This document shows, in pieces, positions 1 through 64,000 of a DNA stretch of 64,000 bases; position 1 is the first letter of the stretch, and every line of letters starts with the position of its first letter. The position numbers and the translations under genes are program-made. This DNA is from a bacterium (lineage in GTDB: Bacteria; Planctomycetota; JAFGQW01), in NCBI GenBank assembly GCA_030426805.1, contig JAUHXU010000001.1:605584-669583 (forward strand), written 5' to 3'. A model generated the notes under the pieces. It saw only the letters and a program-made list of their open reading frames with translations. It had not been told where the DNA came from and ran no database searches.

Positions 1-1302
1 CTGGTTCAGCGCGACCGCGCCCCGTTCGTCCCGGGCGGCCCGGCGCGCCCGGGCGATCCGATCGGCGATACGCACCGCCGCCGCGTGCGGGGCGTCGTCG
101 TCGCCGTCGCCCGCGAGCAGCGCGTCGACGTCCGCGTAGCTCAGGTTGTCGGCGATCGTGATCCGTTCGCGGACGATCGTCGGCTCCGGCGGCTCGGACT
201 GCTCATCGCTGAACGCGAAGTAGAAGCTCAGGACCGGTCGCTCGACGCCGGCGCGCAGACTCAGCGCGTCCTCGCTCAACGCCGCGGGGAACATCGGATA
301 CTTGCGGTCGGGCAGATAGACGGTCGTGCCGCGCGAGTAGGCGGTCTCGTCGAGCAGCGAACCGCGCGGGACGAACGGCGCGGGATCGGCGATGTGCACG
401 CCGAGCCGGATCCCGTCCGGCGTGACGTCGACGCTGATCGCGTCGTCGTAGTCGCGCGTGTCGACATCGTCGATCGTGAACGCCGGGGTCGGTGCCGCCG
501 GGCGATCGGGCAACGCGCCGGTCACCGCCTCGACCACGTCGGCGACGGCGGCCTCGTGCTGCGGCCCGAACGCACGGTTGAGGCGGTGGCGGTGAACGAG
601 CAGGTCGGTCGGGCGGGCGATCGCCCGGGTCGCGACGAGCAGGTCGACCGCGGCGTGACGGCGAGACGGTCCCTGTGCGTGCGCACCGAGGCGCTCGACG
701 ATGCGCTCGCCCGGGCCGCTGCCGTTGATCGTGAACGACGCGAGCGCGTCGACCGCGTCGGACCACGCGTCGTCGGCCGCCGCATCCGGTGCGTCGAGGC
801 GCGCCTTCACCGACGCCGTCATCCGGTCGAGCACACGCTCACGCTCGGCCGCGCGCCGTGCCCGCTCGAGCGCCGCCGATCGCTGTGCGCGCGTCAGCGG
901 CCGGTAGCGCTGGCGCACCCGCTCGAAGTAGGCGTCGCTGCCGACGATCGCCAGATCGGTCGCCTTCAGCTCGACGAGCCCCGCGCGATCCCCGAACCAC
1001 GCTCCGGCCAGCGTGCGAAGCGTCGCCGGATCCTCACGATCGGCGACGCTCTCCCACAGCAGTTCGACGTCGACCTCGGCCGCGAGCCGTTCGGCGCGCT
1101 CGACCATCTCGCGGAGCTGCGCGGCCGCGTCGCCCTTCGTCGCGGCATCGACCGATTCACGGTGCGCGAGCCGATCGGGCGCGATCGTGTGACGCTTGCC
1201 GAAGACCGTCTCGACGACGAGCTTGGCCCCTTTCGCCTCGAGCCCGAGCGCGGGAGTCAGCCGCTCCCCCTCCGGCATCAACACCACGTCGAACTGCGCC
1301 AC
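1..1302 (-). CDS. RNase II/RNB-domain exoribonuclease (3' end runs off the window)
   Basis: Not in the ORF track because there is no stop in the window. Hand translation gives TIDDVDTRDYDDAISV...GVHIADP...RGTTVYLPDRKYPMFP...LSL, the RNB catalytic motif. GTG start at 1302 is preceded by GGAGG. Confidence 0.9.
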   Translation of the reverse strand, partial: MAQFDVVLMPEGERLTPALGLEAKGAKLVVETVFGKRHTIAPDRLAHRESVDAATKGDAAAQLREMVERAERLAAEVDVELLWESVADREDPATLRTLAGAWFGDRAGLVELKATDLAIVGSDAYFERVRQRYRPLTRAQRSAALERARRAAERERVLDRMTASVKARLDAPDAAADDAWSDAVDALASFTINGSGPGERIVERLGAHAQGPSRRHAAVDLLVATRAIARPTDLLVHRHRLNRAFGPQHEAAVADVVEAVTGALPDRPAAPTPAFTIDDVDTRDYDDAISVDVTPDGIRLGVHIADPAPFVPRGSLLDETAYSRGTTVYLPDRKYPMFPAALSEDALSLRAGVERPVLSFYFAFSDEQSEPPEPTIVRERITIADNLSYADVDALLAGDGDDDAPHAAAVRIADRIARARRAARDERGAVALNQ

Positions 1303-1466
1303 GAATGCGTCCCCTCCGGCCCGCGCGATCGCGGCGCGCTCCTCGGCGCGACCACGATCCCGGTCGGGTCATCTTATCATCGCGCGAGCGTGACGCGATC
1401 GTTCGCCGCGGCCGCACTTCTGCGGCGTCGGCCCGTGCGCTACAATGAGCCGAGGAGGTTTCTGCC

Positions 1467-3557
1467 ATGCAAGTCCGCTGGACGCTCGCCCTCGCCCTGT
1501 CGCTCGCAATCGCGCTCCCGGTGCTCCCCGCCGACGCGCAAGACGGCGGCCTCGCCGCATCGCTCGAGACGATCCGCGATGTCGGAGCGGACGGCAAGCC
1601 ACTCGCGGAGCGCAAGGCGGCGGCAGCGGCACTCGACGGCGCGACGGCCGCCGACCTCCCCGCCCTGTGGGAGACGCTCGAGACGCTGCAGATCTTCCGC
1701 CACAATCGCGACGTCGAGCGCAAGCGCCTCGACAAGCAGATCGGCACGCTGCGCCGGCTGGGCGACGGGCCGAACGACACCGAAGGCCGCGCGAAGAAGA
1801 AGCTCGCCGAGAAGCGCGAGGAAGTCGCGAAGATCCGCGCCGAGATCGACGGGGAAGACGCGCTGATCGAGTCGCTCTACGCCGCCGCGGCGGGTGCGTT
1901 CTCTCGCACGCCGGCCGATGCACGCGACGACGCGGTCGCACCATTGCTGGCGACGTGGAAAGAAGCCGAGGACCTCTTTCGGCGGGAACGCCTCGCGACG
2001 CTCTTCGGGCGCTTCCCGACCCGGACGGCCGAGCGAGCCCTCGTCGCGGCACTCGGCGACGACCACCTGCCCGTCCGGGTCGAAGCGGCACGCAGCCTCG
2101 CGCGGCACGCCGGTGCGGCCAAGCCCGATGCGAGCGACACCTGGCGCAAGCTCTACGCGAAGATCCCGCGCGACCTCGTCGCGCTCGAACGCGAGCGTCG
2201 CAAGGTCCACAAGGAGTACGAACGCCAGGGCCGCAAGTTCGTCAAGAAGTCGACCGGCGAGGCGGCCGTGGTTCCGAAGGCGGCGCGCGCGTCGAACGAG
2301 AAGCGCCACGAAGCCGAACTGCGGCTCGCGTCACTCGACGCCGTCGTCGTGGCCTATCGCGAGTTGGTCGCGGCCCTGCACGAGGCGCTCCCCGAGGCGG
2401 CGCGCGCCGAGCAACTCGCACCGCTGCTCGAGAAGCTCGACCGAACGCGCAAGGCCGACGATGCCGCATTCCTCGTCGAGACGCTCGGCTACCTCGGCGA
2501 CCCGGCCGCCCGCGCCGCGATCGAGCGGCAACTCTCGAACGAAGCGCCCGAGGTCCGCATCGCCGCGTGTGATGCGCTCGGCCGCCAAGCCGACCCGAAG
2601 GCCGCGATCGCGCTGACCAGTGCGGTCGAGGATCCGCTTTGGCAGGTGCGCGTCGCTGCGATCGACGCCCTCCGGACACTCGGCGGACGTGACGCGGTCG
2701 ACGGCCTGATCATCGGCATCGCGAAAGCCGAGGGTCGCGTGATCCACGACCTCGCCGAAGCGCTGCAGGCGCTGACCGGCCAGAACTTCCACGACAACAA
2801 GGTGCTGTGGAAGAAGTGGTGGAAGGAAAACCGCACCGCCTACGCGGGTCCGCCGAAAGCGGCACCGGCGCCCGAAGGAGGCGACGCGCCGGGCGCACCG
2901 GGCGGGCCACCGACGGCAGGCGCCGAGGGCCAACCGGGCGACCGCGTCAGCTTCTACGGCATCGAAACGCGCTCCAAACGCATCGTCTACATCCTCGACA
3001 TCTCGGGCAGCATGCAGTGGCGGCTCGTCGCCTACGCGTCCGGCGGCAAGGCGCCGCGCGCGGCGCCCAAGGGCGAGCGGAAGTTCGACCACGCGGTGAA
3101 GGAGCTGAAGCGGTCGATCACGTCGCTGCCGAAAGACGCCAAGTTCAACATCGTCTGCTACAGCGACATCGTGCGCGTCTGGCAGAAGACGCTGATCGAC
3201 GCATCGCCGGAGCAGAAGGAGAAGGCGTTCAAGTGGGTAGACGGCGCGGTCGTCAGTGGCGCGACGAACATCTTCGACGCGGTCGAGCGCGCGTTCGGAA
3301 TCGCGGGCCGCGGCGCACGTGACAAACGCTACGGCCTCGCCGCCGACACGTTCTACCTCCTCACCGACGGTCGCCCGAACCGCGGCCGCGTGATCGAGCC
3401 GGACGCGATGATCACGGAGATCGGTCGCCTGAACAAGTTCAAGCGCGTCGTGATCCACACGATCGGCCTCGGTCGCGACGCCGACTGGGAGTTCCTCGAA
3501 GACCTCGCCGAACAGTCCGGTGGCCAGTGCAAGCTGATCACCGGCAAGAAGGGCTGA
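1467..3557 (+). CDS. Secreted HEAT-repeat plus von Willebrand factor A domain protein
   Basis: Signal peptide; HEAT repeats (VRVEAARSL, VRIAACDALG, VRVAAIDAL); MIDAS elements ILDISGSM, FYLLTDG, IHTIGLG. TACAAT -10-like box at 1441. Confidence 0.85.
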   Translation: MQVRWTLALALSLAIALPVLPADAQDGGLAASLETIRDVGADGKPLAERKAAAAALDGATAADLPALWETLETLQIFRHNRDVERKRLDKQIGTLRRLGDGPNDTEGRAKKKLAEKREEVAKIRAEIDGEDALIESLYAAAAGAFSRTPADARDDAVAPLLATWKEAEDLFRRERLATLFGRFPTRTAERALVAALGDDHLPVRVEAARSLARHAGAAKPDASDTWRKLYAKIPRDLVALERERRKVHKEYERQGRKFVKKSTGEAAVVPKAARASNEKRHEAELRLASLDAVVVAYRELVAALHEALPEAARAEQLAPLLEKLDRTRKADDAAFLVETLGYLGDPAARAAIERQLSNEAPEVRIAACDALGRQADPKAAIALTSAVEDPLWQVRVAAIDALRTLGGRDAVDGLIIGIAKAEGRVIHDLAEALQALTGQNFHDNKVLWKKWWKENRTAYAGPPKAAPAPEGGDAPGAPGGPPTAGAEGQPGDRVSFYGIETRSKRIVYILDISGSMQWRLVAYASGGKAPRAAPKGERKFDHAVKELKRSITSLPKDAKFNIVCYSDIVRVWQKTLIDASPEQKEKAFKWVDGAVVSGATNIFDAVERAFGIAGRGARDKRYGLAADTFYLLTDGRPNRGRVIEPDAMITEIGRLNKFKRVVIHTIGLGRDADWEFLEDLAEQSGGQCKLITGKKG

Positions 3558-3579
3558 TCGCCCCGACGCCGCTGCGCTG

Positions 3580-3629
3580 AAAAAGAGAGCGGGTGGCGGG
3601 GGCCGCAGCGCGCCCCCGCACACCCGCTC
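3580..3629 (-). terminator. Intrinsic terminator between convergent genes
   Basis: GAGCGGGTG...CACCCGCTC stem with an inner GC stem. The A-run at 3580-3584 gives a U-tract on the minus strand downstream of the 4148-3651 gene. Confidence 0.65.
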
Positions 3630-3650
3630 GAAAACGGAGAGGGATTCGGG

Positions 3651-4148
3651 TCAGGCCGCGATCGGCAGCGGGCGTGGTCGGGGCGCATCGTCTTCGACAC
3701 GCGTGATGCCGACGGCGTCGGTCAGCAGCACGCTGCCGAGTGTGCCGAGCACGGTCCAGAAGCTGCGCTTCGGTTCCGGCTTGCGGACGCGCACCGACGG
3801 ACCGGTCTTGCCGTCCACCTTGACCGACACGACGTAGATCGTGCCACCCGAGTCGGTCGACGTCTGGGGATAGCCGGTCTTGCCGCCGGACTTGCCGCCC
3901 GGCCATTCCCCCTTGCTGTCCGACTTCGCCGGCGGGTCGCCGACCGGTTTCTCCTTGCCACCGTTGCTGACATCCGTGACCTCGACGGACACCGGCGTGT
4001 CGGCGGGCAACCCGCTGACCCGGACGTTGAGCGCGCCGCCGCCCGCACCGAGCCACTCGACGTGGACCGTCGGCGTCTGCGCGCCGAGGCCCACGGCACC
4101 GGACGCACCGACCAACCCTGCGAGCACGAGGGAACGTAGCTTGAACAT
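3651..4148 (-). CDS. Small secreted hypothetical protein (beta-rich, with a hydrophobic C-terminal segment)
   Basis: ATG at 4148 with AAGGAAAG upstream; signal peptide MFKLRSLVLAGLVGASGAVGLGAQ; typical codon usage. Confidence 0.7.
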   Translation of the reverse strand: MFKLRSLVLAGLVGASGAVGLGAQTPTVHVEWLGAGGGALNVRVSGLPADTPVSVEVTDVSNGGKEKPVGDPPAKSDSKGEWPGGKSGGKTGYPQTSTDSGGTIYVVSVKVDGKTGPSVRVRKPEPKRSFWTVLGTLGSVLLTDAVGITRVEDDAPRPRPLPIAA

Positions 4149-4237
4149 GTCGCTTTCCTTTCGCTGCGCCGAACCGGACCCTCTCCGTCCGTCGACGAGC
4201 GGCGACGCCCACGAGGCGCCGCCGCGGGAGACTCGAA

Positions 4238-6538
4238 TCAATGCGCCGGCGCGAGGCGCAACGCGACGTGGGCGACGCGGCCCCAGGACCCGACGACGAG
4301 GCGCGCGGCCGCGGGCCGATGCCCATCGGCGGTCGCGACGATCGCATACCGTCCGGGCGAGACGCGCCACGCGGCGAGCCCATTCGGATCGCACGCGACG
4401 CGGCCGACCGCTCGACCGGCAGTCATGAACGCGACGACCGCGTGACCGATCGGGCGGCCGTCGCGATCGCTGTGCACACGCACCTCGACACGACCGCGCG
4501 GCGCGTGCACGATGCGGATCGCCGGGCCCGGCCGGACCGCGCGGGCGATCGTGAACCCGCGCGCCGGGTCGCCGAACGCGACGTCCCGCGGGCCCGCCGG
4601 CAGCGCGCGCAACACGAAGCGGCCATCGTCACCGGTCGTCGTCCGTCGGGGGACGTCGCCCGACAACAGCGTCGTGACCGGCACGCCGGCCAACGGTCGG
4701 CCCGACCCGTCGACCGCGAGCCCCGGAAGATCGCGCGTCGCCGCCGGGTCGAGGGTCACGTCCACGGTCGCCGCCGGCAGGACGTCGACCGATGCACGGT
4801 GCGCGAACACGATCCCGTCGCGCCCCACCGCCTCGACGCGCAAACGCCCCGCAGGCACCGCCTCGACCGTCGCGACCGCGGCGTCGAAGTCGGCACGCGC
4901 GACGATCCGTCCGCCTCGTCGAATCACCGCCTCCGCGTCGACGGGCGCATCGAGCCGGACGACGATCCGCCCGGTGTGCACCGCGACGAGTCGAAGCGAC
5001 TCCGCACCGGGTGCGCAGGGATTGCTCTCGACGCTCGCGCCGTCGACGGCGGTCGCGCGGACTCGATAGCGCCACCCCCCACGCAGTCGATCGACGGCGA
5101 ACCGACCGCGCTCGTCGCACACGACGGTCGGCGTCGTGAACGGTTCGCCATCGAACAGCCGCGGCATCGCGCACGGCACGAGTTCGACGCGCGCGGCCAC
5201 GCACGGCTGCCCATGCGCATCGACGACGACCCCGCGAATCGGCCCGACCGGCGGTCCGAGCCGCAAGACGACGCGCCCCCCGACGCGCGCACGCACCGCG
5301 GACGAGTCGCGACCGTCGGCCGCCACCGCGCGGAGCCGCACCGGCCCGCGCGGCATCGACGCGACCGAGAACCGGCCGTGCCGATCCACATCGATGCGTC
5401 GCACGACCCGCGCCCGGTCGGCGACCCAAACGACCGCCGCACACGGCGCACCGTCGGCCGCGACGACGCGTCCCGCGATCGCCCGGTCCTCCGCGAGCGT
5501 CACGTCGACGACGCGCGTGACGCCCGGCCGACAACGCAGCGCCCGAGCGACACCGCACAACCCGTCCGCGCGAACGACGACGGAAACCGCCGTGAACGGC
5601 GGCACGCCGACGAGCCGATACCGGCCGGCACGGTCGGTCTCGGTGCACAGTGCCGCGGCGACCGACTCCCCGTCGATCACCGCATCGGTCGCGGGCACAA
5701 CGACGCGCGCCGACCGATCGACGACGCGGACGTGCACGCGAGCGCCGGCGACCGGCCGCCCGGCCGCGGTGACGACCCCTTCGAGGCTGACGGCGCGGAC
5801 GACGTGCAACTCGGCCGCCCCGTCGGCGAGCCGCACCGATCCGCCGTCGGCGTCACGCCACACGAACCACGCTTCGTCGTCGAGTTCGACCCGGAGCCGA
5901 TCCGCGTCGGCGTGTGGCAATCCGACGACGCGCAACCGCCCGGCATCGTCGGAGGTCGCCCTGCGGACGACGCCGCTCTCCGGATCGGTCACGACGAACG
6001 CGACGCCCGGCTGCGGCCGTTCACGCACCGCGTCGACGATCGTCATCGCAAGCGCGACGCCGCGTCGAACGCGAATCCGGATGCCGCGACGCGACGCGGT
6101 CGGCCCGAGCGCGATTCGCGCCGGCGCGTGCGTGGCCGGACGCGCGACGAGCTCGATCGCGCCGGCCACGTCGTCGTCGAACCGAAACGAACCGTCGCCC
6201 GCGATGGGCGCGACCGCATCGCGACGACCGCCGCGAACGAGCGCGACGCTACCGCCTCCGATCGCAGAACCGTCTTCGCCGACGACGTGCCCGTCGATTC
6301 CGGTGCGGGCCGACACCGCCCGCGTCGCCTCGTGACGACGCGCCGGCGCGTGTGGCCGCGATACCACGTCGCCCGGCACCGGCGGCAACGCGTCCACCGC
6401 TCGGGCCACGCTGCCCGCACCGGCGACCGCCACGACCCGGTGCGGGGGCGGCGCCGCGCCGGTCGCCCCGATCGACAGGATCGCCCCCGCCCCTGCACCA
6501 CAGAACAACAGCAAACCGACTGCGGGCCAACGTCGCAT
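4238..6538 (-). CDS. Carboxypeptidase regulatory-like (transthyretin/Ig-like) repeat protein
   Basis: N-terminal hydrophobic segment; repeated G-x-V-V...G-x-P...A-x-V...T-D-x-x-G-R-F/Y units. Confidence 0.75.
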   Translation of the reverse strand: MRRWPAVGLLLFCGAGAGAILSIGATGAAPPPHRVVAVAGAGSVARAVDALPPVPGDVVSRPHAPARRHEATRAVSARTGIDGHVVGEDGSAIGGGSVALVRGGRRDAVAPIAGDGSFRFDDDVAGAIELVARPATHAPARIALGPTASRRGIRIRVRRGVALAMTIVDAVRERPQPGVAFVVTDPESGVVRRATSDDAGRLRVVGLPHADADRLRVELDDEAWFVWRDADGGSVRLADGAAELHVVRAVSLEGVVTAAGRPVAGARVHVRVVDRSARVVVPATDAVIDGESVAAALCTETDRAGRYRLVGVPPFTAVSVVVRADGLCGVARALRCRPGVTRVVDVTLAEDRAIAGRVVAADGAPCAAVVWVADRARVVRRIDVDRHGRFSVASMPRGPVRLRAVAADGRDSSAVRARVGGRVVLRLGPPVGPIRGVVVDAHGQPCVAARVELVPCAMPRLFDGEPFTTPTVVCDERGRFAVDRLRGGWRYRVRATAVDGASVESNPCAPGAESLRLVAVHTGRIVVRLDAPVDAEAVIRRGGRIVARADFDAAVATVEAVPAGRLRVEAVGRDGIVFAHRASVDVLPAATVDVTLDPAATRDLPGLAVDGSGRPLAGVPVTTLLSGDVPRRTTTGDDGRFVLRALPAGPRDVAFGDPARGFTIARAVRPGPAIRIVHAPRGRVEVRVHSDRDGRPIGHAVVAFMTAGRAVGRVACDPNGLAAWRVSPGRYAIVATADGHRPAAARLVVGSWGRVAHVALRLAPAH

Positions 6539-6684
6539 CGAGGCGTCCTTTCGCTCGGTCACGACCGACGAACCGGCCGCGAGCAGCGAAGTGGTCGGCC
6601 GCGGACGCGATTCGATATCCGGAATCCGGATTTGGCTCCCGCGTGCTCGCGCCGCATGGTCGACCTGCGTCGACGCGCATCGTC

Positions 6685-6693
6685 TGGTATAGT
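6685..6693 (+). promoter_or_regulatory. Extended -10-like promoter element (TGGTATAGT) for the PPIase gene
   Basis: TG-N-TATAGT about 40 nt upstream of the ATG at 6732, in a divergent intergenic region. Confidence 0.4.
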
Positions 6694-6731
6694 GACGGGA
6701 GCCGAGCCGCCGTCAGGACGAGGGAATTGAG

Positions 6732-8165
6732 ATGCCAGGCCTTTCGATCGCGCGGCCGGGGTCCGTCGCCACCGCGCTGCTCCTTGCGGCAACGGCGGCG
6801 TTCGCGCAGCCGGACGCGGCGCGCGACGACGCACGCGCCATCACCGACCCGCCCTTCCCGTCGGCCGATGCGATGCGCGCGGTCGCGGCGCGGATCAACG
6901 GCGAGCCGATCCGACTGCGCGCGATTCTCGACGAAGCCGCCCTCCTCTACGCGGTGCCGGCGACCGACATGCTCGTGCAAGAGGCGATCCTGCGCGCCGA
7001 AGCCCGACGACGCGGCGTGACGCCGAGCGACGCGGCGGTGGACGACGAGATCGCGCGCTTCGTCGCGACGCGCAACGAGACACGCCCGCTCGCCGACGTA
7101 CTCCGGCAGCGGCGCATGAGCTGGTCGCGCTTTCACACGCGAATGCGACACAACGCGATCCGTTCGGCATTGCTCGCGAAGGACCGCGTCGACGCGCGTG
7201 ACGAGACCGCCGCGAGCGCGTGGCAGCGGCGGCTCACATCGCTCTACGACGTGACGACCGATCCGCTGGCGCTGCCCGAGGGCACGTTCGCGATCGTCCG
7301 GGATACGAAGGGGGCCGAGGTCGCGCAGATCACGACCGACGACCTCCTGGCCGAGCGGCTCCCGACGTTGACGCTTCGCCACCTCGATCGCGCGCTGGCC
7401 GAGCGGGCGCGCATCGTCGCGATCGACGCGACCCTCCGCGCACGGGGAATCGCCCCGTCCGCGTCGCGCGTCGCCGCGCGCGTCGGCGCATTTCGCGAAC
7501 AACACACCGACGCCTTCCCGTGGGAGCAAGCGCTTCGCGCGATCGGACGCAACGCGCACCTCGAGATCCGCCGGTTCCGCCACGACGACGCGATCGACCA
7601 GGTCATCGGCACCGATGCCGACGACGCCACGCTGCGCGCCTACTACACAGCCCGCCCGGACCACTTCGGCCGCGCGACCGTCACGGCGAGCCACATCCTG
7701 ATCCGCAACGCCGATCCGGTCACCGGGCGCATCGACTACGAGGCGGCGCGGCGACGGATCGTCGCGGTCGCCCGAGAGCTGGCCGGCGGCGCGTCGTTCG
7801 AATCGCTGGCCCGCCGCTACTCCGAGGACGCGGCGAGTCGCGAACGCGGCGGCGACATCGGGATGTTCACGCTCGTCAGCGCCTACGACCGGGACTTCTG
7901 CCGACTCGCGTTCACGCTGCGCGAGGGCGAGGTCTCCCCACCGGTGAAGACGCGCCAAGGGTGGCACCTGATCAAGTGCCGTCAACGGACGGAGCCGCGG
8001 CTCGACGACTATCCGTTCGAACGCGTGCGCGACATCGTCCGCGACGACCGCCAGGACGAGTTGCGCCGCCGCTGGATCGAGCGCAACGTGGAGGTCGACG
8101 TGTCCGACGTGCTGGACCGCGTCGCGCTTCGCTACGTGCGGCCGGTACGGGTGCAACCGCGATGA
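6732..8165 (+). CDS. PpiC/parvulin-type peptidyl-prolyl isomerase (SurA/PrsA-like foldase)
   Basis: Signal peptide; two SurA-N-like helical segments; parvulin motifs ASHILI, FESLARRYSED, GGDIG, GEVSPPVKTRQGWHLIK. Confidence 0.88.
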   Translation: MPGLSIARPGSVATALLLAATAAFAQPDAARDDARAITDPPFPSADAMRAVAARINGEPIRLRAILDEAALLYAVPATDMLVQEAILRAEARRRGVTPSDAAVDDEIARFVATRNETRPLADVLRQRRMSWSRFHTRMRHNAIRSALLAKDRVDARDETAASAWQRRLTSLYDVTTDPLALPEGTFAIVRDTKGAEVAQITTDDLLAERLPTLTLRHLDRALAERARIVAIDATLRARGIAPSASRVAARVGAFREQHTDAFPWEQALRAIGRNAHLEIRRFRHDDAIDQVIGTDADDATLRAYYTARPDHFGRATVTASHILIRNADPVTGRIDYEAARRRIVAVARELAGGASFESLARRYSEDAASRERGGDIGMFTLVSAYDRDFCRLAFTLREGEVSPPVKTRQGWHLIKCRQRTEPRLDDYPFERVRDIVRDDRQDELRRRWIERNVEVDVSDVLDRVALRYVRPVRVQPR

Positions 8166-8204
8166 CGTGGTAGACTTCCGGGCACTTCCAACCTGGAGAC
8201 CCGG

Positions 8205-9680
8205 ATGACGCCCCTCCTCGCCCGCGCGGCCGTTGCCGCGACGCTCGTCCTGCTCGCGGTCGGCTGCCGCGGCACCGAAGCGCCTCCTGCCGTCGAGTCG
8301 GCCGGGCCGACCCCGCTCGTCGTCGGCGTGCTCTTGCTCGACGGCGTCTACGGCACCGAGTTGACCGCGCCGATCGACGTGTTTCAGCACACGGTGCACC
8401 ACACGAAGCCGGGCATGCGCGTCGTGACGATCGGACGCACCGCCGCGACGGTGCGCACGGCCGAAGGGCTCGCGATCACGCCGGATCACGCACTGGCCGA
8501 CGCCCCGCGCCTCGACGTCCTCGTCGTGCCGAGCGGCGAGCACTCGATGAGCGGCGACCTCGAAGATCTCGCACTGATCGAGTGGGTATCGGACCGCGGC
8601 GAGCGCGCGAAGCACGTCGTGTCGTTGTGCGACGGCGCATTCGTTCTCGCGGAGGCGGGACTGCTCCGGGACCGGCGATGCACGACGTTTCCCGGCGACA
8701 TCCCGATCTTCCGCAAGACCTACCCCTATCTCTCGGTGGTCGAGGACGTGAGCTTCGTCGTCGATGGCCCGTGCATCACGAGCGCCGGCGGCGCGCGCGC
8801 GTTCGACCCGGCCCTCTACCTCGTGGACCGGTTGTTCGGCCGCACGGTCGCGGAGAGCATCGCCGACGGACTCGCGATCGAGTGGGCGCCCGACGCGGTC
8901 GCGCACGTGATCGGCGACGGCGACGCACCGCCGAGCGCCCTGCCGCGCTGCTTCCTACCCGGCGACACGCTACCGTCCGACGTCACGGTCGAACGCGCGG
9001 ACGGATCCGCGGTCGCGCTCGGTGCGATCGCCGGTGAACGCGATTGCCGCGCGATCGTGCTCTGCCTCTGGGCCGGCGCCGAAGCGGGCGACACGCGCAA
9101 GCGAGGCGGGCTGTGGTGCGAGGACTCCTACGGCGACTTGCCGCTGATCCGTCACCTGATGCTCGACTACGAACCGCGCGGCGTGCGCTTCGTCTGCGTC
9201 GCGTGCCCGCCGGTCTACCACGCGACCGAGTTCGGCTACGACGCGACCGCCTTCCTCGCACGGCCCGACGACGATCCGATCTACCGCGACGCGCGCGACA
9301 CGTTCGTCACGCGGACGCAGGCCCTCGTCGCGCGCGACGTCCTGCCGTTCGGCGAACTCTACTTCGACCCCCGCTTCCGCCTGCTCGCCAATCCCGCGCG
9401 CGGGCTGCCGGCCGCGGCGCTCGGCCCGGCGCCGACATGGCAGGGTCGGTTCAAGTGGTACCGCGATACCCAGGCCTACGGAACGCCGACGATCTGGGTG
9501 CTCGAGCCGGACCTCCGGGTCCACGGGGCGCCGTTCTTCATGAACGTCTACGAGTCCGAGGGCCGGCACCTGAACTACACCGTCCGGGACGTCCGGGCGC
9601 GCCTCGATCGCCTGATCGGCCACGATCCGATCCCGAAGCGGGACCCCGCGGCGGGGGCCGCCGGGCCGGGCCCTGGTTGA
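8205..9680 (+). CDS. Lipoprotein: DJ-1/PfpI domain fused to a redoxin/thioredoxin-like domain
   Basis: Lipobox LAVGC; DJ-1 motifs ELTAPIDVF, LDVLVVPSG, SLCDGAFVLAEAGLL, ITSAG; C-terminal half has WCEDS, GVRFVCV and YGTPTIWVL. Confidence 0.75.
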   Translation: MTPLLARAAVAATLVLLAVGCRGTEAPPAVESAGPTPLVVGVLLLDGVYGTELTAPIDVFQHTVHHTKPGMRVVTIGRTAATVRTAEGLAITPDHALADAPRLDVLVVPSGEHSMSGDLEDLALIEWVSDRGERAKHVVSLCDGAFVLAEAGLLRDRRCTTFPGDIPIFRKTYPYLSVVEDVSFVVDGPCITSAGGARAFDPALYLVDRLFGRTVAESIADGLAIEWAPDAVAHVIGDGDAPPSALPRCFLPGDTLPSDVTVERADGSAVALGAIAGERDCRAIVLCLWAGAEAGDTRKRGGLWCEDSYGDLPLIRHLMLDYEPRGVRFVCVACPPVYHATEFGYDATAFLARPDDDPIYRDARDTFVTRTQALVARDVLPFGELYFDPRFRLLANPARGLPAAALGPAPTWQGRFKWYRDTQAYGTPTIWVLEPDLRVHGAPFFMNVYESEGRHLNYTVRDVRARLDRLIGHDPIPKRDPAAGAAGPGPG

Positions 9681-9712
9681 AAGGCCGACCCGCGGTGGAG
9701 TAGGATCGAGGC

Positions 9713-10318
9713 ATGCTCCCCGACCCCGTCACGCCTCGCCGACGGACGCCGTCGCTGCACATCCACGCGGCCGACGACATCCGATACATCCGCCAGACGA
9801 TGGAGGCGAGCGCCTCGTTCACGGCGCTGTCGGGCCTCGGCGGGATCGCGATGGGCGTGACCGCGCTCATCGCGACGCTCGTCGCCGCGAACGCCGCGAG
9901 CGAGCGGGCCTACTTCGTGACGTGGTGCGTCGAGGCGCTGCTCGGCGTCGCGATCGGCACGGGTGCGACCTACTGGAAAGCGCGTCAGGCGAACGTCAAC
10001 CTGCTCAAGGGGGCCGCGCGCAAGTTCGCGCTCAGCCTGTTCCCGCCGGTCATCGCCGGGGCGTTGATCACGATGGTCGTCTACCAGAACGACCTCGACT
10101 TCGCGCTCCCGAGCCTGTGGCTGCTCTGCTACGGGGCCGGCGTCGTGACCGCCGGCGCGTTCTCGGTGCGCATCGTCCCGCTGATGGGACTCTGCTTCAT
10201 GACGCTCGGTGGCGTCGCGTTGTTCGCGACCGAACTCGCCGATGCGTTCATGGCGATCGGCTTCGGTGGCCTCCACATCTTGTTCGGGGCGATCATCGCC
10301 TGGAAGTACGGTGGGTGA
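9713..10318 (+). CDS. Multi-pass membrane hypothetical protein
   Basis: About six hydrophobic segments; translationally coupled (TGATG) to the downstream regulator. Confidence 0.75.
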   Translation: MLPDPVTPRRRTPSLHIHAADDIRYIRQTMEASASFTALSGLGGIAMGVTALIATLVAANAASERAYFVTWCVEALLGVAIGTGATYWKARQANVNLLKGAARKFALSLFPPVIAGALITMVVYQNDLDFALPSLWLLCYGAGVVTAGAFSVRIVPLMGLCFMTLGGVALFATELADAFMAIGFGGLHILFGAIIAWKYGG

Positions 10319-10695
10319 TGGGTAGTCAAGCACGACGCGGTTCGAACGCGGATGCCCGAGAGACGCTGCGCGCGATCCCCGGACGAGCGGTCGTCAGCAA
10401 CCTGCCGGGACTCGATCGACTGATTCACGAGCGCATGCGCCTCGGGATCGTCAGTGCGCTGGCGGTCAACGAGTCGCTGACGTTCCACGACCTCAAGCTC
10501 ATGCTGAGCACGACCGACGGCAACCTGAGCGTGCATGCGCGCAAGCTCGAAGAGGCGCACTACATCGCGTGCAACAAGTTCTTCGACGGCCGCACGCCCC
10601 GCACCGAGTTCTCGCTGACGCCGTCGGGTCGCGACGCGCTGGATCGCTACCTCGACCACATGGAAGCGCTGATCAGCGCGACCAAGCGGGACTGA
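10318..10695 (+). CDS. Winged-helix transcriptional regulator (HTH_34/MarR-like)
   Basis: LDRLIHERMRLGIVSAL...TDGNLSVHARKLEEA...PRTEFSLTPSGR. Confidence 0.9.
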   Translation: MGSQARRGSNADARETLRAIPGRAVVSNLPGLDRLIHERMRLGIVSALAVNESLTFHDLKLMLSTTDGNLSVHARKLEEAHYIACNKFFDGRTPRTEFSLTPSGRDALDRYLDHMEALISATKRD

Positions 10696-10699
10696 TCGC

Positions 10700-11143
10700 T
10701 TGGACGATCCGTTTCTCGACGCCGCGATCGCGGAGGCGGAGGCGGGCGCGGCCGAGGGCGGCATCCCGATCGGCTCGGTATTGGTCCTCGACGGCGAGAT
10801 CGTCGGACGGGGGCACAACCGGCGAGTGCAACGCGGCAGCGCGATCCTCCACGCGGAGATGGACTGCCTCGAGAACGCCGGCCGCCTCACCGCCGACGAC
10901 TACCGTCGCACGACGCTCTACTCGACGCTGTCCCCGTGCGACATGTGCTCCGGCGCGGCGCTGCTCTACCGGATCCCGCGCATCGTGATCGGCGAGCATC
11001 GGACGTTTCGCGGACCGGAGCAGCGACTGCTCGATGCCGGCGTCGAACTCGACGTGCGCGACGACGCGCGGTGCATCGAGTTGATGCGCGCGTTCATCGC
11101 CCGCTCGCCGTCGCTGTGGAACGAAGACATCGGCGAACCGTAG
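10700..11143 (+). CDS. Cytosine/nucleoside deaminase (CDA superfamily, fungal FCY1-like)
   Basis: GGIPIGSVL, HAEMDCLENAG and STLSPCDMC zinc-binding motifs; ends WNEDIGE. Confidence 0.9.
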   Translation: MDDPFLDAAIAEAEAGAAEGGIPIGSVLVLDGEIVGRGHNRRVQRGSAILHAEMDCLENAGRLTADDYRRTTLYSTLSPCDMCSGAALLYRIPRIVIGEHRTFRGPEQRLLDAGVELDVRDDARCIELMRAFIARSPSLWNEDIGEP

Positions 11144-11147
11144 GGCA

Positions 11148-12329
11148 TCACGCGCGGGGCCGCATCAATCCCGCGGCGCCGACGAGCAGCACCGCCGCCG
11201 CGACGAACGTCCAGCGCACGTCGACGACCCGCGTGATCAGGCCGCCCAGCAACGGGCCGATCGCCATCGCGACCTGCAGCGCGGACTGCGTCACCCCGAA
11301 CGTCGCGCCCCGATCGGCGCGCGGCGCGAGTTGCCCGATCATCGCGTATGCGGCCGGCATGATGCCGGCGAGGAACACCCCGTGCACGACGCGCGCGACG
11401 GTCAGGCTCACCGCGCCCGTCGCGAACGCGTACGGCACGTAGAGCGCGGCGCCGACGAGCGCACACACGACGAACGTGCGGCGCGCGCCGATGCGGTCGG
11501 CACGTCGCCCCCACCACGGTGCGAGCAGCGGGATCGGCGCGACGACGGCGACGAACAACAAGCCGGTGACGGTGCTCCGATGCGCCGGCGGGTAGCCGCC
11601 GAGTTGCGCGAGGTGCACCGGCAGCGCGAGGTACATCATCGCGATCGACGCGCGGAAACAGACGAGCGCACCCAACGTCGTTCGCATCTGCGAACGCGCG
11701 AGTGCGGCGCGCACGTCGCGGCGCACCGCGCCGAGGATCGGGCCACGCTGCGCGCGCGGCGCGTCCGGCTCCCGCGCGACCAGCGCGACGACGACGAGTG
11801 CGGCCGCCGCGAGCACACCGCTCGTCACGAACACCGACGCGTGGTCGGTCCGGTCGCCGATCACGCCGCCCAGGGCCGGACCGATCGCGAGCCCGGCGAG
11901 CAGCGCCCCTTGCACGGCACCGAGCGTACGCCCCTGGCGCTCGTCCGGCGTCGACACGCTGACGAGCGTGTTGCCCGCCGCGATGAACCCCGCGAACAGC
12001 CCCTGCCCGGCGCTGAGTGCCCAGAGGTGCCACGGCTCGCGCGCCACCCCCATCAATCCGACGAACACGGCGATGCTCGCAAGGCAGCGCAGCAGCATCA
12101 CCTTGCGGCCGACCCGATCGGCGAGCGCGCCCCAGAACGGACCCGTGATCGCCGCGAGCAGCGGCGCGGTGCCGAGGATGAGCCCGGTCCACACGTTGCG
12201 CACCGGCGCATGCACGACGCCGAGTTCTTCGAGGTAGAACGGCACGAACGGGATGAACGCCGCAAGCGCCGTCCCGGCCAGCAGGTGGGAGACGGACACT
12301 GCGAGGAGATTGCGACGCTCGGTCGGCAT
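11148..12329 (-). CDS. MFS transporter (DHA1/MdtG-like)
   Basis: WGALADRVGRKVMLLR (motif A), GPALGG and WGRRADRIGAR; about 12 TM segments. Confidence 0.88.
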   Translation of the reverse strand: MPTERRNLLAVSVSHLLAGTALAAFIPFVPFYLEELGVVHAPVRNVWTGLILGTAPLLAAITGPFWGALADRVGRKVMLLRCLASIAVFVGLMGVAREPWHLWALSAGQGLFAGFIAAGNTLVSVSTPDERQGRTLGAVQGALLAGLAIGPALGGVIGDRTDHASVFVTSGVLAAAALVVVALVAREPDAPRAQRGPILGAVRRDVRAALARSQMRTTLGALVCFRASIAMMYLALPVHLAQLGGYPPAHRSTVTGLLFVAVVAPIPLLAPWWGRRADRIGARRTFVVCALVGAALYVPYAFATGAVSLTVARVVHGVFLAGIMPAAYAMIGQLAPRADRGATFGVTQSALQVAMAIGPLLGGLITRVVDVRWTFVAAAVLLVGAAGLMRPRA

Positions 12330-12434
12330 GAGACTCCGTATAGCGCGTTTCACGGACATCCGAAAAAACCCCCGACCGGCGGCGCTCGAGCCCCGTCTAA
12401 CGCGGCGAACACCCGAGGGAGCGCCACGACGGGC

Positions 12435-12986
12435 ATGGACGACCGAATCGACCGACAGCTGATCCAGCGCCATCAGGCGGGCGATCCGGCGGCATTCGAG
12501 GTGCTCGTGACGCGCTGGAACGACCGGCTGGTCGATCTCGCGTTCCGGCTGACGGGCGACGCCGAAGAGGCGCGCGACATTCGCCAACTCGCGCTGCTCC
12601 GGACGTCGCGGGCGCTCGATCGCTTCAATCCGGCCGCGCCGTTCTCGACGTGGATCTATCGCGTCGTCGCGAACCTGAGCATCGATCGGCGTCGCGCCGA
12701 CGACGCGCGGCGACGCCACGAGACGAGTGCCGCGAGCCGGCGCGGCTCGATCGCCGAGCCGCTCGACGAGTCGCGCCGCGAAGTGCACGACACGGTCGCG
12801 CAGGCCGTCGCGGCGCTGACCGCCGGCGACCGGATCGTCGTCGCGCTGAAACACTACCAAGGCCTCACGTTCGACGAGATCGCGCGGGTGCTCGATTGCC
12901 CGCCATCGACGGTGAAGACCCGGATGGCACGGGCGCTCGCAGCGCTGCGGCCGCGGCTCGCTCGGATTCGCCCTGACGAGGAGTGA
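12435..12986 (+). CDS. ECF sigma-70 factor
   Basis: GDPAAFEVLV, FSTWIYRVVANLSID and region 4 GLTFDEIARVLDCPPSTVKTRMARA. Confidence 0.92.
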   Translation: MDDRIDRQLIQRHQAGDPAAFEVLVTRWNDRLVDLAFRLTGDAEEARDIRQLALLRTSRALDRFNPAAPFSTWIYRVVANLSIDRRRADDARRRHETSAASRRGSIAEPLDESRREVHDTVAQAVAALTAGDRIVVALKHYQGLTFDEIARVLDCPPSTVKTRMARALAALRPRLARIRPDEE

Positions 12987-12989
12987 ACG

Positions 12990-13685
12990 ATGGACTGTGA
13001 ACAACTCCGCGAAGCGATGACCGCCTACCTCTACGACGAGACGACGGACGGCGAGCGCGTCGCCGTCGAAGCCCACCTCGCGACGTGCGTCGCCTGCCGC
13101 GAGCGCCTCGAAGACGATCGCGAGACGCTGCGCCGGCTCGACGGTTGGTCGATGCCGACGGTGGTCGCACCGGCGATCGCACCGCGGCGGCAGCCCCCCT
13201 CTCGCTGGCGCGCGCCACTCGCCGGTGCGGCGGCCGCGGCGGCGGTGTTCGCCGCGCTCGCCTGGATCGGCACGCGCGCGGAGTGGCGCGACGGACGCGT
13301 CTCGATCACGTTCGGTCGTGGCGCCGCGCCGGCGACGATCGCCGAGGACGTGCGCGCCGCGGGCCTGCGTCCGCTGGTCGAGGTCGTCGCCCGCGAACAA
13401 GTCGACGGGCGCATGCGCTCCCTCGCCCGCGCGTTCGACGCCGTGCTGCTCGAAGAAGAGGATCGGCGCGAAGAACGACTGCTCACGCTCGTCGCTACAC
13501 TCGAGCGCCAACAGGCGCGCACGAGGCGGCTGCTCGTCAATCGACTCGACCGCCTCGGACTGAACGATCGACTGCGCCGCGACTTCCAGGACACCGAACT
13601 CGACGACGCCGCCCGCGAGTGGGAACGCCTCGCGGACGACCCGAACCGCACCCCGACGACGAACCGAAAGGACTCGATCCGATGA
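12990..13685 (+). CDS. Zinc-finger (zf-HC2/ZAS) anti-sigma factor
   Basis: MDC...AYLYDE...HLATCVAC (HxxxCxxC), then one TM segment; directly follows the ECF gene. Confidence 0.88.
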   Translation: MDCEQLREAMTAYLYDETTDGERVAVEAHLATCVACRERLEDDRETLRRLDGWSMPTVVAPAIAPRRQPPSRWRAPLAGAAAAAAVFAALAWIGTRAEWRDGRVSITFGRGAAPATIAEDVRAAGLRPLVEVVAREQVDGRMRSLARAFDAVLLEEEDRREERLLTLVATLERQQARTRRLLVNRLDRLGLNDRLRRDFQDTELDDAAREWERLADDPNRTPTTNRKDSIR

Positions 13686-14434
13686 TCCGCCACACCATCC
13701 GCCGCACGACTGCCCCACTCGCGCTCGCGTGCCTGCTCGCCGCAGGCCTCGCCGCCCAGGAGACGAACGGCCGCAAGGGCAGCAACGGCGACGCCGGCGT
13801 CGCCGTCGACTACACCGCGCGTGACGACGACGACAACGCAGCGCTCGCCGAGGAGATCGAGATCATGCGACGGGTGCTGATCCGGTCGCTCCTCCGCGAG
13901 GATCTCGAAAACAAGGGACAGGACGCACTGACGCAGTTCCAGCGCGCGGCGGCGAAGCAGAGCGTCTACCACGTGAACGGCGGCGCGGTCGCGTCGAACG
14001 GTTTCTACCTGCCGGGCGTCGGCGTGATCTACCCGATCACCGTTCGCGTCAAGACGCGCAACGTCGTCGACAAGCCGAAGGACGGCGACAAGGATGCGTG
14101 GGACATCGCGAAGCGATCGCTCGACAGCCGGGCCGGCCTCTTCGAGGAGCACCTGATGCGCGGTGCGACGCGCACCCGTCGCGTGATCGACGAGTCGTCG
14201 GTCGACCGGTCCGTCGACACACTCTTGCGGGCGCTCGCGACGCATACGGTCCGCATGGAGCACCTGCCCGACAACGAGTCGATCGTGCTCGCCCTGGAAC
14301 TGAAGCCCGATCGCCGCGGCAGCGGGCGCTTCAAGACGCGCCTCGTGCTGCGCCTCTCGAAGCGGGCACTGATCGAGAGCGGCAAGCCCGGCGGCCCCGA
14401 CGCCCGCGTCGCGGCCCGCGAGATCCGCTACTGA
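13682..14434 (+). CDS. Secreted hypothetical protein in the ECF operon
   Basis: ATGA overlap with the anti-sigma gene; signal peptide ending LAAQ; GFYLPGVGVIY segment. Confidence 0.7.
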   Translation: MIRHTIRRTTAPLALACLLAAGLAAQETNGRKGSNGDAGVAVDYTARDDDDNAALAEEIEIMRRVLIRSLLREDLENKGQDALTQFQRAAAKQSVYHVNGGAVASNGFYLPGVGVIYPITVRVKTRNVVDKPKDGDKDAWDIAKRSLDSRAGLFEEHLMRGATRTRRVIDESSVDRSVDTLLRALATHTVRMEHLPDNESIVLALELKPDRRGSGRFKTRLVLRLSKRALIESGKPGGPDARVAAREIRY

Positions 14435-14555
14435 TCGAACCCGTCGCGCACGGACTCGCTGACCGCACGTCTCGCAACGACACGTCGCGCGACCGGCCGA
14501 CCGTTGACCGGCCGGTCGGTCGCCGATAGTCTCGGGGCAGATGGGAGCATGGACA

Positions 14556-15503
14556 ATGAAGCGACTCTGGATCGCGGCGTGTGCCGCATGCATCGCAGCG
14601 GCGACCCCGGCACAGAATCTGGTGACCAACGGTGATTTCGCCAACGGCCAGACCGGCTGGACGCAGGTCTCCTTCAACGACCCGCTCGGCACGACCGGGG
14701 TTCGCACCGCCGACGTCAACGGCAACTCGGAGTCGAGCATGGCGCTCTACGCCGACTTCAAGACGTTGACGCCCGTCATGTCGGCGGCCTACTCGAACAC
14801 CCCGTTCACGGCGGCCGCGGGGACCTACCCGTTCACCCTCGACATCAGCTGGGAGAAGCAAGTCACGACGCCGATTCCGTCGCCGAGCGTGAATCGCGTC
14901 GAGATCCGCCTCTACGACAACAACGTCACGCCACCGACGATGCTCACGTCGCAACGCCAGACGGTGCCGAGCCAGACCGGACTGATCGAACGCGCGACGC
15001 TGCAGGGCTCGTTCACGATCCCGTCAGCGGGCAGCTACTACATCGAGCTGTTCCTGCGCCACTCGAACTTGGCGGGTATTCCGTTCATCTGCAACGTCGA
15101 CGATGTCGCGCTCGCCGCCTACGGGGCAACGATCAACGCGACCGGCTCGGCGCGCGTCGGCGGCACGACGACGTTCAATCTCGTCGCACCGGCGGCGGCG
15201 AACAAGCCGTTCCAGGTTGCGTCGGCGTTCAGCCCGGGCCCGATCCCGGTGGGTGGCCGTTTCGTCGGCCTCCGACCGGACACGCTGTTCTCGCTGTCGG
15301 TCAGCGGCGCGCTGCCGAACACGTTCTTCAACTACGCGGGAATCCTCGACAACGCCGGTGTCGGGTCGGCGCAGCTTCGCATTCCGCGACTCGCGCCGAT
15401 CGTCGGCAACCCGATCCACACCGCGTTCGTGACGATCGACACCGGCTCGCCGAACAACATCCAGACGATCTCCAACACCTGGTCCTTCACGATCCAGCCG
15501 TGA
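14556..15503 (+). CDS. Secreted protein: CBM4/9-like jelly-roll plus shared C-terminal domain
   Basis: Signal peptide; NLVTNGDFANGQTGW start and VDDVAL end typical of galactose-binding-like folds; last ~125 aa resemble other C-termini in the window. Confidence 0.7.
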   Translation: MKRLWIAACAACIAAATPAQNLVTNGDFANGQTGWTQVSFNDPLGTTGVRTADVNGNSESSMALYADFKTLTPVMSAAYSNTPFTAAAGTYPFTLDISWEKQVTTPIPSPSVNRVEIRLYDNNVTPPTMLTSQRQTVPSQTGLIERATLQGSFTIPSAGSYYIELFLRHSNLAGIPFICNVDDVALAAYGATINATGSARVGGTTTFNLVAPAAANKPFQVASAFSPGPIPVGGRFVGLRPDTLFSLSVSGALPNTFFNYAGILDNAGVGSAQLRIPRLAPIVGNPIHTAFVTIDTGSPNNIQTISNTWSFTIQP

Positions 15504-15547
15504 GACCGTCCTTGCCGTAGGCAGCCGGATGGCGCATCGTTTCCGCG

Positions 15548-16195
15548 ATGCGCCCCAACGCCCTCCTCCTCGATCTCGACGGCACCCTGCTCGACTCGGT
15601 CGCGCTGATCCTCGCGTCGTATCGCCATACGTTCGCCGTCCACGGCTGTGACGCGGTCGACGACGCGGTGCTCGCGCCGGAACTCGGCACGCCATTGGCC
15701 GTCGTGCTCGCACGCTTTGCGACCGACGCCGACGCGGTGCCGGCGATGGTCGACACCTATCGCGATCACAACCGGGCGCACCACGACGCGATGGTGCAGG
15801 CATACGACGGCATGCCGGCAGTCGTCGAGGCCGCGGCCGAAGCCGGCCTCGCACTCGGCATCGTCACGAACAAGTCCGGGGCCGCGGCGCTGCAGGGGCT
15901 CGACGTGCTCGGCGTCCGCCGGCACTTCGCGACCGTCGTCAGCGCCGACGACGTGGATCGCCACAAGCCAGATCCCGAGCCGGTGCTCCGTGCCCTCGAT
16001 GCGCTCGACGTCACACCCGACCGAGCCGTATTCATCGGCGATTCCCCGCACGACCTCGATGCCGGCGCCGCCGCGGGTGTCCCGACCGGAGCCGCGCTCT
16101 GGGGGCCCTTTCCGCGGACCGCGCTGGAGCCACGCCGCCCGGCCTGGTGGTTCGAGCACCCGTCGGAGGTCCTCGGGGCGATCGGCCTCGCGTAA
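15548..16195 (+). CDS. HAD-IA hydrolase (PpaX/phosphoglycolate phosphatase-like)
   Basis: DLDGTLLDS, VTNK, KPDPEP and IGDSPHD motifs. Confidence 0.9.
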   Translation: MRPNALLLDLDGTLLDSVALILASYRHTFAVHGCDAVDDAVLAPELGTPLAVVLARFATDADAVPAMVDTYRDHNRAHHDAMVQAYDGMPAVVEAAAEAGLALGIVTNKSGAAALQGLDVLGVRRHFATVVSADDVDRHKPDPEPVLRALDALDVTPDRAVFIGDSPHDLDAGAAAGVPTGAALWGPFPRTALEPRRPAWWFEHPSEVLGAIGLA

Positions 16196-16227
16196 CGGCA
16201 CGCGAGGGGCCTGGTAGACTGGGGGCG

Positions 16228-18924
16228 ATGCCACGCCACGTCCCACTCCTCGCCGCCGCTCTCGCCCTCGTCGCCCTCGCGCTGTGGTGGTTGTCGGGGG
16301 ACGATCCGGCACCGGCCCCGACACCGCAGGCCCCGCCCGCCGCCGAAGCACCGGACCGGGCAGCCCCGCGACCGAAACCGGCACCGAGGCCAGCACGGGC
16401 ACCCGACACGCAGCCCACACCCCGGCCGGACGAGTCGACGCGGCCGGCGGCAGCGCCCGCCGAGCACCGCTCCGAGGCGTTCGGCACGGTGCGCACGCCG
16501 AAGGGCGAGCCGATCCACGGCGCCCACGTCGCGGCGATCCACGCCGGTCGCGTGCTCCGCCACACGACGACCGACACCGACGGCCGCTACGACCTCGGCT
16601 CGTTTCCCGACGTCGACGCCGCGCAGAAGCGCCCGCTCCCTATGGGATTGCCGGCACAGTTCCGCTTGTTCGCGAAGGCGCCCGGACGAGCGACCGTCGC
16701 CGAAGCGATTCGCCCCGGTGGCCCGACCGACTTCGTCTTGCCGGCCTCGACGGTGATCGTCGGCCACTTCGTGCGGGCCGATGGCGCACCGCTGTCCGCC
16801 TTCCCTGTGGACGTTCGCCCGGTGCCGATCATCGCCGGCTCGCCCAAGCGGATCGAGACCGACTCGACGGGCGGATTCCGTGTCGAGGTCGGCCCCGGCG
16901 AGTGGCACATCGACGGTCATGCGCCCGGCTGTTTTCACGACCGCACGGTCGTCGCCGCGGTCGCCGGCCGCGAGACCGTGGTGACGATTCGGCTCGACCC
17001 GACGATCCGCGTCACCGGCCGCGTGATCGACTCGGTGACCCGCGAGCCGGTCCCGGACGCCGGCGTCGTGATGCGCTACGATCGCGTCCACACCGACGCG
17101 GAGGGCCGGTTCGCGTTCGCCGACGTGCCGACGCGCCGCATCGACACGACGTCGTTGATCGGTCAACTCAGCGTTCACGCCGATGGCTACGCGGTCCACA
17201 CGCGCTCCCCACCGGTCGCGCCGGGCGGGGACCTCGACCTCGAGATCCCGATCGACCGCTATGCGTCGATCGACGGCCGCCTCGTCGGCGACGACGGCGC
17301 CGCGATCGCCGACGCGCCGGTCGTGCTGCGGTCGGCGCGGCGCGGCCCCGACGCGACGACCGATGGCCAGGGACGCTTCCGGATCGAACGCTGTCCGCCG
17401 GGGGCGTGGCAACTCACCACGCAGGTCCCGGGACACGCCCCCTATCGCTCGGCGGTTTTCACCCTCGCACCGGGAGAAACGCGCACGACGGTCTGCTCGC
17501 TCCGCGCCGGCGCGCGTCTCGCGATCACCGTGCGCGACGAAGCCGGCGAACCGATCTGGCGGGCCGGCGTCAACGCGATCCCGCTCGCCAGCACCGGCGG
17601 CGAACCGCGACGAGGGCGCACCCGCGCCGATGGCGTCGCAACATTCGACACGCTCGCGCCGGGCGCCGACTACCGCATCATCGTCGAGGCGAACGGCTAC
17701 GAAGCGCGGACGACCATCCTGCGCGCCGAGGCCGAACCGTCCGTATTCGACGTCACGCTTCGCGCCGGCGCGCCGCTGCGCGGTCGCGTGCTCGGCGTGA
17801 GTGCGGCATCGACCGGCGACGTACGCGTCGAAGCGCGGCCGTTCGCGACGCGACGCGACTTCCTGCTGAACCGCCCGCGGACTGCGCCCGTGGCGGAGGA
17901 CGGGACGTTCGCGTTCGATCGCCTCGCCCCCGGCCGCTGGGTGCTGTCGCTCGTCACGAAGGCAAAGCGCTCGCTCGTCGATGCCGAGCCGACGGTCGCC
18001 ACGGCGGGCGACGACGTCGCACTCCGCGCACGCGTCTACGCACCGTTGGCGATCGAAGGGGTCGTCGTCGACGCGGCGGACGGCAGCCCGGTCACCGAGC
18101 GCACGCTCTTTCTGACGCGGCTCGACGGGGAGACGCGCGCGCACGACGGCGTCGGCCGGTCACGCGCGACACCCGACGGCGGCTTCCAGCTGCGCGATCT
18201 CGCTGCGGGCACCTATGCGCTCGCCGCCAAGACGCGCGACGGACGGGTCACGGCCGCGCCGGTCCGCGTCGTGCTTCGACCCGGCGACCAGCCGGCCCAC
18301 GTGCGCCTCGTCGTCGACCGACTGCCGGTCGCGACGATCCGCGGGCGCGTCACGCGGCCCGGTGGCGAGCCGGTCGATCGCGGCGAGCACCCGATCGAGG
18401 TCCACGCGGTCGCGCAGGACACGGCGCAGCCGCTGCGCGTCCACAGCAACACCGACGCGACCGGTGCGTTCGCCGTCGAGTTGCCCCTCGGACGGACCTT
18501 CCGGCTGGTCGCGCGCCATCCCGAGTGGACGGGCGTCCCGGCCGTCGTGACACCGAGCGGGGACGACGCGCCGGTCGAACTCACGCTGCGGACCGCCGGC
18601 GCGGGCCTCCGCTGCACGCTCCTCGACAGCGACGGCGACCCGCTCGCCCGCGTCCGCGTCGACGTGCGCGATGCCCACGGTTCGCGCGTGACGCCGCGGC
18701 AATGGCTCGGGATGCGCGCCGCGTGGCGCGCTCACCGCGCGGGCGAGAGCCACCGCGCGCGCGAGGCGATCCTCGCCGGCACGATCACCGACGACCGCGG
18801 TCGCTTCGAGCGCGCGGGGCTCGAGCCCGGTGACTACACGCTGTGTGTGGCCGGCTTCCGTCCCGAGCCGATTCGCGTCGACACCGGCGCGCAATCCCGC
18901 ACGATCCGACTCCGGCCGCGGTGA
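16228..18924 (+). CDS. Membrane-anchored carboxypeptidase regulatory-like repeat protein
   Basis: N-terminal TM segment, Pro-rich linker, then repeated TDxxGRF/Y Ig-like units. Confidence 0.78.
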   Translation: MPRHVPLLAAALALVALALWWLSGDDPAPAPTPQAPPAAEAPDRAAPRPKPAPRPARAPDTQPTPRPDESTRPAAAPAEHRSEAFGTVRTPKGEPIHGAHVAAIHAGRVLRHTTTDTDGRYDLGSFPDVDAAQKRPLPMGLPAQFRLFAKAPGRATVAEAIRPGGPTDFVLPASTVIVGHFVRADGAPLSAFPVDVRPVPIIAGSPKRIETDSTGGFRVEVGPGEWHIDGHAPGCFHDRTVVAAVAGRETVVTIRLDPTIRVTGRVIDSVTREPVPDAGVVMRYDRVHTDAEGRFAFADVPTRRIDTTSLIGQLSVHADGYAVHTRSPPVAPGGDLDLEIPIDRYASIDGRLVGDDGAAIADAPVVLRSARRGPDATTDGQGRFRIERCPPGAWQLTTQVPGHAPYRSAVFTLAPGETRTTVCSLRAGARLAITVRDEAGEPIWRAGVNAIPLASTGGEPRRGRTRADGVATFDTLAPGADYRIIVEANGYEARTTILRAEAEPSVFDVTLRAGAPLRGRVLGVSAASTGDVRVEARPFATRRDFLLNRPRTAPVAEDGTFAFDRLAPGRWVLSLVTKAKRSLVDAEPTVATAGDDVALRARVYAPLAIEGVVVDAADGSPVTERTLFLTRLDGETRAHDGVGRSRATPDGGFQLRDLAAGTYALAAKTRDGRVTAAPVRVVLRPGDQPAHVRLVVDRLPVATIRGRVTRPGGEPVDRGEHPIEVHAVAQDTAQPLRVHSNTDATGAFAVELPLGRTFRLVARHPEWTGVPAVVTPSGDDAPVELTLRTAGAGLRCTLLDSDGDPLARVRVDVRDAHGSRVTPRQWLGMRAAWRAHRAGESHRAREAILAGTITDDRGRFERAGLEPGDYTLCVAGFRPEPIRVDTGAQSRTIRLRPR

Positions 18925-18925
18925 C

Positions 18926-20329
18926 CTACTCGATCTCGATGCGTAGCGAGTCGTAGATGTGGATCGGCGCGGTCAACGCGATCGCGCCCGCCCAGAACCG
19001 GACGCCGACCAGTCCCGACGCGGCAGGGATCGCCACGGTCGCGGTCGCCGTGCCGCTGCCGTCCAGGACGCCGTCCATCGCCTGGAACACGCCGGGCAGC
19101 GAGCCGGACAGGAAGAACAGCGCATCGGGCGCGAGCGGCACCGTGCCGGCGCCCGGCAACGGAATCCCCGGTGCGCGCGCGAACGCGCAGCGCACCGCGT
19201 ACGGCACCGACGGGCGCGCCGGATCGTCGAGGACGAGGGCGATCGACTGCCCGTTCTTCGGGGTGCCCGAGCGCGTGAGCCCGTCCCGCCACAGCCACAC
19301 CTCGTGGTCGGCCTGCGGGTTGCCGCCGCCGACGTTGTAGCGGTGCGCATACGCGAGGACGGTGCCGTCGCCGTTGATCGTCAGGCTGTCGTTCGGGCTG
19401 CCGACCGTGAGCCCGAGGCCGGTCGTCGCGGGCCGCAGGCCGGAGCCGTCGAAGTGCGCGACGTAGAGGTTGTCGCTCGTGTTCGTGTTGCCGCGCCGCG
19501 ACTTCCACGCGATGCGCTGGCCGTCGGACGAGAGCCAGACGCGCCGGTCCCGCCCGTTCGGCCACATCGACGCGTTGACGAGGTTCGTGCCGTCGGTGCG
19601 GACCGTGTAGATCTCCTCTTCTCCGGTCCCGGTGCCCTCGAACGCGCAGATCGTCGCGTCGCGATCGAGTCGCGGATACTGGATCGCGCCGCGCGTGAAT
19701 GCGGTCAGCGTCGTCGCCGACGAACCGTCGATGTTCGCGAGCCACACCTGATCGACGTTTGCAGCGTCTCGGCGGACGAACGCCACTTTCGTCCCGTCGC
19801 CACTGACGCAGCCGGTGACGAACCCGCCGGTGGCGTTGCTCACGTTGACCTGCTGTCCCGTGTTGATGTCGAGCACCTCGAAGTCGTAGCGGTTGTTCGC
19901 GGTGTCGAACGTCGTGTAGCCGATGTAGCGGCCGTCGCGCGACAGCGTCAGCCCGGTGTTCGCGCGCTTCGTGCCGGACAGCGTCGAGATCGGCTGGGCG
20001 GTCCCTCCGCCGGTCGGGATGATCCACACCTGCTGACCGGAGATGAATGCGAGCACGCGGCCGTCGCCGCTCATCGCGAGCGCGTACGGGATCGTCGCGG
20101 CACCGCCGGTCGTGAGTTGCTTCGGGCTCGGCGTCGCGGTCTGTGTCGAGAAGACCTCGAACGCGAAGTTCACCTCGCCCACCCACGCGAGCCACGATCC
20201 GTCGTCGCTCAGCACCGGGTAGTAGTCGTTCTGCGTGCCGCCGTTCATCGTGACCTGGGTCGACCGCTGGGCGGAAACCGCGCCCGCGAGCGCGGCCGCG
20301 AGCAGCATCGCGCCGATGAATCGTCGCAT
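18926..20329 (-). CDS. Secreted TolB/PD40-like beta-propeller plus shared C-terminal domain
   Basis: Signal peptide MRRFIGAMLL...VSAQ; repeats LSDDGSWLAW, SGDGRVLAF, SRDGRYIGY, SGDGTKVAF, SSDGQRIAW. Confidence 0.8.
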   Translation of the reverse strand: MRRFIGAMLLAAALAGAVSAQRSTQVTMNGGTQNDYYPVLSDDGSWLAWVGEVNFAFEVFSTQTATPSPKQLTTGGAATIPYALAMSGDGRVLAFISGQQVWIIPTGGGTAQPISTLSGTKRANTGLTLSRDGRYIGYTTFDTANNRYDFEVLDINTGQQVNVSNATGGFVTGCVSGDGTKVAFVRRDAANVDQVWLANIDGSSATTLTAFTRGAIQYPRLDRDATICAFEGTGTGEEEIYTVRTDGTNLVNASMWPNGRDRRVWLSSDGQRIAWKSRRGNTNTSDNLYVAHFDGSGLRPATTGLGLTVGSPNDSLTINGDGTVLAYAHRYNVGGGNPQADHEVWLWRDGLTRSGTPKNGQSIALVLDDPARPSVPYAVRCAFARAPGIPLPGAGTVPLAPDALFFLSGSLPGVFQAMDGVLDGSGTATATVAIPAASGLVGVRFWAGAIALTAPIHIYDSLRIEIE

Positions 20330-20416
20330 CGAATGCCTCCTCATCCTCCCCGCTCCCGCCGCTTCGCCGGCAATTGTCGCGCACCCGGTGGCGGGCGACA
20401 ATCCCCTGCCGACCGG

Positions 20417-21352
20417 CTACTCGCTCGGCGTGTAGCCGGGCCACGACTCGACGAGCGGCTCGGCGTCGGTCGAGACCGGGGCCGGCGCGTCGAACCCGAC
20501 GCGGAGGTGGCGCGGGAGCGCGAAGAGTCGCGTGTGGGTCGCGCCGTCGTAGAAGCGGAGTCCGGTCACGCCGCGCTCGGCGAGGCGCTCGTCGACGTCG
20601 GTGGGCAAGAGCGTGAGGGGATCGGACGTCCCGAGCACGAACGTCCACTCGCACTTGAACGACGGTACGTGCACGACGAACGGCCGCGCGGCGACAAATG
20701 CGGTGCCGACGGTCGCGAGCACCGTCGCGGGGCAACGGAGCCCCAGCGGCGTCGCGGCGCCGGCCTGCGCGACGACCGCCCCGCCGGCCGCGAGCCGTCG
20801 GGCGAGCGCGGCGTAGAACTCGCGCGTGAACAGCCGACACGACGGCCCGGCGTCGAGCGGGTTGTTCACGTCGACGAGGATGACGTCGTACTCGTCGCCC
20901 GACGATTCGACGAAGGCACGGCCGTCGCCGATGACGAGTTCGAGGCGCGGGTCGTCGAACGCTCCCCGATGAAACGGCTCGAGGTGCTCGCGAGCGACCT
21001 CGACCATCCGCGCGTCGATCTCGACCATCGTCACGTGCTCGACCGTGCGGTGGCGAAGCACCTCTCGGAGCGTCGCGCCCTCTCCCCCGCCGATGATCAG
21101 CACCCGTCGCGGTGACGCGACGGCGACGAGCGCCGGGTGGACGATGGCCTCGTGGTAGATGAACTCGTCGACCTCGGCGCTCTGGAGTTCGCCGCTGAGC
21201 AGCAGGCAGCGACCGTACCCGACGACGCGAACCAGCTCGATCGTCTGAAACGGCGTGCGTTCGTGGACGAGGCGCGCCTCGATTCGGTGCGCGCCGTACT
21301 CGTCCGGGCTGAACCAGTCGACGAGCCAGTCGCCCGCCGGGGGCTCGGTCAC
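20417..21352 (-). CDS. speE: Spermidine synthase (polyamine aminopropyltransferase)
   Basis: TPFQTIE, DEFIYHEAIVHP, RVLIIGGGEGATLREVLRH, VEID, YDVILVD and LFTREFY; GTGA overlap with speD. Confidence 0.93.
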   Translation of the reverse strand: MTEPPAGDWLVDWFSPDEYGAHRIEARLVHERTPFQTIELVRVVGYGRCLLLSGELQSAEVDEFIYHEAIVHPALVAVASPRRVLIIGGGEGATLREVLRHRTVEHVTMVEIDARMVEVAREHLEPFHRGAFDDPRLELVIGDGRAFVESSGDEYDVILVDVNNPLDAGPSCRLFTREFYAALARRLAAGGAVVAQAGAATPLGLRCPATVLATVGTAFVAARPFVVHVPSFKCEWTFVLGTSDPLTLLPTDVDERLAERGVTGLRFYDGATHTRLFALPRHLRVGFDAPAPVSTDAEPLVESWPGYTPSE

Positions 21353-21750
21353 GACGCGTCCGGGATCGCCGCCGGGGCCACCGGGCCGCTCGCGAACTCG
21401 TCGAGGCGACCGCGGGTGAGCGCGATGTCGGTCGTGGACGACGCACCGAGCGCATCGGACAACACGGCACTCGCGCGCTGCGGATCGTTCGCCGGATTGC
21501 AGACGAAGATGTCGACGCTCGCGAGCCCGTACTCGGGCCACGTGTGCAGGCTCAGGTGACTCTCCGCGAGGATCACGACGACGCTGACGCCGATCGGCTC
21601 GTAACGATGCGAGTGAACGTCGACGACGGTCGCCCCCATCGCGTCCGCCGCCTTGATACAATGATCCACGAGGAAGTCGATGTCGTTCAGGCGGGCGGCA
21701 TCGCACGACTTGAAGTCGGCGAGGAGCTGCTGTCCCAGCGTCTGCTTCAT
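21349..21750 (-). CDS. speD: S-adenosylmethionine decarboxylase proenzyme
   Basis: GVSVVVILAESHLSLHTWPEYG...VDIFVC, with the ES autocleavage site; adjacent to speE. Confidence 0.92.
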   Translation of the reverse strand: MKQTLGQQLLADFKSCDAARLNDIDFLVDHCIKAADAMGATVVDVHSHRYEPIGVSVVVILAESHLSLHTWPEYGLASVDIFVCNPANDPQRASAVLSDALGASSTTDIALTRGRLDEFASGPVAPAAIPDAS

Positions 21751-21881
21751 CGTCACCCCTTTGCTCGAGGGCGTGCGCACGGCGCGAAGAGCGGTCACGG
21801 CGCGGAAGCGCCCGGGACTGGAGGGTTTAGTATCCGACCCCCGTTCGTTCAACCCCGGCAGACCCGGCTGCGGCACGCCAC

Positions 21882-22631
21882 GTGAGGGCGACGATCCTCG
21901 ACGATGCCGGCGCGGGGCCGCCGATCGTCTACGTCCCGGGCATCGACGGTACCGGGCGCATGACGATGGGCCTCGAGGAGCGCCTGCGAGAGCGCTTCCG
22001 CGTCGTCCGGCTGCGCTACGACACCGACGGTCCCGACACCTACGAGGCGCTCGCGGCATCGGTGCTCGCGTGCGTCGCTCGTGCCGAGTTGGACGACGCG
22101 ACGCTCCTCGCCGAGTCGTTCGGCGGCGCGGTCGCCGTCACCGCCGCGCTCCGCGACCCCGCGCGGGTTCGCGCACTCGCGCTCGTGAACACGTTTTGCC
22201 GCTATCCTCACCCGCTGCGCCTGCGCATCGCGAACCTCTCCGGGCCGCTCGTGCCGGGCGCGCTCTTCACGTTCGCACGCCGCTTCGCGTTCCGCACGAT
22301 GACCGGTTCGCTCGGGACGGATGCCGAACGCGGCGCGTTCCACGCCACCGACGCGCGCTACTTCGACCGTGCGCTGTGGCGGCGCATGCAGATGATCGCG
22401 GGCATCGACTTGCACCCGCGTCTCGCCGATCTTCGCTGTCCGGTCCACGTGTTCTGTGGGGACCGGGACAAGGTGCTGGCGTCGACGCGCGCCGCCCGCG
22501 CGATCGCGGCCGACGTACCGCACGCGACGGTGCGGACGATCCCGGGCGGCGGGCATCTCGTGCTGCCGATTCTGTCGCTGCCGTGGTCGGATTGGCTCGC
22601 CACGCTCGACCGCGAAGCGATGCGTACGTAA
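21882..22631 (+). CDS. Alpha/beta hydrolase
   Basis: YVPGIDGTG, nucleophile elbow AESFGG, GDRD acid residue, GGH catalytic His. Confidence 0.85.
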   Translation: MRATILDDAGAGPPIVYVPGIDGTGRMTMGLEERLRERFRVVRLRYDTDGPDTYEALAASVLACVARAELDDATLLAESFGGAVAVTAALRDPARVRALALVNTFCRYPHPLRLRIANLSGPLVPGALFTFARRFAFRTMTGSLGTDAERGAFHATDARYFDRALWRRMQMIAGIDLHPRLADLRCPVHVFCGDRDKVLASTRAARAIAADVPHATVRTIPGGGHLVLPILSLPWSDWLATLDREAMRT

Positions 22632-22694
22632 GACACGGGCGCGAGGGTCACTCGCGCCCGTCGGTGTCGATGGCGGTGTCGGTCGTGCCGGCGG

Positions 22695-23483
22695 CTACTT
22701 GTCGGGATCGCCGCCGGGACGGATGATCCGCACCGTGCCGGCCCCGCCCTCGAACTCGAACGAGCCGCCGGCAATGTCGCCGAGCATCATCGGCAAGCCG
22801 CCCATGCCGCCGCGGCGCAGGTAGCGCTTCGCGCGCGTGCCGCGCTTCTCGCCGAGCAGCGTCACGAGTTCGGGCGCGACGTCGTCGACCATCGCCTTCA
22901 TCTCGTCGTTGAGATCCTGCCACGCCCCGGGATCGCCGAACGCGCCGGCGTCCTTCATCTCGGTCATCAGCGCCTTGGCGTTCTTGTCGTAGCTCTCGAA
23001 GATCGGGACGATCTTGTCCATCTCGTCCCACGTCAAGCGCAGGTCCATCGCGATGCGGTCGATGTCGCGACCGTCGCGACCCGTCATCATCGAGAAGAAC
23101 TGGCCCGGGCCCCGGTTGGAGCGCTTCGCCATCTGCTTGACGCGCTTGAGCGTGCGCTGGATGAACGCCTGCACGTGCTTGTCGGTCGTCGCGGCGTGGG
23201 CGGCGCTCAACGCCGGCGTGCTCTGGTGCCCCATCGTCACGAGCGCTTCGCGGACGGCGAAACGAATCCGCGGGTCCTTGTTGCCGACGCTCTTCACCAG
23301 CATCGCGACGAACGCGGCCGCGTTCGGGTCGGCCGGCACCTGCTCCGCCGCCGGCTTCTCGGCAGTCGGGACCGGCTTCGGAGCGCCAGGGGCGTCGGGC
23401 TTCGTCGGAGGCGTCGGATTCTGCGCGGCGACGCCGCCGGCGACCAGGCCGACGATCGCGGCGGAAGCGAGTGCTCTCTTCAT
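22695..23483 (-). CDS. Secreted helical protein with a HEAT-like repeat
   Basis: Signal peptide MKRALASAA...VAAQ; Pro-rich linker; DPRIRFAVREALVTMG HEAT-like segment. Confidence 0.65.
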   Translation of the reverse strand: MKRALASAAIVGLVAGGVAAQNPTPPTKPDAPGAPKPVPTAEKPAAEQVPADPNAAAFVAMLVKSVGNKDPRIRFAVREALVTMGHQSTPALSAAHAATTDKHVQAFIQRTLKRVKQMAKRSNRGPGQFFSMMTGRDGRDIDRIAMDLRLTWDEMDKIVPIFESYDKNAKALMTEMKDAGAFGDPGAWQDLNDEMKAMVDDVAPELVTLLGEKRGTRAKRYLRRGGMGGLPMMLGDIAGGSFEFEGGAGTVRIIRPGGDPDK

Positions 23484-23601
23484 GACGGTGGTCCTCTCGT
23501 GCATCAGCGGTTCGGCATCGGCGGGGTCTCGGCCCCACGCGTCGGCACTACGCCGGCCGATCCCGCCACGCCCCCCGCATTCTCGCAGAAACCGCCGCGG
23601 G

Positions 23602-24897
23602 TCAGCGAAGCGTGAGTTCGTTGACCGCCGGATCGGTGATCAACGCGATGCCGAGCGGGGCGGCCGGATCGAGCACAAGCGCTTGGGCCCAAACGCGAAA
23701 CGTCAATGCGCGCCCGCCGATCGGCGTCAGGTCGAGGGTCGCCGTGGCCTGCCCCCCGGCGAGGACGCCGACGGCGCCGGACAACAGGCCACCGAGGCGG
23801 TTCGCGACGCTGGAGAACGTGATCGCGTCGACCGTCAGCGGGATCCGACGTCCGTCGGCGAGCGGAACGCCCGGGCGCGTGCCGCTCACGCCGAGCGCCA
23901 GCACGTACGGGCGGCCGGCCAGTGCGGGGTCCGTCACCTGCACGTCGATCGCCCAGCGATTCGCCTCGAGAGGCCGCCACCGAAGCGTCCGGCTCCCGAT
24001 CGGCACGACGCGGTACGCATCGCCGATGCCGAGCGTCCCGAGCTTCTGCGGCACGCCGCTCGTCACGTCGATCGACCAGAGGCCCTCCGACGTTCCGCCG
24101 TCCCACGCGGCGACGAGAAGCCGCGGGTTCGCGGCGCTCGCGCGCTCGACCGCGATCGAGTAGCCGCCGGCGAGCGCCGTGGACGTGTGCCACACGCGCG
24201 GCGTCGACTGCCCGAGATCGAGCACTTCGATCGAGCGACCGGTCGTACCGTTGCAGCAGGAGCCGGAGTAGATCGCGCCCGTGTTCGGATCGCGCGCTAT
24301 GCCGAACCGAAACTCGAACCCGGTCGCGACCGTCGTGAACGCGGAACCGTCCGGTTCGAGTCGAAACAGCGGCGTGTTCAACGTCGTCTGCCCGTCGGAG
24401 ACGAGCAGGTCGGCGGTGTCGACGTCGTAGTGGATGTTGCGCGGCGTGTAGAACGGCTCGCCGATGCCGGCGGCCATGCGGAGTGTCGAGGTGCTGCCCG
24501 CTTCGAGCACGCGCTCGATCGTGTGGTCGACGCGATTGGCGAATACGAGTGCGCCGTCGCCGTCGACCGTCAGGTCGGACATGTGGAACGGCGAGAAGAA
24601 CGCCGGGGATCCGAAGATCGTGCCGACGAGCGCGTGCTGCACCGGGTCGATCTGGACGACCGCGCCGAGCGACGCGTCGAACGCGAGGACGGTGCGGTTG
24701 TCCGGCGCCATCGTCGCGCTGATGATCGCCTGCGGACCGAGATTCGTCGTCGTGACGACGCCGGCGGGCGTGACGGTCGCGACGCCGTTGGCGCCGGCGA
24801 CGAACCAGCCCTGCGAATACCGCTGCGCACCGACGTCGTCGGTCGTCGCGACGGCGACGGTCAGTGCAATCGCCAGCCAGGTGAGATCGATGCGCAT
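23602..24897 (-). CDS. Secreted beta-propeller (NHL/SMP-30-like) plus shared C-terminal domain
   Basis: Signal peptide; blade-like repeats (MAPDNRTVL, TVDGDGALV, DVDTADLLV, RDPNTGAIY); paralog of 47992-49242. Confidence 0.7.
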   Translation of the reverse strand: MRIDLTWLAIALTVAVATTDDVGAQRYSQGWFVAGANGVATVTPAGVVTTTNLGPQAIISATMAPDNRTVLAFDASLGAVVQIDPVQHALVGTIFGSPAFFSPFHMSDLTVDGDGALVFANRVDHTIERVLEAGSTSTLRMAAGIGEPFYTPRNIHYDVDTADLLVSDGQTTLNTPLFRLEPDGSAFTTVATGFEFRFGIARDPNTGAIYSGSCCNGTTGRSIEVLDLGQSTPRVWHTSTALAGGYSIAVERASAANPRLLVAAWDGGTSEGLWSIDVTSGVPQKLGTLGIGDAYRVVPIGSRTLRWRPLEANRWAIDVQVTDPALAGRPYVLALGVSGTRPGVPLADGRRIPLTVDAITFSSVANRLGGLLSGAVGVLAGGQATATLDLTPIGGRALTFRVWAQALVLDPAAPLGIALITDPAVNELTLR

Positions 24898-24921
24898 CGT
24901 CGTCCTCCTCGTGGCCGGCGA

Positions 24922-25830
24922 TTATAGCGCAAGCGTGGCGGCGAGCCGCACCGTCCGACGGTGGATCGCGACGGTGTCCTCGATCCGGCGGCCATACCCG
25001 CCCGCCATCGCGACGACGACCGGGACGCGATCCGCCGCGCAGCGCTCGAACACGGCGCGATCGCGTGCGGCGAGCCCGTCGTGGGTCAACGCGAGCCGGC
25101 CGAGGCGGTCGCCCTCGTGCGGGTCGGCGCCCGCGAGATAGATCACGAGATCCGGCCGGTCTCGGAATGCGACGTCGAGTGCCGGCGCGAGCGCCGCGAG
25201 GTAGTCGTCGTCCCCGGTGCCGGCGGGGAGCGCCACGTCGAGATCGCTCGCCTCCTTGCGGGCGGGGTAGTTCTCCGCGCAGTGCACCGACAACGTGAAG
25301 ACCGACGGCGTGTCGGCGAAGATCGCGGCGGTGCCGTTTCCCTGGTGCACGTCGAGGTCGACGATCGCGACGCGCGACACCGCCCCCTCCGCCTCGAGCG
25401 TGGATGCGACGATCGCCGCGTCGTTGAAGACGCAGAAGCCCTCGCCGCGATCGCGGAACGCGTGGTGGGTGCCGCCCGACAGATGGACGCCGACACCGTC
25501 TCGAAGTGCCGCGCGCGCGGCACCGAGCGTGCCACCGGCGGAGCGGACCGCCCGCTCGACGAGTGCCGCCGACCACGGGAAGCCGATCCGGTTCACCTCC
25601 CCGCGTGTGAGGCGGCCGGCGCGAACGCGCGCGATCCAATCGACGTCGTGGACCCGGCGAAGGTCGTCGTCGTCGACGGCCGCGGCTTCGACGAGCCGCC
25701 CCACGCGATCGGCGACGACCGCCTCGCGCAACCGGCGATACTTCTCGAGCGGAAACCGGTGTCCGTCGGGCAGCGGAAGCGGGACGTGATCGCAGGTGTG
25801 GATCTCGATCGCCACCCCCGCCTCGGTCAC
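24922..25830 (-). CDS. Histone deacetylase family protein (class IV-like)
   Basis: [39 protein letters not shown] and MAGGY motifs. Confidence 0.93.
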
Positions 25831-28727
25831 TCCTTGCGCTCGGGCACGATCGTCAGCGTGAGTCGCTTGCCGTCGCGCTCGACGACGACCGTCGTCTCGG
25901 TACCGGGCTTCAGTGCCTCCATCGCGTGCATGTAGCCGTAGATGTCGCCGACCGCCTTGCCGCCGAGTTCGACGATCACGTCGCCGCTCTTCAGCCCGGC
26001 CTTGTCCGCGGGGCTTCCCTTGCGGGTGCCCTGGATCTTCATGCCCTCGATGTCGGTCGCACCGTAGTCCGGCATCGTGCCGAGCGCGACGTTGCCGGTC
26101 ATCCGGCGCGGGCCGGCCTTGCGCTCGAGGCGGCGGTAATCCGGCACCGACTCGCTGATCGCGAGTCCGCGTGCGATCAGGCCGATCAGCTTCGCAACGC
26201 GTGCGGTCGCGTCGTAGTCGAGCTTGTCCGGCGTGTCACGCGGCGTGTGGTAGTCGCTGTGCGCGCCCGTGAACGCCGAGAGGACCGGCACGCCCTTCAG
26301 GTAGAACGCGGTCGAATCGGTCGGGAGGAACGCGTCGTCGTTGAGCTTGAGCGGCAAGCCGATCGGCACGTTGCGCTTCTCGATCTCCTTGCGCCACACC
26401 TCGCTCGACCCCACGCCCTGGAGGATCAGCGCGTCGCGCAGACGACCGATCATGTCGAGGTTCAAGTAGGCCGCGACGGGCGGGTTCACGTCGCCGCCGT
26501 CGGCGAGCGAACGAACGTAGTGGTTCGACCCGAGGAGTCCGAGTTCCTCGCCCGACCAGCACGCGAACACGAGGTCGTGCTGAAGCGCGAGCTTGCCGCG
26601 CTCCTTCATCGACGCCAGCCACTGCGCGATCTCGAGCACCGCGGCGACGCCCGACGCGTTGTCGTCGGCACCGTAGTGAATGCCGCCGACCTCGTCGCCG
26701 TGCGCGAGCGAGTTGCCGCCCTCGCCGTGGCCGAGGTGATCGTAGTGTGCGCCAATCACGATCATCGACGCGATCGGCGTGTCACCCGCGCACAAGCGCG
26801 CGACGACGTTTCGCCCGGTCTTCTCGATCGGGACGAGGTCGATCGTCGCGGCGAGTTCGACGTGCGCGAGCGTAGCCGGCGTGCCGGGCTCGCCACCCTC
26901 GAGCGGCTCTTGCAACGACGCGAGCGTTCCGTGCGAGCCCTTCGCGAGCATCCGGTCCGCCAGCGCATTGCTGATGCCGATCGCCGGGAGGCTGCCCCCG
27001 CCGGCGGCACCGTCGAACTCGATCGCCGGCAACGCGGTGCGGTAGTGCGAGCGCGGCCCGTGCACGACGATCATCCCGCGCGCGCCGCGGTCCGCGAGGT
27101 TCGCGGCCTTGAAGCGCTCGTTCGCGAACCGACGCAGGTGCGCCGACCACTCCGGCTCGACGTCGCCCGGCGTCCCGCGCAGGACCATGACCCACTTGTC
27201 GGCGACGTCGATTGCGCCGAATGAGTCGTAGGCGGGGAACGAACCGGTCGCCGGCGCGTTGATTCCGTAGCCTGCGAACACGACCTCGGCCGCGCCGACC
27301 GCGCCGTTCTTCGAGAAGCCGAGCGGGTTGAAGTCGTTGCCGATCGAGAGCGCCGCGTCGATGCCGGCGATCGCGAGGCGATTGGTCTTGCCCGGCTCGA
27401 CGCCGGCGGTGAACGCAAACGGCTGGAAGAACGTGCCGTTGTCGCCGTCGGGCAACAGCCCCGCGTCGGCGAACGTCGACGCGATGTAGTCGCCGGCCGC
27501 GCGTTCACCGGCGCTGCCGGTCGCGCGGCCGGCGAGCTCGGGGGACGCGAGGTGCGCGACGTGGGCGCGCAGTTCGGCCGGCGTGACGGCTGCGTTGGCG
27601 TGCTTGTCGCGCGCTTTCTTCAATGCGGCGAGCGCCGCCTCGTGGTTCCAGTCGCCGAAGTAGATCTGACCGTTCTTGCGACCGCCGCCATGACGGGTCG
27701 ACGTCCACGCGATTCGCTTGCCGTCGGGCGTGAACGCGGCGAGGCCGTCGAAGCCGTCGGTGTACGTGACCCGCACCGGCGGGCCGCCCTCGACCGGCAC
27801 GAGGTAGAGCTCGAAGTTCGAGAAACCGAGCTTGTTCGTCGCGAAGACGAGGTACTCATTCGACGGGTGGTAGAACGGCGCCCACGACAACGCGCCGAGG
27901 CTCGTCAGCTTGCGCACGTCGGAGCCGTCGATGTTCATCGTGTAGATCTCGGCGGTGGTCTTGTCGCTGAACCGCCGCCAGCAGATCCGCTTGCCGTCCG
28001 GGCTGAAGAACGGGCCGCCGTCGTAACCCTTCACGTCCATCAACCGCTTCACGTTCGAGCCGTCGGCGGTCATGATGTAGATGTCGAGCATGAACGACGG
28101 GTCGAGTTCGAACTTCTTGCGCTCCGACGCGCTCATCTTGTCCGCATTCGGACCGTACGCGTGGCGGTTCGACGCGAACGCGATCAGCTTCCCGTCGGGC
28201 GAGAACGAGCCTTCCGCGTCGTAGCCGAGCGCGTTCGTGACGTTGACGCGCTCGGAGCCATCGACCTTCTGCACGAAGATGTCGTAGTGCTCATCGACCT
28301 TCCACGAGTAGCGTTCCTCTTTGCCCTCGGCGCGCTTCGCGAGTTCGGCCTTCTGCTTCGCGACCGCATCGGGGTCGAGGTGCGTGGACGCGTAGAGCAC
28401 CCGTTCGCCGTCGGGGTGGATCCACGCGCACGTCGTGCGCCCCATGCCGGGCGAGACGCGCGTCGTGTCGCCCGTCTCCATGTCCATCACGTAGATCTGG
28501 TAGAACGGGTTGCCCGGCTCCCGCTCGCTCTGGAAGATCATCCGCGAGCCGTCGGCGCTGAAGTAGCCCTCGCCCGCACGACGTCCTTCGAAGGTCAGGC
28601 GTCGCGTGTTCGTGATGAACGCCGCCTCCTCCGGTCCGCTCTCGAATGCCCCCGGCGCCTGCGCCGTGCCGAAAGATGCTGCGACCACACTCATCGTGGC
28701 CCACCAGCAGAACAGCGATCGCGTCAT
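25827..28727 (-). CDS. M28 aminopeptidase with TolB-like propeller, PA and PDZ domains
   Basis: PD40 repeats (FSPDGK); [40 protein letters not shown]; C-terminal PDZ ([14 protein letters not shown]). Confidence 0.92.
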
Positions 28728-28935
28728 TTCCTTCGTTCCTCGGAGTTCGCCCATCACGGATCCACTCGAGCCAAGGATAGCACCTCGCCACACCCCCGTC
28801 GGGTTGGACGCACTCGGCGGCGGGGAGGGGTGCGGACGAACGGCCCCGGGAGCGCTCCGAACCCGAAGTCGCGGCCGAGCGTCTACCACGCTCGGGGTGC
28901 TACAGGCTTCGGGGGCGGTGGCGGGCCCGTCGGGG

Positions 28936-29116
28936 TTGGATGCGCTTCGCGCACGGATCGTGCACCACAAACGCGGCATGGGTGCGCTTGGTGCGCGGAT
29001 GCTGCACCGAAACGCACGCGAATCCCGGCTCATCGCGCGCATCGGGTGCATGATCGCCGCGCCAAGCGCGCACATCGGGCGAACCGGTGCAGGATCGGCC
29101 CGCCAAGCGCAAACAA
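28936..29116. repeat. REP/BIME-like cluster: two direct and two inverted copies of a ~31-nt unit
   Basis: Forward copies at 28936-28966 and 28978-29008 (...TGCGCTT.G.GC.CGGAT..TGCACC); reverse copies at 29045-29075 and 29086-29116. Confidence 0.6.
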
Positions 29117-29206
29117 CGCCCTGCCCACCTCCCCGGAGTGCCCCTCACCGTCGGCGTCGCTCGCACCCCGCGATGCCGATGCCGAGCGCACTCGCCCCCC
29201 CGGCGC

Positions 29207-30676
29207 CTACTCCCGGCGGCCGGTGCGGTGGTGGTTGCCGCGGAAGGTCGTCCAGGCGGGCCCCTTGCCGCCGAGACGGATCGCGATCGCGTGGCCGAAG
29301 TTGTCTTTCTTCATCGCGCCGCCCTTGCCGTAGAAGCCGCGCCCGCAGACGAAGAACGCGTCGAGGGTGCCGTCGCCGTCGAAGTCGGCGATGACCGGTG
29401 CCGACGCGATCCGGGCGCCACGCTGTCCGCCCACCGGGTCGACGCGATGGCGCAGGACCTGCCGGCCCGTCTTGCCGTCGAGCGCGCGGAGTTCGTTGCC
29501 GACGCAGAACACCACGTCCGCGTCGCCGTCCCCGTCGGCGTCCGCGATTACGGCTCCACGCGAGACCGACGTCGGCACCGCCGCGCGCCACTGGCGCTTG
29601 CCGGTCGCCGCGTCGAACGCGACGACGGCACGACCACCGCAGACGATCGCCTCCTCGCGTCCGTCCGCGTCGATGTCGGCGACCGTCACCGGCGCGAACA
29701 GGTACTCGCCCTCGATGCGTCGATGCCACCGCTCCGCACCGTCTCGGCCGAGCGCGTAGACGTCGCCGGCGCACGTCGACACGACGAGAACCCGCTCTTC
29801 CCCGATCACCGCGACCGCCGGGCCGTGGTACATCCCGAACGCCTTGTCGCCGTCGGCGGTCTCGAAGCGCCACAACGGCGTTCCGTCCTTGCCCGAGAAC
29901 GCGTGCACGCCGCGATCACCGCGCCATGACGTCACGACGACGTCCAGTACCTGGTCGCCGTCGAGGTCGATCAGGCACGGCGCCGACTGTACGCAGCCGG
30001 GGACCTTCTGCTCCCACACGAGCGCGCGATCCTTCGCGCGGTAGACCCCGACCCGGCCCTTGCGGTCCCCGAGCCACATCGACCCGACGACGATCTCGTT
30101 CTGTCCGTCGCCGTCGAGGTCCGCGATCGCGGGCGGCGAGTCGGTGCTGTTCGGCAGCTTGAGCCGCCACTGTTCGCGCCCACGCCCATCGACGCAGAAC
30201 AGGTTGCCGGTCGAGGAATCCGCGGCGAGCACGTCGAGACGCCCGTCGCCGTCGACATCGGCGATCGCGACACTCGCGTCGAGCGGACCGCGATCGGATT
30301 CGAACCGCCACTCGACGGTGCCGGTCTTCGCATCGAGCGCGTAGAGGTGGCGGTCGTTGAAGTAGGTGCCGAAGACGATCTCGAGCGCACCGTCGCCGTC
30401 GATGTCGGCGACCGCTCCGGAGCCCTTCGAGTCGCTCGTCGTCGCGACGCGCCACAGGAGCCGTTGCGACGACGACGCCTTCACGACCGTCGCGGCGAGC
30501 GCGGACTCGCGCTGGCGAAGCGCGCGCAGTTCGCCCTCGAGTTTCTCGATCTCCGCGCGGACGCGCGCGAGCTCCTTCGCGTCGGACCGCTGGGCGACGA
30601 CCGTCGCGCTCAGCGCGACGAGGCTCAGCGCGACGGCGCCGGCACGGATCAGAATGGCGGACGGCAGGCGCGGCAT
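29207..30676 (-). CDS. Secreted FG-GAP/PQQ-like beta-propeller protein
   Basis: Signal peptide; short coiled coil; repeated ADxDGDGxxE/D Ca-binding motifs alternating with DAKTG..EW PQQ-type motifs. Confidence 0.85.
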   Translation of the reverse strand: MPRLPSAILIRAGAVALSLVALSATVVAQRSDAKELARVRAEIEKLEGELRALRQRESALAATVVKASSSQRLLWRVATTSDSKGSGAVADIDGDGALEIVFGTYFNDRHLYALDAKTGTVEWRFESDRGPLDASVAIADVDGDGRLDVLAADSSTGNLFCVDGRGREQWRLKLPNSTDSPPAIADLDGDGQNEIVVGSMWLGDRKGRVGVYRAKDRALVWEQKVPGCVQSAPCLIDLDGDQVLDVVVTSWRGDRGVHAFSGKDGTPLWRFETADGDKAFGMYHGPAVAVIGEERVLVVSTCAGDVYALGRDGAERWHRRIEGEYLFAPVTVADIDADGREEAIVCGGRAVVAFDAATGKRQWRAAVPTSVSRGAVIADADGDGDADVVFCVGNELRALDGKTGRQVLRHRVDPVGGQRGARIASAPVIADFDGDGTLDAFFVCGRGFYGKGGAMKKDNFGHAIAIRLGGKGPAWTTFRGNHHRTGRRE

Positions 30677-30752
30677 CGCGGGCTCCTTCGGGGCAGCCGG
30701 TGCGGGATTGCACCGGCCCCGATGATACCGCGATGCGCGCGCGGAGCGCGGA

Positions 30753-31358
30753 TCAGCGCGACAGGAACTCGATCAGGCGGCCCTGATCGAGGCGGAGCGA
30801 CACGTCGTCGGCCGCCGGCACTGCGAGGATCTTGATCTCGCGCTTCTGCGCGTCGACCTCGAGCCACTGCGGCACCTGTCCCTCGGTGCCGGCGATGATG
30901 TCCTCGTAGACCTTCTTGTTGCGGTCGCGGACCTGCAGCACGTCGCCGGCCTTGACCTGGATCGACGGGATGTCGATCTTGCGGCCGTTGAGCAGCCAGT
31001 GGCCGTGGTTCACGAACTGCCGCGCCTGCGGGCGCGTGAACGCGAAGCCGGAGCAGCGCACGACGTTGTCGACGCGACGCTCGCAGAGGACGAGCAGGTT
31101 CTCACCCGTGTTGCCCTTCTGCTTCTTCGCGGCCTTGAACATGTTGCGCACTTGCTTGTCGGTCAGGCCGTAGAAGTAGCGGAGCTTCTGCTTTTCGCGG
31201 AGGCCGTCACCGAACTCGGTGCTCTTCTTGCGGGCTTGGCCGTGCTGGCCCGGGGGGAACGGGCGGCGGTTCTGCGCCTTGATCGCCCCGGTGTTCTCCA
31301 TGATGATCTCGCCGAGGCGGCGATTGATGCGTGCGCGCGGACCGGTATAACGACTCAT
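30753..31358 (-). CDS. rpsD: 30S ribosomal protein S4
   Basis: MSRYTGP...PPGQHG...LREKQKLR..YGL...GNTGENLL..ERRVDNVV...TRPQARQFVNHGH. Confidence 0.97.
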   Translation of the reverse strand: MSRYTGPRARINRRLGEIIMENTGAIKAQNRRPFPPGQHGQARKKSTEFGDGLREKQKLRYFYGLTDKQVRNMFKAAKKQKGNTGENLLVLCERRVDNVVRCSGFAFTRPQARQFVNHGHWLLNGRKIDIPSIQVKAGDVLQVRDRNKKVYEDIIAGTEGQVPQWLEVDAQKREIKILAVPAADDVSLRLDQGRLIEFLSR

Positions 31359-31615
31359 ATGCTCTCGATGCCTATCCAGTCGGGGCTCCCGCGGGCACGA
31401 TGCTCGCGGCGAGCGGTTCGGTTTGCACCACCCGGGCGCCCGGGAACGTCCCGAGGCGGACTGCGGCGTCCCGATCCAGGCATCACCGCGCGCCGAGGCG
31501 CGCAGCTCGATCGGGGGCCGGGGTGGCGATTCAGACCGGAAACTTCGCCCGTCCCCACCGGATTTCAACCGTTTTCGCCCCCCGTCGGGGCATCCCGCGT
31601 GTAGAGGAGGCCGGT

Positions 31616-32143
31616 ATGGAATACGCGGCCCACAGCCTGCGCCGGGGAGAAGTGCCCATCGACGCCGACGCCCTCGTCTCCGAGTTGCACGCGCGTAACG
31701 CCCGGCGGATCTACAACTTGGCGCTCCGATTCGCGGCCGACGGGGCCGAGGCCGAGGACCTCGTCCAGGAGGTCTTCCTGCGGGTCATCCGCAAGGCGGA
31801 CCTGATCGACCCCACCCGCAACACCGACGCGTGGCTCACCCGGCTCGCGACGCGGGTCTTCCTGAACCACCGCCCCCGAAGGCCGCGCCCCACGCGCCTC
31901 GAGGCCGAGCCCGCCGCCCCCCCGGCGGCCCAGACCGACGGTCTCGAGGACGCGCGCCGGATCCTGCGGCGCCTGCCCCCCGCGCGCCGACTCGTCTTCC
32001 TGCTGGTCCACGTCGAAGGGCACTCCCCCGCGGAGGTCGCCGCATCGACCGGAATCCGCCTGCACACGGTGAAGAGCCACCTCAAGCGCGCGCGCGCGGC
32101 GATTCGCGGCTGGGTCGACCCGCCGAACGGAGCCACCCGATGA
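31616..32143 (+). CDS. ECF sigma-70 factor
   Basis: GAGGAGG SD; AEDLVQEVFLRV, AWLTRLATR and EGHSPAEVA...TVKSHLKRAR. Confidence 0.9.
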   Translation: MEYAAHSLRRGEVPIDADALVSELHARNARRIYNLALRFAADGAEAEDLVQEVFLRVIRKADLIDPTRNTDAWLTRLATRVFLNHRPRRPRPTRLEAEPAAPPAAQTDGLEDARRILRRLPPARRLVFLLVHVEGHSPAEVAASTGIRLHTVKSHLKRARAAIRGWVDPPNGATR

Positions 32144-32505
32144 CCCACGGACCCGACCCCTTCGAGCGGTGGCTCGCCGACCTCGACCGGACGGACTACC
32201 CGCTGCCGGACTCGCTCGCGCGCCCGCCGGCGACGACGCGACGTCCGATGCGTGCGATCGCGCGAGCCGCGTCCGCGGCCGCTGCGATCGTCGCGGTCGC
32301 GACGGGGGTGTGGCTCATGAATCGCGACGGCGAGGCACCGGCGCTGGAAGCACCGGCCGCGTCGCCGCCCCCGGCGCCGGTCGCACGGCTCGAACGCGCG
32401 GCACCGATCGCCTTCGAGCGGCGGGTCGCGACGATCCACGCCGGCAGTCACACGATCGAATCGGTCCGGCGGACCCACGCCGCCGGGCGCGAGGCTGGAG
32501 AATGA
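32140..32505 (+). CDS. Putative single-TM anti-sigma factor
   Basis: ATGA overlap with the ECF gene; short N-terminal domain followed by an AASAAAAIVAVATGVW TM segment. Confidence 0.6.
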   Translation: MTHGPDPFERWLADLDRTDYPLPDSLARPPATTRRPMRAIARAASAAAAIVAVATGVWLMNRDGEAPALEAPAASPPPAPVARLERAAPIAFERRVATIHAGSHTIESVRRTHAAGREAGE

Positions 32506-33815
32506 CCATGCACCGCCTGCTGATCCCCATCGCGCTCGTCGTCGCGGCCGGCGCCGCCGCCGCCCAGAAGCCGAAGGTCCGCGTGCCGTCGGAGCCGGAG
32601 TGGAAGCCCCTGCGGGCCAAAGCCGAGTCGAACGCGAAGAAAGCGACGCTCGAGTTCTTCGACGTCCGCGACCTGTTGACGTCGGATTTCCCGATGAAGC
32701 CGTTCAACACGCCGCAGACGGAGACGCCGGAGCAGCGACGGAGCGTCGCCCGGGCGCGCGCCGAACAGCAGCTGCTCACCCGCGTGATGGGGCAGATCTC
32801 CGCGAAGGGCCTCGCGGGCGACGGCGTGCAGATCGAGTTCGCCGACAGCGATCGGTCCACGCTCCTCGCGCGCGGTCCGGCGGAGACGGTCGATGCCGTC
32901 CGCCGCTGCCTGAACCGACTCCGGGCGCGTGGCTTTCGCGCGTTCAACGTCACGTGCCGCGTGTTCCGGATCCTCGACCCGAAAGCGGCACTACCGGCGG
33001 TGCTCCAGGGGGAACCGATCGGCGAGAAGGACATCGTCTTCGTCGTGAATCGCGAGCAGATGGGTCCGTTGCTCGCGGCGCTCGATCAACGCGCGAAGAA
33101 ACGCGACAACGTCGAGCCGATCACCGCGCCGCGACTGACGCTGATGAACGAGCAGCTCGGCAACGCGATGATGGTGTCGCAGCGGCGCTACGTCGTCGAC
33201 TACAAGGTGCTGAAGGTGCTCGGCGGCGAGCAGGTCGTGATCGACCCGCAGGTGGAGACGCTGGAGACCGGCCTCGGCGTCGAGTTCCGGGTCGTGCTGT
33301 CCGAGGACGAGAAGTCGTGCACGCTCCAGTCGTTCTACCAGCTGGCGCGCCTGCGCGAGCCCGTCGAGGTCGATCAGACCGACCACGGCCCGATCCACCG
33401 TCCGGTGATCGACGCATCGAGCCTGCGGTTCACGGTGACGACGCCGATCGGCGGCAACGTGCTCGTCGCGGGCAAGGCGGTCGACCGGCTGGGCGTGTTC
33501 CTGTTGCTGATCACCGTCGACGAGGCGAACCGGCGACCTCCGGAGCGGGCGCGCGTGCGCGCCGTGAGCCCGGGTGCCGGTGCAGCGGGTGCGGCCGTGA
33601 CGATCTTCATCGACGCCGGCCACACGCGCGGCTTGACCGCCGGCGCACGCGTCGAGTTCCGCGCCGCCGGCAAGACGGTGTGCGTCGGTCAGGCGACGCG
33701 CGTCTGGGACGACGTCGCCGAGGTGACGGTGGAAACCCCCGACGGCGTCGACTTCACGGGCGCCGCGAAATGGCGCGCGACCTACGAAGCGGCGGACCGG
33801 AAGGCCGTCCGGTAA
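32502..33815 (+). CDS. Secretin-like (GspD/PilQ C-domain-like) exported protein with a FlgT-C-like tail
   Basis: Signal peptide; FFDVRDLL and N3-like segment; ITAPRLTLMNEQ...YVVDY...IDPQVETLETG...VLVAG...LLLITV; tail IDAGHTRGLTAG. Confidence 0.6.
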   Translation: MTMHRLLIPIALVVAAGAAAAQKPKVRVPSEPEWKPLRAKAESNAKKATLEFFDVRDLLTSDFPMKPFNTPQTETPEQRRSVARARAEQQLLTRVMGQISAKGLAGDGVQIEFADSDRSTLLARGPAETVDAVRRCLNRLRARGFRAFNVTCRVFRILDPKAALPAVLQGEPIGEKDIVFVVNREQMGPLLAALDQRAKKRDNVEPITAPRLTLMNEQLGNAMMVSQRRYVVDYKVLKVLGGEQVVIDPQVETLETGLGVEFRVVLSEDEKSCTLQSFYQLARLREPVEVDQTDHGPIHRPVIDASSLRFTVTTPIGGNVLVAGKAVDRLGVFLLLITVDEANRRPPERARVRAVSPGAGAAGAAVTIFIDAGHTRGLTAGARVEFRAAGKTVCVGQATRVWDDVAEVTVETPDGVDFTGAAKWRATYEAADRKAVR

Positions 33816-33827
33816 GGGCGCGGATCG

Positions 33828-34709
33828 CTACGCGGCGCCCTTGGCCTTCGGGGGCGTCGGCCGAATCGCGTCGAGCAGCTCCTTCTCCATCTCGAGCAGT
33901 TCGCGCTCGCGCTTGTCGAGCTTCTCCTGCTCCTTGCTGTGCTTCTTCGACGGGGCGCCGGCCGCATCGATCTTCTTCGCCAGGCCCTTCTTGTCGCGCG
34001 CGAGTTGGTCCCACTTGTTCACGAACTTGCGGTAGCCCCCGACGAACTTCGGCAGCGGCATCGTGCCGTAGCCCTTGGCGGCCTTGTAGAGGAGCTTGAG
34101 CACCTTGCCCGCGTTCGGCTTGTAGCCGCGCAGCGACACCTCGTCGGCGAGGGCACCGGTCTTGTCGAACGCGAGGAACACCGGCAACTTCTTCTCGTAC
34201 TCCTCGCGCGCGACCGGGTCGCGGCCCACGTCGAGCTTGAGCAGCGTGAAGGCCTTCATGCCGCAGCACAACGCCTCGGATCGGAACGTGAGCATCTGGT
34301 GCTCGAACTTGCCGAGCTTCTCGGGATCGGCGGCGCTGTAGAGGTAGAGCAGCGCCGGCCGACCGCTCTTGCCCGAGGCCGCGATCTCGCGGAATTGCGC
34401 GAAGTGCGCGGCCAGTTCGTCCGACTTCGACTTCGCGCCATCGGCGGCCTTGGCTCCATCCGGCGTCCCGTTGGGTGCTTCGGTGCGCGCCGACGGTGGT
34501 ACGACCGACGTGAACGACGGGTTCAGGCGAAGCCGTGCCTCGTCGAAGCGCCCGCCCTTTCCGCCGCCGCCGCCCTTGCCGCCACGGCCGCCGCCACCCT
34601 TGCCGCCGCGACCGCCGCCTCCCCGCTGCGCATCCAACGTCGCCGCGAGCAGGATCGCGAAGATCGCGGTGCAGACGAACATCCACCGCGTGGGCTGAGA
34701 GCACTTCAT
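33828..34709 (-). CDS. Secreted CxxC-less thioredoxin-like protein with a Gly-rich N-terminus and coiled-coil tail
   Basis: Signal peptide ending LDAQ; GGGGRGGK repeats; RPALLYLY...FRSE...FTLLKLD...PVFLAFDKTG; similar to the 62872 protein. Confidence 0.6.
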   Translation of the reverse strand: MKCSQPTRWMFVCTAIFAILLAATLDAQRGGGGRGGKGGGGRGGKGGGGGKGGRFDEARLRLNPSFTSVVPPSARTEAPNGTPDGAKAADGAKSKSDELAAHFAQFREIAASGKSGRPALLYLYSAADPEKLGKFEHQMLTFRSEALCCGMKAFTLLKLDVGRDPVAREEYEKKLPVFLAFDKTGALADEVSLRGYKPNAGKVLKLLYKAAKGYGTMPLPKFVGGYRKFVNKWDQLARDKKGLAKKIDAAGAPSKKHSKEQEKLDKRERELLEMEKELLDAIRPTPPKAKGAA

Positions 34710-34864
34710 TCGTTTCACGCCTTCCGTTTTGAGCCGGGCGATTCGCCCCCGGGACACATCGACAACGAGCGTCCCGAACCTGCTCCCGGCGGTCAATGCA
34801 TCTCGCGCCTCCGATTCGTAAAACTCCGGTACCGGCGCCGTGACACGCCGGCTCGCCGGCCGGC

Positions 34865-36001
34865 TCACTCCCCGATGCCGCGGTCCGTCAGCAGGTAGAC
34901 CGCGAACGAGGCGAGCCAGTGCTCGCCCTCGTAGTGGCCGCTGAAGACGTAGCCGAGCCCGACGCGGGTATGGGCGGCGACGGCTCGCTCGAGGTGCGCA
35001 CGACGAGGATCGTCCGGCGCCAACGCCGACGCGATCCCGCGCATCGTCCAGGCGCGGTTCAGGTTGAGGCCAGCGAGGTGCACGAGCTTGCCGTCGGTCA
35101 CGTCGCTGACCGCGGCCGGGCGGGCGAGGTTGCCGAACTCGCCGCGCGCGAGGCCCGGAAAGAAGCGATCGAGCCACGCGCCGTAGGCGGGTGCGTCGAG
35201 CACGCGCCGCATCAGGTCGGCCTCGTTGAGCCCGCTCGAGAAGAAGTCCTGCCCGGAGGGCTCGTAGCGCGTCGGGTAGTCGACGTCATCGGCGTAGTAA
35301 CGCCGCGCGCGCGCCCGGGCGACGTCGACGAGTTCGTCGTCGCCGACGGCGCGCCCGTAGTCGATCATCAGCGCGAGCGCGAATCCGGTGTCGGGGTGTT
35401 CTCCCGTGCGGATCGGCCAGGTCAACCGCGGCAGATACGCCTTCGCCAACCCGACGATCCGACGTTCCAGGGGCACGAGGTGCGCCGCCCACCGGCGCGC
35501 ACGCGGATCGTCCCATGTGCGCAACTCCGCCGCGAGTTGCAGCAGCCACGCCCAGCCGTACGGGCGCTCGAAGGACCGATTGTGCTTCTGGGCGAAGTAG
35601 TCGGCCTCGCGCGAGAGGTTCTCGGCGGTGAGGTTCGCGTCGAGCGCTTCGACGATCTCGTCGCGCACGGCGGTGTCCGGGTAGAGGCGCAGCAGCCGGA
35701 CGAGCATCCAGTGGCCGTGGACCGACGAGTGCCAATCGAAGCAGCCGTAGAAGGCCGGGTGCATCTCGCGCGGCGAGCGAACCGACTCCGGGCCCACCAT
35801 GACGTTGGACGGCTTGTTCGGGTACTCCCGGGCGATGTTCGCGAGCGCGAGGCGCGCGAAGCGAACGACGCGCTCCGGGCGCAGCCGGTCACCCGGTTTC
35901 GGCAACGCCTCGCCGGCGTCGGGTTGCGCGCCGAGCGGGAGGACGAGAACCGCGATTGCGGCGACGGCGAGCGAGGCGATCCAACGGACTTCGACGGGCA
36001 T
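34865..36001 (-). CDS. DUF2891 family protein
   Basis: REYPNK, HPAFYGCFDWHSSVHGHW, FERPYGWAW, HLAGLNLNRAW and YEGEHWLASFA. Confidence 0.9.
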   Translation of the reverse strand: MPVEVRWIASLAVAAIAVLVLPLGAQPDAGEALPKPGDRLRPERVVRFARLALANIAREYPNKPSNVMVGPESVRSPREMHPAFYGCFDWHSSVHGHWMLVRLLRLYPDTAVRDEIVEALDANLTAENLSREADYFAQKHNRSFERPYGWAWLLQLAAELRTWDDPRARRWAAHLVPLERRIVGLAKAYLPRLTWPIRTGEHPDTGFALALMIDYGRAVGDDELVDVARARARRYYADDVDYPTRYEPSGQDFFSSGLNEADLMRRVLDAPAYGAWLDRFFPGLARGEFGNLARPAAVSDVTDGKLVHLAGLNLNRAWTMRGIASALAPDDPRRAHLERAVAAHTRVGLGYVFSGHYEGEHWLASFAVYLLTDRGIGE

Positions 36002-36216
36002 CGGCGGGCCTCCGGCGCGACGGGTTTCCGATCTGAGACATCTCTGAACGATCCCGCCAGTATCCCGACCCAATTCCCGCGCTCAAGCCCGTGGCCCGAA
36101 ACCCCGAGGTCTGATACGCTCGGGGAATCGCCTGCCGGCAACGACCCGGCAGCGGGGACGTGAATTGGAAACACACGGGAACGAACAGTGCCGGGAGCAC
36201 GGGTAGTGGTGTCCGA

Positions 36217-37983
36217 ATGGGAGTGATCGCGGGCGCATTCGCGCTTGACGCGCGCACATCGGTGACGGAAGTCCTTCGCGGCCTTGCCCGCGATGCGGAC
36301 GTGCCGCTCACCGACCCGTCCGCACGCGGTGGTCTCGTCGCCGCACGTGGCGCATCCGTCGCGACACAGGGCGAACTCACCGCCGCCTTCGCCGGTCGAT
36401 TCGACAACCGCGACGAGTTGCAGCGCGAACTGGGTGGCAGCCCCCGCACCGACGCGGAGTTGCTCCTCGCCCTCTATGCCGACAAGCGTGACGCCTGCAT
36501 CGGCGACCTGCGCGGCGAGTTCGTCTGCGCGGTGCACGACGCGCGACGCGAGCGCCTGGTCGTCGGGCGCGATCCGTTCGGCAGCCGGGCGATCCGCTTC
36601 CTCGAGCGCGACGGGGCGATCGTCTTCTCGACGCACGTCCGCACGGTCGCACGCCACGCGCCGACGGCGCCGGTGCTGCACGAGGCCGCGATCGGCCACT
36701 TCCTCGCGCTCGGCCACACGCCGACCCCGTTCACGGCCTTCACGTCGATCAGCCGGATTCCCGCCGGTCACATCCTCGTCGCCGACCGGTCCGGAGCGAA
36801 CCTCGTCCGCTACTTCCGCCCGCGCCTGGAGTACGACGACGACCTCCCCGCCGAGACCGCGACACAGTTGCTCCGCGAGCACGCGGTCGACGCCGTCGAT
36901 CGCGTCTTCCGCCGGCTGTCGGCACCGGCGTTGCTCCTCGACGGCGGTCGCGCGTCGACGTTGCTGGCGTGGGCCGCGGTCGAGGCGGGGCACCGACCGA
37001 TCGCGATCGAACTGGTCGACGGTCGGCAGCGCGCGACGAGCGCGCAGCGGCTCGCAGCCGCGCTCGGCCTCGAGGTGCGCTCGATCGACGTGTCGCGGGC
37101 GTCGCGCGACGCGGTCTCCGCATTCGCCAGCGAACTCGACGAGCCGACGAACGAGCCGCACGCACTCGCGCTGTGGAGTGCCGCCGAGTCGATCGGCCCG
37201 GAACACGCGGACCTCGTCGCACCGACCGGTCTCGGCGAGCTGCTCGACTACCGCCCCGGCTACGACGGCCACGGCGGCGCGCTCAAGCCGCGCGTGGTCC
37301 CGAGCCGCGTCGCCCGGAGCCTCTCGCGCCGCTGGCGGCGAGGCTTCCCCGGAGGCGAAGCGGTCCACCGCTGGGCATCGCGCCCGTCACACCGGTTCCT
37401 GCTCGGCTTCGCGCTGTGCACCGAGGCCGAGAAGCACCGCCTGCTGCCGGGGCTGCCCGGCGCCCTCGACGGCGCACGCTCATCGCGCGAACTGTTCCGG
37501 TTCTGGTTCCACGGGTCGGGCAGCTTGACCCGCTCGGATCGCTATCGACTCGCCGACCTCGTCAGTCGCCTCCCGGATCGCTGGCTCGCGGCGACCGAGC
37601 CGACGCGTCGCCGTGGCGTCCGGATCCACCATCCGTTCCTCGCGCCGGAGGTCGTCGGACTGCTCGGGCGCATCCCGCCGCAACTGCGCCAAGCGCGCAA
37701 CTGGGGGGACGACCTCAGGCGGCCGATCGTCGGACGCGTGCCGACCCCGATCGATCGCATCCGACCGGTCGCGCCGAATCTCGACTCGCTCGCACGCGAG
37801 GTGCTCGGCGCGACGACGGCATCCCTCGTGAGCCGCGACGGGATCGGCGCGGCGCTACGACTCGGCGGCGAGCGCGGCGTTCGCGTGCGACGTGCGCTGC
37901 TGATGCTCGAGTTGTGGCGCGCGACGGTCGCCGACGCGGTCGCCCCCTCGCGCACCGCCGCGGTCGCGGCGACCGGCCCGTAG
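36217..37983 (+). CDS. Asparagine synthase (AsnB)-related protein with degenerate catalytic motifs
   Basis: GRFDNRDEL, TDAELLL, LRGEF...RDPFG, IPAGH and HPFL motifs, but MGVIAG lacks the Ntn Cys and LDGGRAS replaces LSGGLDS. Confidence 0.75.
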   Translation: MGVIAGAFALDARTSVTEVLRGLARDADVPLTDPSARGGLVAARGASVATQGELTAAFAGRFDNRDELQRELGGSPRTDAELLLALYADKRDACIGDLRGEFVCAVHDARRERLVVGRDPFGSRAIRFLERDGAIVFSTHVRTVARHAPTAPVLHEAAIGHFLALGHTPTPFTAFTSISRIPAGHILVADRSGANLVRYFRPRLEYDDDLPAETATQLLREHAVDAVDRVFRRLSAPALLLDGGRASTLLAWAAVEAGHRPIAIELVDGRQRATSAQRLAAALGLEVRSIDVSRASRDAVSAFASELDEPTNEPHALALWSAAESIGPEHADLVAPTGLGELLDYRPGYDGHGGALKPRVVPSRVARSLSRRWRRGFPGGEAVHRWASRPSHRFLLGFALCTEAEKHRLLPGLPGALDGARSSRELFRFWFHGSGSLTRSDRYRLADLVSRLPDRWLAATEPTRRRGVRIHHPFLAPEVVGLLGRIPPQLRQARNWGDDLRRPIVGRVPTPIDRIRPVAPNLDSLAREVLGATTASLVSRDGIGAALRLGGERGVRVRRALLMLELWRATVADAVAPSRTAAVAATGP

Positions 37984-38015
37984 GCAGGACTTCGCGACGC
38001 GCGGCCGTCGGCGCA

Positions 38016-38993
38016 TCACACGAGGTCCGAAACGACCGACGCCTCTTCCGTCAGCTCGGCGAGCGTCGTCGCGAACTTGTCGCGCCCGAACGCATCGAAC
38101 TCGATCCCGTCGACGATCTCGTAGCCGCCCCGCCCGGTGCAGCGGCACGCGAACGAGAAGATCGTGTTCTCCGGCACGCCGTAGTTGCCGCGCGACGGCA
38201 CCGCCATGCTGACCATCCGGTCGCCGGTGCCGTGCCACGCGTCACGCATGTGGTCGACCGCCGCCGACGCCGCCGACGCCGCCGACGAGGCGCCGCGCGC
38301 TTCGATGATCTGCGCGCCGCGCTGCTGGATCGTCTTGATGAAGTCGCCCTGCAACCACGCCTCGTCGAGGCGCGATGCCGCCGGCGTGCCGCCGATCGTC
38401 GCGTTCTTGTAGTCGGGGAACTGGGTGGCCGAGTGGTTGCCCCAGATGATCATGTCGGCGACCTCGGTCGTCTGGACGCCGGCTTTGTTCGCGAGCTGCG
38501 CGACGGCGCGGTTCTCGTCGAGGCGCGTCATCGCCGTGAAGCGCTCGTTCGGGACGTCCGGCGCGTTGTTCATCGCGATCCAGCAGTTCGTGTTGCACGG
38601 GTTGCCCACCGTGATCACGAACACGTCGGACGCCGCGACCGCCTGGATCGCCTTGCCCTGCCCGACGAAGATCGGGCCGTTCTCGCGGATCAGGTCGCTC
38701 CGCTCCATACCCTTCGAGCGCGGCTTCGAGCCGACGAGGAAGATCTGGTTGGCATCTTTGAACGCGACGTTGGGATCGTCGGAGAACTCGATGCCGTGCA
38801 GCAACGGGAACGCCGCATCGTCGAGTTCCATCGCGACGCCCTCGACCGCCTTCATCGCTGGCGGGATCTCGAGCATCTGCAGGATGATCGGCTGGTCGGG
38901 TCCGTAGCAATCGCCGGCGGCGAGGCGGAAGAGCAGGCTGTATCCGATGTTGCCGGCCGCGCCGGTCACCGCTACGCGCAACGGTTGAGTCAC
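38016..38993 (-). CDS. mdh: Malate dehydrogenase (MDH type 2)
   Basis: [53 protein letters not shown] and [11 protein letters not shown]. Confidence 0.97.
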
Positions 38994-39116
38994 GATTCGA
39001 TCTCCGAGGGCTCGAGGGTGGGATCGGCGGTGCTTCCGCCGACGTCGAGATGGAACCGCGAGAATACGTCGGCGGCGGGGTGCGGTCCAGCGGGAAACAC
39101 GGCAAAATGGGCGGTG

Positions 39117-39842
39117 ATGCCCGACTACGACGCCGTCTTCTTCGACGCCGGCTTCACGCTGCTCTCGATGGCCCCTTCGCTCGGCGAGGCCTACGCCCGC
39201 GCCGCCGAGGCGATCGGCCATCCGTTTCCGGCCGACCGCTTCCACGAAGTGGCCGTGCGGATCTGGCACGAAGAGCACCTGCCCCGGACGCGCCGCGACC
39301 TCCGGTCGTCCGAGGCGCTCGAGCGGCAATCGTGGTGGGACTACAACGCCGCGATCGTCGAGGCGCTCGAGCCCGAGGGCTTCACGCCGGACTTCGAGCG
39401 CTGGTTCGAGGAGCTCTACGCGTTCTTCGCGCGCCCCGACGTCTGGACGCCGATGCCCGGCGCGGTCTCGACGCTCGACGCGCTCGCGCAACGCGGCCTG
39501 CGGCTCGCGGTGATCAGCAACTGGGACTCCCGGTTGCGTCACGTTCTCGACGGCCACGACCTGTCGCGCCGCTTCGAGTTCGTGCTGACGAGCGCGGAAG
39601 CGGGTGTTCGCAAACCGAGTCCCGACATCTTCCGACAGGCGCTCGACAACGCCGGCGTCCCAGCCGATCGCGCACTGCACGTCGGCGACTCGTTCGAGGA
39701 CGACGTCGAAGGGGCGCGCACCGTCGGCATCACGCCGGTCCATCTGCGGTCACGAGGCGCGGGGAACCCGATCGCGACCGACCACGAGCACGACCACCAC
39801 ACGGTCTCCGCCCTCGACGAGTTGTTGGAGATCGTCGGATGA
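39117..39842 (+). CDS. HAD-IA hydrolase (REG-2-like)
   Basis: [20 protein letters not shown] and HVGDSFEDD motifs. Confidence 0.9.
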
Positions 39843-39852
39843 AGACAATCGG

Positions 39853-40854
39853 ATGAAGACAGTCGTTCGTACGGCGCTGTGCCTGGTCGCGATCGTCGGC
39901 ACGGCGACCGCGCAACCGCTGCCGGGTGTCGAGGTCGGCCGCGTCGATGCGACCGAAATCCCCGACGTCCCGAAGCCGTTCGGGATGCGCGAGCCGGGCT
40001 TCTCCTACCGGATGCGGCCGCTGTTTCGCTACGCGAAGACGTCGGTCCACCACGTTCGCTTTCGGGCGGCCGGCATGGACGACGACGTCCGTGCGATCTA
40101 CTACCGCCCCGACGGAGACGGTCCGTTCCCCGGCGTCGTGACGATCCACGGGCTGCTCAAGTCCCAGCCGTCGTTCGCGGACTTCATCGCGCAGCGCCTC
40201 GCCGTCCGCGGCGTCGCGACCCTGATGGTCGAGATGGCGGGCTACGGCGAGCGCGTCGCGGTCGACCGCGCCGGCCGGCAGTGGTCGTGGCTGCTCGAGC
40301 CGGACACGGCGCAACGGTTCCTGCAGCAGGCCGTGCGCGACATCCGCCGCGGCGCGACGTGGCTCGCCCAGCGCGAGGAGGTCGACGCCGATCGACTCGG
40401 CATCACCGGCGTGAGCATGGGCGGCATCTTCTCCTCGCTCGCGATGAGCCTCGACCCCCGGTTCAAGCGCGGCGTGTTCTTCCTCGCCGGCGGGCGGATC
40501 GAACAGCCGCTGTTCGACGCCCGCGAGCTGACGTGGGTGAAGGCCCGCTATCGCGCGATCGGCCTCGACCGTGAAGCGGTGCGCGAACGCCTGCGCGGAT
40601 ACGAACCGGTCGAGCACGCGCACCGCCTACGGGGGCGCCCCGTCCTGTTCATCAACGCGGCATTCGACACGCTGATCACGCCGGACATGACGAAGGCGCT
40701 GCACGAGGCCGCCGGAGGCCCGCCCATCGTGTGGATCCCCGGCGGCCACTACACCGCGCTCGCGTGGCTCCCGTGGGTCGCCGCTCGAACGGCCGACCAC
40801 TTCACGCAACCCAAGGCGTCACCGACGCCGCCGGCCCCGGCGCCGGGTCGATGA
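39853..40854 (+). CDS. Secreted alpha/beta hydrolase (acetyl xylan esterase/dienelactone hydrolase-like)
   Basis: Signal peptide; PGVVTIHG, GITGVSMGG, AAFD and PGGH. Confidence 0.85.
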   Translation: MKTVVRTALCLVAIVGTATAQPLPGVEVGRVDATEIPDVPKPFGMREPGFSYRMRPLFRYAKTSVHHVRFRAAGMDDDVRAIYYRPDGDGPFPGVVTIHGLLKSQPSFADFIAQRLAVRGVATLMVEMAGYGERVAVDRAGRQWSWLLEPDTAQRFLQQAVRDIRRGATWLAQREEVDADRLGITGVSMGGIFSSLAMSLDPRFKRGVFFLAGGRIEQPLFDARELTWVKARYRAIGLDREAVRERLRGYEPVEHAHRLRGRPVLFINAAFDTLITPDMTKALHEAAGGPPIVWIPGGHYTALAWLPWVAARTADHFTQPKASPTPPAPAPGR

Positions 40855-41944
40855 GCGTCGCGCCGGGGTGCCGCGCGACGCACGCCGCGAGCGCGTCGTC
40901 GGTGCCCGCGCCCACGAGTGCGACGAGCGATCCGCCGAACCCGCCGCCGGTCATCCGGACGCCCGCGACGCCGGGAATCACTCCGATCGCGTCGACGAGG
41001 GCATCGACCGCGGGCACGCTGACCGCGTAGTCGTCGCGGAGGCTCCGGTGCGACGCCCGAAGCGCTGCGCCGACCGCACCGACGTCGCCACGCTCGAGCG
41101 CAGCGACGACCGTGTCGACCCGCGCGCATTCGGTGACGACGTGGCGCACCCGGCGTGTGCCGAGGTCGTCGAGCACGCGCGCCACCGTCGGCAGCCGATC
41201 GGCGCCCACGTCGGCGAGGCGGTCGGCGTCGGTGACGCCCGCGTCGCGGAGCGTCGCCAGCGCGGCCCGGCATTCCGCGACACGCGCGTTGTAGGCGCTC
41301 GCCGCGAGTTCATGGCGCATGCCGCTCGACACGACGGCCCAGCGGTGACTCGGCGGCGGCCCCGGGACCGGCGCGATCGCACCGTCGGCGCAGTCGATGC
41401 GGATCGGCCCGTCCACACGCCCGAAGAGTGCGGCGACGAAGTCCATCGCGCCGGACGCCACGCCGGTGCGGTGCTCGGCGTCCCGCGCGAGTTCGGCGAG
41501 GCGGGCGGCCCCGACGGCCTCCCCGGCCGCCGAGGTGAGTGCGAGCCCGACCGCGACGAGCAACGCGGCCGACGAGCTGAGTCCGGCGCCGATCGGCAGC
41601 GCGGAGTCGACGACCCCTTCGAAGCCCGCGACCGGCACGCCCCGCTCCCGGAGCACCGCGAGCATCGCGTCCGGATAGCGCTGCCATGCAGGCTCGACAC
41701 CGACCGCCGTCGTCCGCAGGTCGACGCGATCGGCAGGCACGGCGCGAAACGCGACCCGCGTGTCGAGCGCGAGCGACTGAGGCAGCACCGGCCCCCCGTG
41801 GTAGTCGACGTGCTCACCGATCAAGTTCACCCGTCCGGGCGCCCGCGCGACGTGGGTCGGTCGGCCGCCGAACGCGGCCTCGAACGCGGTCGCGAGGCGG
41901 CGCCGGCGCGCGCCGTCGGCGGGATCGGAACGGGCAGCACTCAT
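40802..41944 (-). CDS. galK: Galactokinase
   Basis: APGRVNLIGEHVDY, PIGAGLSSSAAL, YNARVAEC, SLRDDY and RMTGGGFGG. Confidence 0.92.
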   Translation of the reverse strand: MSAARSDPADGARRRRLATAFEAAFGGRPTHVARAPGRVNLIGEHVDYHGGPVLPQSLALDTRVAFRAVPADRVDLRTTAVGVEPAWQRYPDAMLAVLRERGVPVAGFEGVVDSALPIGAGLSSSAALLVAVGLALTSAAGEAVGAARLAELARDAEHRTGVASGAMDFVAALFGRVDGPIRIDCADGAIAPVPGPPPSHRWAVVSSGMRHELAASAYNARVAECRAALATLRDAGVTDADRLADVGADRLPTVARVLDDLGTRRVRHVVTECARVDTVVAALERGDVGAVGAALRASHRSLRDDYAVSVPAVDALVDAIGVIPGVAGVRMTGGGFGGSLVALVGAGTDDALAACVARHPGATLIDPAPGPAASVTPWVA

Positions 41945-42063
41945 CCCGCACATCTTGCCCCGAATCCCCGGCCGGCGGAATCGGCGATCGGGCTTCAGTC
42001 GCTGCGCGGCTGCGGCCGAGATTCCCCTATCGGCGCGCGTCATGCGCACCGGATACCAGCCTG

Positions 42064-42092
42064 GCCCGCGGCCTCCCGCCGCGGGCTTTTTT
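42064..42092 (+). terminator. Intrinsic terminator on the plus strand, opposite to both flanking genes
   Basis: Perfect 9-bp stem GCCCGCGGC-CTCCC-GCCGCGGGC followed by TTTTTT. Confidence 0.7.
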
Positions 42093-42116
42093 CGTCGACT
42101 CGCACGGCGGATCGCG

Positions 42117-43652
42117 TCAGCGCAGCCAGCGCACCCCGGTCGCGCGCGCGAGCGCGAGCAGGACGATCCCCCCGGCACCGCCCGCGACCGCGAGGACGAC
42201 GAGCGCGCCGACGAACGTCGTCGGGTCGATCGGGCCGACGAGCGCGAGGCGCACACCCCACGCGACGACGCCGCCGACCACGGCGACCCCGGTGACGTGC
42301 GCCAGTGCGCGGTAGACCGCCGCCGCGCCGTCGTTGCGCGTACGCCGGTTCCACAGGACGTAGACGGCCGCGACCTGCAGGAATCCCGCGATCGACGCGC
42401 TCGCCGCGACGCCGGTCACGCCGAACGCGCGCGTCATCACGATGTAGGCCGGCCACGCGACGAGCGCGCACACGCTCGCGATGCCGACGGGCTTCCACGT
42501 CATGCCGGTCGCGAACCACCCGCGCGACGCGATCATCGTCGCCGCCCATGCGCACGAACCGGGCAAGAAGCCGCGGAGCGCGTCGACCGTCGGCGCGACC
42601 GCACCGGCGTCGAACTGCCCTCTCGCGAACACGACGCGCACGACCTCCGGCGCGAGCGCGAAGACCAGGGCCGACGCGCACAACACCGGCGCCGCGACCC
42701 GTCGAAGCGTGTCGTTCAGCAGACGGTTCAGCTCGTCCAATCGCCCCTCCGCGGCGAGGCGGGCGAGGAACGGGTAGGCCGCCTGACTCCCGCCCTGCGC
42801 GAGGACGGCGACCATCGCGAACATCAAGCGCCACGCATACGTCAACGCGGAGATCCCGCCGGGGCCCGTGAAGCTCCCGTAGCGCCGATAGAGGAACTCG
42901 TTCGCGAACGTCGCGGTGAGGCCGACCGCGAGCGGCGCGGCGAGCCACGCGTAGCGAACGACCTCCCGGTCGCGCCGGAGGTCGAGCCGCGCGCGAATGC
43001 CGTATCGCCAGGCGGCGCCGCCCTGGACGAGCAGGTGGCCGACGAACGCTCCGACGGCCGCACCCCAGGCAAACGCGCTCATCCCCCACTCGCGGCCGAA
43101 GGCGAGTCCGCCGACGATCGTGCCGCCGTTGTAGAACAGCGGCGCGAGCGCCGGCAGGAGGAAACGACCGCGGACGAACTGCGCCGCCATCAGCACGCTG
43201 CCGACGACGAAGCACACTTGCGCCGGCAACAGCACGCGTGTCATCCGTGCGGCATCGTCCAGCACGGCGGGCGCCGCGCTCGGGGCGAACAGCGGCAGCA
43301 ACTCGCGCGGGATGCACCAGGCGATCGCGATCAACGGTGTCACGAGCGCGAGCGTCCAGGTCATCACGCGGGACGTCAGCCGATCGGCCGCCGCGGGATC
43401 GCCGGCCGCGAGGTGCCGCGACAACATCGGGATCAGCGTGATCGAGAGGAAGCCGCCGGCGGCGAGGTGGTTGACGAGGTCGGGGATCGCGAATGCGATG
43501 TTGTAGGCGTCCACCGCCGGTCCGGCGCCGTATTGGTGCGCGATCACGACGTCGCGGAGCAAGCCGAGCACGCGACTGAGCAGCTGGGACGCGATCAGGA
43601 TCGCAGACGCCAGTGCGAGCGGCCGACGGGAAGTCAGGTCGAGGTCGGACAC
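42117..43652 (-). CDS. murJ: Lipid II flippase MurJ (MviN)
   Basis: LLSRVLGLLRDVVIA..YGAG...DAYNIAFAIPD, F.LPALAPLFYN, LTYAWRL and RGQFD. Confidence 0.9.
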   Translation of the reverse strand: MSDLDLTSRRPLALASAILIASQLLSRVLGLLRDVVIAHQYGAGPAVDAYNIAFAIPDLVNHLAAGGFLSITLIPMLSRHLAAGDPAAADRLTSRVMTWTLALVTPLIAIAWCIPRELLPLFAPSAAPAVLDDAARMTRVLLPAQVCFVVGSVLMAAQFVRGRFLLPALAPLFYNGGTIVGGLAFGREWGMSAFAWGAAVGAFVGHLLVQGGAAWRYGIRARLDLRRDREVVRYAWLAAPLAVGLTATFANEFLYRRYGSFTGPGGISALTYAWRLMFAMVAVLAQGGSQAAYPFLARLAAEGRLDELNRLLNDTLRRVAAPVLCASALVFALAPEVVRVVFARGQFDAGAVAPTVDALRGFLPGSCAWAATMIASRGWFATGMTWKPVGIASVCALVAWPAYIVMTRAFGVTGVAASASIAGFLQVAAVYVLWNRRTRNDGAAAVYRALAHVTGVAVVGGVVAWGVRLALVGPIDPTTFVGALVVLAVAGGAGGIVLLALARATGVRWLR

Positions 43653-43724
43653 GGCGTGGCTCGGGGTCGGTCGCGGCGGGCGCCGCATCCTACCACGGGC
43701 GATCGCGATCGGCGAGGCGCGTGG

Positions 43725-44123
43725 TCACTCCTCGATCGGACGTCGACCCGCGAATCCGTCGTCGAGGCCGTGCCAGTATCCGATATCCGGCTCGCCCCAG
43801 TGCCAGCAGAGCAACGCGAGTTCGTCGTTCACCCAGGTGTAGAAGTCGACCAGCCCGATCGCCGGGTCCTTGACGCACGCACCGAGCCGATTGACTTCGA
43901 GGAACGCGTCACGCCACTGGGCCTCGAGGGTCGCGACGGCCGTCCGCGCGGCGTCCGCCTCCTCCTGCCCCTGCTCGATGTCGATGCGCGACAGCCGGTT
44001 GTTCGCATCGCGCAACTCGGCGGTCACCCGCATCAGGGGTTCGACCGCCTCGCGCACCGCCGGCAGCCGTCGGCGCGCTTCCGCCAGGTCGAGGATCTCG
44101 GTGACGACGTTCAGGTCCCGCAT
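43725..44123 (-). CDS. DUF2203 family protein
   Basis: GACVKDPAIGLVDF...LCWHWGEPDIGYWHGLDDGFAGRRPI. Confidence 0.88.
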   Translation of the reverse strand: MRDLNVVTEILDLAEARRRLPAVREAVEPLMRVTAELRDANNRLSRIDIEQGQEEADAARTAVATLEAQWRDAFLEVNRLGACVKDPAIGLVDFYTWVNDELALLCWHWGEPDIGYWHGLDDGFAGRRPIEE

Positions 44124-44211
44124 GCATCAATCGTGAGGCGCCCGGCCCCCGATTGCAAGGCCGACGCGATGTGTTGAAACGGACCTGCCCGACCGCTACC
44201 GTATTCGGCCG

Positions 44212-45144
44212 ATGTCCCCTCACGAGAAACGCTACCTCGCCGTCGATCTCTTGACGATGGCCTACACGTTCGTCGCGTTCCTCGCCGTCGCGGCCCTCGG
44301 GCGCGATCTGCCGGAGCGAATCCCGGCGCTCGGGTGCTACCTCGGCGTCTTCGTCTTCGTCCGGATCGCCGTGCCGTGGCTCCGCCGGTCGCCGATCCGC
44401 GCGGCGCGTTTCCTCGTGCAGTTCTACCCGATGTTCGCGTTCGGGTTCCTCTACTACTTCGCCAACGTCACGAACACGATCGTCTTCGCCGAGCCGTTCG
44501 ACGTTCGGTTCGCCGCGATCGACCGACAGTGGTTCGGGTTGCCGAGCGCCGACGGCGGTGCGATCGTCGGTCCGAGCTTCTGGCTGTCCGAGCGCTTCGG
44601 CTCGCGGTGGCTCGACGAGTTGATCCACGCGTCCTACTTCACGTACTACCTGCAGTTCCCCCTGGTCGGCCTCGCGATCTACCTGCGCCACGGCGCCGGG
44701 CACACGTTTCAACGGTTCCTGTTCATCCTCACGTGGACGTTCCTCGCGTCCTACGCGGTGTTCACGACGTTCCCGGTGCACGGCCCGGTGATCGAACGCG
44801 TCGACCGGTTCACCGGGTGGTTCTTCGTACCGATCATGGATGCGATCTACGCGAGTGCCGAGACCGGCGGCGGCGCGTTCCCGAGTTCCCACGTCGCCGT
44901 CGCGCTGGTCTGTTCGATCGGCGCATGGCGACACGCACGCCACGTGTTCTGGGTCTTCCTGCTGCCGTCCATCGGACTGTTCATCGCCACCGTCTACTGC
45001 AGCTACCACTACCTCGTCGACTCGCTCGCGGGCCTCGTGTGGGGCGTGCTCTGCTACGCGATCGGCGCGGTCATCTATCGGATCCTGGCGGCGCCCCCAC
45101 CAGACGCCACAACCGCCCCGCCGCCCCCGACGCGACCGGCCTGA
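44212..45144 (+). CDS. PAP2 superfamily membrane phosphoesterase (AUR1/IPC synthase-like, PAP2_3)
   Basis: FPVHGP, AFPSSHVA and YHYLVDSLAG motifs; multiple TM segments. Confidence 0.85.
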   Translation: MSPHEKRYLAVDLLTMAYTFVAFLAVAALGRDLPERIPALGCYLGVFVFVRIAVPWLRRSPIRAARFLVQFYPMFAFGFLYYFANVTNTIVFAEPFDVRFAAIDRQWFGLPSADGGAIVGPSFWLSERFGSRWLDELIHASYFTYYLQFPLVGLAIYLRHGAGHTFQRFLFILTWTFLASYAVFTTFPVHGPVIERVDRFTGWFFVPIMDAIYASAETGGGAFPSSHVAVALVCSIGAWRHARHVFWVFLLPSIGLFIATVYCSYHYLVDSLAGLVWGVLCYAIGAVIYRILAAPPPDATTAPPPPTRPA

Positions 45145-46567
45145 ACACGCCGAGCGACGCGACGCGCGGCGCGAGCGAATCGACGAGCGACGCGGGCACG
45201 AACAGCGCGACGTCGCGATACGGACGCCCGCGGCGCGGCTGTGCGACGCACGTCGCGAATACCTGCTGCAGCGACGGAAGATCGAGGTAGACCGGCGACA
45301 GGTTGAAGCCGTCCCGCGCGGCGAAGTAGAGGTGCGACGGATCGAACGTCTGGCGCCCCGGGACCACGAACACGACGAAGTCGTCGGGCGACGTGTGGTC
45401 CGCGACGAAGCCCCCCGCCTCGATCCGCCCCACCGGATCGTCGGTCGCGAGTCGATCGTAGCCCGGCTGCGCGGCGAGCGCGCACCCGGCCGCATACGCG
45501 ACGACGAGCCCCGCACGAACCGCGCGCTGCCGGATGCGCTGCGCCGCCCAGGCGATCGGCGCCGCCGCGAACACGACGAGCGGCAACACGAGCGGCAGGT
45601 GGTAGTAGGTGTGCAGGCGGTGCATCGGCACGAAGAGCACGGGGTAGACGACCGCGCCGAGCCCCCAGGCGAACAGGAGGGCGCGGCCGCGGATGCGGCT
45701 CGCGGCGACGACGATCACGCCGGGCAACAGCAGCGCGAGATTGAGCGCACCCAGCAAGCAATCGCGCAGTCCGATCGCGATCGGCGCATACGTCGCCGGG
45801 TCGAAACGGTCGAACGCCGAGCCGAGCACGACGGAGAGGTCGTCGTTCGGCATCGCGACACCGGCGTTGAGCCAGGCACCGAGCGCCCGGTGGCCGAGCA
45901 ACGCGACGACGACAGCCACGCCGACGACGAGCGCCGCGGGTCGCGCAACGGCTCGAAGGCGATGGGTCGCCACGGCATGGACCAGGATCGCGACCGCGAT
46001 CGGGACGAAGACCGGCGGCTTGATCAGCGCGCCGAGAACCGCGGCACCGAACGCGGCGACCGCACCGACCGCCGACCAAGGCTGTCGGGCGACCTCGACC
46101 CGGGCATACCACGTCAACGCGACGATCGACGCGACCACCGCGAGCGGGTCGACCATCGGTGCCGCGAAGTAGAACAGGACGATCGGCGTCGTCGCGAACG
46201 CGACGCGCGCCGCCGCGACGTGGGCGGCCGACGCACCGAGCGCGGCGAGCAGCGGGCCGATGAGTGCGACCGCGAGCAACGCGAGCGCGATATTGACGAC
46301 GCGGCCGGTGGCGACCGGATCGGCACCGACGAGTTGTGCCGCGCCGACGACGACCCACTGGTAGGCCGGGAAGTCGTAGAAGAGGCCCGGCATGTCGAGG
46401 TTGTAGGTGCCGTGCCGAAACGGTGCGCCGGTCGCGACGAGCTTGTCGAGGTTCGCCGCGACGTGGCACTGGCGAAACACGTGCTCGCCGTAGACCGGCC
46501 GCGGCACGGATCTGGCCATCACGACCACCGCCACCACGACCGCGACCCACGCACTCAGTCTCGTCAC
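45071..46567 (-). CDS. GT-C fold membrane glycosyltransferase (ArnT/PMT-like)
   Basis: EHVFRQC, DFPAYQW, GRVVN, MVDP, LIKP and HTYY motifs; many TM segments. Start uncertain. Confidence 0.7.
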   Translation of the reverse strand: MTRLSAWVAVVVAVVVMARSVPRPVYGEHVFRQCHVAANLDKLVATGAPFRHGTYNLDMPGLFYDFPAYQWVVVGAAQLVGADPVATGRVVNIALALLAVALIGPLLAALGASAAHVAAARVAFATTPIVLFYFAAPMVDPLAVVASIVALTWYARVEVARQPWSAVGAVAAFGAAVLGALIKPPVFVPIAVAILVHAVATHRLRAVARPAALVVGVAVVVALLGHRALGAWLNAGVAMPNDDLSVVLGSAFDRFDPATYAPIAIGLRDCLLGALNLALLLPGVIVVAASRIRGRALLFAWGLGAVVYPVLFVPMHRLHTYYHLPLVLPLVVFAAAPIAWAAQRIRQRAVRAGLVVAYAAGCALAAQPGYDRLATDDPVGRIEAGGFVADHTSPDDFVVFVVPGRQTFDPSHLYFAARDGFNLSPVYLDLPSLQQVFATCVAQPRRGRPYRDVALFVPASLVDSLAPRVASLGVFRPVASGAAGRLWRLVGAPPGSDR

Positions 46568-46673
46568 GATCGCCTCACTCTTGGACTCGCCACGCTCCGG
46601 AGGGTAGCACATGCCCGGCGGATCGCCGCGACCCGGCGCCGCCCGAGACGAGCCGAATCGAGAAAGCTGTCCC

Positions 46674-46727
46674 GGAACGGACTGGACATCCGCTGCATCC
46701 GCGGAAACCCTGACGTTCGAAGCCGTC
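46674..46727 (+). promoter_or_regulatory. Possible ECF-type promoter(s) upstream of the lipoprotein gene
   Basis: GGAAC-N16-GCATC at 46674-46699 and GGAAAC-N15-CGTC at 46703-46727. Confidence 0.3.
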
Positions 46728-46752
46728 GACGCAAGAGAGTCGAAGACGCCCC

Positions 46753-47754
46753 ATGAGCCATCGATCCTTCGCCGCCGCGGCGCTGCTCGCTGCCGCGCTG
46801 TTCACCGCCTGCCACGACCACGACGACGACTACTACTGCTGCGAGTCCGGCACCGGCGCGGTCCGGTTCATCAACGCCTCGCCCGATACCGGCGACACGC
46901 GGTTCTTCGTCGACTACTACGAATACGTCGAGCTGGGGACGAACGAAGGCACCGGCTACGACAACTTCTACGACGGCTACCGCTGGATCGATCTCTACAA
47001 GGGTACGAGCTTCCTGTTCAGCGAGCGGATCTTCGTCAACCGCGGCGACGAGCAGAGCTACTACCTGATCGGCAGCCGCCCGGCGAGGAACCTCGAGTTG
47101 ATCGGCGTCGGCGATGCCGTCGGGGTGCCCGCGCCCGGATTCGCCCGCCTCGGTGTGATCAACGCGAACGTCGACGCGCTCCGCTTCGACCTCGTCGTCG
47201 ACAACCAGCCGCTCGTCCGTGACGTCGACTACCTCGGATTCGTCAATCCGCCGGACTACGTGACCGTGCCGTCCGGCCGCCATCAGATCAGCGTCGTCGA
47301 GAGCGGCACGACCAACACGATCGGCCCCTTCACGTTCACGCTCCCGGACCAGCGCGACGTCACGGTGCTGATCGGCGGGTTCGCGCAGGGGCCGTACCTC
47401 GTGCTCCTCGACGAGGCCGACGGCCGGGCGCTGTTCCCGTCGGCGGCGGTGCGTGTCGCCCCGGACGACGGCCGAGACGGCTCGACGCTTCGCGCGACCA
47501 TCGACGGTCGATCGATCGCGGCCGGCGACGCGGCGATCGATGTCGAGCCGGGCGTCCGGACGCTGGTCGTGCACGACGGCGAGCGACGGATCATGCAATC
47601 CGAGGTGCAGATCGAGCCGGGCACGCGCTACGTCGTCGTGCCGATCGATCGGGCCGAGGGCCGCGTGCTCCTCCGGCGCGAAGCGGGGCCGGCCGCCGAC
47701 GCGGACGGGCGGCTCAGCCGTTCTCGTAGACCGATCCCCTCCGGCGAGAAATGA
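46753..47754 (+). CDS. Lipoprotein with DUF4397-like domains
   Basis: Lipobox LFTAC; AVRFINASPD and ARLGVINA repeats; YVTVPSG. Confidence 0.75.
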   Translation: MSHRSFAAAALLAAALFTACHDHDDDYYCCESGTGAVRFINASPDTGDTRFFVDYYEYVELGTNEGTGYDNFYDGYRWIDLYKGTSFLFSERIFVNRGDEQSYYLIGSRPARNLELIGVGDAVGVPAPGFARLGVINANVDALRFDLVVDNQPLVRDVDYLGFVNPPDYVTVPSGRHQISVVESGTTNTIGPFTFTLPDQRDVTVLIGGFAQGPYLVLLDEADGRALFPSAAVRVAPDDGRDGSTLRATIDGRSIAAGDAAIDVEPGVRTLVVHDGERRIMQSEVQIEPGTRYVVVPIDRAEGRVLLRREAGPAADADGRLSRSRRPIPSGEK

Positions 47755-47991
47755 CCCACCGCCACCCCGGCCGATCCCGGCGGACGCAACCAGTTGAAAC
47801 GGCGCCACTTACCGGATCCGCTGCAGCGTCGAGCCCGGCACGGCCCGTGCGCTGCGCCGGGGCGTGAAATTTCGGGTTGGAAGTCGCCGCGCGCGGCGCC
47901 AATATAGGATGCCGCAATGAGGTCTCCGTCGCAGCCGCGATGGGCGACCGCGGCGCATCCGCGACCCACTCGCAAACCGGAGGACGAGAAC

Positions 47992-49242
47992 GTGAGACCC
48001 CGTAGGAACCCGCTGTGGCTGGCGATCCTCGGGATCGTCCTGCCCATCGCGAGCCTCGGGGCGCAGTGGCACGACGGCGGCTACATCGCGACGTCGGGCG
48101 ACGCGGTCTACCGCTTCACCGGTCGCGGCGAGACTCGCCTCCGCGAGATCGCGTCGAACCAGTGGGATGCGACCGAGGTCCGGATGGACCGCGACAATCG
48201 CCTCGCGCTCGTCGTCCTGCGCAACCGCGCGACGATCCTCCGCGTCGACCCCGAGACGCTCGCCACGGTCGGCACGCTGATCGCCGGCGCCCCGCTGATG
48301 CGCCCCGAAGCGATCGCGGTCGACCACCACGGCGACTACTTGATCAGCGACTCCGGTGCCAAGGCGATCTTCCGCCTCGCGCTCAACGGGCGGATCTCCA
48401 CGGTCGTCGTCGACCCGCGCCTGGACCACGTCGAGGGCGGCCTGCGCATCGACCCCGACACCGGCGACCTCCTCGTGATGAACACCGGCGCCGACGACAC
48501 GCTCTATCGCGTGTGGTGGGACGCGCGGGTGACGACGGTCGGCACGCGGTTCAACGGGCGCTTCGGATTCGACATCGACCTCAGCTCCGCCGACGTCTTC
48601 AGCGCGTCGTGCTGCTCGCCCCCGCACCTGACCGTGCTTCGACTCGCGCAGATGAGCGCGACGAAGTTCGTCCTGACGGCGCCGGCCCCGACGGGCTACT
48701 ACGCGGTTCGCGCCGACCGCGCGAGCACCCAGGACCCGCGACTGGTCGTGAGCCCGACCGGCCCGTACGGCGGCATCTGGTACGTGAACCTCACGTCCCG
48801 TGTCGTCACCCCGCTGCAAGTCGTCGGCCAGACGCTCTACTCGATCGATCACCTCGGCGGGCGCAACGTGCAATCGCGGCGCGTCGCGAGTGGCCTCTGG
48901 GAGATCCACCTCGATTTCCCCGGCCAGGCCGGCAACGGCTTCCTGACGCTGGTCAGTGCGACCGGCATCCGGCCGAGCCTCTTTCTCGGAGACGGTCGCC
49001 GCCTCAGCCTCGCGGTCGACGATCTGACGCGCTTCACCGTGGGCACGGAGTTGCCGGGTGTCTGGTGGAACAACCGGGGCGTGCTGGACCCGACCGGCCA
49101 CGCCGTCACCCACCTGTCGACGCGCCCGCTCGGACAGGCGCTCCACGGCATTCGCCTCTACATGTGCGCGGTCACCTTCGACCCTGCCGCCCCGCTCGGC
49201 ATCCGCACGGTCGCCGATCCGATCGTCGTCTTGATCGACTGA
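47992..49242 (+). CDS. Secreted beta-propeller plus shared C-terminal domain (paralog of 23602-24897)
   Basis: GGAGG SD before GTG; signal peptide ending LGAQ; shares MxxDNR, DxxTGDLLV, RFG, SCC, GxY.....RAS...PRL, DGRR and DPAAPLGI with its paralog. Confidence 0.75.
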   Translation: MRPRRNPLWLAILGIVLPIASLGAQWHDGGYIATSGDAVYRFTGRGETRLREIASNQWDATEVRMDRDNRLALVVLRNRATILRVDPETLATVGTLIAGAPLMRPEAIAVDHHGDYLISDSGAKAIFRLALNGRISTVVVDPRLDHVEGGLRIDPDTGDLLVMNTGADDTLYRVWWDARVTTVGTRFNGRFGFDIDLSSADVFSASCCSPPHLTVLRLAQMSATKFVLTAPAPTGYYAVRADRASTQDPRLVVSPTGPYGGIWYVNLTSRVVTPLQVVGQTLYSIDHLGGRNVQSRRVASGLWEIHLDFPGQAGNGFLTLVSATGIRPSLFLGDGRRLSLAVDDLTRFTVGTELPGVWWNNRGVLDPTGHAVTHLSTRPLGQALHGIRLYMCAVTFDPAAPLGIRTVADPIVVLID

Positions 49243-49245
49243 GCG

Positions 49246-50301
49246 GTGGGCGACCGGAAGGCGTCCACGCCCTCGCGGCGAATCCTCGGCCAGCGGATCT
49301 ACCCGCAGAGCGCCGAGCGCATGCGGCATGTGCGCGACGACTCCATCGACGTCATCGTCACGTCGCCGCCCTACAACCGCGGCAAGCGCTACTCCGGCGA
49401 CGCCCCGGGCTCCGTCTACGATGACCGGCGAACGCCGGCCGAGTATCACGCCCTGCTCACGCGCGTCTTCGCCGAGTGCCACCGGACCCTGCGCGACGAT
49501 GGCGTCTTCTTCCTGAACATCGGCGACGCCGCCGGGGACCAGGGCAAGTCGGAGCGCGTCGTGTCGCTCGCGGTGGAGCAGGGCTTCGCGCGGGTGCAGA
49601 CGATCGCCTGGGTGAAGTCGCTCCTCGGCAAGGGCCACTACACGCCGTCGGGCGGTGACCGCCGGCTGAACAACTGCTGGGAGAACGTGTTCGTCCTCGC
49701 GAAGAGCAAGCACTACAGGCTCGATCCGAAGGCGATCGGGATCCCCTACGCCGACAAGTCCAATATCGGCCGTTACGGTGAGGACGACCTGCGCGACGCC
49801 GGCAACGTCTGGCTCGTCACCTACGCGAAGACGACCGGCCACACGATCAAGAAGGGCCACGACGCGCCGTTCCCGATCGAGCTGCCGTATCGCTGCATCA
49901 AGCTCGTGCCCGGCGCGAAGACGGTGCTCGATCCGTTCGGCGGCACGATGAGCACGCTCGCAGCGGCGCGGGCACTCGGCCTGCGCGGGATCGGCTTCGA
50001 TCCGTATCCACGCTGGCGCGTCATCGAAGAGGTGATCGCGGAGGGCGCGCACTTCACGCCGCCGGCCCAGCAGTTGATCCCCGAACTCGAGCGCTCGGTG
50101 TCGTTGCTGATGGGCGTCGTGCGCGGCGGGCGCAGCGACGCCGAGTTTCTCGAGACGCTCGAGCGGCTACGACTCCGACGCCCCGACCGAGAACTGCTCG
50201 TTCGACTCGCCGCGCAATACGGCCGCGCCGACCGCGCGCGGCCCGGCCGCGGCAAGCACGACGCGACGCCGCCGCTGTTCGACGACGATCAGTCGTCGTA
50301 G
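49246..50301 (+). CDS. Site-specific DNA methyltransferase (beta class, N4-mC/N6-mA), apparently orphan
   Basis: SIDVIVTSPPY (motif IV) precedes GNVW, H.APFP and VLDPFGG (motif I). Confidence 0.88.
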   Translation: MGDRKASTPSRRILGQRIYPQSAERMRHVRDDSIDVIVTSPPYNRGKRYSGDAPGSVYDDRRTPAEYHALLTRVFAECHRTLRDDGVFFLNIGDAAGDQGKSERVVSLAVEQGFARVQTIAWVKSLLGKGHYTPSGGDRRLNNCWENVFVLAKSKHYRLDPKAIGIPYADKSNIGRYGEDDLRDAGNVWLVTYAKTTGHTIKKGHDAPFPIELPYRCIKLVPGAKTVLDPFGGTMSTLAAARALGLRGIGFDPYPRWRVIEEVIAEGAHFTPPAQQLIPELERSVSLLMGVVRGGRSDAEFLETLERLRLRRPDRELLVRLAAQYGRADRARPGRGKHDATPPLFDDDQSS

Positions 50302-51053
50302 GAGACGACGCCCGCGCGACTGATCCGCACGATCTTGCGACGGCGCAAGGCGTCGACGACCGCCTCGGCGTGCTCCTTGTCACTCGCGGGCAACTGGCTC
50401 TCGACGTGCTTCAGCAAGCCCTTGCGCTTGGTCGGCCGCCGCGCATCGCTCATCCGGTCGAGGCGCTCGACGACGCGGTCGGCCAATTCCCCGACGACCG
50501 ACGTCTTGCGGGATCGGCGCTTCTTGGGCTTTCGAACGGTCCCCTCGTCGTCGTCCTTCGATCGGGTGGTGGACGCCTTCGTCGCCGTACTCGCGGCCTT
50601 CTTCTTGCGGCGGGACTTCGTCTTGCGCGTGGTCGACGCCGTGCCGCGACCGGGGTCGATCCGGTGCACGGTCCGCCCCTCCCGGGCGAGTTCGCCGATG
50701 AGCGGGTCGTACCCCTTGTCCGCACTGAAGATCGCGAAGTCCACCGCGTCCGGCGCCGTCGCGTGGTGGGCGCCGAGTTGCATCGCGAGGATGAAGTCCA
50801 ACGCGTTCTTGCCGACGGCGCCGGGCGACACCCAGTGCACGCCGGAGCCGAGCGCCTGCATCCGCTGGACGAGTTCAAGCGGGATCTTCTTCTGTTGGCG
50901 GCCGACGAAGATCCAGACCTGCTCGTGGTCATACGCCTCGATCGCCTCGAGGCAGTCGGGGGCGTTTTCGTAGTCGACGAAGATGCGCAGTCGGTTGGTG
51001 CTCACCACGCGCTTCTTCTTGCGCGACGACGTCTTGCGTGTGTTCTTGGCCAT
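50289..51053 (-). CDS. PIN/NYN-domain protein (PIN_7-like) with a basic linker and C-terminal HTH-like domain
   Basis: IFVDYEN, GKNALDF and SADKGYDPLI acidic PIN motifs; C-terminal RPTKRKGL...ISRAGVVSY. Confidence 0.8.
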   Translation of the reverse strand: MAKNTRKTSSRKKKRVVSTNRLRIFVDYENAPDCLEAIEAYDHEQVWIFVGRQQKKIPLELVQRMQALGSGVHWVSPGAVGKNALDFILAMQLGAHHATAPDAVDFAIFSADKGYDPLIGELAREGRTVHRIDPGRGTASTTRKTKSRRKKKAASTATKASTTRSKDDDEGTVRKPKKRRSRKTSVVGELADRVVERLDRMSDARRPTKRKGLLKHVESQLPASDKEHAEAVVDALRRRKIVRISRAGVVSYDD

Positions 51054-51151
51054 GCTTCCTCTTCGCGCCTGGCGCGCGGCGGACTTGAGACTCATCGCCC
51101 GAATTGTATCGATTCGGGATGCAGACCGAGAGGGGCTGCCCGGCGGATCGC

Positions 51152-52936
51152 CTACCCGATCTTGAGCCGGGCGACGTCCGAGAGGGCCTCGACGAGCCCC
51201 GAGGCGTCGAAGATCGCCGCCTGCAGGTAGAACCGCTGGCCGGCCAGCGCTCCGCTCGCCGGGATCGGGGCGACGACCGTGCGGACGCCGCCGGAGAGCG
51301 TGCCGATCCACCCCGGCAGCCCGAACGACAGCGGCAACAGGTCGAGCCCGATGCCGAGGGTCGCGCCGCCGATCGGGGTCGTCGTGCGCACGCCGCTCGC
51401 GACGATCGCGTAGACGCGGCCGGCGGGCCCCGCGAGTCGCAGCGACATCGCCGAGCCCGGCACCGGCACACCGGCGGTGAACGCGAGGTGCGCCGCGAAC
51501 GCCGGATCGGCGGCGTTGGGGTTGCCGGGGGTCCCGCGGTCGCCGGCGCCGAACGGAAGCGTCGCCGCGGCGAAGTTCGCCGCGACGCCCGGGCCCGTCG
51601 GCACGATCCGCTCGGCCGCGACGCCGCTCGAGAACGGGAACGTCCCCGACGTGTAGCGGACGACGTCGATCGCGCCGCCCCACGGATCGTCGATCCGGAT
51701 CTCGTCGGCGCTGTTGGCGAGAAAGTGCGACTGCGGGACCCAGTCCGGCGAGAAGCCGCCGTTGGTGCGGGGGTCGGACGACCGGGCGATCACGATCGAT
51801 CCGCCCGGCTGGACCGGGAGGTTCTGCGTGATGAACTCGGCGTCCACGCCCTCGTCGCGAAACGTGAGGCCGATCATGTCGATCACGCGCGCGGTCGTGT
51901 TGCGCACTTCGACGTATTCGCCGAGGGCGTCCGACACCCGGGCGGGGTTCGGCATGAACTCGGAGACGACGAGGTCACCGACCCCGCGCGCGACGGTCGG
52001 GCCGGTGCCCCCCTCGTCGACCGGGTAGGTGACCGGCGTCAACTGGCCGCCGTCCACCGTGTATTGGTTGCCGTCGGTGCGAATGCGGATCGAACCGTTC
52101 GCCCAGATCCCGCCGAGCCGGCCGGTCCCCGCGGTCGTCTGATACGGCGCGACGACGGTCGGAAAGCGCGTCATGCGGTCGACGATCTCCACATGCGGGT
52201 GGCCGTACGGGTTGTTCAGCCCGCACGAGATGATCGTCGCTTCGGGCCGCGCCGCGTAGAACGTCGCCCAGTTCGACGACGTGTTGCTCCCGTGGTGGCC
52301 GAGACGAGCGACGTCGACGTCGGGGATCGCGCGAGCGACGGTCGTCTCGACGTCGGTCGTGCTGTTGCCGCCGCCGGTGAGATCGCCGCTGGTCCACAGC
52401 GCGAAGTTCCCGTAGGTCAACACGAGCCCGATGCTCGCGGCGTTCTCGAACTGTGGGCCATTGCGGATCTCGACCGACGCATTGCCCTTGACGCGCCCGT
52501 TGACGCACACGCACTCGACGACGACGCCCGCGCCCAGATCGATACGGTCCCCGGGGTTGATCGCGCGTCGCCGCGCGCCGAGCACGGACGCGTAGTCGCG
52601 GTAGCTCGCGGTCGTCGGCACCTGGTGAAACGTGCCACGGTCGAACGCGACCTGCGGCACGAATCCCCCCCGCGCAACCTCGTCGAGCCCACCGATGTGG
52701 TCTGCGTCGTAGTGCGACGCGACCATGTAGGTCAGGTTCGTGAGGCCCGCGGCGCGCATCGCCGGGATCACGACCGCGGTGCCCATCCCGGTGAAGCCCG
52801 CGTCGATCAACAGCGACTGGCCGCTCGGCGACACGATGAGCGTCGCGTCGCCTTGTCCGACGTTGAGGCAGTGAATCTGGAGCGGCTGTGCCGTCGCTGC
52901 GGCAGCAAGGGCGATCCCGATCAGCAGCGCGCGCAT
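51152..52936 (-). CDS. Secreted ComEC/Rec2-type metallo-beta-lactamase-fold hydrolase plus lamin-tail domain plus shared C-terminal domain
   Basis: LNVGQGDATLI, LIDAG, SHYDADHIGG, GHHGS and NPYGHP; LTD motif LVVSEFMPNP...GEYVEVRN...GTPG. Confidence 0.88.
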   Translation of the reverse strand: MRALLIGIALAAAATAQPLQIHCLNVGQGDATLIVSPSGQSLLIDAGFTGMGTAVVIPAMRAAGLTNLTYMVASHYDADHIGGLDEVARGGFVPQVAFDRGTFHQVPTTASYRDYASVLGARRRAINPGDRIDLGAGVVVECVCVNGRVKGNASVEIRNGPQFENAASIGLVLTYGNFALWTSGDLTGGGNSTTDVETTVARAIPDVDVARLGHHGSNTSSNWATFYAARPEATIISCGLNNPYGHPHVEIVDRMTRFPTVVAPYQTTAGTGRLGGIWANGSIRIRTDGNQYTVDGGQLTPVTYPVDEGGTGPTVARGVGDLVVSEFMPNPARVSDALGEYVEVRNTTARVIDMIGLTFRDEGVDAEFITQNLPVQPGGSIVIARSSDPRTNGGFSPDWVPQSHFLANSADEIRIDDPWGGAIDVVRYTSGTFPFSSGVAAERIVPTGPGVAANFAAATLPFGAGDRGTPGNPNAADPAFAAHLAFTAGVPVPGSAMSLRLAGPAGRVYAIVASGVRTTTPIGGATLGIGLDLLPLSFGLPGWIGTLSGGVRTVVAPIPASGALAGQRFYLQAAIFDASGLVEALSDVARLKIG

Positions 52937-53102
52937 GGTCCCTCGTTCCTCATTCGTCTCACCACGCCCAGAACCTATCACCGATCGGGGTCACGGACCA
53001 GCGCACCCTGGCCGGTCGGTGCGCCGCTCCGACCACGGCCTTGAAATGCGCCGCGCCGGCACTCTAAGGCTCTCGGTGACGACACTCTCGATCGGAGACC
53101 GC

Positions 53103-54629
53103 ATGAAACTGCCCAGCGTGCTCGAAGCTCTCGGCCTCACGAACGACAACCCCGGCGTCTACGCGGGCCGGTTCGCGAATCGGTCTCGGGCCGATGCGAT
53201 CGAATCGCGGTCACCGACCGACGGCACCGTGCTCGGCACGGTGCGTCGCGCGACCGTGAACGACTACGAGAAAGCCCGCTCGGTCGCGTGGGACGCGTTC
53301 CCCGCGTGGCGCGACCTGCCCGCACCGAAACGCGGCCTGCTCGTGCGCGACATCGGCGAGGTGCTGCGGGAGAAATGCGAACCGCTCGGCCATCTCGTCT
53401 CCCACGAGATGGGCAAGATCCTCGCGGAGGGCATCGGCGAAGTGCAGGAGATGATCGACATCGCCGACTTCGCGGTGGGGCTGAGCCGCCAGCTCTACGG
53501 AGTGACGATGCACTCCGAGCGGCCGGGCCACCGGATGTACGAACAGTGGCATCCGCTCGGTTGCATCGGGATCATCTCGGCGTTCAACTTCCCGGTCGCG
53601 GTCTGGTCGTGGAACGCGCTGGTCGCCGCTGTCTGCGGCGACACGATGGTGTGGAAGCCGAGCCCGAAGACGCCGTTGACGGCGGTCGCGGTGCACAAGC
53701 TGATCGAGCCGGTGCTCAAAGACCACGGGCACCCCGGCATCATGAACCTCGTCGTCGGCGATGCGGACGTCGGGCAGGCGATGGCCGACGACCCCGGCAT
53801 GCCGCTCGTCAGCTTCACCGGATCGTCCGCGATCGGCAAGCAGGTCGCGTCGCGGGTGGGTGCACGCCTCGGCCGCTCGCTGCTCGAACTCGGCGGCAAC
53901 AACGCGATCATCGTCATGGACGATGCCGACCTCGAACTCGCGATCCCCGCGGTCGTGTTCGGCGCGGTCGGCACCGCCGGTCAACGCTGCACGTCGACCC
54001 GACGCCTGCTCGTCCACCGCGACATCGTCGACACAGTCGTCCGTCGTCTGAAGAAGGCCTACGCCCAGGTGCGCATCGGCGATCCGCTCTCGAAGAACAC
54101 GCTGATGGGCCCGCTCATCGACGCCGACGCCGTCGAGCGGTTCGAAAGCGCGCTCGCGCGGATCAAGCGGGAAGGCGGCCGTGTCGTCTGCGGCGGCAAG
54201 GCGCTGACGACCGGCAAGCACCGCCGCGGCCACTTCGTCGAACCGACGATCGTCCGCGCCGACTTCGACCTCCCCGCGATGCAGGAGGAGGTCTTCGCGC
54301 CGATCCTCTACGTCGTCGCGGTCGACTCGCTCGACGAAGCGATCGCGATCCACAACGAAGTGCCGCAGGGTCTGTCGAGTGCGATCTTCACGGAGCGCTT
54401 CAAGACCGCCGAGCGGTTCCTCTCGCACGCGGGCAGCGACTGCGGAATCGCGAACGTCAACATCGGCACGTCCGGTGCCGAGATCGGCGGCGCGTTCGGC
54501 GGGGAGAAGGAGACCGGCGGCGGCCGTGAGGCCGGGTCGGACTCGTGGCGCGCCTACATGCGCCGACAGACGAACACGCTCAACTGGTCCGACGATCTGC
54601 CGCTCGCCCAGGGCATTCGCTTCGGATAG
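53103..54629 (+). CDS. Aldehyde dehydrogenase family 7 (piperideine-6-carboxylate/aminoadipate-semialdehyde dehydrogenase-like)
   Basis: GLSRQLYG.TMHSERP.HRMYEQWHPLG, ISAFNFPVAVW, LELGGNN, GTAGQRCT and GAEIGGAFGGEKETGGGRE. Confidence 0.93.
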   Translation: MKLPSVLEALGLTNDNPGVYAGRFANRSRADAIESRSPTDGTVLGTVRRATVNDYEKARSVAWDAFPAWRDLPAPKRGLLVRDIGEVLREKCEPLGHLVSHEMGKILAEGIGEVQEMIDIADFAVGLSRQLYGVTMHSERPGHRMYEQWHPLGCIGIISAFNFPVAVWSWNALVAAVCGDTMVWKPSPKTPLTAVAVHKLIEPVLKDHGHPGIMNLVVGDADVGQAMADDPGMPLVSFTGSSAIGKQVASRVGARLGRSLLELGGNNAIIVMDDADLELAIPAVVFGAVGTAGQRCTSTRRLLVHRDIVDTVVRRLKKAYAQVRIGDPLSKNTLMGPLIDADAVERFESALARIKREGGRVVCGGKALTTGKHRRGHFVEPTIVRADFDLPAMQEEVFAPILYVVAVDSLDEAIAIHNEVPQGLSSAIFTERFKTAERFLSHAGSDCGIANVNIGTSGAEIGGAFGGEKETGGGREAGSDSWRAYMRRQTNTLNWSDDLPLAQGIRFG

Positions 54630-54642
54630 GAATGCGTCGGCG

Positions 54643-56391
54643 TCAGTCGCCGACGCGACGCCGGACCGTCCACGCGCCGTACGACACGGCCTCGCGGAAG
54701 TGCGTGCGGATGTGCGCGTCGAGGCGGTCGGCGCCGCGATACGCGCGGGCCTCGTAGCTCGGGTCGCCCTCGAGGTTCTCGCGCAAGATCACCCATCGGA
54801 CGCGGTTGCGCTCGAGCTCGGCGATCATCTCGCGCTGGATCGCCGGCTCGGTCGTCATGCCGGGTTCGAGCATGTGTCGCCGCACGCCCGGACGTCGACC
54901 CGCGATCCAATAGGTGCGCGTCGGGCACATGAACACGTCCGCGTGATCCCGGAGGCCGACGTAGATCGGGTCGTCCGCGGCGGTGCGCTCATGCACGTAG
55001 CGGACCGCCGCGATCTCGTCGGCGTCGCGAAAGAGCCGCGCCGCGAGCGGGTTCGCGTCGGGCCCGGGCGCCATCAGCACCGCGGTGTCACCCCGCGACA
55101 GCAGTTCGGACGCGCCGCGACGGAGCGCGCTCAGCTCGTCGGTGACGAGGGCCGGTGCGCGCCGAACGAGCCAGCGCTGATCCCACGCGCCGACCGGTAG
55201 CGTCAGGAACGCGACGAGCGCGACCGCGAGTACGCGCTCGGCGCGTCGCAGCGCGAGCCCACGGTCGAACACGAACGGTCCGAGCAGCGCCACGAACGGC
55301 ACCATCGCATGGTAGTGGAAGCGGTCGGCACGGCTCAGGAAGTAGTGGCCGAACAACGTGAATGCGAGCCAGACGACGAACTCGGGGCGCCCGAGTCGCG
55401 CACGTGTGCACTGCCACGCGACGAGTGCCGCCGCCGCGACGATGAAGATTCTCGGGAGCGCGCTGGGGGACGTGATCCCGACGGCGAGGGTGCCGGCTCC
55501 GATGAGCAACGCCAGTCCGGCGGCGACGAGCCGCGCCACACCGCTTCGCCGCAGCGCGATCCAGACGAACGGAGCCGCGATCGCCGCGGCCGCCGCGAGT
55601 CCCGCGGGGTCGAGCGCGAGGGCGAGGATCCGGTGCTGCTCGAGGTGCTCGCCCGGAAACGCGATCATGTCGTCCCACAACAGCGCCAATGCGTCGCGGT
55701 AGCGAAACGCATAGACACCGAGGACGATCACGACCGGGACGGCGAACGCGCAGCAGCGACGGAACCAGCCCGCGCGGTGTTCGGCGTGGAGGACGTCGAG
55801 CACGAGCGTCACGCCGACCGCGAGGCCCACGTAGCCGCCGAAGTTGAGCTTCGTCAGCGCCCCGATGCCGACGACGACGCCCGCTGCGGCGAGCCAGGTC
55901 GCCGGCCGCCGCGTCCCGCGCTCGAGTCCGACGAGGGCGAGCAAGAGGCCCGCGAACGAGAACGCGAGGCCGTTGAACGAGTAGTTCGTGAACGAGGCGC
56001 CGATCGCGACGGCCGCGAACAGTGTCCACCCCGTCGCCGCCCCCGTCGACAGGCGCCGGGCTCGGCGCAGGTAGAGGAACCACGCGGCGAGCAGGAGCAC
56101 GTAGATCGCCGCCTGCACGAGCCGCTCGGCGACGACCGACGGTCCGAGCGCGCCGAACGCGGCGGCGTTCAGCCGGTAGTTGAGCGCCGGGTACATCGTC
56201 CAGAAGTCGACGTGCGGCCGCAGCCCTCGCTGGATCAGCATCGCGTCGACGAGGTTGACCGGCTCGTCGAGCAGCGCGAGTTGCATCGTCAGAAACTGAA
56301 CGACGTGAAGCCCGACGTAGGCGATCAGCAGGAGAGCGAAGAGCCACGGGAGGGCTCGTCGTCGGGTGACTCGGTCCAAGGCGTTCTCCAC
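54643..56391 (-). CDS. Multi-TM membrane protein, GT-C glycosyltransferase-like
   Basis: LDEP...GLRPHVDFWTMYP and LTKLNFG motifs; more than 10 TM segments; soluble C-terminal domain. Start uncertain. Confidence 0.6.
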   Translation of the reverse strand: MENALDRVTRRRALPWLFALLLIAYVGLHVVQFLTMQLALLDEPVNLVDAMLIQRGLRPHVDFWTMYPALNYRLNAAAFGALGPSVVAERLVQAAIYVLLLAAWFLYLRRARRLSTGAATGWTLFAAVAIGASFTNYSFNGLAFSFAGLLLALVGLERGTRRPATWLAAAGVVVGIGALTKLNFGGYVGLAVGVTLVLDVLHAEHRAGWFRRCCAFAVPVVIVLGVYAFRYRDALALLWDDMIAFPGEHLEQHRILALALDPAGLAAAAAIAAPFVWIALRRSGVARLVAAGLALLIGAGTLAVGITSPSALPRIFIVAAAALVAWQCTRARLGRPEFVVWLAFTLFGHYFLSRADRFHYHAMVPFVALLGPFVFDRGLALRRAERVLAVALVAFLTLPVGAWDQRWLVRRAPALVTDELSALRRGASELLSRGDTAVLMAPGPDANPLAARLFRDADEIAAVRYVHERTAADDPIYVGLRDHADVFMCPTRTYWIAGRRPGVRRHMLEPGMTTEPAIQREMIAELERNRVRWVILRENLEGDPSYEARAYRGADRLDAHIRTHFREAVSYGAWTVRRRVGD

Positions 56392-56497
56392 CGGATGGAT
56401 GCCGCGATCGGCGGCCCGAGTATACGCCGCGCGCTCCCCAAAGCAAAACGGCCGGCGCTGGGCGCCGGCCGTCTCGCATCGTTGTATCGTCCGCGGT

Positions 56498-58960
56498 CTA
56501 CTGGACCTTGACGCGCGACACGTTCGAGAAACCCGAGACCACGCCACCGACGGAGAACATCGCGAGGCCGTCGACCTCGATGCCCGTCAGCGCGTTCGCC
56601 ACGGCCGGCGCGAACGCGTAGACCGTGTTCGGGAAGCTCGCACCCGCGTGGTTCGGGAAGTGGAACGGGCTGCCCGCGGCCGCCGGCATCGAGAAACCGA
56701 GCGCGGTGATCGTGTCCGGGCGCAGACCCATCGCCTCGCCGAAGCCGGCCTGGCGCGACGTGTCGAGCGAGAACAGCACCCACCCCTCGGTGTAGCCGGC
56801 CGGAAGGCTCGTCAACTGCACGCGGAGATCGCCGGCGTTGTTGCTGATCAGGCTCAGCTTCGCACCGGAATCGTCCCGCCCCGCACCCAGGCCGCTCGCG
56901 ACGAGCGCGAAGTCCGCGTCGACGCCGGCCGTCTCGGTGTGGCCGTCCTGCGCGATCGACGTCGCGGTGACCTCGATTGCCCAGATGCCGCTCGTCGGGT
57001 TCTGCACGAACACGTTCTCGAGCGTGTCGATCGTGTTCGCACTGCCGCCGGACGTGCTGTAGTTACCCGTCAGCAGGCCGTTGTTGCCCCAGTAGACGGT
57101 GTTGTCCGGTGCCGTGACCTTCAGCGTGAGGTCGTTGATGCGGTGGACCGACGAGTTCGCCGCACCGGCGGGATCGGCGTAGTTCATCGACACCTTCAAC
57201 TCGGGCGTGCCCGACTTGACCCACACGAGGTAGGTCTTCGTCGCACCCTGCGTCAGAACGTCGAGTTCGTCGAGCACGAGCGACTGCTTGCGCTTGTCCC
57301 ACGCGTCCTGGACGCTCGGCATGCCGTAGCCCTGGTGAACGCGCGTCATGTCGTGGCCGGTGCCCGAGAACGAGTACTGGCGCGCGAAGTTGACGAGGAT
57401 GCACTTCGTCGTCGTCATGTGCGGCCGGTTCGTGAACCGGGCGGCATTGCCCGTCGTCGCGAACTGGTGGCCGAACGCCCCGTCGGTGTACATCTCGAGG
57501 AGAAGCCCCACGTGGCCGGCCGTCGTCGGCGTCGCGCCGGACGTGCCGCCGAACGACGTCGTGTAGTTCGTCCCGTTGGAACCGGTCGAGCGGATGTTGT
57601 CGTAGTAGGCCGAGATGTCCGGCTTGATGCGGCCGTCGGATGCCGGGCCGATGCTTCCGGAGTTCGACCACGTGTCATCGCCCGTGGCCGCCGTGTTCTG
57701 GTGACGGAAACCGCCGACCGAGATCATGTTCTTCGCCCACGCCTGCGGACGCGACGGCGGTGCGCCGGCGTTGCTCTGGCTCTGGGTGTGTGCGATGTCG
57801 TACTTGAACAGGATGTCGTCCATCTGCGACGAGACCGACGTGTAGAGCGTCGTGCGCCCACCGCCCCACGATGCCGTCATGAACATCGCGCGATAGATGT
57901 CGTTCGGGTCGACGGCCTGCGCGGTCATCGAATCGCGGTTGGACCCGATCGCACCACTCGACGCCGCGATGCACTGCGCATCCGGAACGAGGCCGCGATA
58001 GATCGCGCTCACGCCGCGGGCGAAGATGATGCCGTTGACGCTGTTGCCGTGGCTGTCACGGAGCGTCGTCGTGTGACGGATCGGCGCGCTGCGATACGGC
58101 GTCGCGGCGAACTCGGTGTGGGCGTCGAAGATGCCCTCGGTGTTGTAGCCGCGGATCCCCTTGCCCGTGTAGCCGTTCGGCGACTGCGGCTCGAGGTAGT
58201 TCGCACCACCCTGGATCCGTGCGATGTCGACGTCCTTCTCGATCGGCGTCCAGCGATCGATCCACAGCACGTCGTTCCACTCCATCACCGAGCGCATCTG
58301 GGCGTCGGTCATGCCGACGTCGACGAGAATGCTGCCGCGGTGCTCGTTGACGACGTGCACACCGGCCTCGCGCAGGCGCGCGACGAAGGCCGCATGCCCC
58401 TGCGCGCTCCAGTCGACCGGCATCACGTTGTAGCGACGCGTCGGGAAGCCGTTGCTCGTGACGAGTTCGTCGATCAGTTCCTCTTCGAGGCGGTAGGCGG
58501 TGTGGAACTCACCGACCCAGCGCACGAACGGCAGCGACGCGACGTGGCTCGTCACCGCGCGAGGCATCCGCACGACGGCGCACTGCCACGGGATGAAGCG
58601 ATACACCGCGACACCGGCGTCCTCGAGGATCGCGCGATACTCGTCGGTGATCGTCGTCATGAACTGCACGAGGAACAGCTCGTTCGCCGCCGACGCACGC
58701 AGCGAAGCGGGAACGGTCGGCACCGACTCGAGCGGATCGAACGTGCCGTAGCGCAGCATCACCCGGTAGTCGGGCTTCGCGAGACGCGTCCAACGATTGC
58801 CACCGTCGCGACTGATGCGCGCGATGCCTTCCCCTACCTGCACGGTGGCGCCGGCCACCTCGAACTCGCGCGACTCGGCGCGGTCGGCATCCTGTGCCGT
58901 ACCGCCCGCCGCGAACGCGAGCACGCATCCCAGCCCCATGGCGAGATATCGCCTACGCAT
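56498..58960 (-). CDS. Secreted S8 subtilase plus divergent shared C-terminal domain
   Basis: Signal peptide and prodomain; HGNSVNG, SQSNAG, DGRIKPD, FGGTSGATP and QGYG; P-domain-like NDLTLKV...ENVFV. Confidence 0.9.
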   Translation of the reverse strand: MRRRYLAMGLGCVLAFAAGGTAQDADRAESREFEVAGATVQVGEGIARISRDGGNRWTRLAKPDYRVMLRYGTFDPLESVPTVPASLRASAANELFLVQFMTTITDEYRAILEDAGVAVYRFIPWQCAVVRMPRAVTSHVASLPFVRWVGEFHTAYRLEEELIDELVTSNGFPTRRYNVMPVDWSAQGHAAFVARLREAGVHVVNEHRGSILVDVGMTDAQMRSVMEWNDVLWIDRWTPIEKDVDIARIQGGANYLEPQSPNGYTGKGIRGYNTEGIFDAHTEFAATPYRSAPIRHTTTLRDSHGNSVNGIIFARGVSAIYRGLVPDAQCIAASSGAIGSNRDSMTAQAVDPNDIYRAMFMTASWGGGRTTLYTSVSSQMDDILFKYDIAHTQSQSNAGAPPSRPQAWAKNMISVGGFRHQNTAATGDDTWSNSGSIGPASDGRIKPDISAYYDNIRSTGSNGTNYTTSFGGTSGATPTTAGHVGLLLEMYTDGAFGHQFATTGNAARFTNRPHMTTTKCILVNFARQYSFSGTGHDMTRVHQGYGMPSVQDAWDKRKQSLVLDELDVLTQGATKTYLVWVKSGTPELKVSMNYADPAGAANSSVHRINDLTLKVTAPDNTVYWGNNGLLTGNYSTSGGSANTIDTLENVFVQNPTSGIWAIEVTATSIAQDGHTETAGVDADFALVASGLGAGRDDSGAKLSLISNNAGDLRVQLTSLPAGYTEGWVLFSLDTSRQAGFGEAMGLRPDTITALGFSMPAAAGSPFHFPNHAGASFPNTVYAFAPAVANALTGIEVDGLAMFSVGGVVSGFSNVSRVKVQ

Positions 58961-59255
58961 ACGGAGTCTCCTACCTGGAAAGCGGACCTGGTGCTTCGAG
59001 CAAGGCCCTCTCAAGAACTTCTGCCCTAAAAGCCTACCCTACCGATTCTTCGGGGCGAGGGTCAAGTCGAGATCATCGGACCGATTCATCCACGAATCGT
59101 CTGCGCATCGAGAATCGTCTCGAATCGGATCGGCGCCGCGCGCATTCAGCGCACAATGTGCGAAGGCGTGTGCGAACGAACGTGCTCGCGACCATCTCGC
59201 TTCGAGCACGAACCACCAGCCCGATCCTGGACAGGTGTACGGACATTCATCGCGC

Positions 59256-59700
59256 CCCCCTCACGGGGGCGCGCGCGTCAGCGAACCGCGCACGGGTGAA
59301 CGACGTGCTCGCGCCGACTCGCTCGGGCAGCGACCACCACCCGCCGCAGCTGGCTATGACCACCGGCGCGACCCGGAGCGTGGCAACGCCAGCCGTTGCG
59401 CGCCACCCGCGACGACGCCGAAGCCTCACACGACCCGTGGAGCGAACGGCTCGCCTGGCGCAACGCCAGGCCCCCTCACGCGGACGCGAGCGTCAACGAA
59501 CCGCGCACGGGTGAACGAACGTGCTCGCGCCGACTCGCTCGGGCAGCGACCACCACCCGCCGCAGCAGGCTCTGGCCACCTGCGCGATCCGGAGCGTGGC
59601 AACGCCAGCCGTTGCTCGCCACCCGCGACGACGCCGGAGCCTCACACGATCCGTGGAGCGAACGGCTCGCCTGGCGCAACGCCAGGCCCCCTAAGGGGGC
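59256..59700. repeat. Tandem ~215-bp non-coding repeat (2 copies plus a partial third) rich in hairpins
   Basis: Copies start at 59256 and 59471, and a third begins at 59687; each contains CCTGGCG-CAA-CGCCAGG; a degenerate fragment lies near 59170-59225. Confidence 0.85.
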
Positions 59701-59806
59701 GGATCGCGAAGCGATCCCGGGGGTGAAGACAACACGCGGCAGTAAACGCGTCCGACACACCCGCGCATCTGGACGTCATCAGCCCGACGCACGGCAACCC
59801 CGCGCA

Positions 59807-61906
59807 TCACTTCTTCTCTTCAAACGCCCGATTCCGCACCATCTTCTTCATGTCATACGGCGCCTTGCCCCCGCCCAACCAGCGGTGAAACCAATCCAGG
59901 TGCGCGTTGTAGTACAGCGGCATCGACTTCACGAAGCTCGGCCAGTGGCCGTCGTTCTTGAAGACGATCAACCGCGACGGCACCTTCATCTTCTGCAGGT
60001 CGGTGAAGAGCTGGATGCTCTGGGTGTAGGACACGCGGTAGTCGCGCTCACCGGCGATCACGAGGCACGGCGTCGAGAAGTTCTTCACGTAGTTGGAGGG
60101 CGAGAACCGCGTGTAGGACTCCGGCTCCTCCCACGGGATGCCGAGGTCCCACTCGACGAACCACAACTCCTCGGTCGTCGAGTACATCGACCGCAAGTCG
60201 TAGACGCCCATCATCGACGCGAGGCACTTGAAGCGCTTCGTGTGCCCCTCGAACCAGTTCATCATGTAGCCGCCGTACGACCAGCCCATCGCGCCCATGC
60301 GATCGGCGTCGACGTAGGGCAGCTTCTCGAGGGCATCCGTGACCTTCATCAGGTCTTCGAACACCGCACCGCCCCAATCACGCGAGATCGCTGCGGTGAG
60401 CTTCTGCCCGTAGCCGGTGGATCCGGTCGGGTTCGGGAACGCGACGATGTAGCCGGCGCCAGGGTAGACCTGCCAGTCCCCGCGGAACGAATCGGCCCAC
60501 ATCCCCTGCGGTCCGCCGTGCACGTTCAGAATCAGCGGGTATTTCTTCGACGGGTCGAACCCGTGCGGCTTGACGACGAAGCAGTGGACCTTCTTGCCGC
60601 CGGCACCTTCGAACCACATCTCCTCCGCCGGCCGGATGTCCACCTCCTGTTCGAGCTTCCGGTTGAGCGTCGTGAGACGAACGAGCTGCGTCGGATCGCC
60701 GCCGAAGTCCTTCCGCCACAGCTCCGGCGGTGCGCCGATCGACTTGCGCATCACGACGGCGCTCTTGCCGTCCGGCGTCAGCGAGTAGCCGCCGATCGTG
60801 TTCGCGCGCGCGACCTCCTCGATCGCACCGCCGGCGGCCGGCACCCGGAACAGCGGAATGCGCCCGGTATGGTCGGCCGTGAAGTAGATCGTCGCCCCGT
60901 CGGCCGACCACTGCGGGTCGTGCGCCCAGTAGTCGAACGCATCGGTCAGCGAGCGGCTCTCTCCGGTGCCGCGGTCCAGCACACAGAGCCGGAACCGGTC
61001 GGCCTCGTAGCGCGGCGTGAGTTGCCGCACATACGCGATCGACTTCCCGTCGGGCGAGTAGATCGGATCGCCGTCGAAGGCGTCGTTGCCGTCCGTCAGG
61101 TTCTTCGGCGCCCCCCCGTCGATCGACACGACGAACAAGTCGCCGTTGGTCGACGACCACGGGTCGGGATCGTGGTTGGAGACGAAGCAGACCTCCTTGC
61201 CGTCGGGCGACACCGCGAAGCCGCGTCCGCCGAGGGAGAACCGAGGCGAGTCGTGCTCGCCGGGCGTGAGGTCGCGCACCGCGCCGGTCGCGACGTCCGC
61301 GACGAACAGGTGGTTGCGCTTGCCGTCGAGGTAGAACGCCCAGTGCCGGTAGAGCAGCCGGTCGGCCATGTGCGCCTGGACCGGCCCCTCGGCCATCGCC
61401 TTCGTCAGCTTCTCGTGCGCCTTGCCGTCGGCCCCGTGTTCCGGGAAGACGTAGGCGCTGAACACGATCCGATCGTTGCCCGCCCACTCGGGCGCGGTCA
61501 CGCCGGGTGCGAAGTCGGTCACCTTGCGCGCCTCGCCGCCGCCCACCATATCCAGCACCCACGCCTGGGCGCTCCCGGCGCGCGACGACGTGAACAGCAG
61601 GCGCCGCCCGTCCGGCGACCAACGCGGGTGACCGCAGCTCTTCGCTCCACCGGTGAGCTTGCGCGCGCCGCGCCCGTCCACCCCGACGATCCAGACGTCG
61701 CCGCGGCTCTTGCCCTTCGGCAGGTCGTAGTCGGTCACGACGAACGCGACCCGCGCGCCGTCGGGCGAGACCTGAGGGTCGCTGACGTAGTGGAATCGGT
61801 AGAGATCGGCGATGGTGAACGGTTTCTTCGCGTCGGCAGGCTGCGCCGCGATCGCGCCGCTGACACTCAGCAGCACGGCGAGGGACCACGACAGATTCAC
61901 GCGCAT
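59807..61906 (-). CDS. S9 family peptidase (dipeptidyl peptidase 5/acylaminoacyl peptidase-like)
   Basis: Signal peptide; SPDG propeller repeats; VHGGP, GSTGYG, GWSYGG, DYRV and DGHW. Confidence 0.93.
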   Translation of the reverse strand: MRVNLSWSLAVLLSVSGAIAAQPADAKKPFTIADLYRFHYVSDPQVSPDGARVAFVVTDYDLPKGKSRGDVWIVGVDGRGARKLTGGAKSCGHPRWSPDGRRLLFTSSRAGSAQAWVLDMVGGGEARKVTDFAPGVTAPEWAGNDRIVFSAYVFPEHGADGKAHEKLTKAMAEGPVQAHMADRLLYRHWAFYLDGKRNHLFVADVATGAVRDLTPGEHDSPRFSLGGRGFAVSPDGKEVCFVSNHDPDPWSSTNGDLFVVSIDGGAPKNLTDGNDAFDGDPIYSPDGKSIAYVRQLTPRYEADRFRLCVLDRGTGESRSLTDAFDYWAHDPQWSADGATIYFTADHTGRIPLFRVPAAGGAIEEVARANTIGGYSLTPDGKSAVVMRKSIGAPPELWRKDFGGDPTQLVRLTTLNRKLEQEVDIRPAEEMWFEGAGGKKVHCFVVKPHGFDPSKKYPLILNVHGGPQGMWADSFRGDWQVYPGAGYIVAFPNPTGSTGYGQKLTAAISRDWGGAVFEDLMKVTDALEKLPYVDADRMGAMGWSYGGYMMNWFEGHTKRFKCLASMMGVYDLRSMYSTTEELWFVEWDLGIPWEEPESYTRFSPSNYVKNFSTPCLVIAGERDYRVSYTQSIQLFTDLQKMKVPSRLIVFKNDGHWPSFVKSMPLYYNAHLDWFHRWLGGGKAPYDMKKMVRNRAFEEKK

Positions 61907-61999
61907 TCGTCAGGGCTCCATCCAGTCGTTGCGGTTCGATCGCAACAGGCTATGCCCGAACGAGCAGCCGGTCAACGGCGGATGGACTATACGAACGCC

Positions 62000-62833
62000 A
62001 TGGAGATCGTGCTGCTCGGAACCGGGACCTCCCACGGCGTGCCGATGATCGGATGCGACTGCCCGACGTGCACGTCCGACGATCCCCGGGACCGGCGCAT
62101 GCGCACCGGCGTTTGGATTCGCGACGACTCGCGCGGCGTGCTGATCGACACGCCACCCGAACTGCGACTGCAAGGCCTGCGCTTCGGCATCGACCGCGTC
62201 GATGCGGTTCTCTTCACACACGCCCACGCCGACCACATCATGGGGCTCGACGACCTGCGGCGTTTCAACTGGCTCCAGAAGGCCACCATCCCGTGCTTCG
62301 GCAGGGCGGACGCGCTGGCAGTCGTGCGACGCACGTTCGACTACGCCTTCGACCCGACGCCGACCGAGACCTACCGCCCCGCGATCGAGCTCGTGGAAAT
62401 CGACGGCGACGAGCCGATCGACGCCGCCGGCATCCGCGTCGAGCCCGTCCCGATCTATCACGGCGCCCTGCCGATCCTCGGGTTTCGCATCGGCGGCTTC
62501 GCGTTCCTGACCGATACGAACCGGATCCCGGAGGCGTCGCGCGCCGCGCTGGAGGATCTCGACGTCCTCGTCCTCGACGCCCTCCGCATCGCTCCCCACC
62601 CGACCCACTACTCGCTCGCCGAAGCGGTCGAGGTGGCAACCGAGATCGGCGCGCGCCACACCTACTTCACGCACCTGACCCACGAGTTCAAACACGCGGA
62701 GACGGAGGCGACGTTGCCGGAGACGATGGGCCTGGCATACGACGGGCTGCGATTCGCGCTCGGCGATGACGGTCGCTTCGCGCCGGCCGAAACGAAAACG
62801 CCCCCCGGCCGGATCGGCTCGGAGGGCGAGTAG
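62000..62833 (+). CDS. MBL-fold phosphodiesterase (PhnP/YycJ-like)
   Basis: LGTGTSHGVPMIGCDCPTC, IDTPP, THAHADHIMGLDDLR, THLTH and LAYDG. Confidence 0.9.
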   Translation: MEIVLLGTGTSHGVPMIGCDCPTCTSDDPRDRRMRTGVWIRDDSRGVLIDTPPELRLQGLRFGIDRVDAVLFTHAHADHIMGLDDLRRFNWLQKATIPCFGRADALAVVRRTFDYAFDPTPTETYRPAIELVEIDGDEPIDAAGIRVEPVPIYHGALPILGFRIGGFAFLTDTNRIPEASRAALEDLDVLVLDALRIAPHPTHYSLAEAVEVATEIGARHTYFTHLTHEFKHAETEATLPETMGLAYDGLRFALGDDGRFAPAETKTPPGRIGSEGE

Positions 62834-62871
62834 AGTCAGACACCCGTAGAGGGTGCGACCGGGGCCGTCGC

Positions 62872-63576
62872 CTACTTCTTGCGAAGCTTCGGCGAGACCT
62901 TCGCGGTCGCTTCCTTCTGCAGCGCCTTGAAGGCGTTGGCCGTCTCGGCGCTCGGCGACACGTTCGCGGCATCCTCGGCAGCCTGCAGCTTCTCGAGGTA
63001 GCTGCCGTACGTGGCGACCGCCTTCTCGAGCGCGCCTTCGTAGCTGGCCGTGTAGCCGGTCGCGATCGCCTTCATGACCGCTTTCGGCTTGTCCGTCAGG
63101 TGTGCCGTCGCGACGACGCGTCCCTTCGGATCGGCCATGTGGAGGCCCGGCTCGAGCTTGTCGTTGGACGCGATCTTCACGACGTGAAAGAAGTCGGTGA
63201 CCATCGCCATCTTCTCGTTGCCGAAGACCTTCTTCGTCAACTCGCGGACGTCGCGACGCTTCATCGCGCTGTCGTAGACGAAGAGCATCGCCGGACGCAC
63301 CGCGGTGCGCTTGGCCGCCTTCAACGTCGCCGCCAGGTCCACGGTCGTACCGCCATCGGTCGTCGTGACCGGGACGGACTTCGCATTCAACCAATCAATC
63401 GTGAGCAGTTTCGCCACTGCGGGGCTTCGCTTCGACCCAAACTGAGTCGCGACTCGTGGGGCAGTGCGGACCGCACTACCGGAGTTGTCGTCGCTTCATC
63501 ACTGGGCGAATGCGGTTCCGCTCTGCACGCCGACGAACAGCGCGAGGAGCGAAACGGCGAACGATGTCGTTTTCAT
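62872..63576 (-). CDS. Candidate secreted selenoprotein with tandem Sec-Sec (UGA-UGA) and a CxxC-less thioredoxin-like domain
   Basis: GGAG SD and ATG at 63576; MKTTSFAVSLLALFVGVQSGTAFAQ, then TGA TGA (63501-63496), then an open frame joining the 63417-62872 ORF; SECIS-like hairpin follows. Confidence 0.7.
63460..63480 (-). promoter_or_regulatory. Bacterial SECIS-like hairpin
   Basis: mRNA GGUAGUGCG-GUC-CGCACUGCC, a 9-bp stem beginning 16 nt after the second UGA; apical GGUC resembles the E. coli fdhF SECIS upper loop. Confidence 0.65.
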
Positions 63577-63840
63577 CGCTTTCTCCATTCCGGGGTTGCC
63601 GGGGTCGTCCGCGGGGGCTGCCGGCCAACCGGCTTCTACCGCCCTCGCTTCTCTTCAAGGTTACGAGATCATATCGACCGCGAGGTGTAACAAGCGAGTA
63701 AAATCGGTTCGCTCACGCCCGCGGCGGACGGGGTTTCGCGCGCGCCGCCCCGGCGGATTCGCGCCGACTCGATCGTGGATTCCGGCACGTGCGGTGGCTA
63801 CAGTGAACCCACCCCGTTGCGCTCTCCCGAAGCCACGACC

Positions 63841-64000
63841 ATGCACCACATCGAAACCGACTCCTGGCTACGCACCGACGCCGGCGACCCACGCGGCTAC
63901 ATCGAGCCCGACCGCCTGACCGAGGTCTGGTTCCACACCGGCACGATCTGCAACCTCGCGTGCCCGTTCTGCCTCGAGGGCTCCAAGCCCGGCGACGACC
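63841..64000 (+). CDS. Radical SAM protein (N-terminal fragment, runs off the window)
   Basis: Hand translation MHHIETDSW...RGYIEPDRLTEVWFHTGTICNLACPFCLEGSKPGDD contains CxxxCxxC. Confidence 0.85.
   Translation, partial: MHHIETDSWLRTDAGDPRGYIEPDRLTEVWFHTGTICNLACPFCLEGSKPGDD

Follow-up and report, generated by a model that had tools for sequence, protein, structure and literature searches.

A C-terminal beta-sandwich domain on many secreted proteins of certain Planctomycetota lineages, a putative common localisation tag

Introduction

The locus considered here raises the question of why secreted proteins with dissimilar bodies should end alike. The window, by which we mean the whole stretch of 64,000 nucleotides that was analysed, encodes six secreted proteins for which a sequence-only reading had claimed one common C-terminal domain, proposed as a folded, lineage-specific tag for export, surface display or docking to an S-layer. 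The question thus has two parts, namely whether the tails form one family and whether that family is likely to act as an address for exported proteins.

Results

Five of the six proteins carried the domain where the sequence-only reading had put it, while the sixth, an S8 protease, could not be shown to belong with them. The five comprise a CBM-like secreted protein (320 aa; 14541..15503, + strand; tail domain envelope 15138-15494), a PD40/TolB-like propeller protein (491 aa as listed; 18926..20401, - strand; envelope 18932-19273), two NHL-like propeller paralogs, NHL1 (431 aa; 23602..24897, - strand; envelope 23617-23967) and NHL2 (441 aa; 47917..49242, + strand; envelope 48874-49236), and a protein with a ComEC-type metallo-beta-lactamase and a lamin-tail domain (MBL/LTD; 609 aa; 51152..52981, - strand), the tail domain of which is divergent (envelope 51158-51478). 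With the last 135 aa as BLASTP query against the six window proteins, pairwise E among the five ranged from 1e-17 to 3e-3, as exemplified by NHL1 with NHL2 (2e-17 and 6e-18), CBM-like with TolB-like (1e-9 and 3e-9), TolB-like with NHL1 (5e-7), CBM-like with NHL2 (1e-5) and TolB-like with MBL/LTD (3e-3). A second-round family HMM, made from 239 paralogs of the source genome, scored the five tails at 41-125 bits (CBM-like 124.8, NHL2 117.5, NHL1 109.6, TolB-like 103.2, MBL/LTD 40.8) and the S8 protease at 5.0; the MBL/LTD tail reached E 5e-10 with this HMM in a search against all genome ORFs. Judged from the translations, all six proteins, S8 included, start with a signal-peptide-like N-terminus closing on A-Q. 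As for identities, Pfam recognised PD40 (E 5e-11) in the TolB-like propeller, which is not TolB itself (66.6 bits to the TolB model vs. a cut-off of 343), as well as Lactamase_B (E 7e-11) and LTD (E 5e-10) in MBL/LTD; NHL1 matched no Pfam family, the CBM-like tail matched nothing in Pfam or NCBIfam, and NHL2, when used as query for related loci, returned none.

Many genome-wide hits had been predicted, and the family HMM indeed detected the domain in 289 ORFs of the source genome (E<=1e-3), corresponding to 241 of 3,584 roughly called genes, or some 5-7% of all its genes. The domain ended fewer than 10 residues before the stop in 284 of the 289, and no ORF held two domains both passing 1e-3; departures from a single C-terminal placement included one tandem case and one N-terminal case, the latter with the domain directly behind the signal peptide and ahead of a Kelch propeller. 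The prediction that the domain would always be C-terminal largely held, both here and in public data, where it ended 0-8 residues from the protein end in 150 of 150 listed representatives. The carriers fell into at least 48 passenger groups (50% coverage), of which 27 have a single member, and this bears out the many-passengers-one-tail layout. Among 80 full-length carriers scanned, 21 had Pfam matches (LVIVD, PD40, SGL/Vgb_lyase, Laminin_G_3, DUF7948+SBBP, Beta_helix, arylsulfotransferase, FG-GAP and Peptidase_M14); these passengers, together with the MBL+LTD protein of the window, are of typical extracellular types.

A signal peptide had been expected on every carrier, and signal-peptide-like N-termini were strongly enriched. 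The strict pattern (K/R, a hydrophobic stretch, a small residue and Q) was present in 169 of 284 carriers vs. 221 of 1,717 other long GC3-rich ORFs, and, seen from the other side, the domain sits on 135 of the 400 genes having this pattern, i.e., about a third. The carrier signal peptides mostly expose Gln, and the source genome has a glutaminyl cyclase gene.

The expectation of a folded module was supported by AlphaFold, which modelled the last 125 aa of the CBM-like protein with confidence (pLDDT 97.6, pTM 0.90) as a compact Ig-like beta-sandwich of ~119-125 aa, predicted to comprise some ten strands plus a short helix. VIA-align matches to this model included the MG domain of complement C3 (Z 8.7), intimin D0 (Z 8.4) and alpha-2-macroglobulin (Z 8.1-8.2), and the list was flat, falling from Z 8.7 only to 7.5 over the best 50 matches; Foldseek gave E 2.5e-3 and a TM of ~0.45 at best. 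The likeness of the predicted structure to the Ig-like superfold (MG, Big/intimin, V-set) is one of fold level and assigns no family. As the sequence-only reading had noticed, there is neither a transmembrane helix nor a basic tail, the domain closing on a beta-strand with proline as final residue in 86 of 284 and a mean net charge of +1.7. Its junction with the passenger displayed no conserved motif and no unusual composition.

No name was found for the domain, in agreement with the earlier claim: searches of Pfam (2025 copy), NCBIfam (release 20) and PDB sequences gave no match for it, no Pfam family was matched by more than one of the 99 tails searched against Pfam and NCBIfam, and no paper on it came up in our literature search. 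Among public sequences, 8,996 cluster representatives have the domain (50% identity clusters). Homologues from an alignment search (n=7) and cluster members (n=15, from 10 representatives) bore the sole name 'hypothetical protein', and an Atlas search matched unnamed Planctomycetota clusters only. The notion of a lineage-specific domain was not upheld in its narrow sense, since several families of the phylum carry it (56 of 301 sampled genomes). Its distribution by family was all-or-none (f5 7/7, f12 5/5 and f23 6/6 vs. f4 0/15, f13 0/15, f22 0/10 and f26 0/10), and at loci from five other lineages (genomes G098, G209, G011, G156 and G004) 8 of 8 hits ended 0-4 residues before the stop.

Phylogenetic profiling had been suggested as a way to a co-occurring translocon or peptidase, and yielded neither. 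In the source genome, which is 90.8% complete, the type IX secretion system (T9SS) markers TIGR04183, SprA and PorV were not found: TIGR04183 gave one sub-threshold match genome-wide, outside the six proteins (19.1 bits, cut-off 23), SprA (TIGR04189) gave none with a model that was also silent in every control genome, and PorV (PF19572) gave none with a model positive in the B. thetaiotaomicron control. One secreted C25-family peptidase with H-G and C motifs is encoded (contig C3, 281277-282947), but as a PorU-like processing enzyme this family did not track the domain: 40 of the 56 genomes with the domain and 130 of the 245 without it have the family (170 of 301 overall), and none was detected in G156, a closed domain-positive genome. 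An extra Omp85 paralog fared no better as translocon, with three in the source genome but one in positive genomes such as G011 (97% complete); likewise secretins, with six in the source genome, were present in 298 of 301 genomes, whether or not these had the domain, and glutaminyl cyclase (13 of 56 positive, 7 of 245 negative genomes) was enriched but not required. Two outer-membrane-like proteins beside tagged genes, L108 and L115, lie in operons with multihaem cytochromes, look like porin-cytochrome conduits and were set aside as tag partners; a homolog occurs in G156, and the same query found none in G011 or G098, which are both domain-positive. No conserved machinery was found near tagged genes, where the best neighbour family, CarboxypepD_reg-repeat proteins (17 of 46, p=0.007 uncorrected), was alone in standing out.

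Discussion

We propose, with a rough probability of 0.55, that the domain is a common localisation tag of Sec-exported proteins in certain Planctomycetota lineages, its function being putative. This proposal builds on what was directly observed, i.e., tail homology, number, position, variety of passengers, enrichment in signal peptides, clade-wise distribution and no named relative, together with the predicted fold. What has thus survived of the original suggestion is a real, folded and unnamed domain at the extreme C-terminus of many signal-peptide proteins; its role as a tag did not gain the co-occurring translocon or peptidase that was sought. We surmise that carriers, synthesised with a signal peptide at the N-terminus, would pass the inner membrane by Sec, and that the compact Ig-like beta-sandwich of ~119 residues at their end may then be recognised by one common partner. 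Recognition by this partner, and any docking, export or cleavage that follows, are all steps that we infer.

By analogy with dockerin or SLH modules, the partner may, tentatively, hold the carrier at the cell surface. Dockerin and SLH modules are small, mostly C-terminal and rarely N-terminal, and bind diverse secreted enzymes to a common surface scaffold; the tail domain is similarly one small module on many secreted proteins, mostly C-terminal with a rare N-terminal case. Neither dockerin nor SLH had a Pfam match among the 99 tails, and, unlike the dockerin, which folds as an EF-hand-like pair, the tail domain is predicted to be a beta-sandwich. No scaffold protein with repeated, cohesin-like receptor domains was identified in an unsystematic search.

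It is also conceivable, and only slightly less likely, that the partner moves the carrier across the outer membrane, as happens with the T9SS CTD of Bacteroidota. The likenesses are a single folded Ig-like sandwich that terminates numerous unrelated proteins exported by Sec, carriers that number from tens to hundreds in a genome, the lack of a transmembrane helix, and signal peptides mostly exposing Gln along with a glutaminyl cyclase gene, reminiscent of the Q-rule of Bacteroidetes, in which signal peptides expose Gln, as set out in PMC5837995. Unlike in the T9SS, however, there is no sequence match (type A CTD, TIGR04183 / PF18962, matched none of the six proteins at E<=0.1 and none of the 99 tails), SprA and PorV were not found, and the phylum is Planctomycetota rather than Bacteroidota. 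The fold may differ as well: PMC11285876 describes the T9SS CTD as a compact sandwich with seven strands arranged 3+4, and our 125-aa model has about ten strands and a helix; no T9SS CTD was among the fold matches listed, and families beyond those listed may include one. Since the domain can precede a Kelch propeller, a free C-terminus seems not strictly needed, which counts against a cleaved signal of the T9SS kind. A bolder version, which we regard as speculative, is that a cargo-tag system unrelated to T9SS might route about a third of Sec-exported proteins (135 of 400) to the surface via a putative receptor or translocon, as a PVC counterpart of type IX secretion, here with a Bacteroidetes-like Gln rule.

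A comparable case may exist elsewhere in the PVC superphylum. For the Akkermansia muciniphila sulfatase Amuc0953, a T9SS-like CTD was proposed from a predicted structure, and its authors suggest CTD-dependent surface display in a PVC bacterium lacking T9SS (PMC13524802). Our family profile matched none of three genomes (an A. muciniphila MAG and two Verrucomicrobiae genomes), and the Amuc0953 CTD thus appears to be a parallel case rather than the same family. The contrast with PEP-CTERM drawn by the sequence-only reading was also sound: in place of a short motif, a transmembrane helix and a basic tail, there is a folded domain of ~119 aa finishing in a beta-strand, and exosortase (PF09721) was absent from the matches in the source genome.

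Among the alternatives, the one that survives best, though we consider it unlikely, is that of a generic Ig-like end-domain, which would serve as stabiliser, spacer or cap rather than as an address and was made abundant by massive duplication of one or a few secreted propeller families. Indeed, 118 of the 241 carriers belong to one expanded propeller family and 28 to a second group, and the domain tree largely tracks passenger groups (65 label changes; minimum 46, shuffled ~118), suggesting that much of the count came from gene duplication and not from shuffling of the tag; the purely generic fold matches and the failure to find dedicated machinery point the same way. Generic Ig-type domains are, however, usually tandem or internal, in contrast to the terminal placement seen here with no significant tandem, and duplication of propellers does not account for unrelated passengers that include a beta-helix, an M14 peptidase, an MBL nuclease-like protein, an arylsulfotransferase and LamG, nor for at least one public protein, P0007, the 153 aa of which comprise only a hydrophobic leader and the domain.

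Less probable still is a role in ligand binding, as a carbohydrate-binding or adhesive module that would fix enzymes and propellers to an external substrate and not to the cell. A beta-sandwich of CBM size ending secreted enzymes is compatible with this idea, as are the GH-associated beta-sandwiches in the list of fold matches (dextranase 5axg, Z 8.1; GH2 6hpd, Z 7.8) and the occasional N-terminal placement, which occurs among binding modules. CBM binding faces are usually aromatic, whereas the domain is poorer in aromatics than its passengers (W 0.8% vs. 1.5%, Y 1.9% vs. 2.9%); moreover, no Pfam CBM family was found on the 99 tails, and the passengers are mostly propellers, in which no glycan-active enzyme can be recognised.

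PPC (pre-peptidase C-terminal) domains are ~70 aa and mostly on peptidases, and a cleavable PPC-like pro-domain, to be cut off after it has helped the passenger to fold or held it inactive while it is exported, would fit a C-terminal beta-sandwich on secreted proteins, M14 peptidases included, but is improbable given that PPC (PF04151) matched 0 of 99 tails (a weak match, E 0.025, lies outside the tail, at residues 89-170 of the CBM-like passenger), that most carriers are non-enzymatic propellers requiring no inhibition, and that the junction is unremarkable.

Should the domain be an address label, as we favour, it would mark the surface and secreted proteins of a set of Planctomycetota that are nearly all uncultured, and point to a route of secretion or anchoring as yet undescribed for the PVC superphylum. 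Its profile would label thousands of 'hypothetical proteins' as exported, and would provide a handle for a partner search by phylogenetic profiling or pull-down.

The sixth protein of the window, an S8 subtilase (838 aa; 56498..59014, - strand; last ~140 aa at 56501-56920), was rejected as a family member on statistics: besides its low HMM score, hhalign gave a probability of 0.5% with the single sequence and 3.9% (pairwise E 0.011) once 9 orthologous S8 proteases had been aligned, so that membership is not demonstrable. No paralog of this tail was found among 38,842 genome ORFs by phmmer and jackhmmer, and its conservation was limited to 8 orthologous S8 proteases. Nevertheless, the 86 columns aligned by hhalign are co-linear and reach the extreme C-terminus, and a low-confidence model (mean pLDDT 52) resembles the family model in strand-helix-strand order and spacing, with the helix at the common L-x-P-D-T motif, making the S8 tail a possible, very remote relative of the family.

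A C-terminal domain common to five of the six window proteins

The sequence-only reading had ascribed one C-terminal module to six secreted proteins of the window, an attribution that stood for five of them and failed for the S8 protease. When the last 135 residues of each were searched by BLASTP against a database of the six window proteins, links were found between NHL1 and NHL2 (2e-17), the CBM-like and TolB-like proteins (1e-9), TolB-like and NHL1 (5e-7), CBM-like and NHL2 (1e-5) and TolB-like and MBL/LTD (3e-3); a family HMM of 239 genome paralogs gave these five tails 41-125 bits. Pfam and NCBIfam recognized PD40, Lactamase_B plus LTD and Peptidase_S8 in the passengers of the six translated ORFs and no domain in any of the six tails. 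The S8 tail was rejected as a family member, as it yielded only short BLASTP matches in the six-protein database (0.005-0.05), 5 bits with the family HMM, no paralog in the genome and an hhalign probability of 0.5% alone or 3.9% with its orthologs, its conservation being limited to 8 orthologous S8 proteases. The hhalign alignment spanned 86 columns, was co-linear and reached the C-terminus, and a low-confidence model of the S8 tail (mean pLDDT 52) formed a helix where the L-R-P-D-T motif common to both lies, spaced from the flanking strands as in the family model. Given this co-linearity and the like spacing in the low-confidence model, we surmise that the S8 tail may possibly be a very remote relative of the domain.

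Copy number, position and signal peptides

The genome (5.58 Mb, six contigs, 90.8% complete, ~70% G+C; window at C2:605584-669583) was searched as 38,842 six-frame ORFs of at least 70 aa. The six-tail HMM recovered 258 ORFs at E<=0.01, including 240 below 1e-5, of which 233 had the domain 0-4 residues from the stop, 6 at 5-9 residues and 1 internally. The expectation of many, C-terminal copies was largely borne out by a second-round HMM, which found 289 ORFs at E<=1e-3, with the domain <10 residues from the stop in 284. The other five comprise two domains ending 11-13 residues before the stop, one weak match (13 bits), a propeller protein (C3:300724-302592) in which a further, divergent copy lies behind the domain and runs up to the stop (its last third scoring 17.9 bits), and C5:1158273-1159871, the only N-terminal placement among the 289, with a signal peptide, the domain at residues 46-153 (33 bits) and then a Kelch propeller. 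The double tail may be a sign that tails of this kind make up a larger superfamily. Rough gene calling gave 3,584 genes, of which 241 are carriers.

Signal peptides, scored with a home-made pattern rather than a trained predictor, were predicted to accompany the domain always; enrichment was confirmed, universality was not. The strict pattern (K/R, a hydrophobic run of 9-22, a small residue, Q) was present in 169/284 carriers vs. 221 of 1,717 other ORFs of at least 300 aa with high GC3; the relaxed version, which is unspecific, matched 244/284 vs. 936/1,717. Conversely, the strict pattern picked out 400 genes, and 135 of them bear the domain.

Fold and distribution of the domain

With a median length of 119 aa, the domain carries a net charge averaging +1.7, lacks cysteine in 181/284 copies and ends in a strand. 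That the tail has no name in Pfam or NCBIfam held for an alignment of 99 tails, made up of the window's 5 and another 94 taken from 20 retrieved loci, with no family common to two tails and a best E of 0.02-0.03; a profile search of PDB sequences gave a best E of only 0.12, and we found no description of the domain in the literature. AlphaFold2 with this alignment predicted roughly ten strands plus a single short helix (pLDDT 97.6, pTM 0.90). Foldseek found no PDB match for the model at E<=1e-3, the best being nanobodies at TM ~0.45. VIA-align over 48,161 chains gave a flat ranking, headed by a complement C3 MG domain at Z 8.7 and still at 7.5 by rank 50; intimin, alpha-2-macroglobulin and antibody V domains were among the matches. 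As modeled, the domain is a generic Ig-like sandwich without a specific relative; the fold of the CTD, the domain at the C-terminus of type IX secretion (T9SS) cargo, is treated in PMC11285876.

Among 1.84 billion public cluster representatives, the profile matched 8,996 at E<=1e-3, 4,178 at 1e-10 and 163 at 1e-30, and among the matches listed the match ended 0-8 residues from the protein end in 150/150. At least one representative (P0007, 153 aa) comprises a hydrophobic leader and the domain, nothing else. The nearest Atlas clusters were unnamed and mostly from Planctomycetota. Within this phylum, 56 of 301 sampled genomes passed E<=1e-5, presence or absence following family lines. At least 150 copies were found in each of the three species sampled from the class of our genome and in a MAG with a ribosomal protein S4 74% identical to that of our genome; five other lineages had 61, 51, 22, 16 and 3 (up to 150 candidates scored), counts that are low because the profile was trained on a single genome. 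At loci from the lineages of G098, G209, G011, G156 and G004, 8/8 domains ended 0-4 residues before the stop. The profile had no match in an Akkermansia MAG, two Verrucomicrobiae genomes and one 'Planctomycetales' MAG; the T9SS-like CTD route proposed in Akkermansia (PMC13524802) is thus a parallel case involving another family.

What the domain may do

Based on positional constraint, the range of extracellular passenger types, signal peptides and clade-wise presence, a localization tag appears to be the best fit, with a probability of roughly 0.55. The rare N-terminal and tandem placements make us lean to a docking module over a cleaved signal. A generic structural end-domain spread via gene duplication is a less probable account. 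The 241 carriers fell into 48 passenger groups at 50% passenger coverage (118, 28, 12, 7, 6 downward, with 27 singletons), and a FastTree of 239 domains required 65 passenger-label changes, vs. a minimum of 46 and 115-121 with shuffled labels; whole-gene duplication dominates this history, superimposed on many separate passenger types. Pfam matched 21 of 80 full-length carriers scanned, with LVIVD, PD40, SGL/Vgb_lyase, Laminin_G_3, DUF7948+SBBP (5), Beta_helix (5), arylsulfotransferase, FG-GAP (3) and Peptidase_M14, and left 59 without any match. A substrate-binding module seems unlikely; tryptophan and tyrosine are rarer in the domain than in the passengers. Least likely of all is a cleavable pro-domain.

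Candidate partners of the putative localization tag

No T9SS CTD, SprA, PorV or exosortase was found in the 90.8% complete genome, and no tag partner emerged among the candidates and neighbors tested. The single secreted Peptidase_C25 (gingipain/PorU family; C3:281277-282947, E 3e-38), in which the H-G and C motifs are present, was rejected as partner: the family occurs in 170/301 genomes, 40/56 positive but also 130/245 negative for the domain. Neither the number of Omp85 paralogs (three Omp85/POTRA proteins here, C2:527365-529389, C6:400335-402641 and C2:363013-365424) nor secretins (six genes) discriminated between positive and negative genomes. Neighbor families of tagged genes gave a weak signal only: of the genome's 46 CarboxypepD_reg-repeat proteins, 17 are encoded no more than two genes away from a carrier (p=0.007, uncorrected), and two large proteins of this type are located in the window at 16147-18924 (+) and 4238-6562 (-). 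Two outer-membrane-like proteins beside tagged genes were dismissed since they belong to paralogous operons (C2:789869-792236 and C6:71918-74649), each encoding a lipoprotein-like multihaem cytochrome with at least seven CxxCH motifs and an outer-membrane-barrel-like protein of no known family ending in F. These operons, whose synteny is kept in the distant G156, a closed 6.6-Mb genome positive for the domain, resemble porin-cytochrome conduits for electrons.

Glutaminyl cyclase, patchy in the phylum (20/301), was enriched yet not obligatory (13/56 positive vs. 7/245 negative genomes), and was rejected as a required partner. The gene in our genome lies outside the window (C2:519069-519758; Glu_cyclase_2, E 1.4e-87). 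Signal peptides here mostly end in a small residue followed by Gln, and Gln came first among the polar residues behind the hydrophobic run in 177/244 tagged proteins vs. 246/936 other ORFs. Together with the cyclase gene, this resembles the 'Bacteroidetes Q-rule', deemed Bacteroidetes-specific by its authors (PMC5837995); a term search of that article did not turn up Planctomycetes.

Two other window ORFs, as listed, have long N-termini without a match: ~470 residues in an MFS transporter (11148-13718, -) and ~250 in a lactate/malate dehydrogenase (38016-39743, -), probably reflecting start codons placed too far upstream in GC-rich DNA, or possibly fusions.
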